Shown here: piece after piece, positions 1 to 64,000 of the stretch | Layout of the letters: every line of letters starts with the position of its first letter | Position numbering within the stretch: the stretch's first letter is position 1 | From: Vicinamibacterales bacterium | GTDB lineage: Bacteria; Acidobacteriota; Vicinamibacteria; Vicinamibacterales; 2-12-FULL-66-21 | NCBI GenBank assembly: GCA_038320555.1 | Contig: JBBQEJ010000002.1 | Span: forward strand, 22,618-86,617 | Reading direction: 5' to 3' | DNA: 64,000 nucleotides | Made by a program: the position numbers and the translations under genes | Notes under the pieces: model-generated | Seen by the model: the letters and a program-made list of their open reading frames with translations, nothing else | What the model was told of the DNA's origin: nothing | Database searches by the model: none

Positions 1-541
1 CGGGCTGCGCCTGGAAAGGATTTGGCGCCGGGACGTTCTGCGGGCCCATGCCTGGAGGCACCGCTACCTGAGGCTGCTCCACCGGATCGTCATCGTCGGC
101 GATCGGAACCGGCATCTGCTGGACCATGGCCGCCGGCGGACGGCCGAACTGAGTGGGTGGCGGTGTGCTTGCCATGCCCACCGGCCCTCGGCTGACCGGC
201 AGGATCATGACCTTCTCGAACTGCGAGGCTCCCGCAAGATTGCCCCCCCGTGGTGCGGCAATATAGCCGCTCGCCGAACGCAGGACTAAATCGAGGACCT
301 CGCGCTCGGGGCGATCGACCAGCTGAAGCGTCATGGGCGGCCCCGTCAGCTTGTCCCCGTTGACGATGGTCGTTTTTCCGACGCGAGCCCACTCGTCCAG
401 GATCTGTCGCAAAGGCACGTCCTGAGCGATGAGGGTCGCGCGGCCGTTGGCGAGCGTCAACGTCAAATCGCCCGCTGTCGCGAGCGAAGCCGAGCCTGCG
501 ACCAGGGCCGCAAGGGCGACGCAGCGATAGAACTTCTGCAT
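1..541 (-). CDS. secreted protein, N-terminal part (gene runs off the left edge); signal peptide, possible STN-like region, Pro-rich distal part
   Basis: Not in the ORF track because no stop lies inside the window. The reverse frame from ATG 541..539 reads MQKFYRCVALAALVAGSASLATAGDLTLTLANGRATLIAQDVPLRQILDEWARVGKTTIVNGDKLTGPPMTLQLVDRPEREVLDLVLR... I found no in-frame stop down to position 2. The N-terminus has a clear n/h/c signal-peptide layout. Function is a guess. Confidence 0.5.
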   Translation of the reverse strand, partial: MQKFYRCVALAALVAGSASLATAGDLTLTLANGRATLIAQDVPLRQILDEWARVGKTTIVNGDKLTGPPMTLQLVDRPEREVLDLVLRSASGYIAAPRGGNLAGASQFEKVMILPVSRGPVGMASTPPPTQFGRPPAAMVQQMPVPIADDDDPVEQPQVAVPPGMGPQNVPAPNPFQAQP

Positions 542-643
542 GGGAATGCCTCAATAACCAGTATACGCTCGTTAGACGGTCCCGCCAGCTCAGCGGGCGG
601 ATAAAAAGGGGATCAACCTGAGTCCTTCATGCGCCCTTGAGCG

Positions 644-1603
644 CTAGGTAAGCTTCGTGATCCAGAGCGGCGAATCCTTACGGGGCAAATCGCAAGCCCG
701 GCAGATGTCAGGTCCGCCACTCTCGAGGTGTTCACGGCGCACGTCCCGATACGCCTCAGCGTTCCAGATTTCGGCGATGGAGTGGGTGTTCAGGTCGCCG
801 AGTATCGTCTTGCCATCGAAGTCGGCGCAGCAAAGCGACACCCGGCCGTCCCACAGCACCGTGAACGTCAGCCAGGGCCGGTAGCACGGATAGGTGACGT
901 CGGATTCCTTGTTGAGCGTGCCGGCCCAGTTGTGGAGATCGGTAACGTGAATCTTGTCGGCGATGGCGCGCCAGTGTTCGATGAACGCCTGTTCGTCGGC
1001 CGAGTTGTTCTGACGCACGAACGACAGGATCAACTTGGGCCTGCGCTTGCCGCTCTCGGCGCGCAGCCGTACGAGGCGCTCGATGTTCCCGATCACCTTG
1101 TCGTACTTCAGTCCGATGCGGGTCGATTCGAACACTTCCTTGCCCGAGGCGTCCACGCTGATGTTGATGGCGTCCAGGCCTGCGTCGATCATGCCGCGGG
1201 CAATCTGGTCGGTGATGAGCGATCCGTTGCTGATCATCCCGACTTCCTTGATGCCCTGCTGCTTCGCGTAGCGGACTTTCTCGACGAGCTTCCTGTCGAT
1301 GAAGGCCTCGCCGTAGTTGTGCATGCGAACGTGGGTGATCCCCAGTTCCACGCATTCGTCCACAATCTTGCGGAAGAGCTCGACGCTCATGATGCCCTGC
1401 CGCCGATGCATGTCGTCGCGGGGACAGAACACGCATTTCGCGTTGCAGATATTCGTGCTTTCGATCTGCACGATTTCCGGCATCCTGGGCGCGCGATCCC
1501 GTCCTGTCGCAAGCAGGAGGCGCCGCACAGGCTTCGCCTGCGCGCGAAGCAGGTGCTCCGCGGCACGGCGCGCACGCGTCTTGATGTTCATGGACTGGGT
1601 CAT
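644..1603 (-). CDS. radical SAM enzyme with Cys-rich SPASM/twitch-like C-terminal domain
   Basis: 319 aa. CX3CX2C motif in IESTNICNAKCVFCPRD. C-terminal Cys cluster CYRPW...SLCCADFDG...PDICRACD. ATG 1603 lies 8 nt after the upstream stop. An internal Met start at 1483 is not excluded. Confidence 0.85.
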   Translation of the reverse strand: MTQSMNIKTRARRAAEHLLRAQAKPVRRLLLATGRDRAPRMPEIVQIESTNICNAKCVFCPRDDMHRRQGIMSVELFRKIVDECVELGITHVRMHNYGEAFIDRKLVEKVRYAKQQGIKEVGMISNGSLITDQIARGMIDAGLDAINISVDASGKEVFESTRIGLKYDKVIGNIERLVRLRAESGKRRPKLILSFVRQNNSADEQAFIEHWRAIADKIHVTDLHNWAGTLNKESDVTYPCYRPWLTFTVLWDGRVSLCCADFDGKTILGDLNTHSIAEIWNAEAYRDVRREHLESGGPDICRACDLPRKDSPLWITKLT

Positions 1604-1611
1604 CAGAACTG

Positions 1612-2574
1612 CTAGAGCTGGCGAAAATACTCGATGACGCGCCTCAGCGTCTCATCGAGTTCGACAGTCGGCTCGTATCCGACGAGCGCCCTGATCCGCG
1701 CGATGTCAGGTACCCGGCGCGGCATATCCTCGAAGCCGGCCTCGTACGCCTTCTCGTACGGGATCGTGACGATTTCAGAGCTGCTGCCCGTCATTTTCTT
1801 GACCTTGGCGGCGAGCTCGCCGATCGTAATCTCTCTACCGTTGCCGATGTTGAAAACCTGGCCGATGGCGCGGGGTTCGTCGATCAAGGCTACCATAGCC
1901 CGCACGACGTCCCCGACATAGGTGAAGCTCCGCGACTGTGAGCCGTCGCCGAAAACGGTGATTGGCTGCCCCGCGAGCGCCTGCCGGACGAAGTTTGGGA
2001 TCACCATCCCGTATTGCCCTGTCTGTCTCGGGCCGACCGTGTTGAACAGGCGCACCACAATCACCGGCAGCTTGCGCTCTTTCCAGTACGCCAGGGCAAG
2101 GAACTCGTCGATCATCTTGCTGCACGCATAGGCCCACCGGTGCTTCGTGGTGGGCCCGAGCACGAGGTCCGCGTCCTCCCGGAAGGGTACATCGGTGCTC
2201 TTGCCGTACACTTCCGAGGTCGACGCGATCAGAACGAGTTTCTTCTTCTTGTTCGCCAGCTTGAGCACGACTTCCGTGCCGTGCACGTTGGTTTCGATCG
2301 TGTGCACGGGCTGCTCGACGATCAGCTTGACACCGACGGCCGCAGCAAGATGCACGACAATGTCGCACCGATCGATGAGCTCGGCCAGGACCGGCTCGTT
2401 CGTGACGGTGTCGATCGTGTAGTGAAAGCGCGGATTCTTCTTGAGATGGACGACGTTGTCGATCGAGCCGGTCGACAGATTGTCGAGAATGAAGACTTCG
2501 TCGCCGCGCTCGAGGAGCGTCTCGGCCAGGTGGCTTCCGACAAAGCCGGCCCCACCTGTGATCAGAACACGCAT
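1612..2574 (-). CDS. NAD-dependent sugar epimerase/dehydratase (extended SDR)
   Basis: 320 aa. Rossmann motif MRVLITGGAGFVGSHL and catalytic YACSK (YxxxK). Layout of UDP-sugar epimerases, decarboxylases and 4,6-dehydratases. Confidence 0.9.
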   Translation of the reverse strand: MRVLITGGAGFVGSHLAETLLERGDEVFILDNLSTGSIDNVVHLKKNPRFHYTIDTVTNEPVLAELIDRCDIVVHLAAAVGVKLIVEQPVHTIETNVHGTEVVLKLANKKKKLVLIASTSEVYGKSTDVPFREDADLVLGPTTKHRWAYACSKMIDEFLALAYWKERKLPVIVVRLFNTVGPRQTGQYGMVIPNFVRQALAGQPITVFGDGSQSRSFTYVGDVVRAMVALIDEPRAIGQVFNIGNGREITIGELAAKVKKMTGSSSEIVTIPYEKAYEAGFEDMPRRVPDIARIRALVGYEPTVELDETLRRVIEYFRQL

Positions 2575-2613
2575 CGGTCCTTCGTCCTTCCCTTCTTTCG
2601 TCGCGTCAGCGAA

Positions 2614-4455
2614 TCACGGCTGAGATCCGTGGCTGATCAGGGCCAGCACCGCGTCGGCCGAACGAGCGGCAGCCCCGCCGTCCGAGGCGATCCCGACGCG
2701 CGGCAGATACTCGCTCCGGGCGCGCTCCATCTGCAGGCGGAATCCTTGATCATACAGGATCCGGCGAAGCGCCGGGGCGATCTCGGTGGCGCTCGCGGCC
2801 CCCGCCATGATGCCTGCCTCGACAAATGGGGACAGGTTGTTGGGCAAACCGATCACAAGAGCGGGGACGCCGAGCACCGCGGCGTCGAGCGCCACGGTTG
2901 AGTTGACTGTCACGATGGCCTGGCTCGCCCTCAAGAGCGGCGCCAGCGGTGCGGCGGCGGGCAGGACCCGGATGTTCGCACGTCCCTCGGCAATCGGCCT
3001 GTAGGCCTCGGGCGTTTCGGCCGGATGCGTCTTGACGGCGAGCTGCACGTCCGGCATCCCGGCGACGGCCTCTGCGAGCGCGGCAAGCACGTGTCGCGAC
3101 TGGCGGTACTTGGCGACGAACAGGATGAGCGCGCGCGACCGGCCGGCGCCAGCGGCATCGAGCGTGGCCGCGATGTCCTGCGGCGATAGCGCCGCGGCAG
3201 CGCGGACGAGCGCGTCGAGGCGCGGACTCCCGGTCACCGTCAGCGAAGCAGCTGGAAACTGTCCGTGTTGCTCGAGATGCGCACGCGCGTAGTCGTCAAA
3301 GACCAGCGTCTTCACCGGACGCGGAAAACCCGCGTCCGCCGGGTTCCCCGGATCCGCATGCATCTCGTCCGGTTCGTGCAGGTAGTTGAGCCACGAGCGA
3401 TAAATGAAACCGTGCTGCAGTCCGGCAGTGGGGATTCCCCGGCGGCGGGCTTCGAGCATCAACGCGCGTCCCCAGCCGCCGGCCTCCGCGTATGTCAACG
3501 CGACGGCGGGCCGCAACGCATCAAGCGCGGCTCCCGCTTCATCCATGGCGCGGGCCGACCAGGGCCATTGCAGCAGCGCGATGCCCGCAAGCTCCTCTCG
3601 GATCGCTGGCCAGCAATCGTAGCCGCCGATTGCCGCGTGCTGCCGCACGTGTGTGCTGTTCCAGAGCGCGCGACGCATGGCGTGCCTGTCACCCCAGACG
3701 CGGAGCGAATCGCGCAGCGTCGCGAGTGGCGCGAGCGACTCGACCGGGATGGCTGCGTTTCTGCTGCGGTCCTGCCGAAGCACGTGCCACCATCGTCTCG
3801 CGCGGAAATTTTCGGCAGGACCTACACCGACATACGTCACCGCGTTGCCGAGGCGTCCTTCGAGTGCCTCGAGCACCGGACCGATGTACGACTCACCGCC
3901 GCCCGTGGAGGCGTCCGACCGCCAGAATGCGCGATGGACGAAGGCCGCGATTCGCGTCGACCCATCGGCCGCCGGGGCGGCCCTGGTTCGCGCTCGGGAT
4001 GCCTTCGCGGCGAGCGTGAGCCCACGCGCGCGCAGGTCCATGCGCATGATCCGCATCCGGCTTCCGGCAAACCCGCCGGCGCCGCGGTAGCGGATCCCGT
4101 GGACGCGCGCCGCCTGCGGCGCCAGGCCGCGAAGCAGGCGGTGTCGGCTCTCCACGCGTATTTCCACCGGACGTTCGCACTCAATCAGGTGATCGAGCGC
4201 GGCAATGGTACGGAAGAGACCCAGGACGACCTGATGCTTGTGGAGGTAAAGCTCAGCGAACCACCACAGTGAATCGCCTCGAAGAGTGAACCGCCGCCGC
4301 AGGGGCTGGCCCTCGACGTCGAGCTGGCGGAGCCGTTTGATCCAGGTGTGTTCGGCCGCGATCGCCTGCTCTTCGGCGGCAGCGTTCAGATAGTCGCCCA
4401 GCCGCACCCGGCGCGGGCCGGTTCCACTGTCCACCATCAGCACGTCGTCGTTCAT
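2614..4455 (-). CDS. hypothetical protein, C-terminal half GT-B / capsule-synthesis-like transferase (family not recognised)
   Basis: Track ORF 2614..4608 trimmed to ATG 4455. That start forms an ATGA overlap with the stop of the upstream GT9 gene (tcat at 4452-4455). The C-terminal blocks ILFVAKY...LAVKTHPAE...IVTVNSTVALDAAVLGVPALV resemble KxHP-type transferases (KpsC/S- or TagF-like). This is a weak call made by eye. Confidence 0.6.
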   Translation of the reverse strand: MNDDVLMVDSGTGPRRVRLGDYLNAAAEEQAIAAEHTWIKRLRQLDVEGQPLRRRFTLRGDSLWWFAELYLHKHQVVLGLFRTIAALDHLIECERPVEIRVESRHRLLRGLAPQAARVHGIRYRGAGGFAGSRMRIMRMDLRARGLTLAAKASRARTRAAPAADGSTRIAAFVHRAFWRSDASTGGGESYIGPVLEALEGRLGNAVTYVGVGPAENFRARRWWHVLRQDRSRNAAIPVESLAPLATLRDSLRVWGDRHAMRRALWNSTHVRQHAAIGGYDCWPAIREELAGIALLQWPWSARAMDEAGAALDALRPAVALTYAEAGGWGRALMLEARRRGIPTAGLQHGFIYRSWLNYLHEPDEMHADPGNPADAGFPRPVKTLVFDDYARAHLEQHGQFPAASLTVTGSPRLDALVRAAAALSPQDIAATLDAAGAGRSRALILFVAKYRQSRHVLAALAEAVAGMPDVQLAVKTHPAETPEAYRPIAEGRANIRVLPAAAPLAPLLRASQAIVTVNSTVALDAAVLGVPALVIGLPNNLSPFVEAGIMAGAASATEIAPALRRILYDQGFRLQMERARSEYLPRVGIASDGGAAARSADAVLALISHGSQP

Positions 4456-5648
4456 GCGGTTGAGGTCCGCGCCGGAATGCTGCCGCGCCGCCGGGATTCG
4501 TCGAGGACCGACAGCGCCGCCGTGAAAACGCTGTCGGCGGTGATGGACGCGAGGCAATCTGGTGTGTGCCCCACGCAGCGCGCGGGAGGCAGCCGAATCC
4601 GGTTGCACGGGCTACACGGAAGGTCTACGCGGACGACGCGATCGGATGGACCCCGAGGGGCGTAGCGCGCCGGATCGGAGGGACCAAAGACGGCGACAAC
4701 CGGGGTGCTGACCGCAACGGCGAGATGCATCGGTCCCGTGTCACCGGTGACGAGGAGATCGAGACGCTCGATGACAGCGGCAAGCGTGAGCAGGTCCAGC
4801 CGGCCGGCAACATCGACGACATTCGCGGCTGGTAACACGTGCTTGATCGTGTCGACAAGCGGTCGATCGTCGCTGGAGCCAGTCAGCACGACCGTGGCGC
4901 CGAGCGTCTCGACCAGGCGTCGCGCAACATCTGCGAAGCGTTCAGCTGGCCACTGCTTGATCGCGCGTCCGCCGCTGACGTGCACGCCGATGAGCGGCCC
5001 GCTCGCGGCGCCGAGCAGCCGCGAGGCGTTGTCGTGCGCCTCGGATGGCACGATGAGAGTCGGCGCGTCCTGGGCCGGAGGCGTGGCGCCGAAGATCGTC
5101 GACACCAGCCGGCTCGCGTTGTCGGTCGTGTGCGCGCGAGTGTCGTAGTCGATCGCCAGATCGAGCAGCGCGCCTCCGCCGCCGCTCCGGTATCCGGCGG
5201 TCCACGCGGCGCCCGACGCCGCCAGAACCATGTTGCTGCGCACGTCCGGTTCGAAGTTGATCGCGAGGTCGTACCGGACGGCCTTCCAGTGCCGGGCTGC
5301 GCGAACGAGAGACAGGAGGCTCTGTCCCTGGCCCCCACGAGCGAGCCACGCCGCATCGAGCGACTGAATGCGCCTCACCGGGTCGATCGACCGCGCGAGG
5401 TCGGCATTCCAGCTCCCGACGACGAGGTCGATCTCGGCGTGCGGGGCGAGCGCCTGCACGTCAGCAATGGCCGGAAGCACCATCAGCAGATCCCCAATCC
5501 GCTCGAGGCGCAGCAGAAGGATCCGCCGTGGTTCGGTCGGGGCGCGGCGGCGGAAAGGGCGCACGACTGCAGCTCCCAGTCCAAGGACGCGGTCGGCGGT
5601 CGTCACGACCGCCCGCTCGCGGCGATCGTAAATATGCAGGCGGGACAT
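4452..5648 (-). CDS. glycosyltransferase family 9 (ADP-heptose:LPS heptosyltransferase-like)
   Basis: 398 aa. RILLLRLERIGDLLMVLPA near the N-terminus and GDTGPMHLAVAVSTPVVAVFGPSDP near the C-terminus are the hallmark GT9 blocks. Confidence 0.85.
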   Translation of the reverse strand: MSRLHIYDRRERAVVTTADRVLGLGAAVVRPFRRRAPTEPRRILLLRLERIGDLLMVLPAIADVQALAPHAEIDLVVGSWNADLARSIDPVRRIQSLDAAWLARGGQGQSLLSLVRAARHWKAVRYDLAINFEPDVRSNMVLAASGAAWTAGYRSGGGGALLDLAIDYDTRAHTTDNASRLVSTIFGATPPAQDAPTLIVPSEAHDNASRLLGAASGPLIGVHVSGGRAIKQWPAERFADVARRLVETLGATVVLTGSSDDRPLVDTIKHVLPAANVVDVAGRLDLLTLAAVIERLDLLVTGDTGPMHLAVAVSTPVVAVFGPSDPARYAPRGPSDRVVRVDLPCSPCNRIRLPPARCVGHTPDCLASITADSVFTAALSVLDESRRRGSIPARTSTA

Positions 5649-5660
5649 TCGGGGCTCGAG

Positions 5661-8183
5661 CTATCTTACCGCCACGCGATCGACCATCACGCCGACGTCG
5701 CGGTCGTCGGGCGTTCCAAGCACGCTCCGCGGCCTCCATGTCGGCGTCACGAGCTTCAGCTCGACCGGATCGCCTGTCCCGGCCGCGAGGGCCGCGAGAT
5801 CCGGCGGAATAGCGAACCGATAGGGCAGGAATCCGCCCCGGACCCGCGCCGTGCCGAGCCACTGGCCCTGCAGGTAGACGCGCACATCGGCTGGGACCAC
5901 GGACGGCGGCCGCCCGCCGTCGCTCATCCAGATCGTCACCTCGCGGCTGGACGGCTGGAGCACCGTGATGGATACGTACGACGTGGCACCCGTCCAGCGG
6001 AACGTGTGCCCCTCCGATGTTTCCTTCGCGTGGAACCTCACGACCTGGAGGTCGTCGCGCATGCCGACGTCGAGATCGAACCAGAGCCCGTCGCGCGCCT
6101 CTGGCGCCGTGAACTCGTAGACTCCGTACTCGAATTCCTTCTGACGGACGAATCGCGGAAACGCATCGAGCGGCGTGTCGTACTCCGGCACCTGGAAACG
6201 TTCGCTCGCAAGCGGTCGAACGCCGTACCGGTGCGACAGCAGGTCGGTGCCCCCGCCGCCGATGAACAACACGCGGTGATAGCGCGTATGCGCCCAATCA
6301 AGGAACGCCGCAAGCGTCGGCTTGTCGGGTCGGACCGGTTGCAGCACGAGGACGTTGCGCGCGTAGGTGTACGCAAGCGGAAGTGCGAGGACGTGCACGT
6401 CGCTGCCGGTATCGCGCGATTCGGCAAGGACCAGGTCGTCGTCGCCGATCGTTCCGGCGAGGCGCTCCAACCTGGGGATCAGTCCCGCGTACTCGACATG
6501 ATCGACGACCGGCCGGCTGGTGCGCGCGTAGTGGAGCGCAAGCAGCGCGATGAAGACCATGCGCACCAGGGTTCGCAGCACTCCAGCGGCGGTTCGCGGC
6601 GCACGAATCCCTCCGAGCGCGGCCGCCGACGCGAACAGAAGCATGCCGGGGAGAATCACCGGAAGGAACCGCCGCGTCATCCAGAAGTGATCGGGAGCGA
6701 TTCGAATCTTGAAGAAGAAGAAACAGGCGAACACGACGACCGTCATGATGAGTGCGGGATCGCGCCAGAACGCCCGCCGCGCCACGAGCCAGAAGCCGAT
6801 CAGTGCCGCCATGAGCCCCGGCAGTGTGAGGTACAGGTTCGTGAAGGTGCGCAGCGCGTTTGCGTCGTGCGCGGCGAGTTTTCCGCCCGGATGCCGGAGA
6901 GTCAGCGCGTAGAGCGCCAGCAGCCAGACGACAGCCACGATCGCGAGCGGCAGCCATTCAAGAACCCGAGGGGAAACCCGCAGCGCGCGAGCCGGCGCAA
7001 GCAGAATGGCCAAGCCGGCCAGCGCCACCACACCAAGCACCACATATTCCCAGGCAGGAAGATTGCTGAGGAACACGATCGGCAGGAACGCGTAGGCGCG
7101 CATGGGGCCGAGCAAATAGATTGACGCAATGGCCGCGACGATCGCGAACGTGGCGACAAACGCCACGCGCGGACGCCGGCCGTCCAGCACACCGAGTGCC
7201 AGGCCGCCCGCGGCACCCGCGATGCCCAGCACAGCGTCGAACCGCAGGAACAACAACAGGCCGAGGAGGACGCCGGCGACGGGTGCGAAGAATCGATCGC
7301 CGTCTACGTGCGCGCGCGCGTTCGCGAGCAGCGCCGCGAACAGCAGCGTTTGCATCACGACCTCGGCGTTCGGGTACCTTGCAAACCACACCTCGATCAC
7401 GTGGAGCGCAAGCAGCCCGGTTGCCGCGGCCGCCGTGATGCGTCCGACAAGACGCGTCCCGGCGAAATACACCGCGAGCAGCCCGAGAATCGCCCAGACG
7501 CTGACGGTCCGTCGAGCGCCGGTCAAGCCGTCGATGCCGTACCCGATGGCAATCGACGCCGGAAACAGGTGCGGAAACTGACCGACGACGGCGCCGGTGT
7601 CGAAGTTCCTGATGAAGAACCCCATGAATCGCAACGGCTCGTCCGCGCGGAAGAACAGGTTGCGTGTGAATGGCGGGACCGTCGCGACGATCGGATCCCG
7701 AAAGATCAGCGCGCCGCGCTGCGCGACCTGAATGCCCTCGTTCATGTACACGCCGGGATCCTTCCCGCCGATGATGTACTCCGCCGGGGGAAAGAAACGC
7801 GAGACCGCGAGCGCGACGAGCATCACGGGCACGATCGCCGTCCACGTCACCCGCCGCGCCGCGGCGCCCAGGCGAAGGCGGCCACGCGCTATCACGGCAC
7901 ACAGCGCCACGGCGCCGATGTCGGCAAAAATCAGCCGGCCGAACGTGTACCGCTGGAATACCGCGAGCCCTAGGACTACGGAGAGCGAGATGGCGAGGCT
8001 GAGCACGACGGCCCAGAAGGCGCGCTCCTCCGCGTCGAGTCCCGCGCGTCTGTCCCTATCGAGCCACGGGAGCCGGAAGATCGCGGCGCCGGGAAGATAG
8101 CCGATGATCGCGAGCGCGATGAGCTGAGTGGCTATCGCCACCGTCGCCCTTCGCCAAGAGGTAGCGGAGTGCCGGTGAGACAA
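5661..8183 (-). CDS. large multi-pass membrane protein, GT-C-type (ArnT/PMT-like) glycosyltransferase with about 230-aa soluble C-terminal domain
   Basis: 840 aa. Many hydrophobic helices span the first ~600 aa, followed by a soluble tail (FEYGVYEFTAPEARDGLWFDLDVGMRDD...). TTG start at 8183; GTG 8141 is an alternative. The family call rests on architecture only. Confidence 0.7.
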   Translation of the reverse strand: MSHRHSATSWRRATVAIATQLIALAIIGYLPGAAIFRLPWLDRDRRAGLDAEERAFWAVVLSLAISLSVVLGLAVFQRYTFGRLIFADIGAVALCAVIARGRLRLGAAARRVTWTAIVPVMLVALAVSRFFPPAEYIIGGKDPGVYMNEGIQVAQRGALIFRDPIVATVPPFTRNLFFRADEPLRFMGFFIRNFDTGAVVGQFPHLFPASIAIGYGIDGLTGARRTVSVWAILGLLAVYFAGTRLVGRITAAAATGLLALHVIEVWFARYPNAEVVMQTLLFAALLANARAHVDGDRFFAPVAGVLLGLLLFLRFDAVLGIAGAAGGLALGVLDGRRPRVAFVATFAIVAAIASIYLLGPMRAYAFLPIVFLSNLPAWEYVVLGVVALAGLAILLAPARALRVSPRVLEWLPLAIVAVVWLLALYALTLRHPGGKLAAHDANALRTFTNLYLTLPGLMAALIGFWLVARRAFWRDPALIMTVVVFACFFFFKIRIAPDHFWMTRRFLPVILPGMLLFASAAALGGIRAPRTAAGVLRTLVRMVFIALLALHYARTSRPVVDHVEYAGLIPRLERLAGTIGDDDLVLAESRDTGSDVHVLALPLAYTYARNVLVLQPVRPDKPTLAAFLDWAHTRYHRVLFIGGGGTDLLSHRYGVRPLASERFQVPEYDTPLDAFPRFVRQKEFEYGVYEFTAPEARDGLWFDLDVGMRDDLQVVRFHAKETSEGHTFRWTGATSYVSITVLQPSSREVTIWMSDGGRPPSVVPADVRVYLQGQWLGTARVRGGFLPYRFAIPPDLAALAAGTGDPVELKLVTPTWRPRSVLGTPDDRDVGVMVDRVAVR

Positions 8184-8194
8184 CGTAACGAATT

Positions 8195-8307
8195 CACCAC
8201 AGGGGCAGCAGAGTTAACGGAGATCATGAATGTTTTGTTCTCTGCTGGCTCCGCTTGCTCCGTGGTGAAACTCTCTCCGCTCTCTCCGTCCACTCCGCTC
8301 TCTCAGG
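8195..8307. repeat. imperfect hairpin (8195-8213 / 8240-8267) plus tandem TCTCTCCG-type units (8271-8307)
   Basis: caccacaggggcagcagag pairs imperfectly with ctctgctggctccgcttgctccgtggtg. This is followed by ctctctccgc tctctccgtc cactccgctc tctcagg. It lies in the only large (129 nt) gap inside the glycan operon, directly after the MBOAT stop. Confidence 0.6.
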
Positions 8308-8312
8308 CGCCA

Positions 8313-9734
8313 TCAGAACTGGAAGTAGATGAACTCGGCGCCCCCGAAGTTTCCGAACAGCATGGTCAGGTAAAACGTCGCGGCGTAAACGGAGTATCGC
8401 ACGCCGACGGGAAGGCGCGGAACGATGAGCAGGTTGTCGTACAGCGCCTCGCACACGTGTACGGCCAGCAACGGTGTCGTATACATCAGCAGCGGGACGA
8501 GCACTCCTTCGACGTTGATGGAGGAGGGAGCGAATGCCGTCAAGAGGCTGCGCGTCATTTCGGTCAGCTGCCTGGCCGATCGCGCGCGGAATATCAGCCA
8601 CCCGTAGCACGTCACATGAAACATGACCGCCCACGACACGATGCGCGCCACGGGAGCGTTGCGTGTGCCCCATGTATGAAAAGCCCGCACGCGATCGGCG
8701 GCCCTGAACGCGACGAGAAGTATGCCGTGATACAGACCCCACAGCACGAACGTCCAGGCGGCGCCGTGCCAGAGTCCGCCGAGCACCATGGTAATGAGGA
8801 GGTTGCGGTTGGTCCGGGCGGCCGAGCCGCGGTTGCCGCCGAGCGGAATATAGAGGTAGTCGCGCAGCCAGGTTGAAAGGCTGATGTGCCAATGGCGCCA
8901 GAACTCTTGCGGCGTCCGGACGAAATACGGGAATCGGAAATTTTCGATGAGCTCGATCCCCATCAACTTCGACGTTCCCCGCGCGATGTTCGAGTAGCCC
9001 GCAAAGTCACCGTAAATCTGGAACGCGAAGGCATACGCTCCGAGGAGCACGTTCACTCCGGTCGGCCTGGCCGCCGGGTCGAACACCATGTTGACAAGGC
9101 CGGCGAGATTGTCGGCGACGAAGACTTTTTGAAAGAACCCCCAGACAATCAACCAGAGCCCGTCGCGGATCTGCTCGCGAGACACCGTGCGCCGTGTGGC
9201 GATCTGAGGAAGCAGCCGGGACGCCCTGAGGATCGGGCCGGCGACGAGATGCGGGAAGTACGCCACGAAGACCGCGAAGTCGAGCAGATGGCGCGTGGGC
9301 GTGATCTCGCGGCGGTACACGTCGATCACGTAACTCATGGTCACGAATGTATAAAACGAGATGCCCACCGGCAGCAGCACACGGACCGTCACGAAGTCGA
9401 GTTGCCAGCCGAGCGCGCCAAAGACCGCGTGCAGGTTGTCTTCGAAGAAGTTGAAATACTTGAAGAATCCGAGGAGCGTGAGATTGAACCCGAGGCTCAG
9501 ACAGAGCAGCGCGCGACGCGACGCCGGGGCGCGCGAGGCGGCCAGCGCGAGCCCGCACGTGTAATCCACGAGCGTGGAGGCCACCAGCAGTCCGAGAAAA
9601 CGCCAGTCCCACGCTGCATAGAAGTAATAGCTCGCGACGAGCAGCAGCCAGTTCTGCCCCCGGTGCGGCAGCACGCGGTACAGCGAGTAGACGACGACGA
9701 AGAACCAGACGAAGTGCAGCGAGTTGAAGACCAT
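8313..9734 (-). CDS. MBOAT family O-acyltransferase (AlgI/DltB/PatA-like)
   Basis: 473 aa multi-pass membrane protein. MBOAT signature FWRHWHISLSTWLRDYLYIPLGGNRGS with the conserved His. Confidence 0.9.
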   Translation of the reverse strand: MVFNSLHFVWFFVVVYSLYRVLPHRGQNWLLLVASYYFYAAWDWRFLGLLVASTLVDYTCGLALAASRAPASRRALLCLSLGFNLTLLGFFKYFNFFEDNLHAVFGALGWQLDFVTVRVLLPVGISFYTFVTMSYVIDVYRREITPTRHLLDFAVFVAYFPHLVAGPILRASRLLPQIATRRTVSREQIRDGLWLIVWGFFQKVFVADNLAGLVNMVFDPAARPTGVNVLLGAYAFAFQIYGDFAGYSNIARGTSKLMGIELIENFRFPYFVRTPQEFWRHWHISLSTWLRDYLYIPLGGNRGSAARTNRNLLITMVLGGLWHGAAWTFVLWGLYHGILLVAFRAADRVRAFHTWGTRNAPVARIVSWAVMFHVTCYGWLIFRARSARQLTEMTRSLLTAFAPSSINVEGVLVPLLMYTTPLLAVHVCEALYDNLLIVPRLPVGVRYSVYAATFYLTMLFGNFGGAEFIYFQF

Positions 9735-9742
9735 CGTCGCGA

Positions 9743-10882
9743 TCAGCGCCCGACGGGCTGCATGGGCCGCTCGTCGAGGAGTCCGGAATCGCGGAGGAAC
9801 CGCTCGAGGGCGCCGGCGACGATCTCGTGACCGCGTGGTGTCAGATGAACCGTCTGCTGGAAGAACACGTCCGGGCCCGGCAGCGCGCTCCGGAGCGCGG
9901 GCAGCGCGTCGAAGCGCGGAACAGGAAGGGCGTCCAGTGCGGTGGCGAAACGTTCCGTGGCGCCGTCACGCACCAACTCCCCTCCTGATTGCGCCACCGC
10001 CTCCCGCAGCCTCCCGTAGTCCGCGTCGTCCACCTGGAACCGCGCCGGCATCAACATGACCGCCGTGCGCGCCCCTGCAGCCGCCGCATCAGCCGCCATT
10101 GCCTCGACGACGCGACGGACAACCGAGAGTCCGCGCCCGATCCGTGGGGCGGGATGTACGGCGTAGCTCTGAAGGGGGGGCTCGGGAGGTCCTGCGGTCC
10201 GTGTGAATCGATCGGTCGCCGCTACTACGCGCAGGCGAAGGACCTGCAGAACCATACTGCGCCGCACGAGACGCCTCAGACGCGTGCTGGCCGCCTCGTG
10301 GACGGTCGCGAATGCAGGGGGGGCCCGCCCGTCGAACAGAGCTTCAGAGCCCGCCGCGTCCTCGGCGTCATTCCCGACAAAGAGCGTCTCGACGACGATG
10401 TCGGGTTGGACGGCGGGAAGGATGGAGCGAAAGAAGAGCAGTTCCTGCACGGGGCCGTAGCCCTGGACTCCACCGTTGATCACGCGATATCGGATTCCGT
10501 GCGACGAGGCATTGAGCCGCTGCTCGAGCAATTCACCGAACGTCTGTGCGAACGGCACCTGCACGGAGAGCACGAGCGAATCGCCCAGGAGAAGGATTCG
10601 CCGTTCGTTTTCCGCTTTCGGCCCGATCTCTTCGTCGTCGCGGACTCCGGCCGCGTTGATCGCGATCTCGGTGTCGAACTCCACCGTCGCGAAGCGCACG
10701 TGCGCGCGGGGTTTGAGGCGGTAGCCGATGACAGGATCATTGGCAAAAAGGCCCTGAAACGCGGGCGCCGCCTCCGAGCTGCCCCAGGTGCGGAGCGCGG
10801 CCTCGAATACGCCGAACTGGACGGCCATGATCAGGGCGAACACGGCCACACGGCGCGCGAGGCGTCGAGGTTGACCTGCCAC
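9743..10882 (-). CDS. membrane-anchored SGNH/GDSL-fold protein (AlgJ/AlgX/PatB-like partner of the MBOAT)
   Basis: Track ORF trimmed to GTG 10882, 2 nt after the upstream TAA (10885-10887). N-terminal TM helix VAVFALIMAVQFGVFEAAL. Blocks ILLLGDSLVL (GDS), LFVGNDAED (GxND) and TVHLTPRGHEIVA (His). Confidence 0.7.
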   Translation of the reverse strand: MAGQPRRLARRVAVFALIMAVQFGVFEAALRTWGSSEAAPAFQGLFANDPVIGYRLKPRAHVRFATVEFDTEIAINAAGVRDDEEIGPKAENERRILLLGDSLVLSVQVPFAQTFGELLEQRLNASSHGIRYRVINGGVQGYGPVQELLFFRSILPAVQPDIVVETLFVGNDAEDAAGSEALFDGRAPPAFATVHEAASTRLRRLVRRSMVLQVLRLRVVAATDRFTRTAGPPEPPLQSYAVHPAPRIGRGLSVVRRVVEAMAADAAAAGARTAVMLMPARFQVDDADYGRLREAVAQSGGELVRDGATERFATALDALPVPRFDALPALRSALPGPDVFFQQTVHLTPRGHEIVAGALERFLRDSGLLDERPMQPVGR

Positions 10883-10884
10883 GG

Positions 10885-11964
10885 TTATGCAGGCGCGAGG
10901 GCGGCGGCGACGCGGTCGATCGCGTTTGCCGGAAGCGAGGGATAGAGCGGCAGCGAGAGGATCTCGCCGCAGACACGGGTCGCGATCGGGCAATCAGCGG
11001 GCCGCTCGGACGCGAGGGCGGGCTGTGCGGGAATCGGGATCGGGTAGTGGATCAGAGTCTCGATCCCCGCCGCGCGAAGAGCCGCTTGAACCGCGTCGCG
11101 CGAGGCGCTGCGCACCGGGAACAGATGATAAACGTGCCCTTCGTCGAACAGAGGCGGGACCGCGATCGCGGTCGAGGGCCCGAGGCGCGCGCGATAATCG
11201 CGCGCGAGCGCCCGGCGGCGCGCAGTCCACTCCGGGAGAAAGGCGAGGCGGGCTCGCAGAATCGCGGCCTGAATATCGTCGAGCCTCGAATTCACGCCGA
11301 ATTCCCCATGGTGATAGCGATCGGTCTGCCCGCCGTTGCGAAGCCGTCGGGCGTGGTCGGCAAGTCGGGAGTCGTGGGTCGTGATCGCGCCGCCGTCACC
11401 GAGCGCACCGAGGTTCTTTGTCGGATAGAAGCTGAACGCCGCGGCCGCGCCGAAGCTGCCGACAGGCCTGCCCGTGCACGTCGCCAAATGCGCCTGACAG
11501 CAGTCCTCCACGACGGCGAGATTGTGGCGCGTGGCGACCGCGGCAATCGCGGGCATGTCGGCCGGTTGCCCGTACAGATGGACAGGCAGGATGGCCGCCG
11601 TCCGCGCCGTCACCGCGGCGTCGGCCGCTGCGGGATCGAGAGTCAGACGTTGTGGATCGATGTCGGCAAACACGGGCCGCGCCCCCACCATCATGATCGC
11701 GAGGGCCGAGTACGCCGCCGACAGTGGTGTGGTGATGACTTCGTCTCCGGGTCCAATCCCAAGCGCGCGCAGAGCAATCGCCAGCGCGTCGGTACCGGTC
11801 CCGACGCCGACCGCCTCGGCCGCACCGGACGCGGCGGCGAATTCTCGCTCGAACGCGTCCACCTCAGGGCCGAGAACGAACCACCCTCGCGTCATGACTC
11901 GCTCGACGGCCTCACGCACCGCGGCGGCGTCTTCGCCGGGTGTGAGCTGCAGGAAAGGGATCAC
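10885..11964 (-). CDS. DegT/DnrJ/EryC1/StrS-family PLP-dependent sugar aminotransferase (ArnB/WecE-like)
   Basis: IPFLQL...GWFVLGPEVDAFEREFA and FSFYPTKNLGALGDGGAITT (PLP lysine). Start moved to GTG 11964: GTGA overlap with the upstream stop and GGAG 6 nt upstream. Confidence 0.9.
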   Translation of the reverse strand: MIPFLQLTPGEDAAAVREAVERVMTRGWFVLGPEVDAFEREFAAASGAAEAVGVGTGTDALAIALRALGIGPGDEVITTPLSAAYSALAIMMVGARPVFADIDPQRLTLDPAAADAAVTARTAAILPVHLYGQPADMPAIAAVATRHNLAVVEDCCQAHLATCTGRPVGSFGAAAAFSFYPTKNLGALGDGGAITTHDSRLADHARRLRNGGQTDRYHHGEFGVNSRLDDIQAAILRARLAFLPEWTARRRALARDYRARLGPSTAIAVPPLFDEGHVYHLFPVRSASRDAVQAALRAAGIETLIHYPIPIPAQPALASERPADCPIATRVCGEILSLPLYPSLPANAIDRVAAALAPA

Positions 11965-12992
11965 GGGCGCTCCGGCTTGCACTCGTCGACGGTGTCGACG
12001 TACTCCGGCAGATGCTCCCTGAAGTACGCCAGGGTTCGGCGAAGGCCCTCGCGCAGATCGACCTGTGGCGTCCAGCCGACACGTTTCTGGAATTTCGTCG
12101 AGTCAGAATAGAAGCTGCCGATGTCGATCCGCTTCTTTTCGGGGGGCCAGTCCACGTATCGCACGCTGCCGGACCCTGCGGTGTCGATGAGCAGGGCCAC
12201 GAGATCGCGATGGCTGATGGGTTCGGCTCCACCGACATTGAAGACGTCCCCATCGCATGCATCCGACGCACCCGCGCGCAGGAACGCGTCAGCGGCATCA
12301 TCGACATAAACGAAATCACGCATCTGCGAGCCGTCGCCGAAGATCTGAATCTCCCGGTTCTCGATCGCGAGGCGGATGAACCAGCCGATGAAACCCTGCC
12401 GATTGTGTCGAACGAGCTGCCGCGGGCCGTAGACGTTCGTGAGACGCAGGGAACAGGCGCGGACGCCGAAGACGTTGTTGTAGAGGAGGTGGTAGTACTC
12501 CCCGGCGGCCTTGTTGACGCCGTTGATGTCCGCGGGGCGCACCAGGTGGCGCTCGTCAACCGGCAGGTACTCGGGCCGCCCGTACACCTGACGCGTGCCC
12601 GCGTAGACCACCCGGACGCCCGGATTGTTCGTGCGGCAGGCTTCCAGAATCGAGAGCTGCGCCCGGCAGTTTATTTCCAGATCCGTATACGGGTCGCGCA
12701 TGCTGTCGATGTGGCTCACCTGGCCGGCGAGGTTGAAGATCACGTCCTGTCCTCGCGCCAGCACGCCAATCGTACTCTGCATCCGCACGTCGGCGATGTT
12801 GACGCGGACGCGATCCGCGAATTCCGAGATGTTGAAGAGATTCCCGCCGTAATCCGGCAGCAGCGAGTCGATGAGGAGCACGTCGGCGCCGAGATCGACG
12901 AGCTGACGGGCGAGATTGCTGCCGATGAATCCCAGGCCGCCGGTGATCATCACGCGGCGTCCCTTGTAGAACTCGCGGTACGACTGCGTCAC
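11961..12992 (-). CDS. NAD-dependent epimerase/dehydratase-family SDR with atypical active-site motif
   Basis: MITGGLGFIGSNL Rossmann motif and TNVYGPRQ block. Start is GTG 12992 in a GTGA overlap with the upstream stop (ATG 12956 is an alternative). ADINGVNKAAGE sits where PYGxSK (YxxxK) is expected. Confidence 0.85.
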   Translation of the reverse strand: MTQSYREFYKGRRVMITGGLGFIGSNLARQLVDLGADVLLIDSLLPDYGGNLFNISEFADRVRVNIADVRMQSTIGVLARGQDVIFNLAGQVSHIDSMRDPYTDLEINCRAQLSILEACRTNNPGVRVVYAGTRQVYGRPEYLPVDERHLVRPADINGVNKAAGEYYHLLYNNVFGVRACSLRLTNVYGPRQLVRHNRQGFIGWFIRLAIENREIQIFGDGSQMRDFVYVDDAADAFLRAGASDACDGDVFNVGGAEPISHRDLVALLIDTAGSGSVRYVDWPPEKKRIDIGSFYSDSTKFQKRVGWTPQVDLREGLRRTLAYFREHLPEYVDTVDECKPERP

Positions 12993-13777
12993 GCCCGATC
13001 CCTCGGCTCCGGTGGCACCGGTTCCGCAGACAGGCCGCGCAGCTCGGGCCGGAGGTGGTCCCGGCGGACGACGAGCGCGGCCCACAGCTTCGCCACGTCG
13101 ATTGCCGTCTTGAAGAGCCGGCGGAAATTGAAGAATTGCGATTTCCCGTGCGCGCGGTGATAGTGGTGGATCGGTACTTCGGCAATGCGGAATCCCGCGT
13201 CCTGGATCTTCTTCATCATCTCGAGACAGATCACGCCGCTGGTCTTTTCCAGCGAGACCTGCTCGAAGATGGATCGGCGCAGCAGACGGAAGTCGCAATC
13301 GACATCGCGCACGTTCAAGCCGAAGAGCCGCTTCACCGTGTGGTGATAGACGCGCCCGATCACGATTCGGTGCAAGGGATCCGAACGGCTGATTTTGTAT
13401 CCGTTGACGAGATCGACATTGTCATCAAGTGCGTCCCAGAGCCTCGTCATCTCCGACGGATCGTACTGGGCGTCGCCGTCGGTGTAGAACACCAACTCGC
13501 GAGTGGCCGCCTTGAAGCCGCTCTGCAGCGCGCCGCCGTAGCCGCGGTTACGTCCGTGGCGCACGACCCTGACTTCGGGATACGTGCGTGCGAGCTCATC
13601 GGCGATCTGCGCCGTCGCGTCCGCGCTTCCGTCATCGACGATGATCACCTCGAAGTCCGGCGTAAGGGCCCTCGCAGTCTGCAGCGCGGTGATCACGAGG
13701 CTCGCGATTGTCCCGCTGTCGTTGTAGGCGGGAAAAAAGACAGTGAGTCCTGGCTTCCTGATGGCAGGCTGAGGCAT
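12989..13777 (-). CDS. glycosyltransferase family 2 (Dpm1/ArnC/GtrB type)
   Basis: 262 aa. LTVFFPAYNDSGTI, VIIVDDGSADAT, RNRGYGGALQSG. Confidence 0.9.
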   Translation of the reverse strand: MPQPAIRKPGLTVFFPAYNDSGTIASLVITALQTARALTPDFEVIIVDDGSADATAQIADELARTYPEVRVVRHGRNRGYGGALQSGFKAATRELVFYTDGDAQYDPSEMTRLWDALDDNVDLVNGYKISRSDPLHRIVIGRVYHHTVKRLFGLNVRDVDCDFRLLRRSIFEQVSLEKTSGVICLEMMKKIQDAGFRIAEVPIHHYHRAHGKSQFFNFRRLFKTAIDVAKLWAALVVRRDHLRPELRGLSAEPVPPEPRDRA

Positions 13778-13794
13778 CTGTGGAGCCGTGAATC

Positions 13795-15024
13795 TTAACT
13801 GGGCGGTGATTTCAAGGCAAGCGCACGGGTGTACGCGGCCTCGAGCCGCTCCGCGGCCCGTTCCCAGCCGAACCGTGCCTGCACGAGCGCACGCCCGGCG
13901 CTGCCGATTTGGCGTCCCACGTCAGGGTTTGAAACAAGCCGAACCATTGCCGCCGCAATGGCCGCGGCATCCCTCTCGGCGACAACGATCGCGGTGACGT
14001 TGTCGTCGACGACCGCCCCGATGCCACCCGCCGCCGTGGTGATGAGCGGTACCCCCGACGCGAGCGCCTCGAGAACGACGTTCGGAAGGCCGTCGACGTT
14101 GCCGCTGTCGTCGCGGATCGACGGTACGCAGATCATGTCCGCAGCGGCGAGATACTCGCCGACCCGATCCTGCGTCTGGTTGCCGAGGAAGCGAACCCGC
14201 TCAGCGACGCCTGCCGTTCGCGCGCGCGCCTGGAGTTCGCTGCCCAGGCTGCCGTCGCCCGCGACAGCAAGCACGATCCCCGGGACGCTGCCGACCGCGT
14301 CGACGAGATACTCGAATCCTTTCTTGCTCACGAGGCGTCCTGCCGCGACACAGAGGGGCACGCGATCGCCCACGCCGAGTTCACGCCGCCGCGCCGCGCG
14401 CATCTCGGGGTCGGGGCGAAAACGAGCCACGTCGACGCCGTAGGGCACGGTCTCGATCCGGGCGGGATCGGCGCCAAGCGCGATCGCCCGCTTCGCGAGA
14501 TCGTCGCTGCAGGCGGTCACAAATCCCGCGCGGCGGAACGTATGCCGCGCGGCCAGCCGGGCCGCCGCGAAGGTTTCGGCGACGTAGACGTCGGAGCCGT
14601 GAAGACTGACGACGAGCGGCACACGGGGAGCCGCGAGGGCGGCCGTGACGCCGCCGGGAATCACCCAGTGCCCGTGCATGATCGTGGCTCGATGACGCTG
14701 CGCGATCTTGCGCGCCGTGCGCCAACCCGCCGCGAGCGCGAACGGAGCCGCGACGTATGCGGCGCCGCGAAGGCTGACGTCGGCGCGCATGGCCGCCGCG
14801 TACCCGAACACGTTCAACGATCGCAACGGCGCATAGCGATAGAAATGGAATCGCACGCCGTGCTCCTCCTTCGCCCGCTCGACGAGCGGATGCCACGGGG
14901 CGACGACGTGAACCTCGTGCCCTCGGGCGGCGACCGATTGGGCAATCGGCTCCATGAATGTGCCGACGCTATCGCCGCGGAATCTCGGGTACGACGTCGT
15001 CACCATCACGACGACGTGCGGCAT
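13795..15024 (-). CDS. glycosyltransferase family 4 (GT-B, Glycos_transf_1)
   Basis: Track ORF trimmed to ATG 15024, 2 nt after the upstream TGA. MPHVVVMVTTSYPRFRGDSVG... and C-terminal GLPNVVLEALASGVPLITT. Confidence 0.85.
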   Translation of the reverse strand: MPHVVVMVTTSYPRFRGDSVGTFMEPIAQSVAARGHEVHVVAPWHPLVERAKEEHGVRFHFYRYAPLRSLNVFGYAAAMRADVSLRGAAYVAAPFALAAGWRTARKIAQRHRATIMHGHWVIPGGVTAALAAPRVPLVVSLHGSDVYVAETFAAARLAARHTFRRAGFVTACSDDLAKRAIALGADPARIETVPYGVDVARFRPDPEMRAARRRELGVGDRVPLCVAAGRLVSKKGFEYLVDAVGSVPGIVLAVAGDGSLGSELQARARTAGVAERVRFLGNQTQDRVGEYLAAADMICVPSIRDDSGNVDGLPNVVLEALASGVPLITTAAGGIGAVVDDNVTAIVVAERDAAAIAAAMVRLVSNPDVGRQIGSAGRALVQARFGWERAAERLEAAYTRALALKSPPS

Positions 15025-15026
15025 GT

Positions 15027-15737
15027 TCACCGGGGCGCGCGGCGCAGCTTGAGGCGCCACGGCATGATGACGGACTCGACGATGACGTTCGACGACAGCT
15101 TCGACTGCCCCTGCCGCCGCTCGACAAAAATAATCGGCACCTCGCCCATGCGGCACCCGTTCCGCGCCGCGTCGAACAGCATCTCGACGAGGAACGCATA
15201 ACCGTCCGACACCATGGTATCGAGCGGCAGGCGCGCAAGCGCCTCTCTCCGCCAGCAGCGAAAGCCGCTCGTGCAGTCGGTAGGGGACAGCTGGGTCACC
15301 GCGCGGATGTAGCGATTGGCGAACGTGCTGAGGAAAATCCGATGCAGCGGCCAGTTGACGACGCTGACCCCGTTCAAATAGCGGGAACCGATGACGACAT
15401 CCGCCGTGGCGGCTCCGGCCGTCAGCGCCGGCAGGTACTCGGGATTGTGCGACAGATCCGCATCCATCTGGCAGATCAGCTCGGCGTCGGTCGAGGCAAT
15501 CGCATGGCGCAGCCCATCGATGTAGGACCGCCCAAGGCCGCGCTTGCCGGTACGGTGCATGACTTCGACCCGGCCCGGGTATTCCGCGACCAGCGCATCA
15601 GCCACCTCACCTGTTCCATCGGGCGAGCCGTCGTCGACGACGAGCATTCGGAATCCCTCGTACGCAAGTACCCCGCGGGCGAGAAGCGGAAGGTTTTCCC
15701 GCTCGTTATATGTCGGAACGACTACCAGGACGTTCAT
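15027..15737 (-). CDS. GT2 polyprenol-phosphate hexose synthase-like (Ppm1/Dpm1 type)
   Basis: 236 aa. MNVLVVVPTYNERENL, MLVVDDGSPDGT, GKRGLGRSYIDG. No TM tail. Its ATG shares one base with the upstream stop (TGATG). Confidence 0.9.
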   Translation of the reverse strand: MNVLVVVPTYNERENLPLLARGVLAYEGFRMLVVDDGSPDGTGEVADALVAEYPGRVEVMHRTGKRGLGRSYIDGLRHAIASTDAELICQMDADLSHNPEYLPALTAGAATADVVIGSRYLNGVSVVNWPLHRIFLSTFANRYIRAVTQLSPTDCTSGFRCWRREALARLPLDTMVSDGYAFLVEMLFDAARNGCRMGEVPIIFVERRQGQSKLSSNVIVESVIMPWRLKLRRAPR

Positions 15738-17008
15738 CAGAGGTCAAATCTCGATTGTTCCGGACGCGCGGCGCGCCGGCCGCACCAGATGCCAGCGCAG
15801 ACGATCAGCGTCGGATCGACTACCGGAATCCGAAACCGCTCCTGGGGAAAAAACAGGAGACAGACAATCAGCGCCGACGCCGCGAGCAGGAAGAGCGCCT
15901 CGGGGGGGTGCGCCCCGCGCCGCCATGCGCGGATGCCGAGCAGCGCGAACGGCAGCAGGATCACGTACGACGCGATCGACGACACCCGGTACAAGGTTGA
16001 GTGTAGCGTATACGACGGACCCGCCGGCACGACCGTGAAGAACGCCTTTCTCATCAGGAGACTGAGCCACCAGCCGGGATGCGCCGCAATGTAACCGACG
16101 GCCTCTCGGTAGTAGAGCGGCTCGAGCTCTTCAGCGGTCACTCCCGGATGTGCCGCCCGGAAGGCAATCTCGGCGGCCTTGATGTCGGGATTTGCCGCCA
16201 GATCGCCTTCGCCGCGCGCGAGCGGATGATTACCGGTCCAGAACGTCACGCCTCCCTCGGAGGCCACCAGCACGAACCTGTCGTATACGCGCAGGTTGCG
16301 GACGGTCCACGGTGCCACGACGAACAGGGCTGCCGCGAGGAGGGCCGCCGCGAGCGCTACCCGGCGACGCACGGCCAACCACGATGCAGCCAGCGGCAGG
16401 AAGAACAGCATCGCGGGACGCACCAGGATGGCGGCGCCCGCCGCCACGCCCGAAGCCACTGCCAGTAGGCCCCCGCGTCGCATCCACGAAGTGGTGTTGG
16501 TACGTTCCGCGCGGTCAAGCGCCAGATCGAGAAGAAGGACCGTAATCAGCGCCGTCGTGCTGTACAGCGCTTCGCTGAGCACGTACGCACAGATCCAGAC
16601 GAGTGGAGGGTAGAGCGACGCGATCGCGGCCGCCGCCACGCCGGCGGGTGGTCCTGCGGCGCGTCGCGCGAGGAGTCCGATCACCCAGACCCCAAGCGCG
16701 CCGACGATCGACTGCGCGATCTTTACTCGCGCCGGCACGGCATCGTCGTCTTGCGCGCCTGCGCCGATGACGGCGAGGAAGAGCGGATAGCCCGGAGCCC
16801 GGCCGAACTGCTGCGCCGTGCCGGTCTCATGGCGTGCGTCATACGTGAATCCCCTGCCGGCCGACACGCTGTGCGCGAGGGCGAGGTATTCGCGCTCGTC
16901 GTGCGTCAAGGGTTTGTTATTCCAATAGACGAACGCGAACGTCAGCCGCAGCACAAGGCCCGCGATCGCCGCCGCAACGATCAGCCGGTGGCTCCGTGCG
17001 GAGTCCAT
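15737..17008 (-). CDS. GT-C membrane glycosyltransferase (GT39/GT83, PMT_2/ArnT-like)
   Basis: Track ORF 15737..17782 trimmed to ATG 17008, 8 nt after the upstream TAA. 423 aa, multi-TM. First loop THDEREYLALAHS carries an acidic DE motif. Confidence 0.8.
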   Translation of the reverse strand: MDSARSHRLIVAAAIAGLVLRLTFAFVYWNNKPLTHDEREYLALAHSVSAGRGFTYDARHETGTAQQFGRAPGYPLFLAVIGAGAQDDDAVPARVKIAQSIVGALGVWVIGLLARRAAGPPAGVAAAAIASLYPPLVWICAYVLSEALYSTTALITVLLLDLALDRAERTNTTSWMRRGGLLAVASGVAAGAAILVRPAMLFFLPLAASWLAVRRRVALAAALLAAALFVVAPWTVRNLRVYDRFVLVASEGGVTFWTGNHPLARGEGDLAANPDIKAAEIAFRAAHPGVTAEELEPLYYREAVGYIAAHPGWWLSLLMRKAFFTVVPAGPSYTLHSTLYRVSSIASYVILLPFALLGIRAWRRGAHPPEALFLLAASALIVCLLFFPQERFRIPVVDPTLIVCAGIWCGRRAARPEQSRFDL

Positions 17009-17016
17009 CACAGCCG

Positions 17017-17877
17017 TTATCGACGGCCTTCGAACCGCAGCGCCGAGATCTGTTCGGAGACGAGCCCGACGAGGAACACCATGACTCCGAAGAGGATCAG
17101 CAGCACGGCGCCGTTGGGAATACGCGAGTGCGCCACGACGTTCCACAAGCCATACGTCAGTCCTGTCACGATCGTGATGCCGGCGAGCGGTACGAACACG
17201 CGCAGTGGACTGAAGATGGTCACGATCTTCAGAATGATCATGAAGAACTTCGCGCCGTCGCGGGCGAGCCGGATCTTCGACTGGCCGATGCGGGTGCGGG
17301 CTTCTACCGGCTCGAACGTCACGTTGTAGCCGGCTTTGATGAACGCCAGGGTGGTCGTGGTTGGCGTCGAGAAGCCGTTTGGCAGGAGGTGAATGAACTC
17401 GCGCAGATACTCGCGCCGCGCGCCGCGGAACCCCGACGTCAGGTCGGGGATTTCGCGGCCCGTCAGGTAACCCGCAAGCCAGTTGAGGGCGCCGTTTCCG
17501 ACGCGACGCGCGCGGGTCGCTTGCGTCGAGGTCGAGCGGGCGCCGACGACCAGGTCGTACTCGCCCAGGCGCGACGCGATGCGCCGGGCATCTTCCGGCC
17601 GGTGCTGTCCGTCGCCGTCGATGATGAGGACGAACTCGCCGCCGGCCCTGCGGATCCCGCTCTTGACCGCAGCCCCGTTGCCCTTGTTGTAGGGATGCCT
17701 CACCACGACGGCGCCGGTCGACGCCGCCAGCGTGGCCGTCGCGTCGTCCGACCCGTCGTCCACGACGATGATCTCGTGCCACGTCGCGGCGGCCGCCAGG
17801 GCGGCCACGACCTGGCCGATGACATCCGCTTCGTTGTAGGCAGGAATGACGACGGATACCGCTGAAGGCTCGGCCAC
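17017..17877 (-). CDS. GT2 with C-terminal TM helices (GtrB/ArnC-type polyprenyl-phosphate glycosyltransferase)
   Basis: VSVVIPAYNEADVIGQVV, IIVVDDGSDDAT, NKGNGAAVKSG, then two hydrophobic helices. GTG 17877 is preferred. ATG 17928 would overlap the upstream gene by 47 nt. Confidence 0.85.
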   Translation of the reverse strand: MAEPSAVSVVIPAYNEADVIGQVVAALAAAATWHEIIVVDDGSDDATATLAASTGAVVVRHPYNKGNGAAVKSGIRRAGGEFVLIIDGDGQHRPEDARRIASRLGEYDLVVGARSTSTQATRARRVGNGALNWLAGYLTGREIPDLTSGFRGARREYLREFIHLLPNGFSTPTTTTLAFIKAGYNVTFEPVEARTRIGQSKIRLARDGAKFFMIILKIVTIFSPLRVFVPLAGITIVTGLTYGLWNVVAHSRIPNGAVLLILFGVMVFLVGLVSEQISALRFEGRR

Positions 17878-17881
17878 TAGA

Positions 17882-18907
17882 TTAATGCTTCCATTGATCC
17901 GTGCGGGACAGGGCGGGTGGTGGCGCATCGGCCTCGCGGTCCCGCAGTTCGAGCGATCGCATCCGGTAGAGCAGATCCTCCAGCAGCTTGCGGTTCCCCG
18001 AGATGACGTCGGCCAGGAGTCCGATCACGAGAATCTGGAAGCCGACGAGCATGACTACCGCGGCGGCAATGAGGGATTGGATGTGCTTGAACCCCTCATG
18101 ATTGAAGTAGTAGTAAACGTTCCGCATCGAGAGCGCGAAACCGGCGCCGAACACCGCCAGGCCCAGGTAGGTGAAGATCTTGAGCGGCTCGTACATCGCG
18201 TAGATCCGCACGATCGTCGCCGCGGAGCGTTTGACGTACGAGAAGGCGCTGTCAAAGAGGCGCGATTCACGCGTGCGGGGATTGGTCGCGACCGGCACGT
18301 GCGCGATCGCCATCCTCTTCTTGCCGGCCTGGATGATGGACTCGAGCGTGTAGGAAAACTCCGAAACGATCGTCATCCGTAGCGCGGCTTCGCGCGTGTA
18401 GGCGCGGAACCCGCTCGTCGTGTCCGGCACGCTCGTGTTCGAGACCTGCCGCACCACCCAGCTTCCCAGTTGCTGCAGCTGGCGCTTCCGCCACGACATG
18501 TGGCGCAGCTCCGCGATATTGCGATCGCCGATCACGATATCGGCATCGGCGCTGAGCAGCGGTGCGAGCAATCGGGGAATCTCGTTTGCGGCGTACTGGT
18601 TGTCGGCGTCGGTATTGACGATGAAATCCGCGCCGGCCTTCAGCGACGCGTCGATGCCCGCCATGAAGGCGGCCGCGAGCCCCTTGTTGCGTCGCAGCCG
18701 CACGACATGCTCGACGCCGCAGCGTCGCGCCACGTCCGCCGTGCCGTCGCGCGAACCGTCGTCGACGACGAGCACTTCCACGAGGTCGATCCCCGCGATG
18801 GCGCGAGGCAGATCGGCCAAAGTGGCCGGCAGGGTCGCGGCCTCGTTGAGGCACGGAATCTGAATGATGAGCTTTTTCACGAAATGCCCAAGCCGTCGAG
18901 ACGGCAC
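17882..18907 (-). CDS. GT2 with C-terminal TM helices (GtrB/ArnC type)
   Basis: KLIIQIPCLNEAATL, VLVVDDGSRDGT, RNKGLAAAFMAGI, plus C-terminal helices. Start is GTG 18907 or GTG 18880. Confidence 0.85.
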   Translation of the reverse strand: MPSRRLGHFVKKLIIQIPCLNEAATLPATLADLPRAIAGIDLVEVLVVDDGSRDGTADVARRCGVEHVVRLRRNKGLAAAFMAGIDASLKAGADFIVNTDADNQYAANEIPRLLAPLLSADADIVIGDRNIAELRHMSWRKRQLQQLGSWVVRQVSNTSVPDTTSGFRAYTREAALRMTIVSEFSYTLESIIQAGKKRMAIAHVPVATNPRTRESRLFDSAFSYVKRSAATIVRIYAMYEPLKIFTYLGLAVFGAGFALSMRNVYYYFNHEGFKHIQSLIAAAVVMLVGFQILVIGLLADVISGNRKLLEDLLYRMRSLELRDREADAPPPALSRTDQWKH

Positions 18908-18921
18908 GACGTGCTGTGAGT

Positions 18922-18957
18922 CATGGCAATTATGGCGATTCTGGCAATTCTGGCAAC
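18922..18957. repeat. four tandem 9-mers (catggcaat tatggcgat tctggcaat tctggcaac) straddling the stop codon of the GT4 gene
   Basis: Read directly from the sequence. On the coding strand the units spell ...LPELPESP-stop and continue into the 22-nt spacer. Confidence 0.7.
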
Positions 18958-19994
18958 GTCGTCAGCTTTTCGATCACGCCGTCCCACGTGATGCCGGTCG
19001 CCACCGCGTACCCCGCGTCGCCCATGGCCGCCGCTCGTGCGCGATCGGCGGCGAGCCGGTTGATCGCATCCGCCAGCTCGCCGGGGTTTGGCGCGCACAC
19101 GAACCCGTTCACGCCGTCCACGACGAACTCGGTCGGGCCACCCGAGTCGCGGCAGGTCACGACGGGCTTCCGCGCGAGGAATCCCTCGAGCGTGACGTAC
19201 CCGAAGTCTTCGTCGAAGGGCGGATAGATCACCGCCAGCGCGTGAGCATAGAGTCCGATCAAATCGTCGTCACCGACGGTTCCGAGAAAGGTGACGCGGT
19301 CGACGACGCCCGCTTCTTCCGCCGTTCGCTCGGCATTCTGCCGATGCGTCCCGTCGCCGGCAATGAGGAGGCGAGCCGGGCGATCGACGCTCGCCATTGC
19401 CTTGATGATCAAATCGACGCGCTTGACCGATTCGATTCGGCCGACCGACAGAACATAATCGCCAGACGGCCCGGGGACGAGTCGCGGCGCCAGGTTCGGC
19501 GGGTGATACAGCGCCTCGGCCCGGAGCCCGTTGAACTTCGCCAGCCGCGATGCTGTGTTGCGCGCGTTCGTGAAGAGGGCACGGCACTCGCCGAGCATTT
19601 CCGTGTCGAGCCGCATCAGCGTGTCGCGCAGACCCACGTCCAGCTCCGTGTGCGAGAAATCGCTGTACTCGGTGCCGCACAGCTCGTAAGCAGCACGGTA
19701 TTGGTGAATGAGCCACGCGACCTTGTTCGGGTGCCGCGCGAAGTAGGAAGGAAACTTGGTGCCGATCACGAGATCCACCGGCCGACCGTTGCTCTCGCTC
19801 AAATCCAGGAGCCGCCACGCCGCCGCATGGGGCAGGATTTCTTCCTTGGGATACCACTTGAACGGCACGCTGACGAGTTCCGCCGAGTAGCCCCGCTGCC
19901 GCAGCTCCCGTACCAGTTGCCGCACGTGAACTTCAGCGCCGCCGTGCACGAACGGCACTTGGGCCTCGCAGACGAGCACGGTCTGCACTGTCAT
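18930..19994 (-). CDS. glycosyltransferase family 4 (GT-B), first gene of the glycan operon
   Basis: 354 aa. FDEDFGYVTLEGFLARKPVV (EX7E-like) and overall GT-B layout. Confidence 0.85.
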   Translation of the reverse strand: MTVQTVLVCEAQVPFVHGGAEVHVRQLVRELRQRGYSAELVSVPFKWYPKEEILPHAAAWRLLDLSESNGRPVDLVIGTKFPSYFARHPNKVAWLIHQYRAAYELCGTEYSDFSHTELDVGLRDTLMRLDTEMLGECRALFTNARNTASRLAKFNGLRAEALYHPPNLAPRLVPGPSGDYVLSVGRIESVKRVDLIIKAMASVDRPARLLIAGDGTHRQNAERTAEEAGVVDRVTFLGTVGDDDLIGLYAHALAVIYPPFDEDFGYVTLEGFLARKPVVTCRDSGGPTEFVVDGVNGFVCAPNPGELADAINRLAADRARAAAMGDAGYAVATGITWDGVIEKLTTLPELPESP

Positions 19995-20004
19995 CGAATG
20001 GGTG

Positions 20005-20013
20005 AATCTACCA
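20005..20013 (-). promoter_or_regulatory. candidate extended -10 element TGgTAGATT, 10 nt upstream of the GT4 ATG
   Basis: Minus strand reads cgTGgTAGATTcacccattcgATG. It shares the core GTGGTAGA with sites at 38408 (+) and 62935 (-). Confidence 0.3.
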
Positions 20014-20023
20014 CGATGTAAAG

Positions 20024-20063
20024 TTGGTGAATTGGTGAATTGGTGAATTCACGAATTCACCAA
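20024..20063. repeat. three tandem octamers TTGGTGAA followed directly by their complement (32-nt near-perfect palindrome containing GTGAATTCAC)
   Basis: ttggtgaa ttggtgaa ttggtgaa ttcacgaa ttcaccaa. A further ggtgaatc copy lies at 20001. The element sits between the ychF stop and the glycan operon start. Confidence 0.75.
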
Positions 20064-20075
20064 TCGGCACCAGCG

Positions 20076-21164
20076 CTATGTCGCGTGGCGGAAGTTGATG
20101 ACGTCGCCGTCCTGAACGACGTATTCCTTGCCTTCCAGACGAAGCTCGCCGTGGTCGCGGCAGGCCGCAAGCGTGCCGCGCGCGATCAGGTGCTCGTATC
20201 TGACGACCTCCGCGCGAATGAATCCACGCGAGATGTCGCTGTGGATTTCCCCCGCCGCCAGAACCGCCGACGTGTTGCGCGGGATCGACCACGCGCGGTT
20301 CTCGTCCTCTCCCACGGTAAAAAACGAGATGTAGCCGAGAAGATCGTAGCTGGCACGGATCACCCGGTCGAGCCCGGACTCGCGCAAGCCCAGATCCGCC
20401 ATGAAGGCAGCCGCATCCGCCGCATCGAGCTGGGCAATCTCCAGCTCGATCTTCGCGCAGATCGGGACCGCACGGGTGGCCGCGCCCGAAAGAAACGACT
20501 CGAGGCCACCCAGCCGGACGGCATCATCGGCGTGCGGGAGATCAGCCTCGTCGAGATTCAACACAATCAGCAGGGGTTTAGCCGACAGGAACTGAAATCC
20601 GCGCAGCCGCTTTGCGTCGTCACTGCCGAGATCAAGGGCGCGCAGCGCACGTCCTTCTTCGAGCGCCGTCCGGCAGCGCAGGAGAATCTCCTGTTCCTTC
20701 CGCAGGTCGGCGTTGTTGCCCTTCTTGAGATCCCGCTCGAGGCGCTCGAGGCGGCGCTCGACGACGCCAAGGTCCGCGAGGATGACCTCATCTTCCATCG
20801 CGCGCACATCGCGCGCGGGATCGATCGTTCCCGCCGGATGCGCAACCGCTGGATCGCGAAACATGCGGACGACGTGGAGCAACGCGTCAGCGTTGCGGAA
20901 GGGGGCGACGTCGAGAAGCGCCGCCGCGCCGGTCTTGGCTCCGCCGACGCCCGCGATGTCCGCGAATTCGACCGTTGCCGGCACGTGCTTGCGCGGATTG
21001 AACAGCGCCGTCAGCCTGTCGAGCCTCTCATCAGGTACGCGCGAGACGCCGACATTCGCCTCCGACTTGCCAGCCGGGCGCGGCGCTTCCCGCGCGCTCG
21101 TCAGCAATTGAAACAAGGCTGTTTTCCCTGACGACGGAAATCCAATCAAACCGGCACGAAGCAT
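20076..21164 (-). CDS. ychF: redox-regulated ATPase YchF (Obg family)
   Basis: 362 aa. P-loop MLRAGLIGFPSSGKTALF. Length and C-terminal end (YVVQDGDVINFRHA) are typical of YchF/OLA1. Confidence 0.9.
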   Translation of the reverse strand: MLRAGLIGFPSSGKTALFQLLTSAREAPRPAGKSEANVGVSRVPDERLDRLTALFNPRKHVPATVEFADIAGVGGAKTGAAALLDVAPFRNADALLHVVRMFRDPAVAHPAGTIDPARDVRAMEDEVILADLGVVERRLERLERDLKKGNNADLRKEQEILLRCRTALEEGRALRALDLGSDDAKRLRGFQFLSAKPLLIVLNLDEADLPHADDAVRLGGLESFLSGAATRAVPICAKIELEIAQLDAADAAAFMADLGLRESGLDRVIRASYDLLGYISFFTVGEDENRAWSIPRNTSAVLAAGEIHSDISRGFIRAEVVRYEHLIARGTLAACRDHGELRLEGKEYVVQDGDVINFRHAT

Positions 21165-21384
21165 CTGTTTTCCTCAACACCGGGTGAGCTCGCCGCTCGG
21201 CACATACGCCTGCCCTGCTCTGAGCGAGCCGTCGCCCCAGAGCGAGTCGAAGGTCTCCAGAGCGGGTCGAAGGGGCTCTCAGATCTGCCCATCCTAGCAT
21301 GCGATTGCAACTCTGCCGTTGACCTTCGCCGGCGTTTTCGCCAGCGAAAATAAAGCGTAACACCATGAACGCGTGGAATTTGCG

Positions 21385-21413
21385 TTGACAGTCAGGCCTA
21401 CGTTCTCTACTAT
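21385..21413 (+). promoter_or_regulatory. sigma-70-type promoter of the dcw cluster: TTGACA - 17 nt - TACTAT
   Basis: TTGACA at 21385-21390 and TACTAT at 21408-21413, with an exact 17-nt spacer, 40 nt upstream of the mraZ GTG. Confidence 0.6.
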
Positions 21414-21417
21414 CGCG

Positions 21418-21442
21418 GTGGAATTTTATGGAGCAAAGTGGA
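21418..21442 (+). promoter_or_regulatory. three (G/A)TGGA direct repeats at exact 10-nt spacing: candidate MraZ operator
   Basis: gtgga 21418, atgga 21428 and gtgga 21438. A fourth gtggaattt copy lies at 21373. They sit between the -10 box and the mraZ start. Confidence 0.5.
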
Positions 21443-21452
21443 GTGAAGAGAC

Positions 21453-21893
21453 GTGCTCCGGGGCAACTACACCGCCAAAATTGATGAGAAGGGCCGGCTC
21501 AAGATCCCGAACGCCTTTCGGACCCTCGTGGAGGGGCAGCACGGAAAGGAATTGTTCGTGACGAGCTTGACGGGGGAGTACGTCCGCATCTACCCGATGC
21601 CCATCTGGATGGCTCTCGAGGAAAAGCTGGCGGCCGTTCCCTCGACGCACCCGGCCCGGCTCAAGTATTTCGACCGCATCAACTATTTCGGTCAGACCGC
21701 TGAATTCGACGTCCAGGGGCGGGTCCTCATCCATCCGCGTCTCCGGGAGTCGGCGGGAATGACTGGTGAGGTCGATGTGTTCGGACAGTACGCCTGGCTC
21801 GACGTCTGGAACCACGAACGGTTCGTCGCCAAGCTTCAGCGCGAGCCGTACACCGATGACGATGCGCGCGCCCTCTCGGAGTTCGGGATTTGA
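21453..21893 (+). CDS. mraZ: transcriptional regulator MraZ
   Basis: 146 aa, GTG start. LRGNYTAKIDEKGRLKIPNAFR and a second SpoVT/AbrB-like half (GQTAEFDVQGRVLIHPRLRE). Confidence 0.95.
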   Translation: MLRGNYTAKIDEKGRLKIPNAFRTLVEGQHGKELFVTSLTGEYVRIYPMPIWMALEEKLAAVPSTHPARLKYFDRINYFGQTAEFDVQGRVLIHPRLRESAGMTGEVDVFGQYAWLDVWNHERFVAKLQREPYTDDDARALSEFGI

Positions 21894-22783
21894 GCGTGAA
21901 CCCCGTGCACGAACCGGTCATGGTGGCCGAAACGGTTGCGCTGCTCGAACCCGCCCGCGGCGGGCTGTTTGTCGACTGCACGGTCGGTCTCGGCGGTCAC
22001 GCGCGCGCGATTCTCGCCGGAGGCGCCACCCGTCTGATTGGTCTCGACCGCGACATGACGGCGCTCGCGATGGCTGCTGAAACGCTGGCCGACTGGCGCG
22101 ACCGCGTAGAGCTCGTGCACGCCGATTACCGCGAGCTCCAATCGGTGCTCGCCCCGCGCGGCATCGCCGGCATCGCCGGCGCGCTGGCGGATCTTGGGGT
22201 CTCATCAATGCAATTCGACACCGAAGGGCGTGGATTCAGCTTCCGTCGCGACGAACCGCTCGACATGCGGATGGACCAGACGCAGGGGGCCACCGCGGCC
22301 GACTTGATTGCCGGTACCGGCGAAGAGGACCTGGCGAACGTGATCTTCCAGTTCGGGGAGGAGCGTTTTTCGCGCCGCATCGCGCGCGGCATCGTCGAGG
22401 CGCGGCGCACCGGGCGCATAGCCACAACCGGGCGGCTCGCGCAGATCGTCCGTCGTGCGGTGCCCCGAAAGGGTTACCAGCGGATCGATCCGGCCACGCG
22501 CACGTTCCAGGCGCTGCGAATCTGGGTGAATCGCGAGCTCGACGGGCTCGACGCGTTTCTCGTCGATGCCTCGCGCCTGCTCAGCTCCGGAGCCCGGCTC
22601 GCGGTCATCACGTTTCATTCGCTCGAGGATCGCATCGTCAAGCACGTATTCCGGGCGCTGGCGGCAGCCGGAGAGGCCCTGCGCGTGCTGACGCGCAGGC
22701 CGGTGGTGCCGGGGGAGGCAGAAGTGGCGCGCAACCCGCGCGCGCGGAGCGCCAAATTGCGCGCGATTGAGAGGCTCGCATGA
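21890..22783 (+). CDS. rsmH: 16S rRNA (cytosine1402-N4)-methyltransferase RsmH
   Basis: HEPVMVAETVALLEP, LFVDCTVGLGGHA, LGVSSMQFD. Start is TTG 21890 (overlaps the mraZ stop) or GTG 21896. Confidence 0.95.
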   Translation: MSVNPVHEPVMVAETVALLEPARGGLFVDCTVGLGGHARAILAGGATRLIGLDRDMTALAMAAETLADWRDRVELVHADYRELQSVLAPRGIAGIAGALADLGVSSMQFDTEGRGFSFRRDEPLDMRMDQTQGATAADLIAGTGEEDLANVIFQFGEERFSRRIARGIVEARRTGRIATTGRLAQIVRRAVPRKGYQRIDPATRTFQALRIWVNRELDGLDAFLVDASRLLSSGARLAVITFHSLEDRIVKHVFRALAAAGEALRVLTRRPVVPGEAEVARNPRARSAKLRAIERLA

Positions 22784-23172
22784 GCGGGATCGATTTCGAG
22801 TACGCGATCAAGAAAGACGTCCGGAACAACCCCATCGTCCGTGAAGTGGACGAGGCGCGCCAGCGCCAGCTGCTCCAGTCGGTCGTGATCGGCGGACTTC
22901 TGTCACTCGTGATCCTGTTCTCGGCCTGGCAGCGGTTCGCGCTGCTCGGGCACGGCTACGAGATGCAGCGGATGCAGCAGGAACGGGCGGAGCAGGAGGA
23001 AGTTAGCCGCCACCTGCGCCTCGAAATCGAAACGCTGCGTTCGCCGGCGCGCATCGAGCGGATTGCGATCCGGCAGCTGCACTTGATCGCTCCCGCGCGC
23101 GACGAGGCGATTGTCCTCGAGCGGGTGACGCCGTCGGCGCCTCCCGAAAAATCGATCGTGGCGGCGCGCTGA
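22780..23172 (+). CDS. ftsL: cell division protein FtsL
   Basis: 130 aa. Single TM helix VVIGGLLSLVILFSAW followed by a coiled coil. Canonical position between rsmH and ftsI. ATGA overlap with rsmH. Confidence 0.8.
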   Translation: MSGIDFEYAIKKDVRNNPIVREVDEARQRQLLQSVVIGGLLSLVILFSAWQRFALLGHGYEMQRMQQERAEQEEVSRHLRLEIETLRSPARIERIAIRQLHLIAPARDEAIVLERVTPSAPPEKSIVAAR

Positions 23173-23196
23173 TCGGACGGCGCGTCAGGAGGACCG

Positions 23197-25287
23197 TTGG
23201 CGAACGAACACGGCAGCCGATTCAAGCTCCCCTGGAGTGGATCCGCGCAGCGCATCCTGCGGCGCGAACCCGCGGCGACGGCGCCCGACTGGCGCGACAC
23301 GCTCCGATCGCGAGTGCTCATCTGCGCGGCGCTCCTGGCGGTGTGGACGGTTGCGATCGAGGGACGTCTGCTGTACCTGCAGGTCTTCGAGCACGGCGAC
23401 ATGATGGCCCGCGCGAACCGCCAGCAGCTCAAGACCATCAAGCTGCCGGCCAAGCGCGGCGGAATCGTCGATCGTGGCGGCAACCTGCTCGCGTACAGCG
23501 TGGACGCCGACACCATCGCGGCCGATCCGTCGGACATCGACAACCCGGACGAGGTGGCATCGCGCATCTGCGCGGCGCTCGATGAGTGTGGCGCGCAGCA
23601 GCGGCAGCTCATGGCCGAGCGCCTGCGCGGAAAAGGACAGTTCGCGTACCTGGCGCGGCAGGTGTCGTCCGACGAAGCCCGTCGGGTCAAAGCGCTCGAG
23701 GTGCCCGGCCTGCTGTTCTACAAGGAAAGCCGGCGGTACTATCCGAAGAAGGAGCTCGCCGCGACCGTTCTCGGGTACGTCGGGCTCGACAACGGCGGCC
23801 TGGCGGGGCTCGAATCGACGTTCGATGGGCGCATCCGTGGACGCGAAGGCAAGATCCTTCTGCAGACCGACGCCCGGCGGCACGCGATGTCGACCCGCGA
23901 AGAGCGCCCGCCGACGGCGGGCGACGGTCTCGAGCTGACGATCGACGAATACCTCCAGTACATCGCGGATCGCGAGCTGCGTATCGGCGTAGCGGAGAAC
24001 GCGGCGGCCGGCGGCACCGCCATCATCCTCGAGCCGCAGACCGGCGAGATCCTCGCGATGGCGAACTGGCCGACCTTCAATCCCAACGCCTTCAACGCGT
24101 CCGACGTCGTCGCGCGCCGCAACCGCGCGATCCAGGACTTGTATGAGCCCGGTTCGACCTTCAAGGTCGTCACCGCATCGGCGGCGATCGAGGAAGGCCT
24201 CATCAGGCCAACCGATCAGATCGACTGCAGCCCTGGGTACATCACGTTCGGCAGCCGGATGATCCGCGATACCCACGAGTACGGCGTCCTTCCGTTCATT
24301 GATGTCATTGCAAAGTCGAGCAACGTCGGGGCGATAAAAGTCGGGATGAAGCTGGGGCCCGAGCGCCTCGGACGCTACATCAGCCGCTTCGGGTTCGGGC
24401 AGGCGATTGCGCCCGATTTCCGGGGAGAGAACAGCGGCATTGTCTGGAATCCCGCACGGCTCGACGCGAGCGCGCTCGCCTCGGTTTCGATGGGGTACCA
24501 GGTCGGCGTCACGCCGCTGCAGATGGCGGCGGCCGTGAGTATCGTCGCCAACGGCGGCGAGCTCGTCGAACCTCACGTGGTGCGCGCATTCATCCGGAAC
24601 GGCCGGCGGGAAGAAGTGCCGCGCAAGGTCGTGCGCCGCGCGATTACGGCGGAGACAGCGGCGACGATGACCAGCATCATGGAAGCGGTCGTCGAGCGCG
24701 GAACCGCCAAGACCTTCGCGCAGATGGAGGGCTATACGGTCGCGGGGAAGACGGGCACCGCCTCCAAGCTCGTGAACGGGCGCTATTCCAAGTCCGACTA
24801 CAACGCGTCGTTTGTCGGCTTCGTGCCGTCGCGCAACCCGGCTATCACCATCGTCGTCGTCATCGACTCTCCGCACGCGCATGGCTTCTACGGAGCGACG
24901 GTGTCGGCGCCGGTCTTCAAGCGCATTGCTGAAGCGGCACTGCGGCATCTCGGTGTGGGTCCGACACTGAACCCGCCTCCGCCCGTGATCGTCGCGCGTT
25001 ATGAATCGCAGGCGCAGGACATGGGCGCGTTGCGAGCGGGGGTACCCGTGACGCCGTCGCGGGCCGCGGAGGTCAACTCTCCCGGGCAGATGCCGGATCT
25101 GCGCGGCTTGAGCGCGCGCGAAGCGCTACGGACGCTGACACGCATCGGGTTGACGGCGCGGATCGCAGGCAGCGGCTTCGTGATCGACCAGTCGCCGGAA
25201 GCCGGATCGCTGCTCGTTCGCGGCGACGCATGCATTCTCAGACTCGGACGCCGTCCGGTGGCGCCGACGGGAGGAAACCGGCCGTGA
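23197..25287 (+). CDS. ftsI: peptidoglycan D,D-transpeptidase FtsI (class B PBP) with C-terminal PASTA domain
   Basis: SxxK (GSTFK), SxN (KSSNVG) and KTG (GKTGTA) motifs. The last ~60 aa, MPDLRGLSAREALRTL...VIDQSPEAGSLLVRGDACILRLG, form a PASTA domain. TTG 23197 is preceded by AGGAGG. Confidence 0.95.
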   Translation: MANEHGSRFKLPWSGSAQRILRREPAATAPDWRDTLRSRVLICAALLAVWTVAIEGRLLYLQVFEHGDMMARANRQQLKTIKLPAKRGGIVDRGGNLLAYSVDADTIAADPSDIDNPDEVASRICAALDECGAQQRQLMAERLRGKGQFAYLARQVSSDEARRVKALEVPGLLFYKESRRYYPKKELAATVLGYVGLDNGGLAGLESTFDGRIRGREGKILLQTDARRHAMSTREERPPTAGDGLELTIDEYLQYIADRELRIGVAENAAAGGTAIILEPQTGEILAMANWPTFNPNAFNASDVVARRNRAIQDLYEPGSTFKVVTASAAIEEGLIRPTDQIDCSPGYITFGSRMIRDTHEYGVLPFIDVIAKSSNVGAIKVGMKLGPERLGRYISRFGFGQAIAPDFRGENSGIVWNPARLDASALASVSMGYQVGVTPLQMAAAVSIVANGGELVEPHVVRAFIRNGRREEVPRKVVRRAITAETAATMTSIMEAVVERGTAKTFAQMEGYTVAGKTGTASKLVNGRYSKSDYNASFVGFVPSRNPAITIVVVIDSPHAHGFYGATVSAPVFKRIAEAALRHLGVGPTLNPPPPVIVARYESQAQDMGALRAGVPVTPSRAAEVNSPGQMPDLRGLSAREALRTLTRIGLTARIAGSGFVIDQSPEAGSLLVRGDACILRLGRRPVAPTGGNRP

Positions 25288-26813
25288 CACTCCGCGATCT
25301 CCTTCGTGAGATCCCGGATCAACCGGCCGTTGCGGGTGTGAGCGACGCGTCCGCCGGCGATACCAGGGTGACGTCCGTGGCGTACGACTCCCGGCAGGCA
25401 GGGCCGGGTTCCGTATTCGTCGCGCTCCGTGGTGTCCAGGCCGACGGCGCGTCGTTCGCGCGAGATGCGCTCGCACGCGGTGCCGTCGCCGTGGTGTCCG
25501 AAGCCGCCGCGCCGGACGGCGTGACGCGGCCCTGGATGCAGGTGGCCGACGCGCGGCTGGCGCTCGCGGCGCTGGCGGCCGCGCTGTATGGACGCCCCAG
25601 CGAGGAGCTGACGCTCGTCGGTATCACAGGAACGAACGGAAAGACGACCACGTCGTACTTGCTGGCGTCGATCTTCGAGGCGGCCGGTATCCGGTGCGGG
25701 CGGATCGGCACCGTGGGCTACCGGATCGGCAATCGCGAGATGGACGCGGCGCGCACGACGCCCGAGGCGCCCGATCTGCAGCGCCTGCTGCGCGAGATGG
25801 TCACGGAGGGATGCGGCGCCTGCGTCATGGAAGCGTCGTCGCATGCACTCGCGCTGCGGCGGGTGGATCGGTTGCACTTTGCCGCCGCGATCTTCACGAA
25901 CCTCACGCGCGATCATCTCGATTTCCACCGCGACATGGAGGAGTACTTCCGCGCGAAGCGCCGCCTTGCCGAGTTGCTCCCGGACGCGGGCATTGCCGTG
26001 ACGAACCTCGACGATCGCCGCGGCGCCGAGTTCGGCGCGGCGGCGCGGCGGCCGGTCACGTACGCGATCGCCGCGGCCGCCGACGTGCGTCCGGGACCGA
26101 TCGGCCTGTCGCTCGATGGGCTCGCGTTCGACGTGCGGACGCCTCGGGGTGCCCTTCGCCTCCGTTCGCCGCTTGTCGGCCGGCCCAACGCGTACAACAT
26201 TCTGGCTGCGGTCGCTGCCGCCATGGCGCTCGACGTGCGGTTCAGCGCGATCGAAACCGGCATCGCTCAGCTGTCGGGCGTGCCGGGGCGTTTCCAGGTG
26301 GTGTCGGATGCCGCCGACGATGTCCGGGTGATCGTCGATTACGCGCACACCGACGATGCGCTGAAAAACCTGCTGGAGACCGCGCGGCCGCTCGCAACGG
26401 GCCGGCTGATCACGGTCTTCGGTTGCGGAGGGGATCGCGATCGCGCGAAACGGCCGCTCATGGGGGCGGTGGCCGCCCGGCTGAGCGACCTCGTGATCGT
26501 GACGTCGGATAACCCGAGATCGGAGGACCCCGACCAGATCATCGACGAGGTCAAGCGCGGCATCGTGATGCCCGCCGATCGCACCCCGCCGAACGCGCGG
26601 GCGCCGAAATCGACGCCGTTTCTCGCGATCAGCGATCGCCACACGGCAATCGAACGCGCCGTACACGACGCGCGCACCGGGGATCTGGTGCTCATCGCCG
26701 GCAAGGGACACGAAAAGTACCAGGTCATTGGCGACCGGACTTTGCCCTTCGACGACGTGGAGGTGGCACGCACGGCGCTGGCGCGACGGCGGGCCGGCTC
26801 GAGCGTGTCCTAG
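25284..26813 (+). CDS. murE: UDP-MurNAc-L-Ala-D-Glu:meso-DAP ligase MurE
   Basis: GITGTNGKTTT and the DNPR motif (VTSDNPRSEDP). GTG 25284 is in a GTGA overlap with ftsI, with GGGAGGA 8 nt upstream. Confidence 0.95.
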   Translation: MTLRDLLREIPDQPAVAGVSDASAGDTRVTSVAYDSRQAGPGSVFVALRGVQADGASFARDALARGAVAVVSEAAAPDGVTRPWMQVADARLALAALAAALYGRPSEELTLVGITGTNGKTTTSYLLASIFEAAGIRCGRIGTVGYRIGNREMDAARTTPEAPDLQRLLREMVTEGCGACVMEASSHALALRRVDRLHFAAAIFTNLTRDHLDFHRDMEEYFRAKRRLAELLPDAGIAVTNLDDRRGAEFGAAARRPVTYAIAAAADVRPGPIGLSLDGLAFDVRTPRGALRLRSPLVGRPNAYNILAAVAAAMALDVRFSAIETGIAQLSGVPGRFQVVSDAADDVRVIVDYAHTDDALKNLLETARPLATGRLITVFGCGGDRDRAKRPLMGAVAARLSDLVIVTSDNPRSEDPDQIIDEVKRGIVMPADRTPPNARAPKSTPFLAISDRHTAIERAVHDARTGDLVLIAGKGHEKYQVIGDRTLPFDDVEVARTALARRRAGSSVS

Positions 26814-26817
26814 TGGC

Positions 26818-28236
26818 GTGGATCGTGTGCCGTTGACCGCGGGACACATCGTGGCCGCCACCGGCGGGCGGCTCGTACATGGACGCGCGGATCAGGCGAT
26901 CGACACAATCTCGATCGACTCCCGCAGAGTGGGGGCTGGTGATTTCTTCGTGGCCATCCGCGGCGAGCGCTTCGACGGACATCGCTTCGTTGCCGACTCA
27001 CTGGCGCGCGGAGCGCGTGGCGCGCTGGTCGAGGAGACGGCAGCAGGCACGGCGCAGGCCGCGGCAGGAGGTCATCGAGACGCGGTGCTGATTGCCGTCG
27101 AGGACACGACGCGCGGCCTCCAGGACATCGCGCGCGACGTGCGGCAGCGCTCCGGAACGAAGATCGTCGCGATCACAGGCAGCGCAGGGAAGACGACGAC
27201 AAAGGAAGTCGCGGCGGAATTTCTTTCGACGCGATATCGAGTATTTCGCAACACAGGGAACTTCAACAACCACATCGGCCTGCCGCTCTCGCTCCTCGAG
27301 CTGCGGTCGCGACCTGAGGTGGCGGTGGTCGAGCTCGGCATGAATCACCCCGGAGAAATCCGAACGCTCGTCGGCATCGCGCAGCCGGAGGTCCGGGTGT
27401 GGACCAACGTCGGCGACGCGCACGCCGGATTCTTCGCCTCCACGGACGCGATTGCCGATGCCAAGGGTGAAATCCTGGAGGGTGCACGCACCGGCGACGT
27501 GCTGGTGGCCAACGCCGACGACAGCCGCATCGCCGCGCGGGCCGGTGCCTTTGCCGGACGTGTGATGACGTTCGGGCTCGAGCACTCCGCCGACGTACGC
27601 GCGACCGACATCGAGGAGCGGGGCCTCGACGGCATCGCGGCGCGGGTCCGTACTCCTGTCGGCGATATGGACCTCGAGACGCCGCTCCTCGGCCTGGGCA
27701 ATCTCGCCAACGTGCTCGCGGCGGTTGCCGTCGCCCTGCAATTCGACGTTCCGCTCGACGATGTCGCCGCGGCGGCTGCCGGGCTGCGAGCAGCGCATCG
27801 CCGCGGCGAGTTATTGCGTCTTCCCGGAGGACTCACGCTCATTGACGACTCGTACAACTCCAGTCCGGCGGCGCTCAAGCGTGCCCTGCAGACGATGAAG
27901 ACGGCGAGTGGCAGCGCGCGCAAAATCGCGGTCCTCGGCGAAATGCTCGAGCTCGGCGCCCACGCTACTCGGTTGCACGAAGAGTGCGGCGCCCTGGCGG
28001 CCGCCGTCGGACTCGACCTGCTCATCGCCGTCGGCGGCCCGCCCGCGCGCGCGCTCGCGGATGCGGCGATACGGAGCGGGATGGCGGAATCCTCTGTCGC
28101 CTGGGTCGCGACCAGCGCCGAGGCCGCGGAGTTTGCCGCCGGACGGACACGGCCGGGCGACCTCGTGCTGGTCAAAGGTTCACGCGGCATCGGCACCGAC
28201 GCTGTCGTCGATCGCCTGACGGCGGAGTTCGCCTGA
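26818..28236 (+). CDS. murF: UDP-MurNAc-tripeptide:D-Ala-D-Ala ligase MurF
   Basis: ITGSAGKTTTKE and the Mur ligase layout. Track ORF trimmed to GTG 26818, 5 nt after the murE TAG (GTG 26827 is an alternative). Confidence 0.9.
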   Translation: MDRVPLTAGHIVAATGGRLVHGRADQAIDTISIDSRRVGAGDFFVAIRGERFDGHRFVADSLARGARGALVEETAAGTAQAAAGGHRDAVLIAVEDTTRGLQDIARDVRQRSGTKIVAITGSAGKTTTKEVAAEFLSTRYRVFRNTGNFNNHIGLPLSLLELRSRPEVAVVELGMNHPGEIRTLVGIAQPEVRVWTNVGDAHAGFFASTDAIADAKGEILEGARTGDVLVANADDSRIAARAGAFAGRVMTFGLEHSADVRATDIEERGLDGIAARVRTPVGDMDLETPLLGLGNLANVLAAVAVALQFDVPLDDVAAAAAGLRAAHRRGELLRLPGGLTLIDDSYNSSPAALKRALQTMKTASGSARKIAVLGEMLELGAHATRLHEECGALAAAVGLDLLIAVGGPPARALADAAIRSGMAESSVAWVATSAEAAEFAAGRTRPGDLVLVKGSRGIGTDAVVDRLTAEFA

Positions 28237-29330
28237 TGCTGTATCACCTGCTGTACCCCCTGCACACGCAGTTCGCGGTTTTCAACGTGGCCCGCTACAT
28301 CACGTTTCGCACCGCGGCCGCGAGCCTCAGCGCGCTCGTCATCGGCCTCTTTGTCGGGCCGGTGATGATCAGGAAGCTTCACGATTTCCAGATCGGCCAG
28401 GTCATCCGTCAGGACGGTCCGGCGGCCCACCGCACAAAAGCCGGCACACCGACGATGGGTGGGCTGCTGATTCTGACGTCGGTGCTCGTGCCCACATTGC
28501 TGTGGGCGGACCTGACCGACCCGTTCATCTGGGTGGCGGTGCTCGCGACCCTGGCATTTGGCGGGATAGGGTTTGCCGACGATTACCTCAAGATCGTGCG
28601 GCGATCCCATCACGGGCTGCGGCCGCGCTACAAGATCGGATGGCAGGTCGTTGCAGCGGCGGCGGTTGGACTTGCGCTCCTCCTGCTCGCCAACCATGAG
28701 CCGTCGCTCTACAGCACCCGGCTGATCTTTCCGTTCTTCAAACGGCTGATACCGGATCTCGGATGGTTCTACGTGGCGTTCGCCGTCGTCTTTCTCGTCG
28801 GCGCGACCAACGACGTCAACATGACCGATGGCCTCGACGGCCTGGCGATCAGCGTCTTTGCCGTGTCGGCCGCGGCGTTCACCGGGCTCGCCTACGTGTC
28901 GACTCACGTCGTCTTCTCCAACTACCTGCAACTCGTCCGGCTCAATCCGGAGGCGGCGGAGCTGACCATCTTCTGCGGTGCGCTCGTCGGCGCAAGCCTC
29001 GGGTTCCTCTGGTGGAACTGCTATCCGGCCGAGATCTTCATGGGCGACGTCGGGTCGCTCGGCCTCGGGGGCGCGCTTGGCACGGTGGCGCTGCTCATCA
29101 AGCAGGAGATTCTCTTCGTAGTGGTCGGCGGTGTCTTCGTCATGGAGGCCGCGTCGGTCATCATCCAGGTGGGCTCGTTCAAATTGACGGGGCGGCGTGT
29201 CTTCAAGATGGCGCCGATCCACCACCACTTCGAGCTGATCGGATGGAGCGAACCGAAGGTCATCACCCGGTTCGTGATCATCGCGATCATTTTCGCGTTG
29301 TTCAGCCTGACGACGTTGAAGCTGCGATGA
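28236..29330 (+). CDS. mraY: phospho-MurNAc-pentapeptide translocase MraY
   Basis: MLYHLLYPLHTQFAVFNVARYITFR..., GATNDVNMTDGLDGLA, HHHFEL. The ATG shares one base with the murF TGA. Confidence 0.95.
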   Translation: MLYHLLYPLHTQFAVFNVARYITFRTAAASLSALVIGLFVGPVMIRKLHDFQIGQVIRQDGPAAHRTKAGTPTMGGLLILTSVLVPTLLWADLTDPFIWVAVLATLAFGGIGFADDYLKIVRRSHHGLRPRYKIGWQVVAAAAVGLALLLLANHEPSLYSTRLIFPFFKRLIPDLGWFYVAFAVVFLVGATNDVNMTDGLDGLAISVFAVSAAAFTGLAYVSTHVVFSNYLQLVRLNPEAAELTIFCGALVGASLGFLWWNCYPAEIFMGDVGSLGLGGALGTVALLIKQEILFVVVGGVFVMEAASVIIQVGSFKLTGRRVFKMAPIHHHFELIGWSEPKVITRFVIIAIIFALFSLTTLKLR

Positions 29331-30712
29331 CGATCGATCGCCCATTCTCCGTCCGCGGCAAGCGCGTCACCGTCGTCGGGGCGGCGCGCAGTGGTGTGGC
29401 GGCAGCGGAGCTGCTCGTACGCCGCGGGGCGACCGTCATCCTGACCGACACGCGTACCCATCTGGACGACGAGGATCGTCTTCGAGCGAGCGGCGTGGAT
29501 CTCGAGCTCGGCGGCCATCACGCGTCCACTTTCACCGGAGCGGATCTCATCGTCACCAGTCCGGGCGTGCCGTACCGGCATCCGCTGATCGAGGCGGCCC
29601 GCCACGTCGGCGTCCCCGTGATCGGCGAGCTGGAGCTGGCTTCGCGCTGGCTGCGCGGGAGGATCGTGGCGATCACCGGAACGAAGGGGAAGTCCACCAC
29701 CACGACGCTGACAGGGCGGATGCTCGAGGCCGGCGGTCACCGCGTTCTGGTCGGCGGAAACATCGGCCACGCGCTGAGCGCCCAGGTCGACGAATCAACC
29801 GAGGACACGATTCACGTGATCGAGGCGAGCAGCTTCCAGCTCGAAACGGCCGACACGTTCCATCCCTGGATCGCGGTGCTGCTGAATTTCTTTCCCGACC
29901 ATCTCGATCGTCACGTCACCGTCGAGGAGTACGCGGCGGCAAAGACGCGGATCTTCGCGCACCAGGCCGCCGACGACTGGGCGGTCCTCAATGCCGACGA
30001 CAGCGCGGTGCTTGCGATGGCCGCCGGCGGACGGTCGCAGCAGTTGCTGTTCTCGATGCACGGCGAGCTCTCCCAGGGCATCGTCGTGGAGGGCGATTCG
30101 ATTGTGCGGCGTACCGAGGCAGGGCCCCAGCCCCTCGTGCCGCTGTCGGCGATCCGGCTGCTCGGGCGCCACCTGGTCGCCGACGTGCTCGCGGCATCGG
30201 CGGTGGCGTGGCTGGCCGGGGTCGACGCCGCGGCGATGACGCGTGCGGTCGAAGGGTTTTCGGGTCTCGAACACGCGCTCGAACCGGTCGGTGAGGTGGG
30301 GGGCGTGCACTTCGTGAACGACTCGAAAGCCACCAACATCGAGGCCGCGCGGCGCGCGATCGAAAGTTTCGATGAGGGCCTCGTCGTGATTCTCGGCGGA
30401 CGCTTCAAGGGCGGCGACTTCCGCGACCTGATCGAACCGCTTCAGTCCCGGCGAGGCACCGTCGTGGCCATCGGTGAATCACGGGCGCTCATCGCGGATG
30501 CACTCGGGGGCCAGGTCGAGCTACACGAGTCATCGGACATGTCGTCGGCCGTCAGAACCGCGTTCGCCTCGGCGTCGCCCGGGCGGACCGTGGTGCTCGC
30601 GCCCGCCTGCGCGAGCTTCGACATGTTCCGCGATTACGCGGAGCGCGGGCGCGTGTTCAAGCAGGAAGTGCTGCGGTTGCAGGAGGAGTGGAATGTCACG
30701 CGTGAGCAGTGA
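29327..30712 (+). CDS. murD: UDP-MurNAc-L-Ala:D-Glu ligase MurD
   Basis: VTVVGAARSGVAAAELL and ITGTKGKSTTT. ATGA overlap with mraY. Confidence 0.95.
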   Translation: MTIDRPFSVRGKRVTVVGAARSGVAAAELLVRRGATVILTDTRTHLDDEDRLRASGVDLELGGHHASTFTGADLIVTSPGVPYRHPLIEAARHVGVPVIGELELASRWLRGRIVAITGTKGKSTTTTLTGRMLEAGGHRVLVGGNIGHALSAQVDESTEDTIHVIEASSFQLETADTFHPWIAVLLNFFPDHLDRHVTVEEYAAAKTRIFAHQAADDWAVLNADDSAVLAMAAGGRSQQLLFSMHGELSQGIVVEGDSIVRRTEAGPQPLVPLSAIRLLGRHLVADVLAASAVAWLAGVDAAAMTRAVEGFSGLEHALEPVGEVGGVHFVNDSKATNIEAARRAIESFDEGLVVILGGRFKGGDFRDLIEPLQSRRGTVVAIGESRALIADALGGQVELHESSDMSSAVRTAFASASPGRTVVLAPACASFDMFRDYAERGRVFKQEVLRLQEEWNVTREQ

Positions 30713-30882
30713 GCAGTCATCAGTCCGGTCGGTGCGGTGAAGAACCGTCCGCTGGGAACGCAGGCTGCCCCGGTCTGCGAGGGTGGTGTCTTAGCCCCCG
30801 TCCGGCTGATGACTGCTGACTGCTTACGCTGACAATTCATAGCGGCTAGCGGCTAGCGATTAGCGGCTAGCGCTCAGCGACT
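30704..30882. repeat. inverted heptamer arrays (30704-30724 / 30805-30825) plus six tandem TAGCGGC-type heptamers (30841-30882)
   Basis: gagcagt gagcagt catcagt overlaps the murD stop. Its complement ctgatgactgctgactgct lies 80 nt downstream. Then agcggct agcggct agcgatt agcggct agcgctc agcgact follows. Confidence 0.75.
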
Positions 30883-30998
30883 GCGGCATCTGGCTCGCGG
30901 TCGCGGGTGCAGTTTCGTGCACCCTCCGTGTGCGCCCGTTGCGCACCGTCAGGGTGGTTGTCGGTCCGACTCGGCCGGACCTTTAGGCGGCGAAAAGT

Positions 30999-32132
30999 AT
31001 GGCGCGGAAGCTGAAATCCGACAAGTTGCTGTTCACGGCCACGCTGCTGCTCGTGTGTACGAGCGTCGTGATGGTGTACAGCGCCTCGGCGGTCGTCGCG
31101 ATGGAGAACAACGGCGATCCTTATTTGTATCTGTTCAAGCAGGGGACGTGGGCGTTGCTCGGCCTGGTCCTCGTTCCGGTGATGATGCGGATCGATTACC
31201 GCCGCTACCGGGAGCCGGCCGTGATCTGGGTCGGGCTCGTCATGGTGTCGCTCGCGCTCGTGGCCGTGCTCTTCGGCCACGCGAGAAATGGCGCGACACG
31301 CTGGATCGGCTTCGGACCGCTGGGCGTGCAACCGTCGGAGCTCGCCAAGATTGTCGTCATCGTGTTCATGGCGGCGCTGCTCGAGCGGCGGATGGATCGC
31401 ATCGACGAACCGCTGTACGCGCTCCTGCCGATCGGCGTCGTGCTCGCCATCATTGTCAGCTTGATTCTCGCTGAGCCCGATCTGGGAACGTCGGTGTCGG
31501 TCCTCGTGATTGCCGCGGTCATGATTTTCGCCGCGGGGATCAACTACCGGTACGTGGCGGGTGTCTTCGTCGCCTCGCTGCCGGCCTTGTATTTCCTGCT
31601 GGCGTTTTCGGATTACCGCCGGCGGCGGGTGCTTGCGTTCCTGAACCCCTGGGCGGATCCGCTTGGCGACGGCTTCCAGATGATTCAGTCCATGATTGCC
31701 GTCGGCACGGGCGGCATCTTCGGCCGCGGCCTGATGGGCGGCGTGCAGAAGCTCTTCTACCTGCCGGAGCCGCACAACGACTTCATCTACGCGGTCATCT
31801 CCGAGGAGCTCGGATTCATCGGGGCCACGGTGGTGCTCGCATGCTTCTGCGTGATCACGTGGCGCGGCCTTCGCACCGCCCTGCGCGCACCCGACCGCTT
31901 CGGCGCGTTCCTCGCGCTGGGGTTGACCACGATGGTCGCCTTCCAGGCGTTCTTCAACGTCAGCGTGGTGCTTGGGCTGCTGCCCACCAAGGGTATTCCG
32001 CTGCCGTTCGTGAGCTACGGTGGTTCGTCGCTGCTCATCAATCTTGTAGGAATGGGGATTCTGCTGAACGTGTCGCAGCACACGTCCTCGACGCACGTCA
32101 TCACGACGACACTCCGTGCGCAGGATGCATGA
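30999..32132 (+). CDS. ftsW: peptidoglycan glycosyltransferase FtsW (SEDS family)
   Basis: 377 aa, multi-TM. LLFTATLLLVCTSVVMVYSAS, PEPHNDFIYAVISEELG, LPTKGIPLPFVSYGGSS. Confidence 0.95.
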   Translation: MARKLKSDKLLFTATLLLVCTSVVMVYSASAVVAMENNGDPYLYLFKQGTWALLGLVLVPVMMRIDYRRYREPAVIWVGLVMVSLALVAVLFGHARNGATRWIGFGPLGVQPSELAKIVVIVFMAALLERRMDRIDEPLYALLPIGVVLAIIVSLILAEPDLGTSVSVLVIAAVMIFAAGINYRYVAGVFVASLPALYFLLAFSDYRRRRVLAFLNPWADPLGDGFQMIQSMIAVGTGGIFGRGLMGGVQKLFYLPEPHNDFIYAVISEELGFIGATVVLACFCVITWRGLRTALRAPDRFGAFLALGLTTMVAFQAFFNVSVVLGLLPTKGIPLPFVSYGGSSLLINLVGMGILLNVSQHTSSTHVITTTLRAQDA

Positions 32133-33235
32133 CGCCCCTTCGCATCGTGATCGCGGGCGGCGGCACCGGCGGCCACCTGTATCCGGGCATCGCGGTCGCG
32201 CGCGAGCTGCTGCGCCGCCGTCCGGACGCGCGCATTACGTTTGCGGGAACCGCGCGCGGAATCGAATCGCGCGTGGTCCCGAAGGAAGGATTCGAGCTCG
32301 ACACCCTGCGCAGCACGGGACTGAAAGGCACGTCGCTCGCGGCCCGCGTCAGGGGACTGCTGTTGATTCCGTTGAGCGGTATCGACGCGTGGTCGATCGT
32401 GTCGCGCCGGATGCCGGATCTGGTGATTGGCGTGGGCGGGTACAGCTCGGGGCCGGTGGTGCTGATCGCGTCGGTGCGCCGCATCCCGACGCTTCTGCTC
32501 GAGCAGAATGCAGTGCCCGGCCTGACGAACCGGCTGCTTGCGCGCGCCGTCAGCGCCGCGGCCGTGACGTTCGAATCGACGGCGGTCTATTTCGGAGGGA
32601 GGGCAATTGTCGCAGGCAACCCGGTTCGGTCCGAGTTCATGTCGGAAAACCCCGCCCCCGGAGCGCGTGCCGCGGGGCCCTCGAGGGTTTTGATCTTTGG
32701 CGGCTCCCAGGGCTCGCACGCGATCAACGTGGCCATGGTGGAAGCGGCGGCGCAACTGGCAACCCACCCTGGCGGGATGGCAATCACGCATCAAACAGGA
32801 GAGCGCGATCTGGAACTGGTGCGCGACGGGTACCGGCGGGCGGGGCTCGAGGCCCGCGTTGAGCCGTTCCTGTTCGCTATGGACAGGGAAATAAAAGCAG
32901 CCGACCTCGTCGTCTGCCGGGCCGGCGCGACGACGATCGCAGAGCTGACGGCAGCGGGGCGGCCGGCGGTGCTCGTGCCGTTGCCGACCGCCGCCGACGA
33001 TCACCAGCGGAAGAACGCCGAGATTCTGGTGGCCGCGGGTGCGGCGGAGACGTTGGAACAAGAGACGCTGAATGGGACGCGGCTGGCCGCGCGGATCACC
33101 GCGCTCCTCGGCAGCCCCGGGCGGCTCGCGGAGATGTCGGCCGCGGCGCGGCGACTCGCGCGGCCGGACGCCGCGCGCGTGATTGCGGACAAGGCGCTCG
33201 AGCTCGCCGGTGCTCGGACGCGAAACGGTAATTGA
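32129..33235 (+). CDS. murG: UDP-GlcNAc:lipid I GlcNAc transferase MurG
   Basis: IVIAGGGTGGHLYPGIAVAREL and ADDHQRKNAE. ATGA overlap with ftsW. Confidence 0.95.
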   Translation: MTPLRIVIAGGGTGGHLYPGIAVARELLRRRPDARITFAGTARGIESRVVPKEGFELDTLRSTGLKGTSLAARVRGLLLIPLSGIDAWSIVSRRMPDLVIGVGGYSSGPVVLIASVRRIPTLLLEQNAVPGLTNRLLARAVSAAAVTFESTAVYFGGRAIVAGNPVRSEFMSENPAPGARAAGPSRVLIFGGSQGSHAINVAMVEAAAQLATHPGGMAITHQTGERDLELVRDGYRRAGLEARVEPFLFAMDREIKAADLVVCRAGATTIAELTAAGRPAVLVPLPTAADDHQRKNAEILVAAGAAETLEQETLNGTRLAARITALLGSPGRLAEMSAAARRLARPDAARVIADKALELAGARTRNGN

Positions 33236-33261
33236 GGATTGAAAACCACGAACCAACGCCC

Positions 33262-34734
33262 ATGCTCGGCCGCACTCGAAGGATTCATTTCGTCGGCGTC
33301 GGCGGTATCGGGATGAGCGGCATCGCCGAACTGCTCGCCAACCTCGGGTACGAGGTGGCCGGATCGGACGTGAAACGATCCGACGTCACCGATCGGCTCG
33401 AAACGCTCGGGGTCCGCCTGTGGTCCGGGCACGACGCCGCCCACGTTGGTGCGGCCGACGTCGTCGTGGTGTCGTCGGCGATTCGCTCCGACAACCCGGA
33501 GGTTGCCGAAGCCAGGCGACGGAATATTCCGGTGATTCCGCGTGCCGAGATGCTCGCCGAGTTGATGCGGCTGCGCTACGGCATCGCGATCGCGGGGGCC
33601 CATGGCAAGACCACCACCACGTCGATGGTGGCGCTGATTCTCGAGCGTGCCGGGCTCGATCCGACGGCCGTCATCGGCGGCCGGCTCAGCGCCTTCGGCA
33701 GCAACGCACGCCTGGGCAGCGGCGATTACATGGTCGTCGAAGCGGATGAAAGCGATCGCTCTTTTCTCAAGCTGTCGCCCTCGATCGCGGTCATCACGAA
33801 CCTCGATCGGGAGCACATGGAGAGTTACGGCAGCTGGGAGAACCTGCAGCAGGCCTTCGCCGACTTCGCCAACAAAGTGCCGTTCTACGGCGTGGTCGTG
33901 GCGTGCGCGGACGATGCGGCTGTCAGAGAGCTTCTGCCGAAACTGACGTGCCGTGTCATCACCTACGGCCTGAATGGCCGGCGCGCCGACATCGTCGGCA
34001 GGAACATGCGGCTCGAGGCGTTCGGATCGGCGTGCGACGTGGTTCAGCAGCAGGCTGACGGGATCTCGAAAGACCTCGGCCAGGTTCGGCTTCGCGTGCC
34101 CGGCCGGCACAACCTGCTGAACGCGCTGGGCGCCATCGCGGTAGGGCTCGAAGCGGCCGTACCGTTTGCACGGATCGTCGCGGCGCTCGAGGAATTTCGC
34201 GGCGCCGAGCGCCGCTTTCAGATGCGCGGCGAAGCTCGCGGCGTGATGGTTGTAGACGACTACGGGCATCACCCGACGGAAATTAGCGCCGTCATCGACG
34301 CGGCGCGAGCCGGTATCGACCGGCGGGTCGTCGTGGTTTTTCAGCCGCACCGGTACTCGCGGACCAGCCAGTTGCTGCCTGAATTCGGTCTGGCGCTCGC
34401 CGCGGCGGATGAGGTCGTACTCACGGACATCTATGCCGCAGGAGAAACGCCGCTTGAAGGGGTGACCATCGAGGCCGTTGCAGCCGCCGTGCGCGCGGTG
34501 GGCTCCTGCCCCGTCCACGTCGTGAAGAACATCGACGCGTTGCCGGCCGCTGTCTCCGCGCTCGCGCGCGACGGGGATCTCGTGATCACGCTTGGCGCCG
34601 GATCGATTGGAACCGTCGCCGATCGGATTCTCGACCAACTGCGGGGCAGTCAGGCAGCGGGTGGAGACCGGTCCGCCGAAGCCGGAGGGAAAGAGGCGGA
34701 CAGGTCGGACGAAGCCGGAGGCGAAGTCGGATGA
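33262..34734 (+). CDS. murC: UDP-MurNAc:L-Ala ligase MurC (with short low-complexity C-terminal tail)
   Basis: IHFVGVGGIGMSGIAELL and GAHGKTTTTSM. ATG 33262 is preferred over TTG 33232. Confidence 0.95.
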   Translation: MLGRTRRIHFVGVGGIGMSGIAELLANLGYEVAGSDVKRSDVTDRLETLGVRLWSGHDAAHVGAADVVVVSSAIRSDNPEVAEARRRNIPVIPRAEMLAELMRLRYGIAIAGAHGKTTTTSMVALILERAGLDPTAVIGGRLSAFGSNARLGSGDYMVVEADESDRSFLKLSPSIAVITNLDREHMESYGSWENLQQAFADFANKVPFYGVVVACADDAAVRELLPKLTCRVITYGLNGRRADIVGRNMRLEAFGSACDVVQQQADGISKDLGQVRLRVPGRHNLLNALGAIAVGLEAAVPFARIVAALEEFRGAERRFQMRGEARGVMVVDDYGHHPTEISAVIDAARAGIDRRVVVVFQPHRYSRTSQLLPEFGLALAAADEVVLTDIYAAGETPLEGVTIEAVAAAVRAVGSCPVHVVKNIDALPAAVSALARDGDLVITLGAGSIGTVADRILDQLRGSQAAGGDRSAEAGGKEADRSDEAGGEVG

Positions 34735-35561
34735 GTGTCAAGGCGCCATCCGAGAAAAACTTTCGTCGCGCGCGCGCCAGGCCGGTGCGGCGCAAGGGGA
34801 GCCGCGGCTGGGGATCGTGGCGCGCCGTCGGCCACGTCGTCTGCGCCGCGCTGGGCGTGTACGCCGCGTACCGGGCATTCGATCTGGCCGTGAGCGCGTC
34901 GGCGCTGCGAGTCCGGCAGATTTCGGTGCACGGCAATGTGCGGCTGTCGGCGGGAGAAGTGCAGACGCTCGTGGGCAACCTCCGCGGCACGAGCATCCTG
35001 ACCGCTGACCTGCCAGCCTCCCGCCGGCGCCTGCTCCTCTCGCCATGGGTCGCCGACGTCGCGCTGCGGCGCGTGCTGCCGTCGACGGTCGAAGTCTTCG
35101 TGTCGGAGCGGCGTCCGATGGGCCTGTGCCGGATAGGAAATCAAATGTACCTGGTTGATCGGCTCGGCATCGTGATCGACGAATTCGGACCGCAGTACGC
35201 GGAGTTCGATCTGCCGATTATCGACGGCCTCGTGCGACCCTCCTCGTCCGCCGAGCCGGCACTCGACGAGCGGCGGGCCGACCTTGCCGCGCGCGTGATC
35301 GACGCCATGGCCTCGCAGAAGGATCTCGCACAACGCGTGTCCCAGATCGATGTCGCCGATCTGCACGATGCCGTGGTGCTGCTCGACGGGGACCAGGCGC
35401 TGCTGCATCTCGGCGAGGATCGGTTCCTCGAGCGGTTGCAGTCGTATCTGGATGTCGCGTCGGCTCTGCGCGAGCGGGTGGCGGACATCGATTACGTGGA
35501 TCTCAGGTTTGATCAGCGGATGTACGTCAGGTCCGTCACGGTCAAACACAAGCAGCCCTGA
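34731..35561 (+). CDS. ftsQ: cell division protein FtsQ
   Basis: Basic N-terminus, TM helix VVCAALGVYAAY, and POTRA region VRQISVHGNVRLSAGEV. ATGA overlap with murC. Confidence 0.85.
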   Translation: MSVKAPSEKNFRRARARPVRRKGSRGWGSWRAVGHVVCAALGVYAAYRAFDLAVSASALRVRQISVHGNVRLSAGEVQTLVGNLRGTSILTADLPASRRRLLLSPWVADVALRRVLPSTVEVFVSERRPMGLCRIGNQMYLVDRLGIVIDEFGPQYAEFDLPIIDGLVRPSSSAEPALDERRADLAARVIDAMASQKDLAQRVSQIDVADLHDAVVLLDGDQALLHLGEDRFLERLQSYLDVASALRERVADIDYVDLRFDQRMYVRSVTVKHKQP

Positions 35562-35649
35562 TTGCCCCCGCCACGACGACGCTCGTCGAGGGAATCGGGG
35601 CGGCAGAGGCTGGTCGGTGAACGAGAGCGGCAGAAACGGGGGACCTCAG

Positions 35650-36885
35650 GTGGCACGCAAGGAACGATACCTGGTCGGGCTGGACGTCGGGACGTCGAAG
35701 ATCTCCGCTATCGTCGGCGAGATCACCGACGACGGCGGGCTCGACATCATCGGGATCGGCCAGGCCGACTCGCGCGGCATCAGACGCGGCGTCGTCGTCA
35801 ATCTGGAAGCCGCAGTCGAATCCATCAAGAAGGCCATCGACGAGGCCGAATTGACGGCGGGCGCCGAGATCGATTCCGTCCACCTCGGGCTGTCAGGCGC
35901 GCACGTGAAAGCATTCAACAGCCGCGGGGTCGTGGCCGTTGCGGGGAAGAATCGTGAGATCACGCGCGAGGATGTCCGGCGCGCCATAGACGCCGCGAAG
36001 GCCGTCGCGCTGCCGAGTGGCCGCGAGATTCTGCACGTGCTCCCGCAGGACTTCGTCGTGGACGAGCAGGACGGCATCGGCGCTCCCATCGGCATGACGG
36101 GAACCAGACTCGAAGTCAACGTGCACGTTGTGACGGGCAGCGCCTCGTCCACACAGAACATCGTGGCGTGCGTGAACCGGGCCGGCGTGGGCGTCATCGA
36201 GACCGTGCTCGAGCAGCTCGCTGCCAGTGAGTCGGTGCTGACCCACGACGAGAAGGAGCTCGGCGTGGCGATCGTGGACATCGGCGGCGGCACGACCGAC
36301 TTTGCGATCTTCGAGCGCGGAAGCCTCTGGCACACCGGCGTCGTGGCCGTCGGCGGCGATCACTTCACCAACGATATTGCCGTCGGGTTGAGAACTCCGA
36401 TTCCCGACGCGGAAAAAATCAAGCGCCGCTGCGGCTGCGCGTTGTCCGCCATGGTCGATGAAGACGAGACGATTGAGGTTGCGAGCGTGGGCGGACGCAA
36501 GGCCCGGGTGATGGCGCGCCGCATTCTCTCGGAGATTCTCCAGCCGCGCGCCGAGGAGATCTTTCATCTGTTGTGGGATGAGATCCGCCGCGCGGGGTTC
36601 GAGAAGTCGCTGAACTCGGGCATCGTGCTGACCGGTGGCGGCGCGATGCTCGAGGGCATGGCGGAGATCGGCGAGCAGATTTTCGATCTGCCGATCCGGC
36701 GCGGTGCGCCGGCGGTCGCCGGCGGGCTGGCCGACCATGTCAACAGCCCGGCGTACGCGACCGCTGTCGGACTGGTCATGTATGCGCATCGCAATCATGT
36801 CGGCGAGGTGGCGCGCCCGGTCGGCGCGGGCGCGTTCGGGCGCGTGGCCGGCCGACTGCGTACGCTGTTCAAGGAATTCTTCTAA
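35650..36885 (+). CDS. ftsA: cell division protein FtsA
   Basis: YLVGLDVGTSKISAIVGE and DIGGGTTDFAIF. C-terminal amphipathic GRLRTLFKEFF. Track ORF trimmed to GTG 35650 (GTG 35617 is an alternative). Confidence 0.9.
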   Translation: MARKERYLVGLDVGTSKISAIVGEITDDGGLDIIGIGQADSRGIRRGVVVNLEAAVESIKKAIDEAELTAGAEIDSVHLGLSGAHVKAFNSRGVVAVAGKNREITREDVRRAIDAAKAVALPSGREILHVLPQDFVVDEQDGIGAPIGMTGTRLEVNVHVVTGSASSTQNIVACVNRAGVGVIETVLEQLAASESVLTHDEKELGVAIVDIGGGTTDFAIFERGSLWHTGVVAVGGDHFTNDIAVGLRTPIPDAEKIKRRCGCALSAMVDEDETIEVASVGGRKARVMARRILSEILQPRAEEIFHLLWDEIRRAGFEKSLNSGIVLTGGGAMLEGMAEIGEQIFDLPIRRGAPAVAGGLADHVNSPAYATAVGLVMYAHRNHVGEVARPVGAGAFGRVAGRLRTLFKEFF

Positions 36886-36887
36886 GC

Positions 36888-36983
36888 CACGGAAGAACAC
36901 GGAAGAACTCGGACCAGAGCAAGCGAAGACAGAGAACAAGGAAGAGAGAGAGCAAGGAAGACAGCGCAAGAGAACACAGAGAG
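36888..36983 (+). repeat. about 95-nt purine-rich (A/G/C, single T) tract of degenerate GGAAGA/ACGGAAGAAC units in the ftsA-ftsZ spacer
   Basis: cacggaagaa cacggaagaa ctcggaccagagcaagcgaagacagagaacaaggaagagagagagcaaggaagacagcgcaagagaacacagagag. Only one T, at 36909. Confidence 0.7.
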
Positions 36984-37062
36984 TGCCACGCCGCATGGAA
37001 GCCGGGGCACGCTCGGCATCGTGGAAGAAATGAACGAAGGATCACGCGCTTGGAGGGGACAC

Positions 37063-38328
37063 ATGGCTGAAGGACATACGATGGCAACCGGCTCTGACGC
37101 ATTGCGGCTGAAGCTCGATGAGACGGGGCGCTCGGGGGCGCGGATCAAGGTGGTTGGAGTTGGCGGCGGGGGAAGCAACGCTGTCAACCGGATGGTGGCG
37201 GCGGGGCTCGACGGCGTCGAGTTCATCATCGCGAACACCGATCGCCAGGCCCTGCATCTCAACGGCGCGCCCAACAAGCTGCAGATCGGCGCGAAGCTGA
37301 CGAAGGGATTGGGCGCCGGCGCCGATCCGAACGTCGGCCGTCAGGCCGCCCTCGAGGATACCGAGAAGCTGATCGAGGCGCTCGACGGCGCCGACATGGT
37401 GTTCGTCACGACGGGGCTTGGCGGAGGCACCGGCACCGGCGCCGCCCCCGTGATCGCCAGCCTTGCGAGCGAGCTCGGCGCCTTGACGATTGCCGTCGTG
37501 ACCAAACCGTTCAAGTTCGAAGGAAGGAAACGCCAGGTTCAGGCCGAGCAGGGCCTCGAAGAGCTCCGCGACTGCGTCGATACCGTGATCACGATCCCGA
37601 ACGAACGGCTGCTCGCGACCATCGCCCGGACCACGTCGCTCACCGACGCGTTCTCGAGTGCGGACGACGTGCTGCGCCAGGCGATTCAGGGCATTTCGGA
37701 TTTGATCCTGGTGCCCGGCCTGATCAACCTGGACTTCGCCGACGTGAAGACCATCATGGCCGGGATGGGTCTCGCGATCATGGGGACCGGGCTCTCCGAG
37801 GGCGAGGGTCGCGCCATGGCGGCCGCCAACGCCGCAATCTCCAGTCCGCTGCTGGAGGATGCGTCGGTGAAAGGCGCGCGGGGTGTGATCATCAACGTGA
37901 CGGGCGGCCCGGACCTGTCGCTCATCGAGGTGAGCGAGGCCTCCGCGGTCATCCAGGAAGCGGCGCACGAAGACGCCAACATCATCTTCGGCGCCGTCGT
38001 CGATCCGAAGATGGAAGGCCGGGTCAAGATCACGGTGATTGCAACCGGATTCGATCGGCCGGTAGCCGCCAAGACGCCGGCTGCATCAGCTGCGCTGACG
38101 CCGGTGGACCTGCAATCGTACACGTCGTGGAAGCAGGAAACCGGCGAGCGCGCCGCCGCTGCCGGCGGCTCGCGCATCTCGTTCTCGCGCCGCGCCGTCC
38201 TCGAGCTCCCGCTCTCGCTTCCACAGGCGGCAGACGGCGCGCCGGAACCGTTCGTGGCAGGCGCCGAGTTCGAGCCGGTCTCGCCGCTCGACGTTCCGGC
38301 CTTCCTCAGACGGCAGAGCGAAGGCTGA
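37063..38328 (+). CDS. ftsZ: cell division GTPase FtsZ
   Basis: [30 protein letters not shown] and C-terminal [12 protein letters not shown] 37063 is preceded by GGAGGGG. The track start 37021 (GTG) is possible but lacks an RBS. Confidence 0.95.
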
Positions 38329-38408
38329 CGATTGCCGGTTGGCACGGCCTGGTTCACGACGGTGGTTGGCGGGCGTCAGCCGTCCCATCCCGACGGCGCG
38401 ACCGCGCG

Positions 38409-38417
38409 TGGTAGACT
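38409..38417 (+). promoter_or_regulatory. candidate extended -10 element TGgTAGACT
   Basis: gcgTGgTAGACTagatatatcc, 122 nt upstream of the radical-SAM ATG. The identical 11-mer GTGGTAGACTA recurs on the minus strand at 62925-62935. Confidence 0.3.
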
Positions 38418-38539
38418 AGATATATCCATGGCACGCGGGAGCGGCGGCGTCTGAGCGCCAGTCTGCGCACCGCAGCAGGGCCGTCGGCGTCACGACGCGG
38501 CGTCCGTCGCCGCCCACCGTAAGCTCGTTCCGGCATTCA

Positions 38540-40282
38540 ATGAAGAACTGGGAACATCGGGAACGTGCGCGCGACGTGCTCGCGCGCGAGGTCGGCTACG
38601 TGCGCAAGCCGCACGGCGGCCGCCTCCGCGTCGCACTGGCCTTTCCAAACACGTACTACGTCGGCATGTCGAGCCTCGGTTTCCAGACCGTGTACCGCCT
38701 CTTCAACGATCTGGACGACGTGGTGTGCGAGCGGGTGTTCCTGCCCGCGAAGCAGGAGCTGAAGGCGCAACTGGAGTCCGCCACCCCGCTCTTGACGCTC
38801 GAATCGCAAACCCCCGTCGCGGATTTCGACGTGTTCGCGTTTTCCGTGTCGTTCGAGTGGGACTACACGAATGTCGTCACGCTCCTGCGGCTCGCCGGTC
38901 TGCCGCCGCGCGCGGCGGACAGGAATTCGCGGCATCCGCTCGTCGTGATAGGCGGCGCCGTAACCTTCGTGAATCCCGAACCGCTCGCGATGTTTGCCGA
39001 CGTGATCGCCGCCGGCGAAGGGGAGCTGCTCGTTCCAACGCTTACGACCACGGTCCATGCCGCCGAGGATCGCGAGGATCTGTTCCGCCGGCTTACAACG
39101 GCACGCGGCTTCTATATTCCGTCGTTCTATGACGTTCACTACGGCGCCGACGGGACCATCGAGGCGTTCGAGCCGAAGAGTGGCACCGGCGCGCCACCGG
39201 TGGTGAAGAAGGCCGCCGTCAAAAGCATCGATCGCCTGGATCCCCCGGCGACGTCGATCTTCACGCCCGAGACGGAGTTCGGGTCGCGGTTCCTGATCGA
39301 GGTCGTGCGCGGCTGCGCCAACCTGTGTCGCTTCTGCTGGGCCGGCTACAACTATCTGCCCGTGCGCGCCTTTCCGGCTGACCGCATCCTCGAGCTTGCC
39401 GCACAGGCAAGGCAGTACTCGAACAAGGTCGGCCTCGTCTCGATCGCCTTGTGCGACCATCCGGAAATCGAACGCATCCTGACCGGCCTGCTCGACATGG
39501 GCTACTCGATCAGCCCCGCGTCGCTTCGGCTCGACGACCTTACGGAGCCGATCGTCAGGCTCCTGCGCAAAAGCGGCGAACGGTCGATCACGATCGCCCC
39601 CGAGACCGGATCGGATCGCCTCCGGCGCGTGATCAACAAGACGGTCACCAACGATGAGATTCTGGCGGCAACCGAGCTGATTTTCGCAAACGGCATCGAC
39701 AACCTGAAGCTCTACTACATGATCGGGCTGCCGACGGAGACCGATGATGATCTGGCAGCGATTCGAGATCTGACGACCGCGATGCGCGACGTCATGCTGA
39801 AGCACGGCCGCCCCCGCGGCCGACTCGGGCGCATCGTCGGGAGCGTGAACCCCCTCATTCCGAAGCCGGGGACGGCGTACCAACGGCTGCCGATGGAGGA
39901 CCCCGCGATCACCGACGCCAAAGGGAAGCGCCTGCGGCAGATGTTGTCGGGGCTCGACAACGTGTATTTCAATATCAAGTCCGAGCGTCATTCGTATTAC
40001 CAGGCCCTGCTCTCATTGGGCGATCGCCGCGTGGCTTCCACGATCGAAGCCGCCGAGCGCAACGGCGGCCAGTGGCGCGCGGCCGTGGCGGAGACCGGTC
40101 TCGACGCTGCGTTCTTCATCTTCCGCGACCGGACCCATGATGCGGTGCTCCCGTGGGACATCATCGACGGTGGCATGAAGTCGTCGTTCTTCCAGGCGGA
40201 GTTCGACAAGGGACTCCGCGAGGAATGGACCCTGCCGCCCAAACGCCAGAAGGAAAATGCAAGGTTTCTCCCGGTTCTGTAG
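38540..40282 (+). CDS. radical SAM protein, TIGR03960-like (B12-binding-like N-terminal region)
   Basis: 580 aa. VALAFPNTYYVGMSSLGFQTVY at the N-terminus and CX3CX2C in VVRGCANLCRFCWAGY. Confidence 0.8.
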   Translation: MKNWEHRERARDVLAREVGYVRKPHGGRLRVALAFPNTYYVGMSSLGFQTVYRLFNDLDDVVCERVFLPAKQELKAQLESATPLLTLESQTPVADFDVFAFSVSFEWDYTNVVTLLRLAGLPPRAADRNSRHPLVVIGGAVTFVNPEPLAMFADVIAAGEGELLVPTLTTTVHAAEDREDLFRRLTTARGFYIPSFYDVHYGADGTIEAFEPKSGTGAPPVVKKAAVKSIDRLDPPATSIFTPETEFGSRFLIEVVRGCANLCRFCWAGYNYLPVRAFPADRILELAAQARQYSNKVGLVSIALCDHPEIERILTGLLDMGYSISPASLRLDDLTEPIVRLLRKSGERSITIAPETGSDRLRRVINKTVTNDEILAATELIFANGIDNLKLYYMIGLPTETDDDLAAIRDLTTAMRDVMLKHGRPRGRLGRIVGSVNPLIPKPGTAYQRLPMEDPAITDAKGKRLRQMLSGLDNVYFNIKSERHSYYQALLSLGDRRVASTIEAAERNGGQWRAAVAETGLDAAFFIFRDRTHDAVLPWDIIDGGMKSSFFQAEFDKGLREEWTLPPKRQKENARFLPVL

Positions 40283-40336
40283 CCCGCGCGTCCCGCCGCG
40301 CGAGACGTTCTTCACTACTCCGGGGAAAGCACGGAG

Positions 40337-40639
40337 CTACGACGCGACGGCCGCTTGCGCCTCGTACTCGGCGTACGCCTGCAGGATGAGATCGCGAAGG
40401 CGGTCCTGCGCCGTGACGTCGCCGATCGGCCGCAGCAGCGAGTAGCTGCGCCGCTCTCCGTTGACCGAGTACTGACGCGCCGGGAACGTGACGTTGCGAC
40501 CATTGCCGGTCTTGCGCTCCCACACCGCAAAGCCGATCAACTTCAAGCCTTCGAGCGGTCCGTGCGTGAAGTGCAGCTCGGCCTCCGCGAGTTTTCCGGG
40601 CGGGTTCCCCTTGTCGTTCGGCACAATCTTGATCGTCAT
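40337..40639 (-). CDS. small SpoVG-like protein (tentative)
   Basis: Track ORF trimmed to ATG 40639, preceded by AGGAGAAG. 100 aa: MTIKIVPNDKGNPPGKLAEAELHF...LKLIGFAVWERKTGNGRNVTFPARQYSVNGERRSYSLLRPI...LRDLILQAY. The spacing of conserved positions resembles SpoVG. Confidence 0.45.
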   Translation of the reverse strand: MTIKIVPNDKGNPPGKLAEAELHFTHGPLEGLKLIGFAVWERKTGNGRNVTFPARQYSVNGERRSYSLLRPIGDVTAQDRLRDLILQAYAEYEAQAAVAS

Positions 40640-40818
40640 CGTGTCTTCTCCTCTCGGCTGGCGAGTCCGCCGCAGGAAGCGCAAAGGAGGTGCCGGTCGA
40701 AACGGGTCGAACGCTGCGCGCGGATGGTGCTGTGAGGATTGGAGTTGGCGCGCGTCCCCGCGCGACCCGGCGGCAGGTGGCGGCGGGCGCCCCGGCCAAC
40801 GGTCAACGGCAGTTGCGA

Positions 40819-41199
40819 TCAGTCGCCGAGAAGGATCACCTGGGCCATCGCAAGCGCGTCGGAATGTGTGATGGTCAGCAGCGAAGATCGAACACGCAGG
40901 CGATCGGCGTGGACCGCGGCCGCGCCATGCAACCGCAGTTGCGGCGGCCCGGAGAAGCGGACGACTTCGATGTCCTTCCAGCGGACGCCGCGCGAGTGGC
41001 CGGTCCCGAGCGCTTTCATCGCCGCTTCCTTCGCGGCAAACCGTCCGGCGAGGTGGGGAACCGGATTGCGGCGTCGCGTACAATAGGCGATCTCACCATC
41101 GGTGAACACACGGCGCAGAAAGCGGTCGCCGTACCGCTCAAAAGTCGTGGCGATGCGGGGAATATCGGTGGCGTCGAATCCAAGTCCGAGAATGTTCAT
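40819..41199 (-). CDS. acpS: holo-[acyl-carrier-protein] synthase
   Basis: 126 aa. MNILGLGFDATDIPRI..., LAGRFAAKEAAMKALGTG, ITHSDALAMAQVIL. Confidence 0.9.
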   Translation of the reverse strand: MNILGLGFDATDIPRIATTFERYGDRFLRRVFTDGEIAYCTRRRNPVPHLAGRFAAKEAAMKALGTGHSRGVRWKDIEVVRFSGPPQLRLHGAAAVHADRLRVRSSLLTITHSDALAMAQVILLGD

Positions 41200-41986
41200 G
41201 ACCTTGCCTCAGCCTAGCGGCGCTTTCGAGTGGACGCAAGCGCCATGGGGCGCCGTCCTGCGGTGCGGACCGCTGGCAGCGCTGGCAGAGCACTTCTTCA
41301 CGGCGAACGACTTGACGCTGCGCGGCGATCTCCAGGAATGGAATGCCCTGGCCGGCTATGTCGGGGTCGATCAGACGGACTTCTTGACTGTGCGCCAGCT
41401 CCACGGCGCCGGCGTCGCCGCCGCCTCCAGCGATCGACCCCGCCCCTGGTCTTCCCCCGAAGCCGACGCCATCGTCAGCAACGATCCGTCAGCGGCGATC
41501 TCGGTGCGCGTGGCCGATTGCGTTCCGATCCTGCTCGCCGACGACACGGGCCGCCGGGTGGCGGCCATCCACGCGGGCTGGCGCGGCACGGCGAAGCGCG
41601 CCGTGATCGCGGGGATCGAGGCGATGCGGGCGCTGTACGGGGTCAGGCCCGAACGGCTCACCGCCGCGGTCGGCCCGTGCATTGGCCCATGCTGTTACGA
41701 AGTGGGCGAAGATGTGCTCGACGGGTTCCGGGCGGCGGGTCACCACCCTCAGATCCTTGACGCGTGGTTTGTGCCGGCGGAAGCCGGCACGCTCAGGCTG
41801 GACCTGTGGCGCGCCACGCGCGACCAGCTCGAGGGCGCAGGGCTGCTATCGCCGAACGTCCATATTTCGGAGCTGTGCACGAAGACACACGCGCACGTGT
41901 TTCATTCGTATCGGGCACACGGAAAAGCGGCGGGCCGCATGGTGGGCGTGATTCGGCCTAAAGCACTGCTGATTGGCGATTGCTGA
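41198..41986 (+). CDS. pgeF: peptidoglycan editing factor PgeF (YfiH/YlmD, DUF152 laccase-domain protein)
   Basis: VRQLHGAGV, ADAIVSNDP, VRVADCVPILLAD, AAIHAGWRGT, GPCIGPCCYEVGEDV. Start is ATG 41198 (or 41192); it overlaps the divergent acpS ATG. Confidence 0.85.
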   Translation: MTLPQPSGAFEWTQAPWGAVLRCGPLAALAEHFFTANDLTLRGDLQEWNALAGYVGVDQTDFLTVRQLHGAGVAAASSDRPRPWSSPEADAIVSNDPSAAISVRVADCVPILLADDTGRRVAAIHAGWRGTAKRAVIAGIEAMRALYGVRPERLTAAVGPCIGPCCYEVGEDVLDGFRAAGHHPQILDAWFVPAEAGTLRLDLWRATRDQLEGAGLLSPNVHISELCTKTHAHVFHSYRAHGKAAGRMVGVIRPKALLIGDC

Positions 41987-42032
41987 TTGTCGATTCCGAT
42001 CCCATCAATCAGCATTCAATCAGCGATTTTTT
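41968..42032 (+). terminator. two-helix hairpin built from CTGATTG heptamers followed by T6: intrinsic terminator of pgeF (possibly bidirectional)
   Basis: gctgattg 41968-75 pairs with caatcagc 42017-24. gctgattg 41982-89 pairs with caatcagc 42006-13. The tttttt run is at 42027-32. The element overlaps the 3' ends of both convergent genes. Confidence 0.65.
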
Positions 42033-42436
42033 AGCCGCGCCTCGGCTTCATCCATCCCGAGGTTCGAAAGCCGATCGGCTTCCTCGTTGAATTCGCGGCG
42101 GACGTGCTCGAATCTCACATCGTCGAGCTCCGCGACGAGAAGGCGCGCGCGAACGTAAAGCGGCTGTAGTCCGGGGTTCTTGACCTTGTATTCGCCGCGC
42201 ATCTGCTTGACCAGCAGTTCCGAGTCGGCGCGAATCTGCACGCGGCTGACGTTATTCTCGACGGCCCACCGCAGCGCCGCCAGAAGGCCGTTGTATTCGG
42301 CCACGTTGTTGGTGGCGATGCCCAGTGGGCCATGCAGTTCGTCGAGGACGGTGCCGTCGGCCGACTGGATGCGGACGCCATACCCGGCAGGGCCCGGGTT
42401 GCCGCGGGCGCCGCCGTCGATATAAGCGACGATCAT
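42020..42436 (-). CDS. rnhA: ribonuclease HI
   Basis: Trimmed to ATG 42436. MIVAYIDGGARGNPGPAGYGV..., TNNVAEYNGLLAAL, REFNEEADRLSN (DEDD residues). Confidence 0.9.
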   Translation of the reverse strand: MIVAYIDGGARGNPGPAGYGVRIQSADGTVLDELHGPLGIATNNVAEYNGLLAALRWAVENNVSRVQIRADSELLVKQMRGEYKVKNPGLQPLYVRARLLVAELDDVRFEHVRREFNEEADRLSNLGMDEAEARLKNR

Positions 42437-42444
42437 TGAGGGAG

Positions 42445-43182
42445 TCAGGAGGGTTGAGCCGCGCCGCCAGGCGCCGCAGCTGGGACGAAATAGAGGATCC
42501 GCGTGCAGCTGTCGCACTGGTGCAGGCCGTCGTTCCGCCGGACCTCGTTGAACATCTGCGGCCGCAGTCGGACATGGCAGACAGTGCAGAGGCCGTCGCG
42601 CGCTTCGGCCACGGCGACACCTTTGCGCCCATGGGCCACGCGCTCGAAGAGCGAAAGCGCATCGCGCGGCAGCATGGCGACGATCTCCTTGCGCGCGGCC
42701 GTCAGCCGCGCCAGCTCCTGCTCGATCTCCGCACGCTCGGCCTCGAGGATCTTCTGGTCGCGCGCCACGACGGTCTGCTCGGCTTTGAGCGCTGATTCGG
42801 CCGCCTTCAGCTCCGCGGCAAACGTTTCCGCCTGCTCCATGTGCTCGAGCAGTTTGTCTTCGTGAGCTCGCACGTCGTGCTCGGCAGCGGCCATCTCCTT
42901 CTGCATCGCCTGGTATTCCTTGTTGGTCTTGACCTCCATCAATTGCCCTTTGTACTTGGACAACCGGCCCTGGACCGCCGCCAACTCTCTTTCGACCTCG
43001 CGCCGGGCCGTCTGGCCGGCGGTGATCTGCTCCTTCACGCTCGAGACATGCGCCGTTTTCTCGGCGACCCGTGTTTCCAGCGCCTGAAGGGCGGCCGGCA
43101 GTTCCGCGATGCGACGCCGCGCGCGATCGGCGGCGAGATCAAGGTCCTGAAGCTGGATGAGGTGCTGGAGATCTGGATGCAT
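42445..43182 (-). CDS. coiled-coil protein with C-terminal C4 zinc ribbon (COG1579/DUF164-like)
   Basis: Trimmed to ATG 43182. MHPDLQHLIQLQDLDL..., a long heptad-rich region, then CTVCHVRLRPQMFNEV...HQCDSCTRILY. Confidence 0.8.
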   Translation of the reverse strand: MHPDLQHLIQLQDLDLAADRARRRIAELPAALQALETRVAEKTAHVSSVKEQITAGQTARREVERELAAVQGRLSKYKGQLMEVKTNKEYQAMQKEMAAAEHDVRAHEDKLLEHMEQAETFAAELKAAESALKAEQTVVARDQKILEAERAEIEQELARLTAARKEIVAMLPRDALSLFERVAHGRKGVAVAEARDGLCTVCHVRLRPQMFNEVRRNDGLHQCDSCTRILYFVPAAAPGGAAQPS

Positions 43183-43189
43183 CAAAAAG

Positions 43190-43302
43190 AATTGCTGATT
43201 GGGCACTGCTGATTGTCGATTGCCGCCGCATGCCGATTGTCGATTGGCAACTCCGGCCGATTGCGACCCCCAATCAACAGTCAGCAATCAACAATCAGCA
43301 AT
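43190..43302. repeat. 113-nt element of CTGATTG/GTCGATT heptamers bounded by a perfect 12-bp inverted repeat (AATTGCTGATTG...CAATCAGCAATT)
   Basis: Read directly from the sequence. The left half has gattg units and the right half has caatca units. It lies between the tRNA and the zinc-ribbon gene start. Confidence 0.75.
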
Positions 43303-43306
43303 TAAA

Positions 43307-43379
43307 TGGGCCCACCAGGATTCGAACCTGGGACAGGCCGGTTATGAGCCGGCGGCTCTGACCGCTGAGCTATGGGCCC
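43307..43379 (-). tRNA. tRNA with CAU anticodon (elongator Met or lysidine-modified Ile2); CCA not encoded
   Basis: The reverse complement GGGCCCA TA GCTC AGCGGTCA GAGC C GCCGG CTCATAA CCGGC CTGTC CCAGG TTCGAAT CCTGG TGGGCCC A folds as a 73-nt cloverleaf. G1-C72 is paired, so it is not an initiator. Confidence 0.9.
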
Positions 43380-43391
43380 GCACGAAAGTCT

Positions 43392-43462
43392 AAAGGGAAA
43401 AGGTAAAAGGGAGAAGGCAAAAGGAATCGTTCCCTTTCGGCCTCTTCCCTTGTCCCTTCACC
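43392..43462 (-). terminator. imperfect AAGGGA/TCCCTT repeat hairpin downstream of rpoD (candidate terminator, no clear U-tract)
   Basis: aaagggaaaaggtaaaagggagaaggcaaaagg - aatcgt - tccctttcggcctcttcccttgtcccttcacc. It begins 11 nt after the rpoD stop. Confidence 0.4.
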
Positions 43463-43472
43463 GGGTAGCGGA

Positions 43473-45182
43473 TTATGTCCGTCCTTCCAGGAAGGCGCGG
43501 AGCTTCCGGGAGCGCGACGGATGGCGCAGCTTGCGGAGCGCCTTCGCCTCGATCTGCCGGATGCGCTCGCGGGTGACCGCGAAACTCTGGCCGACCTCTT
43601 CCAGCGTGTGCTCGCTGCCGTCGCCGACGCCAAACCGCATCTTGATCACCTTCTCTTCACGCGGCGTGAGCGTCTTCAACACCGAGTCGGTCTGTTCCTT
43701 CAGGTTCAGATTGATGACCGCGTCCGAGGGGGACACGACCTGCCGATCCTCGATGAAATCGCCAAGATGCGAGTCTTCCTCTTCGCCGATCGGTGTTTCC
43801 AGCGAGATCGGCTCCTGCGCGATCTTGAGGACCTTCCGGACCTTCGAAACCGGGATGTCCATCCGTTTCGCGATCTCCTCGGAGGTTGGCTCGCGACCGA
43901 GCTCCTGCACCAACGCGCGCGAGGTGCGAATCAGCTTGTTGATCGTCTCGATCATGTGAACCGGGATCCGGATGGTTCGGGCCTGGTCCGCAATCGCACG
44001 CGTGATCGCCTGGCGAATCCACCACGTCGCATACGTCGAGAACTTGTACCCGCGGCGGTATTCGAACTTGTCCACCGCCTTCATCAGCCCGATATTGCCT
44101 TCCTGAATCAGGTCGAGGAACTGCAACCCGCGGTTGGTGTACTTCTTCGCGATCGAGACCACGAGCCGGAGGTTGGCTTCGACGAGCTCCTTCTTGGCCT
44201 GTTCCGCCTGGACCTCGCCCCGGGCGATGGTCTCGAGCGTGCGCATCAGCTGGTCCGGCGTCTCTTCGAGCTCGTCGGCCATCGCCTTGACCTGGACCTT
44301 GAGCTCCTTCTGCTGCCTGAGGAGATTCTTCTTGTCGTCCTCCTTCAGGCGGCTCTTCTTGTTCTTCGGGTTGACCTGCCGCTCGATGTGATCGATTTGC
44401 CGCTTGACGCGCATGACCGCTTCGACCGACTCCTTGATCTGGTCGATCATGCGGCGCTTGATGTTCTCGGTGAACTCGATCTTGCGGATCAACTTCGAGA
44501 GCTCGACGCGCGCCCGCAGCGACTCGCCCCGCACCCGGCGGTACTTGCGCTTGTCGCGGGTCGTCGCCCCTTTCAGCGTCCTGTCCAGCTTTTCCTTGCA
44601 CTTCTCGACCGCCTGCCACGCTTTGCGCACGGCCTCGATCTGCCGGACCACCTGCCTCTTGCGGTCGTCGATTTTTTCGTCGGTGAGCTCTTCGTCCACG
44701 AACGTAACGAGTTCGCGGATGCTGCGCTCGTCCGCCTTCAGCGCGTCCCCCATCTGCATGATGGCGCGCGCAATGGTCGGCGTGCGCGAGATCGACTTGA
44801 TCACTGCGAGCTTGCCGCGCTCGATCCGCTTGGCGATCTCGACTTCTCCTTCACGCGTGAGGAGAGGGACCGTGCCCATTTCCCGGAGATACATCCGGAC
44901 GGGATCGTTCGTCTTGTCGAGCGCCCCAGGCGTGAGATCGAGCTCGAGCTCCTCGGCTCCTTCGCCGGTTCGATCGAGCAGCTTGTCTTCCCGATATTTC
45001 TGCTCCGAATCGACGACTTCAATCCCCGCGCTGCCGAACGTGCTGAAGAGGTCATCGAGCTCATCAGACGACGTGATGTCGGCCGGGAGCAGTTCGTTGA
45101 CCTCGTCGTACAGCAGATAGCCTTTTTCCTTGCCGATAGAGATGAGCTGCCTCACCTCATCATATTTTTCTTCGATCGACAA
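43473..45182 (-). CDS. rpoD: RNA polymerase primary sigma factor RpoD
   Basis: 569 aa. [28 protein letters not shown]..., region 2 [27 protein letters not shown], region 4 [11 protein letters not shown]...[30 protein letters not shown]. Confidence 0.97.
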
Positions 45183-45212
45183 CGGCGTGTCCTCCTACAG
45201 CTCCGCGCTTTC

Positions 45213-46994
45213 TTACGAACGACTTTCCACTTCGATGAGCGACTCGCGCCGCTGCAACAGGGCCTGCTTCCTGACGAGCAGGGCATCCATGCCCCCCTCG
45301 GCGCCCTGTCCCAGCTCCTGCAGCCGGCTCAATTCCCGCTGAATCTCGCCCAAATCGCGATCGACTCGCAGCTTCTTGAGCGCCCTGACGCAATCCACTG
45401 CGGCGCCAGGAGGGCTGGACTGACGGCAGATTTCGTCGATCACGCCGGCTTCCCCCTTGCTTAGACGCTCCAGCAGCGTCCGAGGTATGGAGTCCGCCGG
45501 CCATCCCTGCAGGGATCGGGCCTGTTGAACGATCAGGCCCGCCGAGAGCCCATCCAGATCCCCCTCTTCGAGCTCTGCGAGGGCCGCAATGGCTCCTGCC
45601 GGATCCTTCATGATGGCCCAAATCAAGCCCCGTTCGGCCGGCTTGATTTGTCCCAGCGGGGGCAACGTTCGCTCTTCGACGGCGGTCTGACGGTGCACCG
45701 CAGCCTTGCGGATTTCCGTCCGAACCACCTCTTCAGTAATCCTCGCCTTGTGCGCCAGTCTGTCCGCAAACTGGTCACGGGCCGCGGCATCCGGAATACG
45801 CGCGGCCACCGCCAGCATCGCGTTCAGAAACTCGCGCCGGCTCTCGTCCTTTGAGAAGTCGTGCCCGGCCGACGCCCGGTCGAGCAGATGCTCGAGGTAA
45901 GGCCGCGACTGGCGCAGCCTCTCCTGATAGGCCGGCCCCCCCGATTTCCGAATGAAATTGTCCGGATCATCCCCGGACGGCAGCATCGCGACATTGACCT
46001 GAAAACCTTCCGCGACAAGCAGCTCCGAGGAACGCGCGGCGGCCCCCTGGCCCGCGGCGTCGGGATCGAAGCTGAGGACGACTTTGGACGCGAATCGTTT
46101 CAACAGCTTCGCCTGTGCTGACGTCAGTGCCGTTCCAGACGATGCGACGACGTTCGTGATTCCAGCCTGGTATGCCTGGGCGAAATCGAAGTATCCCTCC
46201 ACCATGACGGCGTGTTTTGCGCGCGTGATAGCGGCTTTGCTGAGGTGCAGCCCGTACAGCGTGCGCCCCTTCACATAGATCGGCGTTTCCGGCGAATTCA
46301 AGTACTTGGGCTGCTGCCCCTCCTCCATCGCCCGCCCGCCGAACGCCACGATCGCGCCGTTATCGCGGTAGATCGGGATGATCAGCCGGTTTCGAAACCG
46401 ATCCACCACCGTCCCTTCGTCCCGTTGGAGCGCCAATCCGCTCCGCAGCAACAGCGGCAGCGGGAATCCCTCCTTGAGCAGCCGGGCCTTGAGCGCCTCG
46501 CGGGACGCCGGAGCGTACCCGGCGCCAATCCGCTCAATCGTGTCCGCGGTCAGGCCGCGATCCTCGAGTTGGCGCCTGGCTGCGGCCGCCGCGGGGGTCC
46601 CCAATTGCTCGCGGAACCACCCTGCCGCGACTTCGTGGGCCTTGAGCAGGGAATCGCGATCGCGCTGTCCTTCCGCATCCTGCCTGGAATCCTCGGGCTC
46701 GGGCACGGCCAAGCCGGCGCGCGCGGCGAGTTGGCGGACGGCCTCCGGGAACGTGACCTTGTCAAAGAGCTCGACGAACTTGATGGCGTCGCCGCCGACG
46801 CCGCAACCAAAGCAATAAAAGAACCCTTTTTCGCCGTTCACCTGGAACGACGGCGTTTTCTCGCCGTGGAAGGGGCACAATCCCTTCCACGCCGTGCCGC
46901 TTCGCCGGAGCTGCACGGCCCGTTCCTGTACGACCTGCACGATGTCCGCGTGCGACTTGAGGTCGTCGATGAAGGATGCTGGAAAAAGCGACAT
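45213..46994 (-). CDS. dnaG: DNA primase DnaG
   Basis: Zinc-finger region CPFHGEKTPSFQVNGEKGFFYCFGCGVGGD and TOPRIM region VMVEGYFD. Confidence 0.95.
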   Translation of the reverse strand: MSLFPASFIDDLKSHADIVQVVQERAVQLRRSGTAWKGLCPFHGEKTPSFQVNGEKGFFYCFGCGVGGDAIKFVELFDKVTFPEAVRQLAARAGLAVPEPEDSRQDAEGQRDRDSLLKAHEVAAGWFREQLGTPAAAAARRQLEDRGLTADTIERIGAGYAPASREALKARLLKEGFPLPLLLRSGLALQRDEGTVVDRFRNRLIIPIYRDNGAIVAFGGRAMEEGQQPKYLNSPETPIYVKGRTLYGLHLSKAAITRAKHAVMVEGYFDFAQAYQAGITNVVASSGTALTSAQAKLLKRFASKVVLSFDPDAAGQGAAARSSELLVAEGFQVNVAMLPSGDDPDNFIRKSGGPAYQERLRQSRPYLEHLLDRASAGHDFSKDESRREFLNAMLAVAARIPDAAARDQFADRLAHKARITEEVVRTEIRKAAVHRQTAVEERTLPPLGQIKPAERGLIWAIMKDPAGAIAALAELEEGDLDGLSAGLIVQQARSLQGWPADSIPRTLLERLSKGEAGVIDEICRQSSPPGAAVDCVRALKKLRVDRDLGEIQRELSRLQELGQGAEGGMDALLVRKQALLQRRESLIEVESRS

Positions 46995-47010
46995 ATCAGT
47001 GCAATTCGCC

Positions 47011-49500
47011 TTACTCCTTCAGTTCAACCACCGTCACTCCGCCCCCACCCTGGTTATCGGGCGCGGGGGCAGCGTTTGACACGAACGGATGCGTGCGGAG
47101 GAACTCGGCAATCGCGCGGCGCAGCTGGCCGGTGCCGTATCCGTGGATGATGCGCACGGACTTGACCTCGCTCAGCAGCGCGTCGTCGAGGAATTTCTCC
47201 GTGCGAGCCAACGCCTCCTCGACGTGGGCGCCGATGACGTTCAACTCGGTCGACGATCCCTCGCGCGGCTGCCACTCGACATTGACCCGCACGCGGGCCG
47301 GCTGCGCATTCACCGTCGCGGCGGGGGTGACGACACGGAGCTCGTCCACTCGCGCGCGCAGCCGTTTGCCGCGCACGTCCACTTCTGCTTCGCGATCGTG
47401 CAGCGCCTGCACGACCCCCTCGAGGCCGAAGGCGCCGACGAGCACGCGATCGCCGATTGCCGGCGCGCGGGCCGGCTCCATCCGCGCCACCGGTGTGGCC
47501 TCCGCCGCGTCGGGATGCGCGCGCAGCCGTTCGCCAATAGCCTCGACGGCGGCCCGGGCTTCGGCCCGAGCCGCGCCCGTTTCGCCGGTGGGGATGAGGC
47601 GGGGCGCCATCCTCCGCTCCGCATCCGCCGCCAGCGCCTCGGTCCGTGCTTTGAGCGCGTCTACGACGGTATCGATCTCGCGGCGGGCATCCCGCAGGCG
47701 CTCCTCGATCCGTTCGTCGAGGCGGCGCTTGAACGTGTCCTCGCGGTTGCGCAGCTCCTGATCGCGTACCTGCAGCCTGGTCCCCGCCTCGGCGAGCGTC
47801 TCCCGCTCGCGCACAGCGAGTCGCCGTTCGTGATCGAGCGACTGCAGGTCGCGCTCGATCTTGGCGAGGTGCTCGGCGAGCTGGGATTCCCGGGCGCTCC
47901 GATGTGCGCGCGCCTGTTCGATGACGTCGGCGGGCATCCCGAGGCGGTTGGCGATCTCGAGCGCAAGGCTGCTGCCGGGGGACCCATAGTTGAGCCGATA
48001 GGTCGGGGCGAACGTCTCTGGATCGAAACCAAACCCCGCCGCCATAACACCTTCGGTCGTCGACGCGTACGACTTCAGCGCATCGTAGTGCGTCGTCGCG
48101 ATCACCATCGCGCCGCGGCGTCGGAAGTGGTCGATGATCGCCATCGCGAGCGCGCCACCTTCGAGCGGGTCGGTCCCGGCGCCCGCCTCGTCGAGGAGCA
48201 CGAGCGAGGGCAGGATCAACGCTTTCTCCATCGAGACGATACTCGCGATGTGGGCGGAAAACGTGCTCAGGTTTGCCGAGATCGACTGCTCGTCGCCGAT
48301 GTCGGCAAACACCGTGCGGAAGACGGGTATCTGTGAGCCGCCCGCGGCCGGGATCAGGATGCCTGCCTGCGCCATCACGGACAAGAGACCGGCGGTCTTG
48401 AGCGCAACCGTCTTGCCACCTGTGTTAGGTCCGGTGACGACAAGTACATTCGTCGGTGGGATTAGGACGACGTCAACGGGGACTGGGCCCTCGAATCGCG
48501 AATCGCGAGTCGCGATTCGCGGTTCGCTCTCTTCAGCGGATTCATCGCTGAGTCGCCGCCGCACGGCGGGGATGAGCAGCGGATGCCTACCGGCGCGGAT
48601 CTCGAGTCGGCCATCCGTCGCGATTGCCGGCTCGGTCCCATCGATGAGCAGCGAAAACTGCGCGCGGGCCTGGAGCACGTCGAGCTCGGTTGCCGCCTGC
48701 ACGGTGCGCTCGAGATCGCCTCCGCGGCGGCGGAACGCATCGGTCAGCTCCAGCAGAATACGACGGACTTCCTCTGCCTCCTGCTGCTCGAGCGCGACGA
48801 TGTCGTTGTTGATTTCAACCGTGCTGAGCGGCTCGAGAAAGAGACTGGCGCCGCTGCCCGAGCTGCCGTGCACGATTCCGGGAATCGCGGAGCGATGTTC
48901 AGATCGAACGACGAGCACGTAGCGTCCATTGCGATCCGTGACGATCTGCTGCTGCAAGTATTTGGAGGTGTCCTTGCCGCGCAGATACGATTCCAGCGTG
49001 CCGCGCAGACGCGTACGCTGTTTCCGCAATCGATCCCGCACGCTTCGGAGCTCAGGACTTGCGTCGTCCATCACCTCGCCGGCCGGATCGATCTTGCGGC
49101 GGATGTCGGATATCTCGGCGTCGAACGTGGCAGACCCGTCTGCGATCGCGCGAAGAATCGGGCAGGCACCGCGGGCGCGCCGGACCGACGCGCAGGTCAC
49201 GTCGACCGACGCGAGAAACGAGCCGAGTGCGAGGAGGTGTCCGGCGTCGAGCGCTCGTCCGTCGACCCCAAGCGAGCTCAGTATAGCGTCGAGGTCCGCG
49301 GGGGCGTGAAGGCCGATCTGATTGTCCGCCAGGAACCGTACGGTTTCCGAAGTCGCGGCAAGCGCGGTCGCAACCGCGCGCGGCTCCGTCTGAGGCTCGA
49401 GTAACGCCAGGCGCGCGGCTCCGGGCGGGGTCTGCGCAAAGCGGCAAACCGCCTCGACAATCCGATCGAACTCAAGGGCCCTCAGGGCGCCTGCATGCAT
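47011..49500 (-). CDS. mutS2: endonuclease MutS2 (MutS domain + C-terminal Smr)
   Basis: 829 aa. VVTGPNTGGKTVALKTAGL, LVLLDEAGAGTDP and C-terminal Smr (VRIIHGYGTGQLRRAI). Contains an in-frame palindromic insertion (see repeat 48492-48526). Confidence 0.95.
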   Translation of the reverse strand: MHAGALRALEFDRIVEAVCRFAQTPPGAARLALLEPQTEPRAVATALAATSETVRFLADNQIGLHAPADLDAILSSLGVDGRALDAGHLLALGSFLASVDVTCASVRRARGACPILRAIADGSATFDAEISDIRRKIDPAGEVMDDASPELRSVRDRLRKQRTRLRGTLESYLRGKDTSKYLQQQIVTDRNGRYVLVVRSEHRSAIPGIVHGSSGSGASLFLEPLSTVEINNDIVALEQQEAEEVRRILLELTDAFRRRGGDLERTVQAATELDVLQARAQFSLLIDGTEPAIATDGRLEIRAGRHPLLIPAVRRRLSDESAEESEPRIATRDSRFEGPVPVDVVLIPPTNVLVVTGPNTGGKTVALKTAGLLSVMAQAGILIPAAGGSQIPVFRTVFADIGDEQSISANLSTFSAHIASIVSMEKALILPSLVLLDEAGAGTDPLEGGALAMAIIDHFRRRGAMVIATTHYDALKSYASTTEGVMAAGFGFDPETFAPTYRLNYGSPGSSLALEIANRLGMPADVIEQARAHRSARESQLAEHLAKIERDLQSLDHERRLAVRERETLAEAGTRLQVRDQELRNREDTFKRRLDERIEERLRDARREIDTVVDALKARTEALAADAERRMAPRLIPTGETGAARAEARAAVEAIGERLRAHPDAAEATPVARMEPARAPAIGDRVLVGAFGLEGVVQALHDREAEVDVRGKRLRARVDELRVVTPAATVNAQPARVRVNVEWQPREGSSTELNVIGAHVEEALARTEKFLDDALLSEVKSVRIIHGYGTGQLRRAIAEFLRTHPFVSNAAPAPDNQGGGGVTVVELKE
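48492..48526. repeat. 35-bp near-perfect palindrome of the CGCGAAT/GAACCGC family inside the mutS2 coding sequence
   Basis: cgaatcgcgaatcgcga g tcgcgattcgcggttcg, one mismatch between arms. The 19-mer gtcgcgattcgcggttcgc (48509-48527) is identical to intergenic 53846-53864. It encodes EPRIATRDSRFE. Confidence 0.85.
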
Positions 49501-49601
49501 CGGGCTGAATAGGAATGAATGACCCGGGGACAGGACAATCCCTAACTATATAGTAAAGCTTCTGTTAGGTTCCATAACGTTCTGGCCGATCCGCAGACGC
49601 T

Positions 49602-49724
49602 CAGGTTCTTCAGGGTTCTACTTCGTTCTGCAGGGTTCTACTGGGTTCGCCGCGACTAAGGTGGGCCGACGAACCAAGAGAACCTTGAAGAACCTGGTAG
49701 AACCCGGTAGAACCTCGTAGAACC
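49602..49724. repeat. long imperfect hairpin of GGTTCT units (49602-49649) and AGAACC units (49670-49724), including three tandem decamers NGGTAGAACC
   Basis: caggttcttcagggttctacttcgttctgcagggttctactgggttcg ... cgaaccaagagaaccttgaagaacc tggtagaacc cggtagaacc tcgtagaacc. It ends 6 nt before the larB stop codon. Confidence 0.75.
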
Positions 49725-49730
49725 TTGGGA

Positions 49731-50492
49731 TTAAGGAAGATGGTTGATCGCGCTGGCAATCGCAGCGGCGCCGAATCCGTTGTCGATGTTGACGACGGAA
49801 ACCCCGCTTGCGCAGCTGTTTAGCATTGCCAGAAGCGCGGTAATTCCGCCGAAACTTGCGCCGTATCCCACGCTCGTCGGGACCGCGATGACCGGAGCGT
49901 CCACCAGGCCGCCGACGACGCTCGGGAGTGCGCCCTCCATGCCGGCGACGACGATGACGACGTGGGCGGCCGTCAGGCGGGCGTGCTCGGCGAGCAGGCG
50001 GTGGAGTCCGGCGACGCCGACGTCGTACAGCCTATCCACCGTATTTCCCATGATTTCGGCGGATGTCACAGCTTCCTCGGCGACCGGAAGGTCTGCCGTG
50101 CCGGCAGCTGCCACCAGAATAGTGCCCCGGCCCGGCGGCATGGAGGTCAAGCGTAATGTTATGGTTCGCGCCTGTTCGTGGAATGATGCAGCGGGCAGTC
50201 GCTCGCGGATCGCCTCGTAGGCGTCGCGGGTGGCCCGGGTCACCAACAGGTTATGGCCGGCTGCGACGATTCGTTCTGAAATAGCAGCGATTTGTTCGGG
50301 AGTTTTTCCCGGACCGTACACCACTTCGGGAAACCCCTGACGCACGCTTCGATGATGATCGACTCGCGCGAAGCCCAGGTTTTCATAGGGAGACTGGCGC
50401 AGATATTGAAGGAGCTGTACATGCGCCGACTCAGGTGTGACGGCGCCGGACCGCACTTCCTCGAGTAAATCGCGGAGCTGAAGGCGGTTCAT
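49731..50492 (-). CDS. larB: nickel-pincer cofactor biosynthesis protein LarB (PurE-like)
   Basis: 253 aa. GFARVDHHRSVRQGFPEVVYGPGKTPEQI, ILVAAAGTADLPVAEEA, VIVVAGMEGALPSVVGGLV, VIAVPTSVGYGASFGG. Confidence 0.85.
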   Translation of the reverse strand: MNRLQLRDLLEEVRSGAVTPESAHVQLLQYLRQSPYENLGFARVDHHRSVRQGFPEVVYGPGKTPEQIAAISERIVAAGHNLLVTRATRDAYEAIRERLPAASFHEQARTITLRLTSMPPGRGTILVAAAGTADLPVAEEAVTSAEIMGNTVDRLYDVGVAGLHRLLAEHARLTAAHVVIVVAGMEGALPSVVGGLVDAPVIAVPTSVGYGASFGGITALLAMLNSCASGVSVVNIDNGFGAAAIASAINHLP

Positions 50493-50514
50493 GGCTCCAA
50501 CAGGGAAGGGGTCG

Positions 50515-50544
50515 TTGATCTGTTTGCGAGCCGAGCTGTAATAT
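50515..50544 (+). promoter_or_regulatory. candidate promoter TTGATC - 18 nt - TAATAT for the GT2 synthase gene
   Basis: Hexamers at 50515-50520 and 50539-50544, in an AT-richer patch 35 nt upstream of the ATG. Confidence 0.3.
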
Positions 50545-50578
50545 TATCGTTTGTGTTGCGTGACGGATTCATTCCTCT

Positions 50579-52075
50579 ATGACGCCTCTTGAGACTCTGA
50601 TCCTCGTCCTGTATTTTTTCGTTCTCAGCATCCTGGCAATTTACGGGTGGCACCGCTATTACCTTGTGTATCTTTACACGAAAAACAAGGGTAACGTGCC
50701 GCTCCCGGTGCCGGAGATGCCGGTGCTGCCGCGCGTCACCGTGCAGCTGCCGATCTTCAACGAGATGTATGTCGCCGACCGGCTGATCGATGCCGTCTGC
50801 GAGATGGACTACCCGCGCGAGCTGTTCGAAATCCAGGTTCTGGACGACTCAACGGACGAGACGACATCGATTGCCGCGCTGGCCGTTCGACGCCACGCGT
50901 CGCGTGGATTCAACATCCGCTACATGCACCGGGTCGATCGAACGGGGTACAAGGCCGGTGCGCTCGAAGCGGGGCTGGCGGAATCCACCGGTGAGTTCAT
51001 CGCCATCTTCGACGCGGACTTCATCCCCCCGTCCGACTTCCTGATGCGGACGCTGCCGCACTTCGGAGCCGACCCGCGAATCGGCATGGTGCAGGCGCGA
51101 TGGGGCCACATCAACCAGGACTATTCGCTCCTCACCAAGATCCAGTCGATTCTCCTCGACGCGCATTTCGTGCTCGAGCACGGCAGCCGCCACCGGGCCG
51201 GCTGTTTCTTCAATTTCAACGGCACCGCGGGCGTCTGGCGGCGGGAAGCGATTGCCTCCGCCGGGGGCTGGCAGCACGACACGCTGACCGAGGATCTCGA
51301 TCTCAGCTACCGGGCGCAGCTTGCCGGCTGGCGTTTCGTGTTTCTTCCCGACGTGGTGTCGCCCGCCGAAGTGCCCGTCGAGATGAACTCGTTCAAGTCG
51401 CAGCAGCACCGCTGGGCGAAGGGCTCCATCCAGACGTGCATGAAGCTGCTGCCGAGAATTCTTCGCTCGAACCAGCCGCTCTCCGTGAAAGCGGAAGCGT
51501 TCTTTCACCTGTCGGCCAACTTCAACTACCTGTTGATGTCGCTGCTCTCGATCCTGATGTTCCCCGCCATGTGGGTGCGCTACAACATGGGATGGAGCGA
51601 GATGCTCATCATCGACGTCCCGCTCTTCTGCGCGGCCACCGCCTCGATTGGCGTCTTCTACGTCAAAGCGCAGCGTGAGCTGTATACCGACTGGCGGCAG
51701 CGCATGAAGTACCTGCCGTTCCTGATGTCAATCGGGATTGGTCTGTGCGTCAACAACACGCGCGCCGTGCTCGAGGCACTCTTCCACAAGCAGAGCGAGT
51801 TCGCGCGGACTCCGAAGTACGGCATCGAACGCGACAGCGACGAGTGGGTGGGCAAGAAGTATCACCAGTCGGTGGGCGTGCAGCCGCTTATCGAGCTGGC
51901 GCTCGGCCTGTATTTTACCGCCACGGTCTTTTACGCACTGGTGAATCAGATCTATGCGACGCTCCCGTTCCTGATGCTCTTCCAGATCGGATTTCTTTAT
52001 ACCGGTCTCCTGTCGATCCTCCAGCAGTACACCGGCGAGAGCGTCATGCTCAAGGCGCCGGAAGTCGCGAAATAG
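50579..52075 (+). CDS. processive membrane-embedded GT2 synthase (cellulose-synthase-like / CslA-type beta-glycan synthase)
   Basis: 498 aa. VTVQLPIFNEMYV, QVLDDSTDET, AIFDADFIPPSDF, TEDLDLSYRAQLAGW, QQHRWAKG (QxxRW). TM helices flank the catalytic domain. Confidence 0.85.
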   Translation: MTPLETLILVLYFFVLSILAIYGWHRYYLVYLYTKNKGNVPLPVPEMPVLPRVTVQLPIFNEMYVADRLIDAVCEMDYPRELFEIQVLDDSTDETTSIAALAVRRHASRGFNIRYMHRVDRTGYKAGALEAGLAESTGEFIAIFDADFIPPSDFLMRTLPHFGADPRIGMVQARWGHINQDYSLLTKIQSILLDAHFVLEHGSRHRAGCFFNFNGTAGVWRREAIASAGGWQHDTLTEDLDLSYRAQLAGWRFVFLPDVVSPAEVPVEMNSFKSQQHRWAKGSIQTCMKLLPRILRSNQPLSVKAEAFFHLSANFNYLLMSLLSILMFPAMWVRYNMGWSEMLIIDVPLFCAATASIGVFYVKAQRELYTDWRQRMKYLPFLMSIGIGLCVNNTRAVLEALFHKQSEFARTPKYGIERDSDEWVGKKYHQSVGVQPLIELALGLYFTATVFYALVNQIYATLPFLMLFQIGFLYTGLLSILQQYTGESVMLKAPEVAK

Positions 52076-52194
52076 GCTCAGGCCTCAGCGTACAGATTGG
52101 CAGGCGCGTGCTTGCACCTGCACCCTGAGCCATGTACCCTGCCAGCCTGTACCCGGTACTCCAGTCCTGAGCCCTTTTATTTAAAGGAGCGGCC

Positions 52195-52632
52195 ATGAAC
52201 TTCACGCGTGTCGCGACGGCGGCCCTCGCCGCCTGGGTCCTGTACATGGTCATGGGATACCTCGTCCACGGCGTGCTGCTGAGGGATCTCTACATGCAGT
52301 ACGCCGGTGTGATGCGCCCGGAGGCGCAGGCCCAAACCATTCTGCCGGTCAACTTTGGCGTGGTGCTGGTCGGGTTCTTCGCATTTGCCTACGCCTACGC
52401 GAAGGGGTACGAGGGCGGGAACGCTCTGCAGGAGGGGTTGCGCTTCGGCGTGCTCGTGGGGATCATGCTGTGTACGTTCGGGACCATCTGGGAGTACATG
52501 GTCTGGCCGGTGGGCCGGCGCCTCCTTGCCGCGTGGTTGGTCGACTACATCGTGGAGTTCGCCCTTTACGGAATCGTTGTCGGGCTGATTTACAAGCCTG
52601 CGGCCGTGCTCACCAAACGGGTGGCGCTCTAG
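52195..52632 (+). CDS. small integral membrane protein (DUF1761-like, tentative)
   Basis: 145 aa with four hydrophobic segments. AAAGGAG RBS 7 nt upstream of the ATG. Confidence 0.6.
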   Translation: MNFTRVATAALAAWVLYMVMGYLVHGVLLRDLYMQYAGVMRPEAQAQTILPVNFGVVLVGFFAFAYAYAKGYEGGNALQEGLRFGVLVGIMLCTFGTIWEYMVWPVGRRLLAAWLVDYIVEFALYGIVVGLIYKPAAVLTKRVAL

Positions 52633-52684
52633 AGACAGCCCACGGGCCGCCGGCCGCTGGCATGGAACCGCCCGGGTCCCGAAT

Positions 52685-52693
52685 TGATATGAT
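52685..52693 (+). promoter_or_regulatory. candidate extended -10 element TGaTATGAT ending 6 nt before the citrate synthase ATG (possible leaderless mRNA)
   Basis: gaatTGaTATGATgaatttATG. There is no SD-like sequence between the -10 box and the ATG. Confidence 0.35.
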
Positions 52694-52699
52694 GAATTT

Positions 52700-53839
52700 A
52701 TGACGACGGAAGCAAAACCGAAAGCGGGACTGGAAGATGTCGTAGCGGCCTCGTCGGCCATCTGCTATCTGGACGGCGATCGCGGTGTGCTCGCGTATTA
52801 CGGGTACGACATCCATGACCTCGCTCGCGGTGTGTCGTTCGAAGAAGTCTGTTACCTGCTGTGGCACGGCCGGCTGCCGAACCGCGCCGAGCTTGGGGAT
52901 CTTCAATCACAGCTTGCAGCCGCCCGCCCCTTGTCCGAGCCGATCCTGCGGCTGATGAAGCAGCTGCCTGCCTCCGACGGTATGGACATGCTGCGGACCT
53001 TGACGTCTGCGCTCGGCCAGTACGATCCGGAAGCCTCGGACAACTCGCAGGCGGCCAATTACCGCAAAGCCGTGCGCCTGACCGCGCAGATCGGAAGCAC
53101 TGTCGCGACATATGGCCGCATGCAAGCGGGCGGCGGCCCGATCCAGCCGGATCCGGCGCTCGGGCATGCGGCGAACTTCCTGTACATGCTCACCGGCACG
53201 CGCCCGAGCGCGCTCTCGACCCATGCGTTCGACGTGGCGCTCGTGCTGCATGCGGATCACGAGCTGAACGCGTCCACGTTTGCCGCGCGTGTCGCGGCCG
53301 CCACGCTGACGGATCTCTACTCCGCGATTGTCGGCGCCATCGGCGCGTTGAAGGGGCCGCTCCACGGCGGCGCAAACGCCGACGTGATGCGGCTGCTGAT
53401 TGAAATCGGCCCCGAGGCGCCCCCCGAGCGAATCGAAGAATCCATTCGCGCCAAGCTGGCCACGAAGATCAAGATTCCCGGGTTCGGGCATCGTGTGTAC
53501 CACACGGAGGATCCGCGGGCAACCCATCTGCGGCGGATGTCGAAGGAGCTTGGCGAGCGCGCCGGGAATACGCGCTGGTTCGAGATGTCGCAGCGGATCG
53601 AGAACCTCGTCAAGGCCGAGAAGAAGCTGTACCCGAACGTCGACTTCTACTCCGCCTCGACGTACTACACGCTCGGGATTCCGATCGATCTGTTCACGCC
53701 GATCTTCGCGGTGAGCCGCATTTCGGGCTGGGCCGCACACTGCCTGGAACAGTACGCCAACAATCGCCTGATTCGTCCGCGCACCGATTACATCGGTCCG
53801 GAGTACCCGCAGACGGTCCTGCCGCTCGACCAGCGCTAG
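52700..53839 (+). CDS. gltA: citrate synthase (short, about 380-aa type)
   Basis: GLEDVVAASSAICYLDGDRGVLAYYGYDIHDLA, GPLHGGANADV, GFGHRVYHTEDPRA. Confidence 0.92.
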   Translation: MTTEAKPKAGLEDVVAASSAICYLDGDRGVLAYYGYDIHDLARGVSFEEVCYLLWHGRLPNRAELGDLQSQLAAARPLSEPILRLMKQLPASDGMDMLRTLTSALGQYDPEASDNSQAANYRKAVRLTAQIGSTVATYGRMQAGGGPIQPDPALGHAANFLYMLTGTRPSALSTHAFDVALVLHADHELNASTFAARVAAATLTDLYSAIVGAIGALKGPLHGGANADVMRLLIEIGPEAPPERIEESIRAKLATKIKIPGFGHRVYHTEDPRATHLRRMSKELGERAGNTRWFEMSQRIENLVKAEKKLYPNVDFYSASTYYTLGIPIDLFTPIFAVSRISGWAAHCLEQYANNRLIRPRTDYIGPEYPQTVLPLDQR

Positions 53840-53845
53840 CGGACG

Positions 53846-53980
53846 GTCGCGATTCGCGGTTCGCGGGTTTGGCTCCTTCTTTGTGGCGTCCGCCTTCCGC
53901 CTTCGCGCGAAGCGCTACGGCGAGACCTCGACGAAGCTCGAAGAGCGAAGTCGGGGCGGAGGCTGGTTGGGCGGAAGGAC
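53846..53980. repeat. composite repeat region: GAACCGC-family 19-mer, CGAAG-rich stretch with palindrome cttcgcgcgaag, bulged hairpin gtccgccttccgcc / ggcggaaggac
   Basis: Read directly from the sequence. 53846-53864 is identical to 48509-48527 inside mutS2. A tagcggc unit follows at 53981-53987. Confidence 0.65.
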
Positions 53981-54066
53981 TAGCGGCTGGCGGCAACACC
54001 GATCAAGGAATTGATTGTCCATTTTTCGGTAGCGCACACGAGTCGTGTGCCCGTATCCTCGTGCCC

Positions 54067-55119
54067 ATGATGATGCTGCCGACTCCCGCTGAGATGTATC
54101 GTGCGCTGGTCGAACGCGATCAGTCGTTCGAGGGGCTGTTCTTTGCCTGCGTCCGGACGACCGGTATCTTCTGCCGCCCGACCTGCCGTGCGAGGAAGCC
54201 GAAGCCGGAGAATGTCGAGTTCGCGTCGACGATTCAGGAAGCGCTGCACCGCGGGTATCGGCCGTGCCTCATCTGCGATCCGATGTCGGCGGCGGCCACC
54301 GCGCCCAACTGGCTTGCCCCGCTCGTGGACGAGATGCAGCGGCAGCCGGACGTGCGCCTGCGCGACCACGACCTGCGCGTGCGCGGTCTCGATCCCGTTC
54401 AGGTGCGCCGGAGCTTCAAGCGCAGCTTCGGCATGACGTTCCAGGCCTATCAGCGCGCGTGCCGGCTCGGCACCGCGATGCGCGCACTGCACGACGGGTC
54501 CCCCACGCTCGATGCGGGCCTCGACGCGGGATTCGAGTCCGACAGCGGCTTCCGCGCCGCGTTCGCACGCGTCTTCGGCGAGACGCCCGGTGAGGCCCGC
54601 GACACGGCACTGCTGACAGCCACATGGATCGAAACACCACTCGGCCCGATGCTCGCCATCGCGGGAGACCGCGGCCTCGAGTTGCTCGAGTTCGTCGACA
54701 GGCGGGCGCTGGAGACGGAGCTTCGCGAACTGCGCCGGTCCCTTGGGAGTGCGATCGTGCCTGGTGATGATCCGATCCTGCAGCAGACGCGCCACGAGCT
54801 TCGGGAGTACTTCGAAAGACGACGACAGGCGTTCACCATGCCTCTCAATCAACGGGGTTCTGATTTCCAGCTGAAGGCGTGGCGCGCGCTCTCCCGTATC
54901 CCATACGGCGAGACGCGGAGCTACGCGGACATGGCGCGCGAGGTCGGATCCCCCGCGGCGGTCCGGGCCATCGGGCGCGTCAATGGCCAGAACCGCATCG
55001 CGATCGTCGTTCCCTGTCACCGCGTGATCCGATCAGATGGATCGCTCTGCGGGTACGGCGGCGGCAGATGGCGCAAGCACTGGCTCCTCGAGCACGAACA
55101 GTCACGTCGGGATTCATAA
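54067..55119 (+). CDS. ada: bifunctional Ada-type regulator / O6-methylguanine-DNA methyltransferase (Ada Zn domain + AraC HTH + Ogt)
   Basis: Track ORF trimmed to ATG 54067. [28 protein letters not shown]...YRPCLICDP (Ada Zn domain), an AraC-type HTH, and C-terminal [21 protein letters not shown] (PCHR). Confidence 0.88.
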
Positions 55120-55127
55120 ACAGAAGG

Positions 55128-55252
55128 ACAGGAGGTCAGAAGAAATCTTCAAAAAGAGTCGTCTGATCTCCTTGCCTCCTGTAAGAACACGCCAACCGCC
55201 AACCGCGAACCGCGCGCCGCGAACCGCGAGTCCGCGAGTCGCGATCTGCGAG
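55128..55252. repeat. hairpin acaggagg...cctcctgt (55128-55182) followed by nine CGCNAAC/CGCGAGT heptamers (55190-55252)
   Basis: cgccaac cgccaac cgcgaac cgcgcgc cgcgaac cgcgagt ccgcgag tcgcgat ctgcgag. It shares the 13-mer cgcgagtcgcgat with 48504-48516. Confidence 0.7.
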
Positions 55253-55263
55253 CCATCCCTGAA

Positions 55264-55272
55264 TGCTATAAT
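55264..55272 (+). promoter_or_regulatory. candidate extended -10 promoter TGcTATAAT for lepA
   Basis: aaTGcTATAATttgc, with a perfect TATAAT at 55267-55272, 29 nt upstream of the lepA ATG. Confidence 0.45.
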
Positions 55273-55300
55273 TTGCTGTTCCTGGCCCGCTAAGTCATTC

Positions 55301-57106
55301 ATGAATCAGCTCTTTATACGCAACTTCTCCGTCATCGCCCATATCGACCACGGCAAGTCCACGCTCGCGGACCGGTTCCTCGAGATGACCGGCGCGCTCC
55401 AGCCGCGCGAAATGGAGGCGCAGGTGCTCGACTCGATGGACCTCGAGCGTGAGCGCGGCATCACGATCAAGGCTCACGCCGTCCGCCTGACCTACAGGGC
55501 AGATGATGGGAACGACTACGTGCTGAATCTGATCGATACCCCGGGGCACGTGGACTTCTCGTACGAGGTCACCCGATCGCTCGCCGCCTGCGAGGGAGCC
55601 CTGCTGCTCGTGGACGCATCGCAGGGCGTCGAGGCGCAGACGCTCGCGAATGCTTACCTCGCGGTCGAAAACGGGCTCGAGATCATCCCCGTCATCAACA
55701 AGATTGATCTGCCCGGAGCGCAGCCCGACGAGGCGAGACGGCAGATCGAGGAGATCATCGGCCTGGACTCGACCGGCGCCATTCTCGCGAGCGCGAAAGA
55801 AGGGACGGGCGTTCACGAGATCCTCGAGGCCATCGTGACACGCCTCCCGCCGCCCACGGGGGATCCTGACGCGCCGCTGAAGGCATTGATTTTCGACTCG
55901 TGGTACGACCCGTACCGCGGCGTCATCATCCTCACGCGCGTGATCGACGGCGTGATCCGCGCCGGAATGAAAATCCGCCTGATGGCGCAGGGCCAGGAAT
56001 ACATCGTCGATCAGGTGGGCGTGTTCTCGCCCAAGCCTGTCGCGGCCGAGGCGCTTGGCGTCGGCGAGGCGGGATTCATTTTCGCCGGCATCAAGACCGT
56101 CAGCGACGCAAAAATCGGCGACACGATCACCGAAGCCAGCCGCCCGACGACCGAGCCGTTTCCCGGATTCAAGGTGAGCAAGCCGATGGTCTTCGCGGGG
56201 CTGTACCCTGTCGAAGGGAGCGAGTACCCTCAGCTCCGCGACGCGCTCGAGAAGTTGCGCCTGAACGATGCCTCGTTCTTCTTCGAGCCGGAAACCTCCG
56301 CCGCGCTCGGCTTCGGCTTCCGTTGCGGATTTCTCGGGTTGCTCCATATGGAGATCGTGCAGGAACGGCTCGAGCGCGAGTTCAACATGGATCTGGTGAC
56401 GACGGCGCCGGGCGTGTTGTACCGGGTGACGACCACCGATGGGGTTCTTCAGGAGATTGACAGTCCGTCGAAGCTTCCGGACACGAGCCGGATCGACAAG
56501 ATCGAGGAACCCGTTATCACGGCGATGATGCTGACACCTTCCGAACATGTAGGGGCCATCCTACAGCTCTGTCAGGAGAAGCGAGGCGTGCAGAAATCGA
56601 TCGAATACCTGGCGGCCGATCGCGTGCTCGTGACGTACGAACTGCCGTTCAACGAGGTCGTGATGGATTTTTACGACCGGTTGAAGACAATCTCGCGCGG
56701 ATATGCCTCGCTCGATTACCATGTGACTGGGTTCCAGGAAGCGCCGCTGGTCAAGCTCGATATTCTGGTGAACGAGGAGCCGGTGGATGCGCTGTCCACC
56801 ATCGTCCATCGCGATTCGGCGTATCAGCGGGGCCGCGCGCTCGCCGCGAAAATGCGCGAGCTCATCCCCCGGCAGATGTTCGAGGTCGCGATCCAGGCGG
56901 CCATCGGCAGCCGAATCATCGCCCGGGAATCGGTCAAGGCGCTGCGCAAGAACGTCCTGGCGAAGTGCTATGGCGGCGACATCTCGCGCAAACGGAAGCT
57001 GCTCGAGAAGCAGAAGGAAGGCAAGAAGCGCATGAAGCGCGTCGGCCGCGTCGAGATTCCGCAGGAAGCGTTCCTGGCCGTATTGAAGGTGGGAACCGAG
57101 TCGTAA
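55301..57106 (+). CDS. lepA: translation elongation factor 4 (LepA)
   Basis: Track ORF trimmed to ATG 55301. [45 protein letters not shown]. 601 aa. Confidence 0.97.
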
Positions 57107-57801
57107 TGCCGACAACCTTTCACAAATCGACGCTTCGCGAGTACACCGAGTCAATCGTGATTGCGGTGATCCTCGCGCTGTTCGTGCGTACGTGGATCGT
57201 CCAGGCGTTCAAAATCCCGACCGGCTCGATGGAGAACAACCTGCTCATCGGCGATCATCTGCTGGTGAACAAGTTCATTTTCGGCCCGACCCCGACCTCC
57301 ATTGAACGCAAGCTGCTGCCTGTGCGCGACATCCGGCGTGGCGACGTGATCGTCTTCAAATACCCGGACGAGCCTGACCGCGACTTCATCAAGCGCGTCA
57401 TCGGGCTTCCCGGCGAAACGCTCGAGCTCCGTGCCAAGAAGGTCTATATTGACGGGCAACCGCTCGACGAGCCCTATGTGCACTTCCTGGAGCCGGCGTC
57501 GGACTCGCAGGAAACCACGTCTTACGACGTGCGCGAACGGTACGGCCCTGTCCGTGTTCCGGAGGGTCAGTACTTCGTGATGGGGGATAACCGGGACAAC
57601 TCGCAGGACAGCCGTTATTGGGGATTCCTGCCGCGGCACTACGTAAAGGGTCGCGCGCTGATGATCTACTGGTCGTACGAATCGGGCCGCGAAGACTATC
57701 TGGACGAAGGCGCCGGCGCGACGGTGAAGCGGATGTTCTCGGTCGTGACGCATTTCTTCACGAAGACGCGTTGGGAGCGCCTGTTCCACCAGATACATTG
57801 A
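57106..57801 (+). CDS. lepB: signal peptidase I
   Basis: Trimmed to ATG 57106 (TAATG junction with lepA). IPTGSMENNLLIGDHLLVNKF (catalytic Ser), KRVIGLPGE (Lys), GDNRDNSQDSRYWGF. Confidence 0.92.
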   Translation: MPTTFHKSTLREYTESIVIAVILALFVRTWIVQAFKIPTGSMENNLLIGDHLLVNKFIFGPTPTSIERKLLPVRDIRRGDVIVFKYPDEPDRDFIKRVIGLPGETLELRAKKVYIDGQPLDEPYVHFLEPASDSQETTSYDVRERYGPVRVPEGQYFVMGDNRDNSQDSRYWGFLPRHYVKGRALMIYWSYESGREDYLDEGAGATVKRMFSVVTHFFTKTRWERLFHQIH

Positions 57802-57817
57802 TCGCGAGGAGAAGAGC

Positions 57818-58156
57818 ATGATCCGAAGGGCGCTGCAGATCGCGGTCTTTCTGCTCCTCGCGAACGCGGTCTACCAGGCAGTGCCGGTCAGCTGGCATTA
57901 CTACCAGTTCAAAGACGCACTCCAGGAGCTCGCGCTTTTTTCACAGAAGTCCACCGACGCCCAGCTCGTCGATCGCGTGATGGTCCTCGCAGACGAGCAC
58001 AACATTCCGCTCGACCGTGATTACGTGCAGGTACAGCGCGGCCGCGGCGAGCTCGTCATCACGGTCTCGTACATCGACACGATGAAGTTCGTGCCGGGAT
58101 ACGATTACAACCGTCAGTTCGACATCGTGGCCAGGGCCTTCGACCCGAACCGCTAG
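57818..58156 (+). CDS. hypothetical membrane-anchored protein
   Basis: 112 aa. N-terminal TM helix ALQIAVFLLLANAVYQAV. 16 nt after lepB. No family recognised. Confidence 0.55.
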   Translation: MIRRALQIAVFLLLANAVYQAVPVSWHYYQFKDALQELALFSQKSTDAQLVDRVMVLADEHNIPLDRDYVQVQRGRGELVITVSYIDTMKFVPGYDYNRQFDIVARAFDPNR

Positions 58157-58157
58157 C

Positions 58158-58458
58158 CGCTAGCGCTACTTTGTCAGATCAGCCAATTCGCTCGGGCGAC
58201 GGTCCGGTGACTTGTCACGGCGGGTTCACGCAGAGAGCGCCAAGCGCGCGGAGAAGACCAGTAAGGAAGCGCTGCGCCGTTAGGCAGCCTTTCTCGGCGA
58301 TCTGTGTGTCTCGGCTTGCTCCGCGTGAGATCGTCTTCTCCGCGCACGGTGAAGCTGCGGCAATGTCGAGCGAAACCACGCAGGGAGTACGACGAGCTAG
58401 AAAGCAGCACCCGCGACTTCCCACGGGAAGTCGTCAATCTGACAAAGTCGCACTAGCG
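58158..58458. repeat. about 300-nt structured intergenic element bounded by 22-nt imperfect inverted repeats (perfect 12-bp core actttgtcagat / atctgacaaagt), with nested perfect stems
   Basis: Outer arms 58158-58179 / 58437-58458. 13-bp perfect stem gcgcggagaagac 58246-58258 / gtcttctccgcgc 58333-58345. Palindrome gtgacttgtcac 58207-58218. Hairpin cgacttccc..gggaagtcg 58414-58433. Confidence 0.7.
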
Positions 58459-58474
58459 ACGCGTCAGCAGGCCA

Positions 58475-59101
58475 CTAACCTTCCGATTTTAGCTGGGTCA
58501 CTGCGGTCAGGACTTCGCGCTCTCCTTCGACCACAAGCTGCTCGGCTTCGCGCCGAACGGCGGCGGCAAATGTCTCGTCCTTGATGCCCGGAAGGTTGAC
58601 GTCTACGTTCAGCTTCGCGCCCCGAAGTCCGGCTCGGAGCAACTCCAGGCCCACCTGCACATCGCTCGCGGCGTTGCGGTTGCCGAACGCGGCGATGACG
58701 GCTGCAAGCCCAATCGCGTCGGCGCAGGTGCGCATGGTGTCGAGCGGCGCCTCAGTGGCCGAGCGTAGCGCTTCCTGGATCCGAATACCGCGCGCCGTTT
58801 TCTCTTCGTCGGTATTCTTCGGTAACCGGAACGCGGCGACCACGAGATCGTACGCGCTGCTGTCTCGATCCATCAATGCGGCGAGACGGTCGCCAATCGC
58901 CGCACAGCGGGCGCCGGCGACGGCCAGGCGCTCGATGTCCTCTGTCCTGTGCGCCCGCGGCTTCGGCAGTCGTGCGACCATGGCGAGGAGCGAGGCGCCC
59001 ACCGCGCCCCCCAACGCCGATGCCGATCCCCCGCCAGGCGTGGGTTCCCGTGATCGGAAGGCGTCGAGCAGCTCAGTGAACGGAAGCTGTGCGAGACTCA
59101 T
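58475..59101 (-). CDS. cyclodeaminase/cyclohydrolase family protein (FTCD C-terminal-like, formimidoyl-THF cyclodeaminase)
   Basis: 208 aa. LPFTELLDAFRSREPTPGGGSASALGGAVGASLLAMVARL is the family N-terminal signature. The ATG overlaps the end of hutI by 29 nt. Confidence 0.8.
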   Translation of the reverse strand: MSLAQLPFTELLDAFRSREPTPGGGSASALGGAVGASLLAMVARLPKPRAHRTEDIERLAVAGARCAAIGDRLAALMDRDSSAYDLVVAAFRLPKNTDEEKTARGIRIQEALRSATEAPLDTMRTCADAIGLAAVIAAFGNRNAASDVQVGLELLRAGLRGAKLNVDVNLPGIKDETFAAAVRREAEQLVVEGEREVLTAVTQLKSEG

Positions 59102-60344
59102 GGACCACTCTGCCGGCCTTGATGACGGCGCGTATCGAATTGGCGCCGATGCGGATCAGGTTAATCGCATCGCCGTCGACGAGCACCACGTCCATCTGCT
59201 TGCCCGGCTCGAGGCTGCCGACCCGGTCGGCGCGATCGACGGACCACGCGGCGTTGATGGTCGCCGCGGCCAGCGCCTCTTCGAACGTCAGGTCCATGCA
59301 AAAGCAGGCGAGCGTCATGGCGAAAGGCATCGAAGGAGAGTACCCGCCGCCCGGATTGACGTCGGTCGCCAGCGCCACCGGAACCGACGCCGCGATGAAG
59401 TCACGGGCGGGGGCGAATCGCCCGAGCTTCAGGTAGAACGCGGCATTGGGCAAGAGCGTGGCGGTTACTCCCGCAGAGGCGAGCGCGGCAATGCTCTGCG
59501 GTGACGTAAAGATCAGGTGATCGGCCGATCGGGCGCCGACGGCTGCAGCGACTTGCGAACCGCCGCTCGGCGCGAGCTCGTCGGCGTGAATCCGCGGCTT
59601 GAGGCCGGCGCGGAGACCGGCTTCGAGGATGCTCGTCGATTCGGCGGGTGTGAACACACCCGTTTCGCAGAAGACGTCGCACCATTCACACAGGCGCGCA
59701 TCCGCGACGGCGGGAATCATGCCGTTCACGACGAGATCCACGTAGGCACTCCGGTGGTCGCGGAACTCCGCCGGCACGTCATGGGCTCCGAGGAACGTCG
59801 GCACGATGTCCATCGGGTGCTCCGTCGACAGCCTCGCCACCGCGCGCAGGATCTTCACCTCCGACTCCACCGTCAAACCGTAGCCGCTCTTGATCTCGCA
59901 GGTGGTCGTTCCGCACGCAAGCATCTCGTCGAGCCGGACCCGCGTCTGCTCGGCGAGCTCCGCCTCCGTTGCCGCACGAGTTGCGGCGACGGTCGACAGA
60001 ATCCCGCCGCCGGCCGCCGCAATCCCGGCATACGTCGCGCCCGCGAGGCGGCGTCTCAGCTCGTCTCGCCGGTCCCCGGCAAAGATCGCGTGGGTGTGCG
60101 CGTCAACGAAGCCCGGCACGATCGACAGCCCATTCGCGTCGATCTCGTGAGCCCCCGGCGCGGGCTGGACGGCCTGGAGCAGATTGGCGGAAGGTCCCGC
60201 ATAGACGACGCGCCCATTCAACGAGGCGACGGCGCCGTCGCTGACAGCCACGAGCGCTCCCTGGTCCGTGCCGCGGCGCGGAGACGGTCCTGCGCAGGTG
60301 ATGACCTGACGCGCGTTGCGGATGATGAAATCGGCGGCGATCAC
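59073..60344 (-). CDS. hutI: imidazolonepropionase
   Basis: 423 aa. PGFVDAHTHAIFAGDR, GGGILSTV, HADELAPSGG, ATDVNPG (amidohydrolase metal ligands). Confidence 0.9.
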   Translation of the reverse strand: MIAADFIIRNARQVITCAGPSPRRGTDQGALVAVSDGAVASLNGRVVYAGPSANLLQAVQPAPGAHEIDANGLSIVPGFVDAHTHAIFAGDRRDELRRRLAGATYAGIAAAGGGILSTVAATRAATEAELAEQTRVRLDEMLACGTTTCEIKSGYGLTVESEVKILRAVARLSTEHPMDIVPTFLGAHDVPAEFRDHRSAYVDLVVNGMIPAVADARLCEWCDVFCETGVFTPAESTSILEAGLRAGLKPRIHADELAPSGGSQVAAAVGARSADHLIFTSPQSIAALASAGVTATLLPNAAFYLKLGRFAPARDFIAASVPVALATDVNPGGGYSPSMPFAMTLACFCMDLTFEEALAAATINAAWSVDRADRVGSLEPGKQMDVVLVDGDAINLIRIGANSIRAVIKAGRVVHESRTASVH

Positions 60345-60389
60345 GCGCTGAGTATAACGTCGAGGAGGGCGGGGACGTTGAATGTCTCT

Positions 60390-60455
60390 AATCCCTGATT
60401 CACGAACCGCGAACCGCGAACCGCAACCGCGAACCGCAACCGCGAATCAGGGATT
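60390..60455. repeat. GAACCGC heptamer array (60404-60444) enclosed by a perfect 11-bp inverted repeat aatccctgatt / aatcagggatt
   Basis: aatccctgatt cac gaaccgc gaaccgc gaaccgc aaccgc gaaccgc aaccgc g aatcagggatt. The right arm contains the divIVA stop codon. Confidence 0.85.
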
Positions 60456-61100
60456 CGTCCTTGACCCGCGCTCGTCCGCCGTCCGCGGAGGCTCGATTGC
60501 CGTGCGCTGCGGCGTCAGGGCCTCGGGTCCGCGTGGGCGGTGGAGGAGCACTTTCTCCTCGGGCTTGTCCTGATCGCGGATGAACTCGAGTGCCCGATAC
60601 AGCGCCTGGATCGACGATTCGAGAGATCCCTCCACGTCGCGGCGTCGCAGACGAAGCTCGGTAATGTCGCGTTCGATTTCCTCGAGTCGCAGGCTCGCCC
60701 TCTGGACCAGGAGGTCGGCCCGTCCTTCTGCCTCGCGGACGATCATCTTGCCTTCGTTGTCGGCGGCGGTTCGCACTTCATCGGCGAGCCGCTGCGCGGT
60801 CAGAAGCGTGTTGCACAGGTTGGCTTCGCGATCGCGATGCTCGGTAAGGAGCGCCTCCATGCGCAGGAAGTCCTGGCGAAGCCGATCGATCTCGCGCAGC
60901 GCGTGCTCGTAGTCGTCGGCGGCCTCGGTCAGGAAGGCGACGACTTCAGTCTTGTCGAAGCCGCGCAGGGCGGTTCGGAACCGCTGCTGACGGAGATCCA
61001 TCGGCGCGATGCGCATCACGCGCTCGGCTGGCATCGACCCGGTCTGTGCGGCGGACGTCGACGAAGGTGTCTGCGGCTGTCCCGATTGACGATCGAACAT
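60447..61100 (-). CDS. divIVA: DivIVA domain protein
   Basis: IAPMDLRQQRFRTALRGFDKTEVVAFLTEAADDYE followed by a coiled coil. ATG 61100 is preceded by AGGAG. Confidence 0.85.
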   Translation of the reverse strand: MFDRQSGQPQTPSSTSAAQTGSMPAERVMRIAPMDLRQQRFRTALRGFDKTEVVAFLTEAADDYEHALREIDRLRQDFLRMEALLTEHRDREANLCNTLLTAQRLADEVRTAADNEGKMIVREAEGRADLLVQRASLRLEEIERDITELRLRRRDVEGSLESSIQALYRALEFIRDQDKPEEKVLLHRPRGPEALTPQRTAIEPPRTADERGSRTNP

Positions 61101-61151
61101 AGTGTGGTCTCCTGAAGACTGCGCGCGTACACCGGACGCTCGAGCGCCCGC

Positions 61152-61859
61152 TTACGCTGCGCTATACGTGCGCTTGCCGAATATCGCGGTGCCGACGCGC
61201 ACGAGCGTTGCCCCTTCCTCGATGGCTGCCTCGAAATCGTGGCTCATTCCCATGGACATGTGGCGGAGTGAAGCCGGCGGCACGCCATCGGCGAGCCAGG
61301 TCTCGCGCAGTTCGCGCAGCCGGACGAACCAGGGACGTGTCTGCTCCTGGTCCTCGTTCCACGGCGGAATCAGCATCAGGCCGACAATCCGCGCGGCGCG
61401 CGCGTCCTGGGCCGCATCCATGATCCGGCGCGCATCGTCGGCGGCCGCGCCGAATTTCGTCTCCTCGCGCGCGAGGTCCACTTGCACGAGCACCTCGGGC
61501 GCCGCTCCCGATTCCAGCGCAGCGGCGTCGAGTTTTCGCAGGAGATCGACCGAGTCGATCGAGTGAATGCAGGCAAAGGCTCCGGCGGCCTTCCTGGCCT
61601 TGTTCGATTGCAGGTGGCCGATGAGATGCCACCTTATCTCCATGTCGGCCGCTTCGCCGATCTTCTGCAGGGCTTCCTGAACCTTGTTCTCGCCGAAATC
61701 CCGTTGGCCAGCCGACCAGGCGGCCCGCACGTGGTCAGTACTGAATGTCTTCGACACCGCGATGAGACGGATGTCTGACGGGTCCCGGCCGGCGCGTCGT
61801 GCGGTTGCGTCGATCCGGGCCCTGACAGACTGAAGGTTGGAGGCGATGGTGGCGTCCAC
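61152..61859 (-). CDS. yggS: YggS/YlmE-family PLP homeostasis protein
   Basis: LIAVSKTFSTDHV (PLP Lys), FGENKVQEA, WHLIGHLQSNKARKA, LSMGMSHDFEAAIEEGATLVRVGTAIFG. GTG start. Confidence 0.92.
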   Translation of the reverse strand: MDATIASNLQSVRARIDATARRAGRDPSDIRLIAVSKTFSTDHVRAAWSAGQRDFGENKVQEALQKIGEAADMEIRWHLIGHLQSNKARKAAGAFACIHSIDSVDLLRKLDAAALESGAAPEVLVQVDLAREETKFGAAADDARRIMDAAQDARAARIVGLMLIPPWNEDQEQTRPWFVRLRELRETWLADGVPPASLRHMSMGMSHDFEAAIEEGATLVRVGTAIFGKRTYSAA

Positions 61860-61873
61860 GTTGGGCGCCGGTG

Positions 61874-62860
61874 TTACTTGATGTACGTCTTCAGCATCTC
61901 GAGGTTGCTCGCCGCTTCCTTGGCGTTGGGCCCGTTCGGCGCGATCTTCGTGTAAGCCTCGAACTCTTTCGCGGCGTCCGGGAGCTTGCCGAGATTCAGG
62001 TAGACCCGTCCGAGCATGAAGTGTGATTCCGCATGCTGCGGATTTGCCTTGACCGCCGCCGCGAACTGTTCCTGTGCCTTCGCGAAGTCGTTCGCGTTCC
62101 AGGAAATCACCCCCGAGTTGTACAGCGAATCGGCGCCGCCACCGGCGGCACCGCCCGCCGTCGCGCGTTTCATCACCTCGGCGCTCATCGCCTGCGCCTC
62201 AGTGAATTTCTTCTGGTCGTTGTAGATCGTCGCGAGGCCGCTGTACGCCTCGACCAGATTCGGATCGAGCTCCAGCGCCTTTTTATAGGCCGCCTCAGCC
62301 CCGGCATAATCCTTCTTCGCGGCGCTCGACGCGCCAATCCCGATGTAGCACTCCGGGCACTTTGGGACATCCTTCAGCACTTCGTTGAACTTCGCGATCG
62401 CCTCATCGAACTTGCCGGCGTTGGCTAACGTCGCGCCTTCGCTGAACGCCGCCTTGATGCCGGCGACGCGCGCCTCTGCCTTGGCCCTGTCTTCCTTCGA
62501 CATGTCTCCGGGCGCGACTCCGCCCTTTGCGAGCGTCAAATTCACCTCGGCCATATCCAGGCTGATGTGACTGTTCTTGGTCGCAGAGAGACCGTCCTTC
62601 TCGGCGGTGATCTTGTAGTTGCCAGGCGGAATCCCGATTTGCATGTACTCGCCGTTTTTCTTCGTCTTCAACTCGAACTTCGAGTTCGTGTCGACGGCCT
62701 GCAGCGTGACCTTCGCGCCCTCGACGGGCTTGTTGTCGGCGTCGACGACCTTTCCCCTGATCTGCCCGGTCTGGGCCAGCGCCGGCGAGGCGACAGCCGC
62801 CACTCCGAGCACCAAGGCGCAGATGGCAAGCGTCCGGCTGACGATATGTGTGCCCACCAT
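61874..62860 (-). CDS. secreted protein: signal peptide + carboxypeptidase-regulatory-like beta-sandwich + TPR repeats
   Basis: LAICALVLGVAAVASPALAQ; IRGKVVDADNKPVEGAKVTL...GNYKITAEKDG; then several A/Y/G-patterned TPR units. GGAGGA RBS. Confidence 0.8.
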   Translation of the reverse strand: MVGTHIVSRTLAICALVLGVAAVASPALAQTGQIRGKVVDADNKPVEGAKVTLQAVDTNSKFELKTKKNGEYMQIGIPPGNYKITAEKDGLSATKNSHISLDMAEVNLTLAKGGVAPGDMSKEDRAKAEARVAGIKAAFSEGATLANAGKFDEAIAKFNEVLKDVPKCPECYIGIGASSAAKKDYAGAEAAYKKALELDPNLVEAYSGLATIYNDQKKFTEAQAMSAEVMKRATAGGAAGGGADSLYNSGVISWNANDFAKAQEQFAAAVKANPQHAESHFMLGRVYLNLGKLPDAAKEFEAYTKIAPNGPNAKEAASNLEMLKTYIK

Positions 62861-62925
62861 GTCCAGAATCCTCCGTCAGTGCTGAGAAGAAAAACGGCGT
62901 AAACCGCTGTGAAGTCTGACCCTGT

Positions 62926-62934
62926 AGTCTACCA
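62926..62934 (-). promoter_or_regulatory. candidate extended -10 element TGgTAGACT upstream of the TPR gene
   Basis: Minus strand reads cggTGgTAGACTacagg, 66 nt upstream of ATG 62860. Same 11-mer as 38408-38418. Confidence 0.3.
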
Positions 62935-62946
62935 CCGAGTGGTCGG

Positions 62947-63044
62947 TTGCCAGTTCCCGGTTCCCAGTTCCCAGAAAACATCGCAAGCCCAGTGGTGCGA
63001 AACCGGAAGCGACAACTGGCAACTGGCAACTGGAAACTGGCACC
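62947..63044. repeat. inverted arrays of CCAGTTC heptamers (62947-62974) and AACTGGC heptamers (63013-63044), 38-nt spacer
   Basis: ttg ccagttc ccggttc ccagttc ccag ... caactgg caactgg caactgg aaactgg cacc. It starts 22 nt downstream of the dinG stop on the minus strand. Confidence 0.8.
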
Positions 63045-63066
63045 AGGAACGAAGCTCATAAGTGTC

Positions 63067-64000
63067 TCATTGCCCGTCAGGCGCGTCGGTCGCAAAAAAG
63101 CGCTCGATGTCCTGTACCTGATATGTGACGGGCGCCGGCGGCAGGGAGGCGAGGAATCTGCGGCCGTAGCTCATCGAGCGCAAACGAGGATCCAGGACCG
63201 CGAGTACCCCGCGATCCTGCCGGTGCCGCAGCAGCCGGCCGAGGCCCTGCTGCAATGCCAGGATCGCCAGCGGGATCTGGTACTCGCCGAATGCCGACCC
63301 GCCGCGCGCCTTGATTGCGTCGATCCGCGCCGACGTGATCGGATCGCCCGGCGACGCGAACGGAAGCTTATCGATGATGACGCAGCTCAAGGCCTCCCCG
63401 ACCACGTCGACACCCTGCCAGAAGCTCGAGGTGGCGAGGAGCACGGCGTTCGGCGTGGCCTTGAAGTCGCGGAGGAGCGCCGATCGGGGGGCGGTTCCCT
63501 GCACGAGGATCGGGTACTCGATCTCGGCCGAGGCGCGCGCCTGGACTTCGCGGAGATTCGCGTAGCTCGTGAACAGCACGAAGGCCCGGCCGCGCGTCCG
63601 CTTGATGATTTCAATCACCTCGCGCGCGACCGCGGTCCCAAACTCGCGTGAGCGCGGATCCGGCATGCGCTTGGGCAGATACAGGATTGCCTGACGCGTG
63701 TAATCGAACTCCGAGGCAAGCCGGACTTCTCGCGCCCGTCTGATCCCGAGGCGTCCGCGCACGTACTCGAACGATCCGTCCACGGTGAGCGTGGCGGACG
63801 TCAGGACGGTCGCCGTCATGCGATCGAGGAGCAACTCGCGCACGATGGCCGAAACGTCGATCGGCGATCCACGGAGGAAGACTCCGCGGCCACGCGCCTC
63901 GAGGTAGTAGACGAAGCCCGGGTCGTCGGCGCGCAGGAGGAACTCCGTGTCCTTCCGCAGGTCAGCCGCCCGGGCGCCGAGCGCGAGCACGTCGGGCGGG
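63067..64000 (-). CDS. dinG: DinG/XPD-family ATP-dependent DNA helicase, C-terminal part (gene continues past right edge)
   Basis: VLFTSYANLREV, AVLLATSSFWQGVDVVGEALSCVIIDKLPFASPGDP, QGLGRLLRHRQDRGVLAVLDPRL (helicase C-terminal motifs V/VI). The frame is open to the window end. Confidence 0.85.
   Translation of the reverse strand, partial: PPDVLALGARAADLRKDTEFLLRADDPGFVYYLEARGRGVFLRGSPIDVSAIVRELLLDRMTATVLTSATLTVDGSFEYVRGRLGIRRAREVRLASEFDYTRQAILYLPKRMPDPRSREFGTAVAREVIEIIKRTRGRAFVLFTSYANLREVQARASAEIEYPILVQGTAPRSALLRDFKATPNAVLLATSSFWQGVDVVGEALSCVIIDKLPFASPGDPITSARIDAIKARGGSAFGEYQIPLAILALQQGLGRLLRHRQDRGVLAVLDPRLRSMSYGRRFLASLPPAPVTYQVQDIERFFATDAPDGQ

Follow-up and report, generated by a model that had tools for sequence, protein, structure and literature searches.

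Does a cluster of sugar-transfer genes with no visible means of export decorate an acceptor made elsewhere, or does it build a glycan of its own? Decoration systems of the Arn, Gtr, Rgt and Lgm types are marked by GT2/GT-C pairs, and an earlier note had read the genes at positions 644–19,994 of a 64,000-nt stretch of DNA (the window) as periplasmic decoration of an existing acceptor and not as a classical O-antigen/EPS locus. The number of GT-B enzymes, together with a MOP flippase found in relatives, supported that reading only in part. Family assignments were made using Pfam and NCBIfam profiles, matches to solved structures, and AF2 models searched with Foldseek.

A conserved locus cut by the window edge

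Sixteen tightly packed genes are transcribed on the minus strand from 19,994 to 644 (Table 1), with spacing from 4-nt overlaps to +39 nt (starts placed as in orthologues) and a single exception, the gap between the MBOAT and GT-C genes. This arrangement, checked by strand and orthologue starts, was as described in the earlier note, and so was the inventory of four GT2s, two GT-Cs, two GT4s, a GT9, a DegT, two SDRs, an MBOAT with an SGNH protein, a radical-SAM/SPASM enzyme and a 613-aa protein (checked by Pfam, NCBIfam and structure models).

Table 1 Features of the cluster in order of transcription
Feature	Coordinates	Strand	Basis
ychF/GT4 intergenic spacer	19995..20075	(-)	AATTCACC direct and inverted repeats
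GT4, 354 aa, first cluster gene, cytoplasmic GT-B	18930..19994	(-)	Pfam Glycos_transf_1, 115.6 bits
GT2, 341 aa, polyprenyl-phosphate sugar synthase type	17882..18907	(-)	Pfam Glycos_transf_2
GT2, 286–303 aa, GtrB/ArnC-like	17017..17928	(-)	NCBIfam AglJ, 139 bits
GT-C, 423 aa, PMT_2/ArnT-like	15737..17008	(-)	PMT_2 profile, TM profile
GT2, soluble, 236 aa, Dpm1/DPMS-type polyprenyl-phosphate hexose synthase	15027..15737	(-)	Solved-structure match
GT4, 409 aa, cytoplasmic GT-B	13795..15024	(-)	Pfam Glycos_transf_1, 106.6 bits, and Glyco_transf_4
GT2, soluble, 262 aa, ArnC-like	12989..13777	(-)	Solved structure ArnC, 82 bits
SDR, about 330–343 aa, nucleotide-sugar 4-epimerase/4,6-dehydratase-like	11961..12992	(-)	Solved structures
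DegT/PLP sugar aminotransferase, 359–365 aa	10885..11982	(-)	Pfam, 373 bits
SGNH/AlgX-like O-acetyltransferase or esterase, membrane-anchored, 368 aa	9743..10849	(-)	Pfam
MBOAT acyltransferase, 473 aa, partner of SGNH protein	8313..9734	(-)	Pfam MBOAT, 90.7 bits
Spacer, 171 nt, long imperfect hairpin, 9-nt purine-rich repeats	8142..8312	(-)	TRF rows 8240–8304
GT-C, 826 aa from GTG 8141 or 840 aa from TTG 8183	5661..8183	(-)	
GT9 (heptosyltransferase-family), 398 aa	4452..5648	(-)	Pfam Glyco_transf_9, 122.8 bits
Soluble GT-B-fold enzyme, 613 aa	2614..4455	(-)	AF2 model, pLDDT 87
SDR, 320 aa, UDP-glucuronate decarboxylase (UXS/ArnA C-domain-like)	1612..2574	(-)	Solved structures
Radical SAM + SPASM enzyme, 319 aa	644..1603	(-)	Pfam Radical_SAM, 73 bits; SPASM, 61 bits
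17th co-directional gene, truncated by window edge, secreted protein	2..541	(-)	Translation; orthologues

Gene order was kept in dozens of species-level genomes, which takes the observation beyond chance, and a minimal module GT4-GT2-GT2-GT4-GT-C-GT9 persisted at a different chromosomal site in relatives of 46–52% identity. The window genes form the opening two-thirds of a large and conserved cluster for envelope sugar assembly in soil Acidobacteria: the promoter-proximal 16 genes, and a fraction of the 17th, of a ~34-kb, roughly 30-gene locus of the Vicinamibacterales (Acidobacteriota). The cluster is lineage-specific, uncharacterised and present in at least 203 species genomes; it is surrounded by housekeeping genes (dcw cluster, rpoD, dnaG) and ends at yqeY-murJ in collinear relatives. 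The spacer upstream of the first GT4 gene is a possible operon promoter region. Its AATTCACC motif occurs seven times in the window, where 0.82 copies would be expected, but was not conserved at the ychF/GT4 junction in other species, and therefore no regulatory role is claimed.

The truncated product of the 17th gene has a signal peptide, a small domain and a Pro-rich tail, gave no Pfam match, and is 76% identical to a complete 223-aa orthologue in relative L048 (237 aa in L047); of 64 related species genomes, 58 have an orthologue. L047, collinear with window positions 1–700 at 81% nucleotide identity, encodes a MOP flippase of the Polysacc_synt/Wzx type three genes beyond the point that corresponds to the window edge, and 53 of the 64 genomes have a Wzx/MOP-type flippase. 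The downstream part in relatives comprises a methyltransferase, the Polysacc_synt flippase, two radical-SAMs, a GT2, two or three GT-Cs, a GNAT, a deacetylase-like protein and a GT4. The flippase and downstream genes are known only from these relatives, the window ending at position 1; judging from the sequence comparison, the flippase of the window's own operon most likely lies just past that edge, and the cluster is accordingly unusual in make-up but not mechanistically mysterious.

Within 644–19,994 no Wzx, Wzy, Wzz, Wza, ABC transporter, PF00953/WbaP-type transferase or small GtrA/ArnEF-like gene was found, and none of the intergenic gaps is long enough to conceal one. Nor was Wzy, Wzz, Wza, an ABC exporter or an initiating phosphoglycosyltransferase (WecA/WbaP) found in the window or in the ~14 kb that follow collinearly in relatives. 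The claim that export and polymerisation genes are missing thus held for 644–19,994 and, as regards Wzy, Wzz, Wza, ABC and WecA, for the locus, but failed for the flippase in relatives: no export machinery was visible most likely because the window edge cuts the operon, and the flippases of L047 and the other genomes contradict the supposition that flanking DNA past position 1 lacks export genes.

GT2s resembling polyprenyl-phosphate sugar synthases, and GT-C transferases

All four GT2s are most similar in sequence to polyprenyl-phosphate sugar synthases (DPMS/ArnC/GtrB-like), and their designation as Dpm1/GtrB/ArnC-type was borne out by best matches among solved structures and in NCBIfam (AglJ, PpgS and ArnC). 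The 341-aa enzyme matched AglJ over its full length (127.6 bits), followed by PpgS and ArnC, and the 303-aa enzyme matched full-length ArnC best among solved structures, then DPMS and GtrB sll0501. C-terminal TM helices were predicted in these two of the four GT2s (residues 279–297, and two to three helices at residues 228–291, respectively). The 236-aa enzyme, with no predicted TM helix, aligned through residues 1–229 to dolichol-phosphate mannose synthase of P. furiosus as its top solved structure (111.5 bits), and the 262-aa enzyme scored 88 bits against NCBIfam ArnC (cut-off 529).

Two multi-pass GT-C transferases had also been proposed, correctly. The 423-aa protein, with about nine TM helices and a DEREY motif after TM1 (residue 37), scored 25.9 bits against PMT_2 (cut-off 26.1), and 13 of 14 orthologues matched PMT_2 (best E 5.7e-8). 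Two of the 14 weakly matched Wzy_C (E 4e-4), but PMT_2 matches were far more numerous and higher-scoring, and the protein belongs to a PMT_2-type family. The larger GT-C, which databases carry as the 826-aa product, gave no Pfam match. Its AF2 model (pLDDT 83, pTM 0.84) predicts about 14 TM helices and a C-terminal periplasmic domain of alpha/beta and beta-sandwich (CBM-like) parts, with STT3/AglB/PglB, Emb, DPY19, ArnT, ALG12, AftA and Pmt4 as top Foldseek matches (E 7e-8 to 1e-3). Distant homologues exceed the PMT_2 threshold, one being named a GT39 protein, and a GGxDPGxY loop is invariant; as modelled, the protein is a PMT_2/GT39-like GT-C with a C-terminal beta-sandwich. The excess of GT2s over GT-Cs (4:2) is real in the window but disappears in the full locus (near 5:5), which adds one GT2 and two or three GT-Cs.

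Cytoplasmic glycosyltransferases and predicted sugar-tailoring enzymes

The 354-aa GT4 has no predicted TM helix, and its NCBIfam matches were sub-threshold GT4 families; the 409-aa GT4 scored 141.8 bits against TuaC, also below threshold. The GT9, found in 31 of 34 full-length relatives, scored 99–110 bits against NCBIfam heptosyltransferases I/II/III (cut-offs 135–185) and matched a GT9 protein, WaaF and WaaC among solved structures. In the 613-aa protein no convincing TM helix was predicted; it gave weak matches to Capsule_synth, DUF6716 and TIGR04396, and its model retrieved UDP-GlcNAc 2-epimerases and GT-B glycosyltransferases (target TM-score 0.55–0.69). The earlier note had asked whether the 840-aa or the 613-aa protein is polymerase- or ligase-like. 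Both proteins were rejected as polymerase, ligase or flippase, the structure models being a GT-C fold and a soluble GT-B enzyme, respectively.

The SDR next to DegT had been called ArnA-like, which was wrong in detail: among solved structures it matched UDP-glucose 4-epimerase (144 bits) and TDP-glucose 4,6-dehydratase (112 bits), in NCBIfam dTDP-glucose dehydratase (136 bits) outscored ArnA (33 bits), and the ArnA-like identity was rejected. The UXS/ArnA-like SDR is the distal, 320-aa one, which matched human UXS1 (200.8 bits) and ArnA (about 120 bits), and NCBIfam UDP-4-keto-pentose/UDP-xylose synthase at 180 bits (cut-off 294). The DegT aminotransferase matched the NCBIfam PseC (221), ArnB (206) and WecE-type (181) families, all under their own cut-offs. 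The radical-SAM/SPASM enzyme, whose top solved structure was the radical-SAM aminocyclitol dehydrogenase BtrN (44 bits), probably modifies a sugar. Every enzyme of the locus fell below curated NCBIfam equivalog thresholds, so the donor sugars are guesses.

An accessory MBOAT/SGNH cassette

MBOAT and SGNH genes always co-occur, both being present in 18 of 34 full-length relatives, and the pair is an accessory cassette. The MBOAT scored 178.6 bits against NCBIfam DltB (below threshold); the SGNH protein has an N-terminal TM helix, GDSL and GNDA blocks, and matches to Lipase_GDSL_2 and ALGX (28.7 bits, cut-off 26.5). Where the cassette ends on its downstream side, the gap described earlier as a 129-nt repeat gap is indeed large (129 nt from TTG 8183, 171 nt from GTG 8141) but is better called a long imperfect hairpin (RNA fold -79.7 kcal/mol, z = -5.35). 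A homologous, longer hairpin occurs in L047 (z = -8.3) and none in relative L001; searching the window and 5 Mb of related loci gave no further copies.

Proposed assembly of a glycan rather than decoration alone

Our preferred reading, to which we assign a probability of roughly 55%, is a lineage-specific, non-polymerised envelope glycan: a short lipid-anchored glycan built in the cytoplasm, flipped, and extended by periplasmic GT-Cs. We infer six steps. In the cytoplasm, the UXS/ArnA-like decarboxylase, the epimerase/dehydratase-like SDR with DegT, and the radical-SAM/SPASM enzyme would supply pentose and amino or deoxy sugars. The soluble GT-Bs (two GT4s, GT9 and the 613-aa enzyme) would use a lipid acceptor on the inner side of the membrane to build a short oligosaccharide. 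The four DPMS/ArnC/GtrB-like GT2s would load polyprenyl phosphate with single sugars, and the Wzx/MOP-family flippase would bring lipid-linked material to the periplasmic face; its cargo could be single-sugar donors or the oligosaccharide. There, PMT_2-type GT-Cs (two in the window, two or three downstream) would add sugars to the glycan, the 826-aa enzyme probably gripping its acceptor via the beta-sandwich, and, where present, MBOAT and SGNH would O-acylate the product outside the cytoplasm. As a leading but tentative guess, at rather less than even odds, the acceptor is a glycan resembling an LPS core and assembled straight onto lipid A-Kdo or a different membrane lipid, which would account for the absent initiating phosphoglycosyltransferase, Wzy, Wzz, ligase and exporter. 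The one specific pointer to LPS is GT9 membership, and no waaA, lpxK, msbA or waaL lay beside the locus in any relative examined.

Decoration only is the least probable alternative. Here single sugars from lipid-linked donors would be attached to an acceptor made beforehand (lipid A/LPS core, peptidoglycan or protein), and the locus would neither build a glycan itself nor encode a dedicated flippase. GT2 and GT-C pairs of the kind that mark Arn-, Gtr-, Rgt- and Lgm-type systems (PMC11127046), ArnC-, ArnB- and ArnA-like similarities, and the failure to find an initiating transferase or polymerase all agree with this model. However, the window has no equivalents of the formyltransferase, ArnD or ArnE/F, the MOP flippase belongs to the conserved locus in relatives, and the four GT-Bs of the window and the downstream GT4, conserved along with the GT-Cs, are too many for such a system; more likely, the locus also builds the glycan that it decorates. 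An ordinary Wzx/Wzy O-antigen or exopolysaccharide locus, with initiating transferase, polymerase, chain-length regulator, ligase and exporter encoded elsewhere, is quite improbable: ~34 kb across many genomes lack Wzy, Wzz and Wza, O-antigen/EPS loci are as a rule hypervariable but this one belongs to the conserved core genome, five GT2/GT-C pairs are atypical of classical loci, and PMT_2 prevails over the weak Wzy_C matches in the 423-aa family, even though the conserved locus holds a Wzx-type flippase and enterobacterial wecA and waaL likewise lie outside the O-antigen cluster.

General glycosylation of secreted proteins, by GT-Cs acting as PMT/PgtC2-like O-glycosyltransferases or by an oligosaccharyltransferase-like 826-aa enzyme, is unlikely, if less so. 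Both window GT-Cs are PMT_2-type, and the AglJ-like GT2s, methyltransferase and Wzx-like flippase are reminiscent of the haloarchaeal Agl pathway. STT3, AglB and PglB top the structural matches of the 826-aa enzyme, but at TM-scores of 0.35–0.47, no better than ArnT, ALG12 and Pmt4, and it shows neither an STT3 Pfam match nor a WWDYG motif; the likeness of its C-terminal beta-sandwich to carbohydrate-binding modules speaks for a glycan as the acceptor. A candidate substrate is encoded just downstream in the operon, the conserved secreted protein whose Pro-rich tail is disordered, and in streptococci disordered protein regions are glycosylated by GtrB and a GT-C (PMC12041528); the tail, however, has few Ser/Thr residues.

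For the preferred reading, a precedent exists in three-component systems, in which a polyprenyl-phosphate sugar synthase is combined with a flippase (a MATE-family transporter among them) and a GT-C, some of these GT-Cs carrying a CBM (PMC11127046).

A glycan operon of the core genome

The 16 complete genes of the operon are all encoded on the minus strand, and each reading frame is backed by codon-position GC. With gene starts taken as those supported by orthologues, spacing ranged from 4-nt overlaps to 39 nt, the sole exception being a 129/171-nt gap between the genes for an MBOAT protein and the large GT-C. Pfam and NCBIfam searches identified two GT4, four GT2 and one GT9 glycosyltransferase, a DegT aminotransferase, two extended SDRs, a 423-aa multi-pass PMT_2-like protein (the smaller GT-C), the MBOAT protein adjoining a membrane-anchored SGNH/AlgX-like protein, a radical-SAM/SPASM enzyme and a 613-aa protein with weak GT-B-type matches, while the 826/840-aa multi-pass protein (the large GT-C) had no Pfam match. 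The packed minus-strand run of 16 genes described in the earlier note was borne out, and nearly every family call made there was matched by these searches.

Directly upstream of the operon lies ychF, followed by the divergent dcw cluster (mraZ, mraW, ftsI, murE, mraY, ftsW, murC, ftsQ, ftsA and ftsZ) and, beyond it, rpoD, dnaG, mutS2, citrate synthase and lepA. The GC content of the operon is that of its surroundings, and the glycan locus is part of the core genome, without island character; its place in many close relatives is between the dcw cluster and murJ, and in more distant ones elsewhere. Internal terminators were ruled out, as the number of terminator-like sites (17, with 11.3 ± 3.2 expected) showed no excess. 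Two further genes of the window belong to similar enzyme classes: a 503-aa processive-type GT2 (Glyco_trans_2_3 / Glyco_transf_21) amid housekeeping genes, which appears unrelated to the operon, and a 620-aa radical-SAM protein with a Radical_SAM_N2 domain, directly after ftsZ at the end of the dcw cluster.

Positions of features in the window and in loci of related genomes (L-numbers, each in its own coordinates)
Feature	Sequence	Position	Strand	Remark
Operon	window	19994 to 644	minus	16 complete genes
Secreted Pro-rich protein, 17th gene	window	2-541	minus	runs off position 1
Rejected ORF	window	90-554		wrong frame
Radical-SAM enzyme	window	644-1603	minus	nearest BtrN
UXS/ArnA-like SDR	window	1612-2574	minus	200 bits to UXS1
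613-aa protein	window	2614-4455	minus	
GT9	window	4452-5648	minus	
Large GT-C	window	5661-8183	minus	826 aa (GTG start) or 840 aa (TTG start)
Hairpin, MBOAT to large GT-C	window	8142-8312		171 nt
423-aa GT-C	window	15737-17008	minus	
9-nt tandem repeat	window	18924-18956		3.7 copies
ychF to GT4 spacer	window	19995-20075		
Octamer sites	window	20026-20061, 8191-8198, 10530-10537, 62539-62546		
620-aa radical-SAM protein	window	38420-40282	plus	
503-aa GT2	window	50564-52075	plus	
Homologous longer hairpin	L047	9734-10000		z = -8.3
Secreted protein orthologue	L047	17650-18363		
Secreted protein orthologue	L048	3825-4496		
Radical-SAM pair	L048	8734-11582		
Radical-SAM pair	L128	4785-7648		
GNAT and PF01522-like protein	L128	12559-14561		
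483-aa GT-C-like protein	L029	16115-17566	minus	
Octamer cluster	L002	18365-18448		
Octamer cluster	L005	1686		

Conservation and extent of the locus

Homologues of the large GT-C came from Acidobacteriota of the order Vicinamibacterales. An alignment-based scan of species-representative genomes placed relatives in 203 stretches, and the locus is conserved in at least 203 species-level genomes. Among the best 80 of these 203 stretches nearly all were titled Acidobacteriota or Vicinamibacter*, the few other taxon labels probably being mis-binned contigs. Loci titled Bifidobacteriaceae, Gemmatimonadaceae, Woeseiaceae or Solibacteraceae also carried homologues of the locus proteins, in one case as a collinear locus (L037) and in six as protein matches only (L008, L261, L262, L183, L186 and L267); mis-binning or mislabelling of MAG contigs is the probable cause.

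Conservation of the window genes was counted in 34 relatives with full flanks. The GT9 and the second GT4 were each present in 31, the 303-aa GT2 in 30, the 423-aa GT-C in 28, and the 613-aa protein, the UXS-like SDR and the radical-SAM enzyme in 27 each. MBOAT and SGNH genes occurred in 18/34, never one without the other, and therefore form an accessory cassette. The MBOAT protein scored 90.7 bits; its SGNH partner has an N-terminal TM helix, GDSL and GNDA blocks and an ALGX match (28.7 vs 26.5 bits). A polytopic MBOAT protein side by side with a predicted anchored periplasmic SGNH protein fits a predicted extracytoplasmic O-acylation pair of the AlgI/AlgJ-X or PatA/PatB type. In relatives of 46-52% identity the module is reduced to GT4-GT2-GT2-GT4-GT-C-GT9, and in at least one of them, the complete chromosome L029, it adjoins nqr genes rather than the dcw cluster, with two more GT4s, another GT-C-like protein and methyltransferases in its vicinity. 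This chromosome, with a GT-C relative of 46% identity, encodes a 483-aa multi-pass GT-C-like protein with an SDEIEY motif after TM1 and no Pfam match; the reduced module therefore keeps two GT-Cs.

At the other end, the operon continues past the window edge, judging from relatives; for the window itself, an exact search of metagenome contigs with its first 40 nt and a look-up of the radical-SAM product gave no match. A locus of a related genome, L047, is collinear with window positions 1-700 at 81% nucleotide identity and has the same 16 genes in the same order, the large GT-Cs of both being 89% identical. The conserved frame after the radical-SAM gene runs off position 1 and encodes a secreted protein with a signal peptide, a domain of ~100 aa resembling, by eye, an STN-type (secretin/TonB N-terminal) fold, and a long, disordered Pro/Gly/Gln-rich tail. 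No Pfam match was found for this protein, which could be a candidate acceptor or scaffold. In L047 its orthologue (237 aa) is followed by a 236-aa methyltransferase, a 519-aa Polysacc_synt/Polysacc_synt_3 protein of Wzx/MOP type, a radical-SAM/SPASM enzyme and a B12-binding radical-SAM enzyme. Farther on, the related loci L048 and L128 contain an optional PMT_2 GT-C of 588 aa, a GT2 encoded divergently on the opposite strand, a multi-pass protein of 534 aa whose D-x-x-x-Y loop is GT-C-like, another PMT_2 GT-C (577 aa), a second methyltransferase, a GNAT protein, a PF01522 deacetylase-like protein (weak match) and a third GT4, after which come yqeY, murJ, an MFS transporter and a rhomboid protease. 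From this continuation the whole locus therefore measures ~34 kb and, with its downstream part taken from relatives, holds ~5 GT-Cs, ~5 DPMS/ArnC-like GT2s, 5 GT-B transferases and 3 radical-SAM enzymes. Of the 64 species genomes in which sequence reached 8 kb or more beyond the radical-SAM orthologue, the secreted protein was found in 58, the methyltransferase in 57, the B12 radical-SAM enzyme in 54 and the Wzx-type flippase in 53.

The earlier note had seen no export or polymerisation genes and allowed that sequence beyond position 1 might supply them. In relatives this held for the flippase: no dedicated one is encoded within 644-19994, but in those genomes it lies three genes past the window edge, and its apparent absence is, judging from those sequences, most likely an artefact of the window end. 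The rest of the missing machinery was not supplied: neither a polymerase nor a chain-length regulator, an outer-membrane exporter, an ABC transporter or an initiating phosphoglycosyltransferase is encoded anywhere in the locus. Wzy, Wzz/PCP and Wza/OPX proteins were absent from the window and from the downstream 14 kb of L047, L048 and L128; no initiating enzyme of the WecA/MraY or WbaP family was found in the relatives' glycan locus, and the window's sole PF00953 protein is the dcw MraY.

The downstream radical-SAM/SPASM and B12-binding radical-SAM genes (the latter BchE/HpnJ-like, sub-threshold) are conserved within the glycan locus of L048 and L128. Three radical-SAM enzymes in one locus point to unusual sugars or lipids, C-methylated or modified by radical chemistry in some other way. 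In L128, the GNAT protein and the weak PF01522 (polysaccharide deacetylase-like) match are encoded at the far end of the locus.

GT-C membrane proteins

An AF2 model of the 826-aa GT-C, built from a 34-sequence alignment (pLDDT 83, pTM 0.84), comprised ~14 TM helices, an alpha/beta unit and a beta-sandwich, in that order. Its top PDB matches in Foldseek were all GT-C proteins (STT3, AglB, PglB, EmbA/B/C, DPY19, ArnT, ALG12, AftA and Pmt4; E 7e-8 to 1e-3, TM-scores 0.35-0.47), and lower in the list came BcsB and CBM-type sandwiches, which matched the C-terminal domain in part. The protein has no PF13231 (PMT_2) match of its own; distant full-length homologues scored 30-36 bits to PMT_2, past the gathering score, and one is named a GT39 protein by NCBI. 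Homologues down to 41% identity share an invariant GGxDPGxY loop behind helix four. Membership of the STT3/PglB/AglB oligosaccharyltransferase family was rejected, as the protein showed neither a PF02516 (STT3) match nor a WWD, WWxYG or WWDYG motif and its likeness to that family is generic to GT-C-A folds. On the strength of the model and of these homologues, the 826-aa protein is a predicted divergent GT-C of the PMT_2 superfamily, neither a ligase nor a Wzy.

The 423-aa GT-C scored 25.9 bits to PF13231 (gathering score 26.1), 13 of 14 orthologues matched, and a DEREY motif is present; weak Wzy_C matches in 2/14 orthologues were the only trace of a Wzy polymerase. Sequence-profile searches of both GT-C families against solved structures gave no match, and comparing the two family profiles with each other gave no significant result (probability 5.9%), so that the fold assignment rests on AF2 with Foldseek and on the Pfam matches of orthologues. 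Both proteins fit the Gtr-like pattern of a GT-C with a predicted lipid-linked donor, the 826-aa protein by structural comparison and the 423-aa protein as a PMT_2 type.

Other transferases and sugar-tailoring enzymes

The model of the 613-aa protein (pLDDT 87) showed a soluble GT-B fold, with UDP-GlcNAc 2-epimerases and GT-B glycosyltransferases as best structural matches (target TM-scores 0.55-0.69); in sequence it matched Capsule_synth, TIGR04396 and BFO_1060 weakly. This fold rules it out as a polymerase, ligase or flippase. The earlier note had asked whether the 840-aa or the 613-aa product might be polymerase- or ligase-like, and the AF2 and Foldseek comparisons answered in the negative for both. 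The GT9 scored 122.8 bits to PF01075 and 99-110 bits to heptosyltransferase I/II/III models, below their cut-offs of 135-185 (WaaC/WaaF/WaaQ equivalog level).

Best matches of the four GT2s (341, 303, 236 and 262 aa) were of the DPMS/ArnC/GtrB/AglJ kind. The 236-aa protein matched Pyrococcus furiosus dolichol-phosphate mannose synthase along its whole length (111 bits); the 262-aa protein was closest to ArnC; the 303-aa protein gave full-length matches to ArnC, DPMS and GtrB, membrane helices included; and the 341-aa and 303-aa proteins, both with C-terminal TM helices, had AglJ as best NCBIfam match. Sequence comparison thus supports all four as predicted polyprenyl-phosphate sugar synthases, but not their donor sugars, because all scores fell below equivalog cut-offs.

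The proposed pairing of an ArnA-like SDR with the DegT aminotransferase had to be revised: the adjoining SDR is epimerase/4,6-dehydratase-like, and the UXS/ArnA-like enzyme is encoded near the other end of the operon. The DegT protein is intermediate between PseC, ArnB and WecE types.

Hairpin and short repeats

The 171-nt gap, which adjoins the MBOAT/SGNH cassette on its downstream side, folds into a single long, imperfect hairpin (-79.7 kcal/mol, z = -5.35). A homologous longer hairpin occupies the same site in L047, and the related locus L001 has none. A mobile repeat was rejected, since neither the window nor 5 Mb of related loci contains another copy; the hairpin may have arisen as a recent palindromic insertion, or it may act in transcript processing or attenuation at the cassette junction.

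The octamer GGTGAATT/AATTCACC occurs 7 times in the window (0.82 expected), including four copies, three direct and one inverted, in the ychF to GT4 spacer. Similar clusters lie in intergenic spacers of close relatives (L002 and L005), and in other species the cluster is absent from this junction. An operator was rejected, as the spacer measures 10-140 nt and is unrelated in other species; the octamer looks like a lineage-specific short intergenic repeat. The tandem repeat GAATTGCCA extends across the 3' end of the first GT4 gene and overlaps the region's only strong sigma-70-like match, TTGCCA-16-CATAAT.

Discussion

The best-supported reading of the locus, with all steps inferred, is a split-compartment assembly line. 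Cytoplasmic GT-B enzymes would make a short glycan on a lipid acceptor, while the GT2s would load polyprenyl phosphate with single sugars; the MOP flippase would then act, GT-Cs would attach the sugars in the periplasm, and optional O-acylation could follow.

Among possible acceptors, lipid A-Kdo (in an LPS-core-like manner) or another membrane lipid, with the glycan built directly there, would fit best. The conserved GT9 and GT4s, together with a locus free of any initiator, polymerase, ligase or exporter, speak for a lipid anchor, but none of waaA, lpxK, msbA and waaL was found next to the minimal module in the L029 chromosome, which counts against the LPS core. Protein glycosylation is a possible alternative, given that the GT-Cs are of PMT_2 type and that the operon encodes a secreted, Pro-rich protein (compare PMC12041528). 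A classical Wzx/Wzy locus with its remaining parts encoded elsewhere is less likely, since such conservation contrasts with hypervariability.

The split-compartment reading has a more far-reaching form, to which we give roughly one chance in five: that Vicinamibacterales make an ER- or LAM-like lipid-linked or lipid-anchored oligosaccharide of a kind undescribed in diderms. The chain would be begun by a DPM1/AglJ-type GT2, or by a GT4 that uses a membrane lipid, without a phosphoglycosyltransferase, be flipped by a Wzx/RFT1-like protein and be extended in the periplasm by 4-5 PMT_2-type GT-Cs from five different polyprenyl-phosphate sugars, with the 826-aa enzyme, as a new GT-C family, finishing the glycan or transferring it en bloc to the final acceptor. 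If split-compartment assembly is right, the 826-aa proteins would constitute a new, structurally distinct family marked by the invariant GGxDPGxY loop and the C-terminal beta-sandwich.

All components of the locus come from known families, and its proposed mechanism follows known principles; what is unusual is its composition, its conserved core-genome status in a diderm phylum and the divergent GT-C family of the 826-aa protein. The Vicinamibacterales rank with the most abundant bacteria of soil, and we know of no work on their envelope glycans. To our knowledge, the locus has more pairs of GT-Cs and polyprenyl-phosphate-sugar GT2s than any characterised Gram-negative system. A search for literature on Vicinamibacter glycosyltransferases returned nothing relevant, and nothing on any part of the locus. 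Split-compartment assembly, if true, would extend the strategy of mycobacterial lipoglycans and of eukaryotic and archaeal lipid-linked oligosaccharides (LLO) to a diderm phylum; if this is simply an LPS-core locus with many decorations, the result is a useful annotation and no surprise.

Like the Arn (PmrF, L-Ara4N on lipid A), Rgt (Rhizobium GalA) and Lgm (Bordetella GlcN) systems, the locus combines a UXS/ArnA-like decarboxylase, an ArnB-like aminotransferase, an ArnC-like GT2 and ArnT-superfamily GT-Cs. NCBIfam scores lie far below the equivalog cut-offs (ArnA 143 vs 777, ArnB 206 vs 631, ArnC 88 vs 529 bits), a likeness at superfamily level only. Unlike Arn, the SDR adjoining DegT is not ArnA-like and many additional transferases are present. 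Neither an ArnA formyltransferase domain nor PF01522 (ArnD) was found among the 16 window products, the relatives having only the weak PF01522 match (21.6 bits) at the far end; nor is there a small multi-TM ORF for ArnE/ArnF in the window operon, where gaps are at most 39 nt apart from the 171-nt hairpin. The relatives' PF01522-like deacetylase and GNAT could stand for ArnD and the formyltransferase, as an acetylation/deacetylation cycle replacing the Arn formyltransferase/deformylase.

Mycobacterial lipomannan/LAM and arabinogalactan likewise involve cytoplasmic GT4s acting on a lipid anchor (PimA/B), followed by periplasmic GT-C steps (PimE, MptA-C, Emb, Aft) fed by polyprenyl-phosphate sugars (Ppm1 GT2). 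Some of these GT-Cs carry CBM-like domains, and Emb and AftA are among the structural matches of the 826-aa protein. The locus differs in its diderm acidobacterial host, a sequence relation at superfamily level only, its single operon and its additional GT9, radical-SAM and MBOAT/SGNH proteins. With the archaeal (AglJ/AglD/AglR/AglS/AglB) and eukaryotic (ALG GT4s, RFT1, DPM1/ALG5, ALG3/9/12, STT3) LLO pathways it shares GT4s, GT2s of the DPM1/AglJ kind, a flippase of MOP type (in relatives), predicted GT-C steps on the lumenal or periplasmic side and a large GT-C for which STT3 and AglB are the best structural matches; unlike them, it has no PF02516/WWDYG STT3 signature, ALG7/WecA-type initiator or known protein acceptor.

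In three-component systems (GtrA/GtrB/GtrC; CsbB/GtcA/YfhO; Citrobacter PPPRS, MATE flippase and GT136), a membrane-associated synthase charges polyprenyl phosphate with one sugar, a flippase carries it over the membrane and a GT-C transfers the sugar to an extracytoplasmic glycan; a MATE-family (MOP-superfamily) flippase and a GT-C with a C-terminal CBM are both precedented there (PMC11127046). The locus shares the predicted synthase and GT-C logic, with a MOP-type flippase encoded in relatives, and the large GT-C ends in a domain that partly matches CBM-type sandwiches. It differs in having 4-5 GT2s and 2-5 GT-Cs in one conserved operon with five cytoplasmic GT-B transferases, in lacking a small GtrA/SMR-type flippase, and in being a core-genome locus, not an add-on that converts serotype. 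By analogy, the locus may be regarded as this three-component logic multiplied four- to five-fold and fused to a cytoplasmic assembly phase, an arrangement that would resemble the mycobacterial lipoglycan and ER/archaeal LLO pathways.

Follow-up and report, generated by a model that had tools for sequence, protein, structure and literature searches.

Hairpin-forming heptamer repeat arrays at gene 3' ends in a genome fragment of a Vicinamibacterales acidobacterium

The window analysed here is a stretch of 64,000 nt from a soil acidobacterium of the Vicinamibacterales. Its LepA is best matched in the genome collection by Vicinamibacterales and Vicinamibacteraceae MAGs (85 and 78% identity) and in the protein collection by a sequence at 98% identity, with a 93% match that carries the name Vicinamibacterales. 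The genes include murD and ftsW of the dcw cell-division cluster, ftsA and ftsZ, rpoD beside a tRNA-Met gene, mutS2, a purE-like gene, ada and lepA, and 8.0% of the window is non-coding by our own gene calls. It was compared with the relatives L081 (98% LepA identity), L082-L086, L207, L208 and L209; those that keep the hairpin downstream of tRNA-Met show 87-91% DnaG identity.

An earlier note on this DNA listed 14 loci in which tandem units of 7-10 nt face complementary units across a spacer. The tandem units were recovered at these loci by TRF and agree with the sequences. Sixteen arrays in the window have a period that is not a multiple of three (5, 7, 8, 10 or 11 nt; at least 2.8 copies). 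Period 7 accounts for 12 of them and is dominant also when window and relatives are pooled (35 of 61 arrays). Thirteen of the 16 are intergenic, against the non-coding share of 8.0% (binomial p=2.5e-12), a strong enrichment of the units in 3' intergenic DNA as the earlier note implied; arrays with 3n periods showed no such bias (1 of 5 intergenic). Every family unit is found as a doublet 2-5 times, while 100 dinucleotide shuffles gave an expectation of at most 0.11. The reported closeness to stop codons also held: all 13 intergenic elements begin within 22 nt of the end of the upstream gene or tRNA, five overlap the stop codon, and in co-directional gaps the element is closer to the upstream stop than to the downstream start in 11 of 11 cases. 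The statement that almost every inter-operon gap carries an element was too broad: the window has about 23 gene-end gaps that measure 45 nt or more, of which about 12-13, or about half, contain one, and its two divergent gaps contain none.

Folded within the boundaries drawn in the earlier note, 11 of the 14 loci beat dinucleotide shuffles (z -3.45 to -7.43), their observed energy being reached by 0-2 of 100-200 shuffles; 8195-8307, 18922-57 and 53846-53980 did not. Element-free gaps gave z near 0. The idea of one architecture in at least 14 loci survives for only eight, in which tandem units are followed beyond a spacer by tandem units complementary to them (starting at 20001, 30704, 41966, 43190, 43392, 48492, 49602 and 62947), and treating all 14 as one type lumps together at least four different things.

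Among the eight, the hairpin at 20001..20063 (minus strand; TRF and folding, z -5.3) has arms of GGTGAATT x3.2 and GAATTCAC x2.5 and lies 12 nt past a ychF-like stop (20076; Pfam) and 13 nt ahead of the next start. A hairpin of about 130 nt with GTGAGCA x2.3 and CTGCTGA x4.1 arms (30700..30835, plus strand; folding, z -6.2) overlaps the murD stop (30712) between murD and ftsW (Pfam). Its energy is -86.6 kcal/mol alone and -107.6 kcal/mol for 30700-30890, a span that includes a (TAGCGGC) x4.7 array of family C (30840..30887, plus strand; TRF and folding), partly self-complementary via GCTAGC. The convergent gap at 41966..42026 (no strand assigned; folding, z -3.45) is filled by a family B hairpin of CTGATTG and CAATCAG units, which overlaps both stops (41986 on the plus strand, 42020 on the minus strand) and is followed by TTTTTT on the plus strand; unit numbers differ in its L208 ortholog. 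The hairpin at 62947..63044 (minus strand; TRF and folding, z -5.6), with arms CCAGTTN x4 and CAACTGG x4.3, lies 22 nt past a helicase stop and consists of 6-bp helices with a mismatch at every seventh position. Its site in relatives holds unrelated sequence.

The tRNA-Met (CAT) gene at 43307..43379 (minus strand) has a repeat hairpin on each side. Downstream, 4 nt past the tRNA 3' end, a family B hairpin (43190..43302, minus strand; folding, z -6.3) is followed by TTCTTTTT and, about 8 nt further, by the start of a CT398-like gene. Upstream, a hairpin of AAGGGA-type heptamers x4.7 and their complement (43392..43462, minus strand; TRF and folding, z -4.0) lies 10 nt past the rpoD stop and 12 nt ahead of tRNA-Met. 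The rpoD 3' end of L208 carries the same AAGGGA-unit hairpin with fewer units, and that of L209 has in its place a canonical terminator, an 11-bp hairpin plus T8. Six nt past the purE-like stop lies a period-10 hairpin, GGTTCTnnnn x4.5 and nnnnAGAACC x4.7 (49602..49724, minus strand; TRF and folding, z -7.4), in which 6-bp helices are separated by unpaired 4-nt spacers. The window and L208 have both of its arms, L082-L086 have a single unit type, and L209 has no more than remnants. The hairpin downstream of tRNA-Met is kept in L208 and L209 with 2 compensatory pairs in the alignment, and in the purE hairpin 3 changes are compensatory, 9 are wobble changes and no pair is broken, counts that come from only 2-3 sequences and from RNAalifold, which favours retained pairs.

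The remaining full-layout locus, 48492..48526 (minus strand; z -4.9), had been placed in a gap, but this perfect hairpin of CGAATCG and CGATTCG units is part of the MutS2 coding sequence (Pfam, translation). The encoded residues, about aa 325-336 (EPRIATRDSRFE), belong to a loop whose sequence is hypervariable among relatives, and the in-frame repeat arrays of this loop differ between window/L207, L208 and L209 in protein and DNA alignments.

The other loci depart from the common layout in several ways. At 8195..8307 (minus strand; TRF and folding), 5 nt past the stop of an MBOAT-family gene (8313-9734; Pfam), a hairpin (~8195-8265) adjoins arrays of CTCCGCTGG x2.6 and CTCTCTCCG x3.8 that lie mostly outside it; z is -0.7 for this span and -4.4 to -4.9 for the whole gap. 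At 60390..60455 (minus strand; TRF and folding, z -6.8) a perfect 12-bp stem, AATCCCTGATTC and GAATCAGGGATT, surrounds a loop region that holds the repeats, (CGAACCG) x6.6. The DivIVA stop codon lies inside this stem, and the element is not present in L082-L086. The locus 55128-55252 resolves into an ordinary non-repeat hairpin, ACAGGAGG...CCTCCTGT (55128..55182, plus strand; folding), 8 nt past the ada stop and conserved in L081 (65 nt at 91% identity), and an unpaired family A array of about 9 units, CGAACCG and relatives, with no complementary arm (55185..55252, plus strand; TRF and folding). The array abuts the conserved lepA promoter TGCTATAAT, where L081 has other arrays. The 135-nt segment 53846..53980 (plus strand) contains small repeats (TCGCGRT x2.9; TCCGCCT x2.3 opposite GGCGGA-type units) and is not significantly structured against shuffles (z -0.13); in L081 the CTRGCGG heptamer array that it divides is unbroken, with 8 units. 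An insertion of about 300 nt at 58158..58458 (no strand assigned; folding, z -4.95) has 22-nt terminal inverted repeats, GCTAGCGCTACTTTGTCAGAT and ATCTGACAAAGTCGCACTAGCG, and adjoins CCGCTAG x2.9. It is not in L082, L084 or L086, in which the convergent genes overlap, and it gave no match in an Rfam search and no convincing ORF. It resembles a miniature inverted-repeat transposable element (MITE) and is of another class than the other loci. The locus 18922-57 was ruled out as a structured gap element. It is a 9-nt repeat, TGGCAATTC x3.7, without a hairpin (18924..18956, minus strand; TRF; E=0, z=+2.0), which is in frame and codes for the C-terminal LPELPESP of a GT1 glycosyltransferase (18930-19988).

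Families A (CGAAYCG), B (CTGATTG) and C (TAGCGGC) each recur at separate loci, as had been reported. The CTGATTG assigned to 54.0 kb is a single unit, the "AACTGGC-type" link between 18.9 and 63.0 kb is weak, and GGTGAATT was scored only within the 20.0 kb locus. Family B was found in at least 120 metagenome contigs with 42-69% GC. Hairpin pairing is seen in about 40% of its arrays, the polarity is strongly biased (41 vs 11), and the arm lengths of its hairpins, crudely measured, are not correlated (r=-0.09). Where both flanking genes were called (n=36), 25 of these hairpins are in co-directional gaps, 10 in convergent gaps and 1 in a divergent gap; they lie at a median of 10 nt past the upstream stop and 30 nt ahead of the next start, with the stop nearer in 21 of the 25.

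The relatives contain discrete elements that vary in presence and in unit number, rather than unstructured drift. Inside one population two direct arrays vary in length, with gaps that measure 228-326 nt in one case and 69-234 nt in the other, and the window and L208 have different unit numbers in the rpoD and rnhA-gap hairpins. A family B hairpin of about 85 nt in the mutS2-dnaG gap of L207, L208 and L209 is cleanly absent from the window (junction GAATTG/CACTGA). The ada-lepA arrays are completely different even between the window and the 98% LepA relative, and at about 93% LepA identity the majority of elements are not conserved. Relatives also carry arrays in divergent promoter gaps; these, like the in-frame MutS2 arrays, show that array generation needs no 3'-end function. 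These results support the view that the elements are discrete, structured and recurring in sequence families.

We lean, with somewhat more confidence than doubt, towards the explanation that these are inverted arrays of short tandem repeats, of the heptamer class of long simple sequence repeats (SSRs), which form hairpins, arise by slippage and template switching and persist as RNA stem-loops at cistron 3' ends. Arrays would be made and resized by replication slippage, template switching within or between arms may add, copy or correct the opposite arm, and deletion across the hairpin base would remove a whole element. This process would act wherever the DNA tolerates it, one protein loop included. 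The turnover seen in the sequences of relatives is consistent with slippage, template switching and deletion. Copies right after a stop codon or tRNA would be transcribed as long imperfect stem-loops of 20-45 bp, which are most probably cistron-end RNA structures that may block 3'-5' exonucleases, serve as a processing site of the RNase III type or terminate transcription partially, in convergent gaps in both directions. In this way they may fill the niche held elsewhere by REP elements and canonical terminators. The U-tract-less terminator, 3'-UTR stabiliser and slippage-prone module suggested earlier are still the right candidates. The terminator swap at the rpoD end in L209 and the retention of the tRNA-Met and purE hairpins with compensatory changes are hints of function.

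Canonical hairpin-plus-U-tract sites were not enriched between 41 and 61 kb (13 found vs 12.2 expected), and therefore other structures or Rho must end transcripts there. A T-run follows the hairpin in only 2-3 cases, the sense strand is the more stable one in only 9 of 14 elements, and a strand-neutral, register-based mismatch test (5 G.U vs 4 A.C) gave no evidence for selection on the transcribed strand. Several hairpins are 8-50 nt ahead of a start codon or tRNA, or in the dcw cluster (30700-30887), and cannot terminate efficiently unless read-through is common. Slippage alone does not account for the same heptamers (CTGATTG, CGAAYCG, TAGCGGC) at many loci and across taxa, in contigs of 42-69% GC.

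It is possible, though rather unlikely, that the elements are neutral by-products of lineage-wide slippage and inverted duplication, with a 3'-end bias that arises only because selection guards promoters, RBS and coding sequence. Neutral turnover and function explain the low conservation at about 93% LepA identity equally well, and arrays in a protein loop and in divergent gaps, together with mismatches lacking strand asymmetry, agree with the neutral reading. The mutS2-dnaG hairpin was wholly lost with no visible replacement, whereas a canonical terminator occupies the same rpoD site in L209, and the tRNA-Met-downstream and purE hairpins persist, with wobble or compensatory changes, in relatives at 87-91% DnaG identity. 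The short distance to the stop, with a median of 10 nt also in long gaps, the 1/36 divergent placement and the strong polarity bias of family B are also difficult to reconcile with a purely neutral process, which leaves the recurrence of specific heptamers unaccounted for.

Spread of REP/REPIN- or MITE-like families by a trans-acting enzyme (RAYT or another nuclease) or by ectopic conversion is improbable. The ~43.3 kb family B hairpin shares 23/23 nt with a non-orthologous gap in L082-L086, and the MutS2 hairpin shares 19/19 nt with 53846-53864 in the gap after citrate synthase, but these strings are just 2-3 units and slippage from a common unit could regenerate them. Whole elements are present or absent and family B is widely distributed among contigs, yet unit number, spacer and arm content vary among copies and there is no fixed-length consensus. 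The segment 53846-53980, which is flanked by CTAGCGG, interrupts a heptamer array, and true terminal inverted repeats are seen only in the insertion at 58158-58458, itself not found in relatives. The GTAG/CGTC head typical of REPs occurs only in GTAGAACC units, and the 20 proteins scanned, of about 54 gene calls in this 64-kb window, gave no transposase or RAYT family match in Pfam. Arrays of binding sites for a sequence-specific DNA or ssRNA protein (a nucleoid protein, a regulator or a cold-shock-type protein, one heptamer per monomer), with the hairpin secondary, are very improbable: the period-10 element, where variable spacers alternate with a conserved 6-nt core (GGTTCT/AGAACC), the GTAGAACC units that all relatives keep ahead of the mutS2 promoter, also when the second arm is missing, the recurrence of the same heptamers across taxa and the binding of heptamer direct repeats by CspB (MacGregor 2015, PMC4679880) would fit, but many binding proteins, for which no candidate was identified, would be needed to serve the seven or more unrelated unit families in 64 kb, and simple site arrays do not predict the hairpin pairing and polarity bias of family B.

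The pattern described here is real and widespread, and repeat hairpins of this type have already been described in Xanthomonas and Haemophilus, contrary to the earlier note, which knew of no equivalent in a GC-rich genome. The window elements are like STRR heptamers in unit size and like REP/BIME in position. Xanthomonas has a GC content of about 65%. Each Xanthomonas genome carries 70-75 convergent pairs of GGGAATC heptamer arrays, and 89-93% of all GGGAATC arrays are intergenic, at a mean of 28 nt from the upstream ORF and in some cases over the stop codon (Rehm et al. 2015, PMC4692102). The architecture and ORF-relative position of these inverted arrays are the same as those of the window elements. 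In H. influenzae, RNase III cuts a long hairpin in which an arm is an (ATCTTTC)n heptamer array (Rapun-Araiz et al. 2025, PMC12721329).

The ftsA-ftsZ gap, which the earlier note did not list, contains purine-rich tandem repeats (CACGGAAGAA x2.6; a 16-mer x4.2) at 36888..36983 (plus strand; TRF). This array is unstructured (z +1.6), and the same gap in L208 holds (GTCCGTGTTC) x6.

The elements of this window are a multi-family acidobacterial case of the described inverted heptamer simple sequence repeat (SSR) arrays at the 3' ends of genes. The window has a GC content of 65%, and Tandem Repeats Finder detected short-unit arrays at the places where the earlier note had listed them. Sixteen arrays have at least 2.8 copies and a period not divisible by three, and 12 of these have period 7. 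The enrichment between genes that had been claimed for them is borne out, since 13 of the 16 are intergenic against 8.0% of the window by our own gene calls (binomial p=2.5e-12). Arrays with a period of 6, 9 or 12 show no such bias (only one of five is intergenic). Doublets of the unit of each family (family A, CGAAYCG; family B, CTGATTG, with its complement CAATCAG; family C, TAGCGGC) occur two to five times, while at most 0.11 are expected from dinucleotide shuffles of the window. The window has 2.5 arrays per 10 kb compared with a median of 0 in 80 lepA neighbourhoods across bacteria, and period 7 is found in 35 of the 61 arrays of the window and its relatives. The arrays thus have the properties of heptamer-class long SSRs: head-to-tail units, mostly non-coding location when the period is not a multiple of three, period 7 as the commonest, and copy-number polymorphism.

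Genes were called with a codon-usage model whose training set was the window, and certain start codons are imprecise. Pfam annotation covers 20 window genes and named an MBOAT-family gene, glycosyltransferases, ychF, murD, ftsW, a Cu-oxidase_4 gene, rnhA, a CT398-like gene, rpoD, mutS2, a GT2 gene, citrate synthase, ada, lepA, an amidohydrolase, a TPR protein and a helicase; a homolog search identified dnaG, and lepB, ftsA, ftsZ, purE and divIVA take their names from synteny with annotated relatives. The sole Rfam (gathering threshold) and ARAGORN match in the window is a tRNA-Met at 43307-43379 on the minus strand. The gene caller left a 1-kb hole at 28237-29242, between the gene at 26818-28236 and murD, which is no real gap; judged by its position before murD, mraY (ORF 27984-29330, with a later start) probably fills it. 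Because a gene was missed there, the intergenic-enrichment test is conservative. The best matches of the window LepA in a species-level genome collection are Vicinamibacterales/Vicinamibacteraceae MAGs (Acidobacteriota) with 85 and 78% identity; in a large protein collection the nearest is 98% identical, and one at 93% is named Vicinamibacterales. Syntenic contigs of relatives were retrieved through LepA and DnaG homologs. LepA is 98% identical to that of the window in contig L081 and 93% in L086, and L082-L085, four samples of one population, carry one identical LepA (93% to the window). DnaG identity to the window is 95% in L207, 91% in L208 and 87% in L209. L001-L003, the closest in the species-level collection, were left out of the gap comparison as too short or too distant. 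Most of the close-relative contigs found were only 2-6 kb long, so the elements probably break short-read assemblies.

Each of the 14 loci was folded on the transcribed strand, within the boundaries drawn by the earlier note, and compared with dinucleotide-shuffled controls. Eleven are much more stable than their shuffles (z from -3.45 to -7.43, with 0-2 of 100-200 shuffles reaching the observed energy), and element-free gaps give z near 0. The claim that the loci fold better than shuffles did not hold for the remaining three. The locus at 18922-57 has a folding energy of 0 and is a 9-nt repeat, in frame with a glycosyltransferase gene, that codes for the C-terminal LPELPESP of the enzyme; 53846-53980 gives a z of -0.13; 8195-8307 gives -0.7 within these boundaries, and its whole gap gives -4.4 to -4.9. 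The single architecture proposed for all 14 loci, an array, a spacer and a complementary array, is present at eight of them (20001, 30704, 41966, 43190, 43392, 48492, 49602 and 62947), and the others differ. For example, 60390-60455 is a perfect 12-bp stem enclosing a (CGAACCG)n loop region, and at 55128-55252 an ordinary hairpin precedes an array that is not paired. Elements had been reported in almost every gap, and we found them in only about half of the gene-end gaps. The elements are real and widespread and rest on solid statistics, but the earlier note over-unified them.

No intergenic element starts more than 22 nt from the upstream stop codon or tRNA end, and in five cases element and stop overlap. 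The element is nearer to the upstream stop than to the downstream start in 11 of 11 co-directional gaps, and neither of the two divergent gaps of the window contains one. At 41984-41986, 30710-30712, 60447-60449 and 18930-18932 the first unit or the stem supplies the stop codon, and the TGA of such stops sits within CTGATTG, GTGAGCA and CCCTGATTC. Period-7 units with TGA or TAG place a stop in all three frames inside 21 nt. The TGA or TAG in several units, which often serves as the gene stop, may be part of the reason for the recurrence of a few heptamers across loci and taxa.

The variation in unit number and in presence that the earlier note had proposed to look for between related genomes was found in the orthologous gaps: unit numbers change, arms are gained or lost, and whole hairpins are deleted. 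Within one population direct arrays differ in length: the gap upstream of ada measures 228, 291, 312 or 326 nt, and the rpiB-methyltransferase gap measures 69, 89, 90 or 234 nt. A divergent promoter gap is occupied by a self-complementary array of alternating GGTGCCTTG and GGTGCCAAG units, and the length of this gap ranges from 69 to 234 nt between near-identical strains (L082 21412-21480, L083 21412-21500, L084 21416-21505, L086 21412-21645). In the contigs bearing length-variable direct arrays, the short hairpins show no more than one base of difference. The elements at 58158, 60390 and 62947 are missing from the 93% relatives.

Several hairpins can be followed individually. The period-10 hairpin after purE (49602-49724) has both arms in the window and L208, only GTAGAACC-type units in L082-L086, and remnants in L209; three compensatory changes, nine wobble changes and no broken pairs separate the window from L208. 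The family-B hairpin after tRNA-Met (43190-43302) is retained in the window, L208 and L209, with two compensatory pairs. As very few sequences are involved, the compensatory changes in these two hairpins are only a hint of function. The rpoD 3' hairpin (43392-43462) is common to the window and L208 with unequal unit numbers; at this site L209 has a canonical terminator, AAGGCCGAAGG, a loop and CCTTCGGCCTT followed by eight T. A family-B hairpin of about 85 nt lies between mutS2 and dnaG in L207, L208 and L209, and the window gap is 16 nt with the junction GAATTG|CACTGA; parsimony suggests that the hairpin was lost in the window lineage. In the ada-lepA gap, the window and the 98% LepA relative L081 have in common the first hairpin and, ahead of lepA, the promoter TGCTATAAT, but the heptamer arrays between them are wholly unlike. 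Upstream of lepA, an extended -10 promoter-like motif, TGAATGCTATAATTTGCTG (window 55253-55300, L081 2386-2420, L082 9925-9945), is kept in all relatives, while its surroundings change.

Non-orthologous places also have strings in common. A 23-nt stretch at about 43.3 kb of the window is identical (23/23) to one in the GT2 gene-citrate synthase gap of L082-L086, and the array inside MutS2 shares 19 of 19 nt with 53846-53864. This MutS2 array (window 48492-48526, aa ~325-336; L208 3172-3223; L209 8380-8410) lies within the coding sequence, in a surface loop between RHPLL and the ATPase domain, and folds as a perfect hairpin in the window. Each lineage has another in-frame short-repeat array there, with CGAATCG in the window and L207, seven CCCGGAAC units in L208 and CCGGATC in L209. 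Length differences reach 12 residues, the array of L208 being 12 residues longer. The elements create in-frame variation in protein length, as in MutS2, and they could also mislead gene callers at stop codons.

The architecture is not peculiar to the window: tandem units, a loop and complementary tandem units were also found in several unrelated genomes, namely those of Candidatus Sulfotelmatobacter, Terracidiphilus, an unclassified bacterium, Nitrospira and a gammaproteobacterium (L011, L015, L022, L033 and L077, respectively). The hairpin of the gammaproteobacterial MAG L077 starts 4 nt past the lepA stop. This MAG has a near-perfect CCGCCTT/AAGGCGG hairpin after lepA (2771-2912 and 4786-4885), and the same unit is present at 53889-53904 of the window, with 16 nt identical. 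When distant phyla have a unit in common, either transfer or convergence on particular heptamers is indicated. When metagenome contigs were scanned by exact pattern for two CTGATTG-type units in the arrangement of the window, at least 120 contigs carried it, with a GC content of 42-69% among the matches listed. Under a strict unit definition, 52 family-B arrays are paired as hairpins among the matches listed, with a clear polarity bias: 41 as 5'-(CTGATTG)n...(CAATCAG)n-3' and 11 in the reverse polarity. Among those matches with both flanking genes called (n=36), 25 hairpins lie between co-directional, 10 between convergent and one between divergent genes. For these 36 listed hairpins the upstream stop is a median of 10 nt away and the next start 30 nt; the stop is the nearer of the two for 21 of the 25 co-directional ones. 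Arm lengths were uncorrelated among the matches listed, by a crude unit detection, and this result is given no weight.

The earlier note knew of no described equivalent with tandem heptamers and self-complementary arms in a GC-rich genome. However, the same architecture has been reported in Xanthomonas campestris and X. axonopodis, whose genomes each contain 183-186 GGGAATC heptamer arrays, 89-93% of them intergenic (Rehm et al. 2015, PMC4692102). On average the upstream ORF is 28 nt away from these arrays and the following one 160 nt, with overlap of the stop codon in some cases; 70-75 convergent, stem-loop-capable pairs occur per genome, the arrays are rare between divergent genes, and repeat lengths are not conserved between sister species (PMC4692102). 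The window resembles Xanthomonas in its tandem heptamers (2 to 26 units) in a GC-rich genome, in the inverted pairs (eight window loci, and the 52 family-B pairs among the matches listed), in the position closer to the upstream ORF end, and in the rarity between divergent ORFs. It differs in phylum (Acidobacteriota) and in having at least seven unit families, most of them incapable of forming a quadruplex, as well as periods of 8-10 nt, whereas Xanthomonas has one dominant G-rich unit, read as G-quadruplex-forming, with four units preferred. The units of the window include CTGATTG, CGAAYCG, TAGCGGC, CCAGTTC, GGTTCT and others and do not follow the GGGNATC/G-quadruplex pattern, a G-run being present only in AAGGGA.

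The only experimentally dissected heptamer-repeat hairpin that we found in the literature is that of Haemophilus influenzae hmw1A. There a 5'-UTR (ATCTTTC)n array makes up one of the arms of a long hairpin that is transcribed and cleaved by RNase III, and the repeat number changes only if the hairpin, transcription and this enzyme are all in place (Rapun-Araiz et al. 2025, PMC12721329). Unlike the window elements, it is a single locus in a 5'-UTR serving phase variation of one adhesin, and the opposite arm is a G-rich region rather than a complementary array.

Tandem heptamers are also reported in cyanobacteria as STRR heptamers, reportedly by Mazel et al. in 1990. According to the sections of PMC4679880 and PMC4692102 that cite Mrazek et al. 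2007, heptanucleotides are the commonest long SSR in prokaryotes; in the account of PMC4679880 they are non-coding and over-represented in scattered lineages, with slippage proposed as their origin. Such SSRs and STRR share the dominant unit size of 7 with the window, but they are described as direct arrays of other unit sequences, in which hairpin pairing is not defining. TAACTGA direct repeats occupy many intergenic sites in Beggiatoaceae, Cyanobacteria and Bacteroidetes, mostly one or a few nt upstream of starts in the forward orientation, with one inverted pair in the genome (MacGregor 2015, PMC4679880). The likeness to the window is that a specific heptamer occurs in distant phyla with no known vehicle and that the unit gives stops in all three frames (as do CTGATTG and TAGCGGC); the differences are the position upstream of start codons and the single inverted pair.

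How the arrays arise may be considered separately from what they do. Replication slippage would generate the arrays, and template switching inside the quasi-palindrome, reportedly Ripley's model, would copy the opposite arm or correct it. That the generating process has no need of a 3'-end function is shown by the arrays in frame in MutS2 and by those in divergent gaps of relatives. Once transcribed, the stem-loops of 20-45 bp at cistron ends could block exonucleases, be processed by an RNase III-type enzyme or terminate transcription in part. We infer that the elements probably function as cistron-end RNA stem-loops from their adjacency to stop codons, their depletion in divergent gaps, the canonical terminator at the orthologous L209 site and the lack of enrichment of canonical terminators in 41-61 kb, where a consensus scan gave 13 sites against 12.2 expected. 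The transcribed strand could not be identified as the site of action by G.U pairs, since 9 of 14 loci favoured the sense strand (48 vs 32 G.U pairs) but the unbiased register test was neutral (5 G.U vs 4 A.C), so that the elements may act in RNA or in DNA.

Like intrinsic terminators, the elements are stable stem-loops just past the stop, and L209 has a canonical terminator at a heptamer-hairpin position; unlike them, most elements are without a U-tract, their 20-45 bp stems contain internal loops, and the next gene is often only a few nt away. Strong termination is disfavoured because a T-run follows only two or three hairpins (TTTTTT after 41966-42026 and TTCTTTTT after 43190-43302), several hairpins lie 8-50 nt ahead of the next gene or tRNA, one is between murD and ftsW inside the dcw cluster, and the string mutS2-dnaG-rpoD-tRNA-CT398-rnhA has hairpins at most junctions with scant promoter room. 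The further argument that the rpoD hairpin is no terminator, for lack of room for a tRNA promoter, was abandoned since the canonical terminator of L209 is equally cramped there.

REP, BIME and REPIN elements of Enterobacteria and Pseudomonas are likewise intergenic hairpins past stops, between operon cistrons or convergent genes. REPs are fixed palindromes of 20-40 nt mobilised by RAYT transposases, and mRNA 3'-end protection and partial termination are their proposed roles. The window elements, by contrast, have tandem units without a fixed consensus, and unit number, spacer and length vary within a family. REPs carry a conserved GTAG or CGTC head, as stated in the part of PMC3733652 that treats them. 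In the window elements GTAG is present only inside the GTAGAACC units (49679-49725) and in none of families A, B and C, and no RAYT (IS200/IS605-like Y1 transposase) was found among the 20 Pfam-scanned proteins of the 64-kb window. Identity with REP or REPIN was rejected since families A-C have neither a fixed consensus nor a GTAG/CGTC head. A LexA-box reading was dropped as improbable because the GTTC-N6-GTTC of the period-10 element is spaced unlike the GTTC-N7-GTTC of Acidobacterium and Alphaproteobacteria, and because SOS genes do not typically include mutS2.

A broader reading, which we consider rather unlikely, is that the preferred heptamers (CTGATTG, CGAAYCG, TAGCGGC and others) common to Acidobacteriota and other soil bacteria mark a hairpin element that propagates itself independently of any transposase. 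Slippage linked to transcription or to RNase III would make it grow; it would copy itself between arms and loci and, in these lineages, would have taken over from intrinsic terminators and REPs at cistron ends. We found no established function for inverted heptamer arrays of any lineage in the literature, and to our knowledge nobody has explained the predominance of heptamers or the role of inverted pairs. This lineage offers a dense natural series, with many unit families and hairpins at most junctions of one long gene string, and its relatives capture the gain of arms, the loss of whole hairpins and replacement by a canonical terminator. Whether the hairpins end, process or protect transcripts, and whether their arms expand together, can be tested in a cultivable relative such as Vicinamibacter or Luteitalea; the setting is the question of transcript ends in GC-rich bacteria that have no obvious U-tract terminators.

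Other features accompany the elements at single loci. The 300-nt sequence at 58158-58458 (length approximate) is an insertion bounded by 22-nt terminal inverted repeats. The convergent genes on either side of it overlap in relatives, and it is missing from L082, L084 and L086. No Rfam match (58100-58500, E up to 1) or convincing ORF was found in it, nor a second copy among the window and its relatives. It is flanked by a CGCTAGC repeat, which could be a target-site duplication or part of the heptamer array. Its terminal inverted repeats, lack of coding capacity, and presence or absence at orthologous sites are those of a MITE, and it may be one of a family not recognised. The 135-nt segment at 53846-53980 splits a CTRGCGG heptamer array, with CTAGCGG on both flanks, and the array is unbroken with eight units in L081 (1016-1065); the segment may thus be an insertion into a repeat array. 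Non-orthologous GC-rich, GCGAAG-rich segments of similar composition are present in L081 (~2430-2515), L209 (~13660-13760) and L082 (~17545-17640).

The genes from rpoD to the CT398-like gene (window 43190-43473, L208 8337-8609, L209 13528-13885) are arranged as rpoD, a hairpin, 12 nt, tRNA-Met, 4 nt, a hairpin, about 8 nt and the CT398-like gene. As this leaves no room for a promoter, the tRNA, like the genes after it, may share a transcript with rpoD and be processed out of it. In L209 the canonical terminator is just ~20 nt ahead of the same tRNA-Met. The murD-ftsW gap (30700-30998) is 286 nt long within the normally compact dcw cell-division cluster and contains a hairpin of about 130 nt (-86.6 kcal/mol) and a (TAGCGGC) x4.7 array. 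The ftsA-ftsZ gap (window 36888-36983, L208 14880-14936, L082 8527-8688) contains tandem repeats that are rich in purines and have less structure than shuffled controls (z +1.6), with six GTCCGTGTTC units in L208. In L082-L086, the array of variable copy number upstream of ada is built from a similar unit of the CCGTGTT type.

Follow-up and report, generated by a model that had tools for sequence, protein, structure and literature searches.

The window analysed here, the whole stretch of DNA with a length of 64,000 nucleotides, carries an intact mutS2 gene (Table 1). Pfam places a MutS_V domain at residues 354-534 and an Smr domain at residues 753-828 of the encoded protein, B. subtilis MutS2 matches best among the PDB sequences (E 3e-117), and the core of the structural model fits the T. 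maritima and T. thermophilus MutS2 proteins with target-normalised TM scores of 0.83-0.89. A domain V ATPase together with a C-terminal Smr nuclease domain, in a protein without the mismatch-binding domain I (an absence taken from the Pfam result alone), identifies the product as a MutS2. The carrier of the gene is a soil acidobacterium. Inside the reading frame lies a 35-nt palindrome, cgaatcgcgaatcgcga-g-tcgcgattcgcggttcg (48492-48526), whose 17-nt arms, with one mismatch, flank a centre of 1 nt. It is translated in frame as EPRIATRDSRFE (codons E326 to F336 plus one base on either side), so that the initial annotation, which had described a 35-bp palindrome with one arm mismatch translated within the mutS2 ORF, is borne out by sequence and ORF.

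Table 1. Positions of the mutS2 gene, its repeat-bearing loop and the related intergenic arrays in the window.
Feature	Position	Strand	Basis or remark
mutS2 gene, intact, 829 aa	47011..49500	-	ORF call, Pfam, PDB sequence match
Walker A motif GPNTGGKT, residues 357-364	48409..48432	-	20 residues past the peptide that the repeat encodes
Lineage-specific insertion, residues 310-339, from HPLL motif to VPVD strand	48484..48573	-	alignments and model
Hypervariable stretch within the segment coding for the loop, residues 316-338	48487..48555	-	homologue alignment, pLDDT
Five-unit heptanucleotide array (the 35-nt palindrome)	48491..48526	-	encodes E326-E337, EPRIATRDSRFE
Predicted hairpin (mRNA or single-stranded DNA)	48497..48521	-	11-bp stem CGCGAAUCGCG/CGCGAUUCGCG, loop ACU
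Intergenic array, GAACCGC family (G TCGCGAT TCGCGGT TCGCGGG)	53846..53866	+	begins 7 nt past the stop codon of citrate synthase
Intergenic GAACCGC / CGAGTCG heptamer array	55185..55254	+	between ada and lepA (gene order from orthologous locus L161)
Intergenic CGAACCG array	60403..60446	+	upstream of an amidohydrolase gene

On the coding strand, the palindrome consists of the units GAACCGC GAATCGC GACTCGC GATTCGC GATTCGA, and TRF reported a period of 7 for 48492-48527 with 4.3-5.1 copies and 89-91% matches. Having at least three head-to-tail 7-nt units, the tract is a long heptanucleotide SSR. It is nearly palindromic because its TCGCGA core is self-complementary. The sequence had originally been called a palindromic element; the palindromy stands while the discrete element does not, as TRF and the unit register show a tandem array of five heptamers. 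None of the six reading frames contains a stop codon and the encoded peptide is hydrophilic. The surrounding RNA (48475-48545) was predicted to fold with -29.5 kcal/mol (z -3.1) and the DNA at the hairpin with -19.7 kcal/mol (z -3.7). Scans of the site yielded neither a terminator, the stem being followed by no T-run, nor a promoter, and Rfam returned no match apart from an miRNA hit, far below threshold, on the decamer hairpin upstream.

Alignment with orthologues, proposed earlier as a check, showed the segment around the palindrome to be a lineage-specific insertion when compared with MutS2 proteins from elsewhere. From HPLL to VPVD, the window protein has about 26 extra residues, this distance being 4-5 residues in about 60 other MutS2 proteins. 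That HPLL and Walker A are normally close together was likewise confirmed, the segment being 51 aa long here but 25-26 aa in some 60 MutS2 proteins from outside the Acidobacteriota and 24-25 aa in four from within that phylum. In phmmer, the match to B. subtilis MutS2 (8qpp/7qv3) is interrupted at query residues 311/343 and chain residues 314/321. The repeat supplies no more than about 12 of these roughly 26 residues. IPAVRRR(L/I)SD is an extension conserved at the level of the family, and its AVRRRLS part (residues 311-317) is predicted to be helical. Among 83 close homologues, the columns between R315 and P339 include none that is invariant or near-invariant.

In an AlphaFold model built from a more diverse alignment (mean pLDDT 83.5), residues 320-336 score below 50 and have no assigned secondary structure. 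A run based on the 83 close homologues (at least 79% identity) was uninformative on the loop, with a mean pLDDT of 63.5 and the entire ATPase domain below 50. The repeat peptide lies in the sole stretch in the region of the ATPase domain that AlphaFold leaves unplaced, just before the Walker A strand. Based on the model, the RHPLL-VPVD loop is probably disordered, and its low pLDDT points to a location on the protein surface. The initial annotation had expected a surface loop near the ATPase domain; the model contains a low-confidence stretch directly before the Walker A strand, while surface exposure is read from the low pLDDT. With an intact ORF and low pLDDT between well-modelled strands, the in-frame repeat occupies a structurally permissive position of a conserved protein. 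Further, MutS2 has three low-confidence linkers, and the two besides this loop also gather repeats.

The mutS2 palindrome and three intergenic arrays in the window form one heptamer family, as the assignment to a GAACCGC family had implied. The CGAACCG array is bracketed by a 15-nt inverted repeat (60390-60404 / 60441-60455). By resampling, a 19-nt match elsewhere in the window was obtained for 1 in 300 random 51-nt segments and a 13-nt match for about a third. Given these frequencies, the 19-mer 48509-48527, which is identical to 53846-53864 as first reported, is beyond chance, whereas the 13-mer CGCGAGTCGCGAT does recur at 55233-55245 but is not beyond chance on its own. A search with the 17-mer pattern, allowing up to 3 mismatches, gave 15 window matches compared with 2.2 expected, several of the 15 overlapping. 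Related sequences in the 64 kb are exclusively heptamer arrays of differing length and composition, and their longest common word is 19 nt. TRF detected no heptamer array in the coding regions of the window besides the one in mutS2. A 45-nt REP-like element known from relatives was not found in the window, its single match with 3 mismatches being at chance level.

Orthologous loci (numbered L) carry the array in direct form. At 80% amino acid identity, L171 reads AGC GGATCGC GAACCGC GAATCGC GAACCGC GAACCGA AGG, a direct array of five units with the flanks and boundaries of the window array, and L170 (81%) has GGC (GAACCGC)x4 at this site. Without its 45-nt insert, the L161 array is a direct GAAYCGC x5 array. 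Independent assemblies that share 87-93% of their mutS2 DNA sequence with the window have the same five-unit array, with differences mainly at unit positions 3-4 (GANNCGC). There are five units each in the window, L163, L165, L167 and L171, with no copy-number polymorphism among strains; the L169 array is shorter and has three. The 11-bp stem is fully paired in the window and in L167 (mutS2 DNA 87.6% identical), carries a mismatch in L163 and L165, and is replaced by a direct, non-hairpin form in L161 and L164. As direct arrays occupy the same site in relatives of about 80% amino acid identity, the palindromic form was derived in place. Judged from these alignments, the array is old and the palindrome arose in situ via substitutions at two unit positions. 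A relative with the loop context of the window but an empty site was not among the loci compared, and no target-site duplication was found at the array.

The direct array of L171 with identical boundaries and the (GAACCGC)x4 of L170 show that the array is no recent arrival and speak against the original proposal that an intergenic element landed in mutS2. A discrete palindromic element, REP- or MITE-like, that transposed into the gene and was tolerated would explain the 19-nt identity with intergenic DNA, and real hairpin elements (the 45-nt REP-like one and one of 80 nt in L006) do insert in the loop of relatives. The window sequence, however, is made of tandem heptamers and shows neither defined ends nor terminal inverted repeats nor a target duplication, its intergenic relatives are arrays of other lengths and unit composition instead of copies of one element, and the orthologous direct array makes the palindrome a derived state of an old tract. 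We therefore consider insertion of a discrete element unlikely.

Across the Vicinamibacterales, the loop is hypervariable and contains other heptamer families, the 45-nt REP-like hairpin or the 80-nt hairpin, the latter with 17-nt terminal inverted repeats; among 185 homologues, the shortest segment has 3 aa and the longest 74 aa. Three different segments are present in L164, L165 and L166, which are 96.6-97.4% identical outside the segment, and the L162 and L163 genes (98.9% identical) differ by the 45-nt insert, representing a filled and an empty site. In L161 and L162, this hairpin is placed exactly in the centre of the palindrome, and intergenic copies of it occur in L004, L086, L100, L132 and L161. 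The copy number of other heptamer families varies at the loop site in L090, L097, L098 and L120, and the tracts of L097 (GGATCCC x7.4, 95% matches) and L168 (x7.6) are long and near-perfect. The L090 array might have come from a local GGGAGTC that was triplicated, as seen in L003, but the nearest relatives of L090 already have related arrays; the resemblance may be coincidental and is kept only as a weak hint. Mosaic allele patterns within the segment suggest that segments are exchanged between lineages. Overall, the loop behaves as a recurrent repeat hot spot, a sink where heptamer families and real hairpin elements turn over at strain level. The idea of landing thus fits the REP-like and hairpin elements in relatives, not the window array.

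We carried out a census of tandem arrays in 1.0 Mb of related loci, a sample centred on mutS2 and short of whole genomes. TRF was employed because a strict period-7 detector missed the window arrays owing to their imperfect units. Period 7 was found in 129 of about 190 arrays with at least three copies, comprising 79 different units, so that the lineage shows, within this sample, an excess of period-7 arrays that are mostly non-coding. All true heptamer arrays in coding regions of this mutS2-centred DNA are in mutS2, and the search for in-frame copies elsewhere, suggested by the initial annotation, found none in other genes of the window or of the approximately 1 Mb of related loci. Querying proteins with (EPRTANR)x6 retrieved only hypothetical ORFs of 37-74 aa without a Pfam domain from several high-GC taxa. 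Arrays of AACCGCG, AATCGCG and ACTCGCG contain no stops on either strand. The heptamer units of the lineage are biased towards GATT/AATC content; a methyltransferase link through GANTC sites (GAATC, GACTC, GATTC) was rejected, as the AATC-containing units of the lineage mostly read CAATC and not GANTC. The same heptamer is found in mutS2 and in intergenic DNA in L166 (GGATCCC) and in the window (GAACCGC), whereas the two differ in L161, L162 and L163, and L166 additionally has intergenic AACCGCG arrays. Concerted evolution of mutS2 and intergenic heptamers within each genome would thus be only partly supported.

In Vicinamibacterales, heptamer slippage, REP-like hairpins inserted at the palindrome centre and hairpins with terminal inverted repeats might converge on the RHPLL-VPVD loop, and perhaps on the two other linkers, as a preferred target or diversification cassette, with the variation so produced, or an occasional out-of-frame state, modulating MutS2 activity. 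If true, a repair or ribosome-rescue gene would have a coding sequence that acts as a repeat-driven switch; we regard this as quite improbable. Diversifying selection on a surface loop of MutS2, with repeats as the source of variation for inhibitor escape or partner tuning, would be in line with the extremely fast turnover of the segment compared with its flanks, the exchange suggested by mosaic alleles and the restriction of coding heptamer arrays to mutS2 in the sampled DNA. However, the variable part has no conserved feature except its hydrophilic composition, its length runs from 0 to about 70 aa with some orthologues lacking any insertion, it is modelled at low confidence without assigned secondary structure, and the repeats in the two other low-confidence linkers fit permissiveness better than a specific interface, making such selection very improbable.

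With a heptamer tract placed in the ORF ahead of both the ATPase and the Smr domain, the gene has the classic layout for phase variation, and the long near-perfect tracts of L097 and L168 would suit a contingency locus where gain or loss of one non-triplet unit toggles MutS2 and modulates recombination or ribosome rescue. We give this very little credence, since no frameshift or stop was found from RHPLL to GPNTGGKT in about 70 assembled acidobacterial loci, where consensus sequences and a bias for intact proteins could hide minority off-alleles, and since the window units are imperfect and their number is steady to about 80% amino acid identity. Hardly credible, too, is a functional nucleic-acid element whose hairpin or GANTC/TCGCGA sites affect mRNA stability or translation, or protein binding or methylation: the stable 11-bp stem, perfect in the window and L167, and a CGCGA core that is kept while the other two unit positions vary speak in its favour, but the stem is mismatched in L163 and L165 and missing in L161 and L164, 97%-identical genes swap the entire segment for unrelated repeats, and terminator, promoter and Rfam match are all absent at the site.

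The palindrome is, in our assessment, likely a five-unit heptanucleotide SSR of the GAACCGC family that lies in frame in a lineage-specific, probably disordered, hypervariable loop of MutS2. We take it to be a passenger repeat that is tolerated in a disordered loop prone to repeats. Heptanucleotides outnumber all other classes of long SSRs in many genomes that are large and high in GC, and polymerase slippage is the cause put forward for them (summaries in PMC4679880 and PMC4692102). By analogy, the array would have been born by slippage-type duplication and kept because the net insertion was a multiple of three within a permissive loop. Point changes, possibly including hairpin-templated correction of a quasi-palindrome, may then have improved the palindrome, and the array would have no function of its own. 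Some observations sit less easily with this reading of a tolerated SSR. The slippage mechanism is derived from the tandem structure and the literature, and a constant five units to about 80% amino acid identity seems odd for a slippage-prone tract; imperfect units such as these, however, suppress slippage. Units 4 and 5 share the same two changes (GATTCGC), which suggests a concerted event or hairpin selection over independent neutral substitutions. Further, the confinement of coding heptamer arrays to mutS2 is not obviously predicted by pure neutral tolerance, in a sample that is mutS2-centred and for a protein with three low-confidence linkers. The locus offers a convenient natural system for following repeat birth and decay under frame constraint, the drawing of insertions by palindromes, and the capacity for junk of a loop adjoining an ATPase site. 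For annotation, sequences like EPRTANR, RIPDPGS and PSTSSGRPEPVEGR within the proteins of such bacteria are repeats that have been translated and should not be taken for domains.

REPs are by definition extragenic, and REP/BIME sequences and small hairpin MITEs are short imperfect GC-rich palindromes between genes. The 45-nt element of L161 and L162 resembles them in its dispersed intergenic copies and polymorphic presence, whereas the window palindrome is no copy of a dispersed palindrome and has neither conserved ends nor, within the 64 kb, many near-identical copies. Phase-variable contingency loci are SSR tracts inside ORFs of host-adapted pathogens. The mutS2 array shares with them a non-triplet repeat unit in an ORF and differs by its imperfect units, their constant number and the lack of out-of-frame alleles, no frame-shifting changes in repeat number being present in the consensus assemblies of about 70 loci. 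Rickettsia palindromic elements (Ogata et al. 2000, reviewed in PMC10969869) are likewise in-frame palindromic repeats in housekeeping genes and apparently compatible with the protein fold. They are, however, discrete elements of about 150 bp that encode conserved peptides in dozens of unrelated genes, in contrast to a 35-nt tract without element boundaries in one gene.

The long heptanucleotide SSRs of large, high-GC, non-pathogen genomes (Mrazek, Guo and Shah 2007, summarised in PMC4679880 and PMC4692102) are likewise abundant head-to-tail 7-nt arrays with many different units per genome, mainly intergenic near gene ends. The mutS2 tract differs in that it lies in a conserved housekeeping gene, non-triplet units being expected to be absent from coding DNA, that its unit is self-complementary and thus reads as a palindrome, and that its copy number is stable. 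Heptamers of cyanobacteria and the TAACTGA repeats of Beggiatoaceae (PMC4679880), as well as the GGGNATC repeats of Xanthomonas and Nostoc (PMC4692102), also form genome-wide intergenic arrays, some translated to 7-aa repeats, but one or few units dominate there compared with 79 in this lineage. In conclusion, this is no new kind of system, as both heptanucleotide repeats and palindromic passengers carried in frame are already known. New with respect to the searched literature are a 7-nt repeat read through in all three frames within a conserved repair protein, a traceable path from direct array to palindrome, and a single loop repeatedly filled by unrelated repeats across a bacterial order, including filled and empty states between genes of about 99% identity.

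The palindrome within mutS2, cgaatcgcgaatcgcga-g-tcgcgattcgcggttcg, has 17-nt arms with one mismatch around a single central base and lies in frame, as the initial annotation had stated; all facts given there proved correct. The ORF carries the Pfam domains MutS_V (residues 354-534) and Smr (residues 753-828), and a phmmer search returned B. subtilis MutS2 (8qpp/7qv3) as the closest solved structure (E 3e-117). In coding orientation, the palindrome spans codons E326 to F336 and one further base at each end, and it encodes the peptide EPRIATRDSRFE. Tandem Repeats Finder resolved the region as a period-7 array of 4.3-5.1 copies, reading AGC GAACCGC GAATCGC GACTCGC GATTCGC GATTCGA GGG. TCGCGA, the constant part of the unit plus the next T, is a perfect 6-bp palindrome. 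Since a TCGCGA-N run is self-complementary but for each seventh base, the long palindrome mostly follows from repeating such a self-complementary unit in tandem.

Positions of the repeat features in the window and in related acidobacterial loci (L-handles)
Feature	Locus	Position	Strand	Details
mutS2 ORF	window	47011-49500	minus	829 codons
Palindrome	window	48492-48526		within mutS2
GAACCGC-family array	window	53846-53866		intergenic; begins 7 nt past citrate synthase stop codon
GAACCGC-family array	window	55185-55254		intergenic, between ada and lepA
GAACCGC-family array	window	60403-60446		intergenic, upstream of amidohydrolase gene
Two inverted decamer arrays	window	49604-49725		230-nt spacer just upstream of mutS2 start
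Octamer-array palindrome	window	20024-20064		41 nt
GGATCCC arrays	L097 (7.4 copies), L166			mutS2 loop site
GGAACCC arrays	L168 (7.6 copies)			mutS2 loop site
GGGAGTC + GGGATCC variants	L090, L098, L120, L124			mutS2 loop site
REP-like hairpin CCCTTCGACAxGCTCAGGG...CCCGAGCxxGTCGAGGG	L008, L081, L086			mutS2 loop site
80-nt insert	L006	10944-11027		MutS2 loop
45-nt REP-like hairpin	L161	10999-11043		centre of heptamer array
45-nt REP-like hairpin	L162	2443-2487		centre of heptamer array
33-nt REP-like hairpin remnant	L164	~5775-5807		centre of heptamer array
Heptamer array, AATCAGC	L091	9922-9953		MutS2 linker
Heptamer array, CAGTCGT x7	L119	9901-9950		MutS2 linker
REP-like element	L124	~10172		third low-confidence MutS2 linker

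The three lookalikes elsewhere in the window are all GAACCGC-family heptamer arrays of unequal length and unit composition, and are not copies of one element with defined ends. We took 300 random 51-nt pieces of the window and recorded the longest match of each elsewhere in the window; a 19-nt match was found for only one piece and a 13-nt match for about one third. The identity of the 19-mer at 48509-48527 with 53846-53864 therefore exceeds chance, whereas the 13-mer recurrence, although seen at 55233-55245, is uninformative alone. Within 60390-60455, a 15-nt inverted repeat (AATCCCTGATTCACG / CGCGAATCAGGGATT) stands on both sides of an intergenic CGAACCG array, which would thus occupy a hairpin loop. 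A GC-rich stretch directly 3' of the 53846-53866 array (53880-53960, …gccttcgcgcgaagcgctacggcgagacctcgacgaagctcgaagagcgaag…) resembles another dispersed repeat type.

The palindrome had initially been read as an intergenic element that landed in the gene. This holds insofar as repeat DNA of an intergenic family lies in frame in a lineage-specific, probably disordered loop; its arrival as a palindromic element does not, as a long-resident heptanucleotide array became palindromic in place. Names carried by homologues assign the source organism to Vicinamibacterales (Acidobacteriota). We compared the DNA of eleven close orthologues with the window. Assemblies with mutS2 DNA 87-93% identical to the window also contain a five-unit array, differing mostly at unit positions 3-4: L165 reads GAACCGC GACTCGC GACTCGC GATTCGC GATTCGA, in L163 GACTCGC x3 precedes GATTCGC GATTCGA, and the third unit of L167 is GAAGCGC. 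Direct arrays occupy the same site in L171 (80% aa identity; GGATCGC GAACCGC GAATCGC GAACCGC GAACCGA, with flanks AGC and AGG that we regard as the same as the window context), in L170 (81% aa identity; (GAACCGC)x4) and, minus a nested insert, in L161 (GAAYCGC x5). These orthologous arrays rule out a recent drop-in from an intergenic copy and show that the tract is old, predating the split between lineages whose proteins are about 80% identical. In the window, the palindromic form is a derived state reached via A/C-to-T changes in units 3-5. Units 4 and 5 carry the same two changes; hairpin-templated correction of quasi-palindromes is a known mutational route and would fit these twin changes.

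HPLx-to-GPNxGGKT spacing amounts to 25-26 residues (HPLLDPKKVVPIDV...) in some 60 MutS2 genes of Bacillota and further phyla and to 24-25 in four Acidobacteriota, compared with 51 in the window, bearing out the expectation that this segment is normally short. The alignment produced by phmmer with B. subtilis MutS2 is also interrupted here (query 311/343, chain 314/321). Spacing and interruption together indicate about 26 extra residues, in a segment that is lineage-specific relative to other MutS2 proteins. Among 83 close homologues, conservation extends to R315 and returns at P339 with nothing conserved between, so the segment has two parts: the extension IPAVRRR(L/I)SD, conserved at family level, and a hypervariable portion holding the repeat. 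An AlphaFold model based on close homologues only was too poor and was replaced by one from a more diverse alignment (mean pLDDT 83.5), whose core can be superposed on the MutS2 structures of T. maritima and T. thermophilus (target-normalised TM 0.83-0.89). A short helix is predicted at residues 311-317 and a strand before Walker A at 342-346. Stretches of at least three residues with pLDDT <50 comprise the repeat-bearing 320-336 as well as 404-412, 632-635, 662-676 and 731-748. At 320-336 the model has low confidence and no assigned secondary structure, in agreement with the tolerated surface loop proposed initially; from the same two features of the model we infer its exposure.

Across 185 homologues, the HPLL-to-VPxD segment ranges from 3 to 74 residues. 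Hairpins of the REP-like CCCTTCGACAxGCTCAGGG type, found in the loop of some relatives, also occur as intergenic copies in L004, L086, L100, L132 and L161. The insert in L006 has 17-nt perfect terminal inverted repeats (GGGTCGGGAGTCATTTG ... CAAATGACTCCCGACCC) and flanks 96% aa identical to L124, whose segment differs; no further copies were detected among the loci compared. In L161 and L162, a 45-nt copy of the REP-like hairpin interrupts the heptamer array precisely at its centre, TCG^CGA, and because CGA flanks this insert on both sides a 3-nt duplication is possible. Outside the segment, mutS2 of L162 and L163 is 98.9% identical, with the insert in L162 only, while L164, L165 and L166 are 96.6-97.4% mutually identical and have three different segments. 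Identity profiles along mutS2 are mosaic in an alignment of the window with L161-L169, which indicates frequent recombination among these lineages. L168 and L163 share 99% identity in one 200-nt mutS2 block and 81-85% in others. Segment turnover is fast, and insertion, precise loss or recombinational exchange would each be compatible with the data. Across Vicinamibacterales, the MutS2 loop is hypervariable and acts as a sink for repeats of several unrelated types. Two contigs labelled Bifidobacteriaceae and Solibacteraceae (L011, CAYUPN010000019.1; L013, CAZNMF010000141.1) encode MutS2 with 52-54% identity and an IPA/MKAV-type loop similar to the Vicinamibacterales group; these bins may be mislabelled.

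A functional hairpin in mutS2 mRNA or DNA could also account for the palindrome, given the stable predicted mRNA stem (11 bp, -29.5 kcal/mol over 71 nt, z -3.1; DNA z -3.7). However, this stem is mismatched in L163 and L165 and missing from direct-array alleles, and the whole segment is swapped between genes 97% identical. No terminator, promoter or Rfam family was matched at the site. A heptamer tract inside an ORF is also the layout of a phase-variable gene, but the window units are imperfect, unit number is constant, and the roughly 70 assembled orthologues show no frameshift or stop codon in the interval bounded by the flanking motifs, although consensus assemblies may hide minority alleles. 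Arrays of GAACCGC, GAATCGC and GACTCGC are stop-free in all six frames and encode hydrophilic peptides rich in R, D, E, P, S and T, the properties needed by a tolerated passenger.

Upstream of mutS2, the decamer arrays (GGTTCTACAG x4.5 and AGAACCTGGT x4.7, about 30 nt apart) could pair into one very long hairpin; an Rfam miRNA match there, weak and below threshold, was attributed to chance. The same spacer holds both arrays in L163 and L168 and one listed array each in L164 and L169, a positional conservation suggestive of a regulatory or structural element. A similar layout of array plus inverted array is seen in the octamer palindrome, (TTGGTGAA)x3 followed immediately by inverted copies (TTCACGAA TTCACCAA).

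In about 1.0 Mb of acidobacterial loci (window, L001-L021, L081-L132 and L161-L169), 129 of the roughly 190 tandem arrays of three or more copies have period 7, and these use 79 different units. This predominance agrees with published accounts in which heptanucleotide repeats dominate the long SSRs of large high-GC genomes and are proposed to originate by polymerase slippage (PMC4679880, PMC4692102). AATC/GATT occurs in 39 of the 129 heptamer units, many of them GATTGNN, against 7.3 +/- 2.4 expected with letters shuffled within units; this points to some sequence bias in the process that creates or maintains the arrays. GC content is 52% in the heptamer arrays and 65% in the genome. To find coding copies, period-7 arrays and their period-14 and -21 multiples were required to be spanned by an ORF whose codon-position GC is coding-like on either side of the array. 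True heptamer arrays passing the screen were confined to mutS2: all lie in the loop described above, except that L091 and L119 carry theirs in the linker equivalent to low-confidence residues 662-676. Period-21 matches in other genes were rejected as ordinary protein-level repeats. The enrichment is suggestive, the sample being centred on mutS2 (about one fifth of the DNA examined). Low-confidence linkers precede the SH3-like domain (662-676) and Smr (731-748), and the L124 linker element reads PSTGSGRPEALEGR. A protein search with (EPRTANR)x6 yielded only hypothetical ORFs of 37-74 aa without Pfam domains from Streptomyces, Burkholderia and other high-GC taxa, so long translated GAACCGC tracts in real proteins appear rare. 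Such entries (P0186-P0205; Streptomyces, Burkholderia pseudomallei, Massilia, Glycomyces, Haloprofundus) are translated GAACCGC-type arrays and probably spurious gene calls.

Taken together, the palindrome is intergenic-family repeat DNA that lies in frame within a lineage-specific, probably disordered loop adjoining the ATPase site. Of greatest interest is how this loop behaves across the order, including a centre-targeting hairpin polymorphic between near-identical genes. Long heptamer SSRs and in-frame palindromic passengers such as the Rickettsia palindromic elements are known kinds of repeat, and the mutS2 array is a variant of both.
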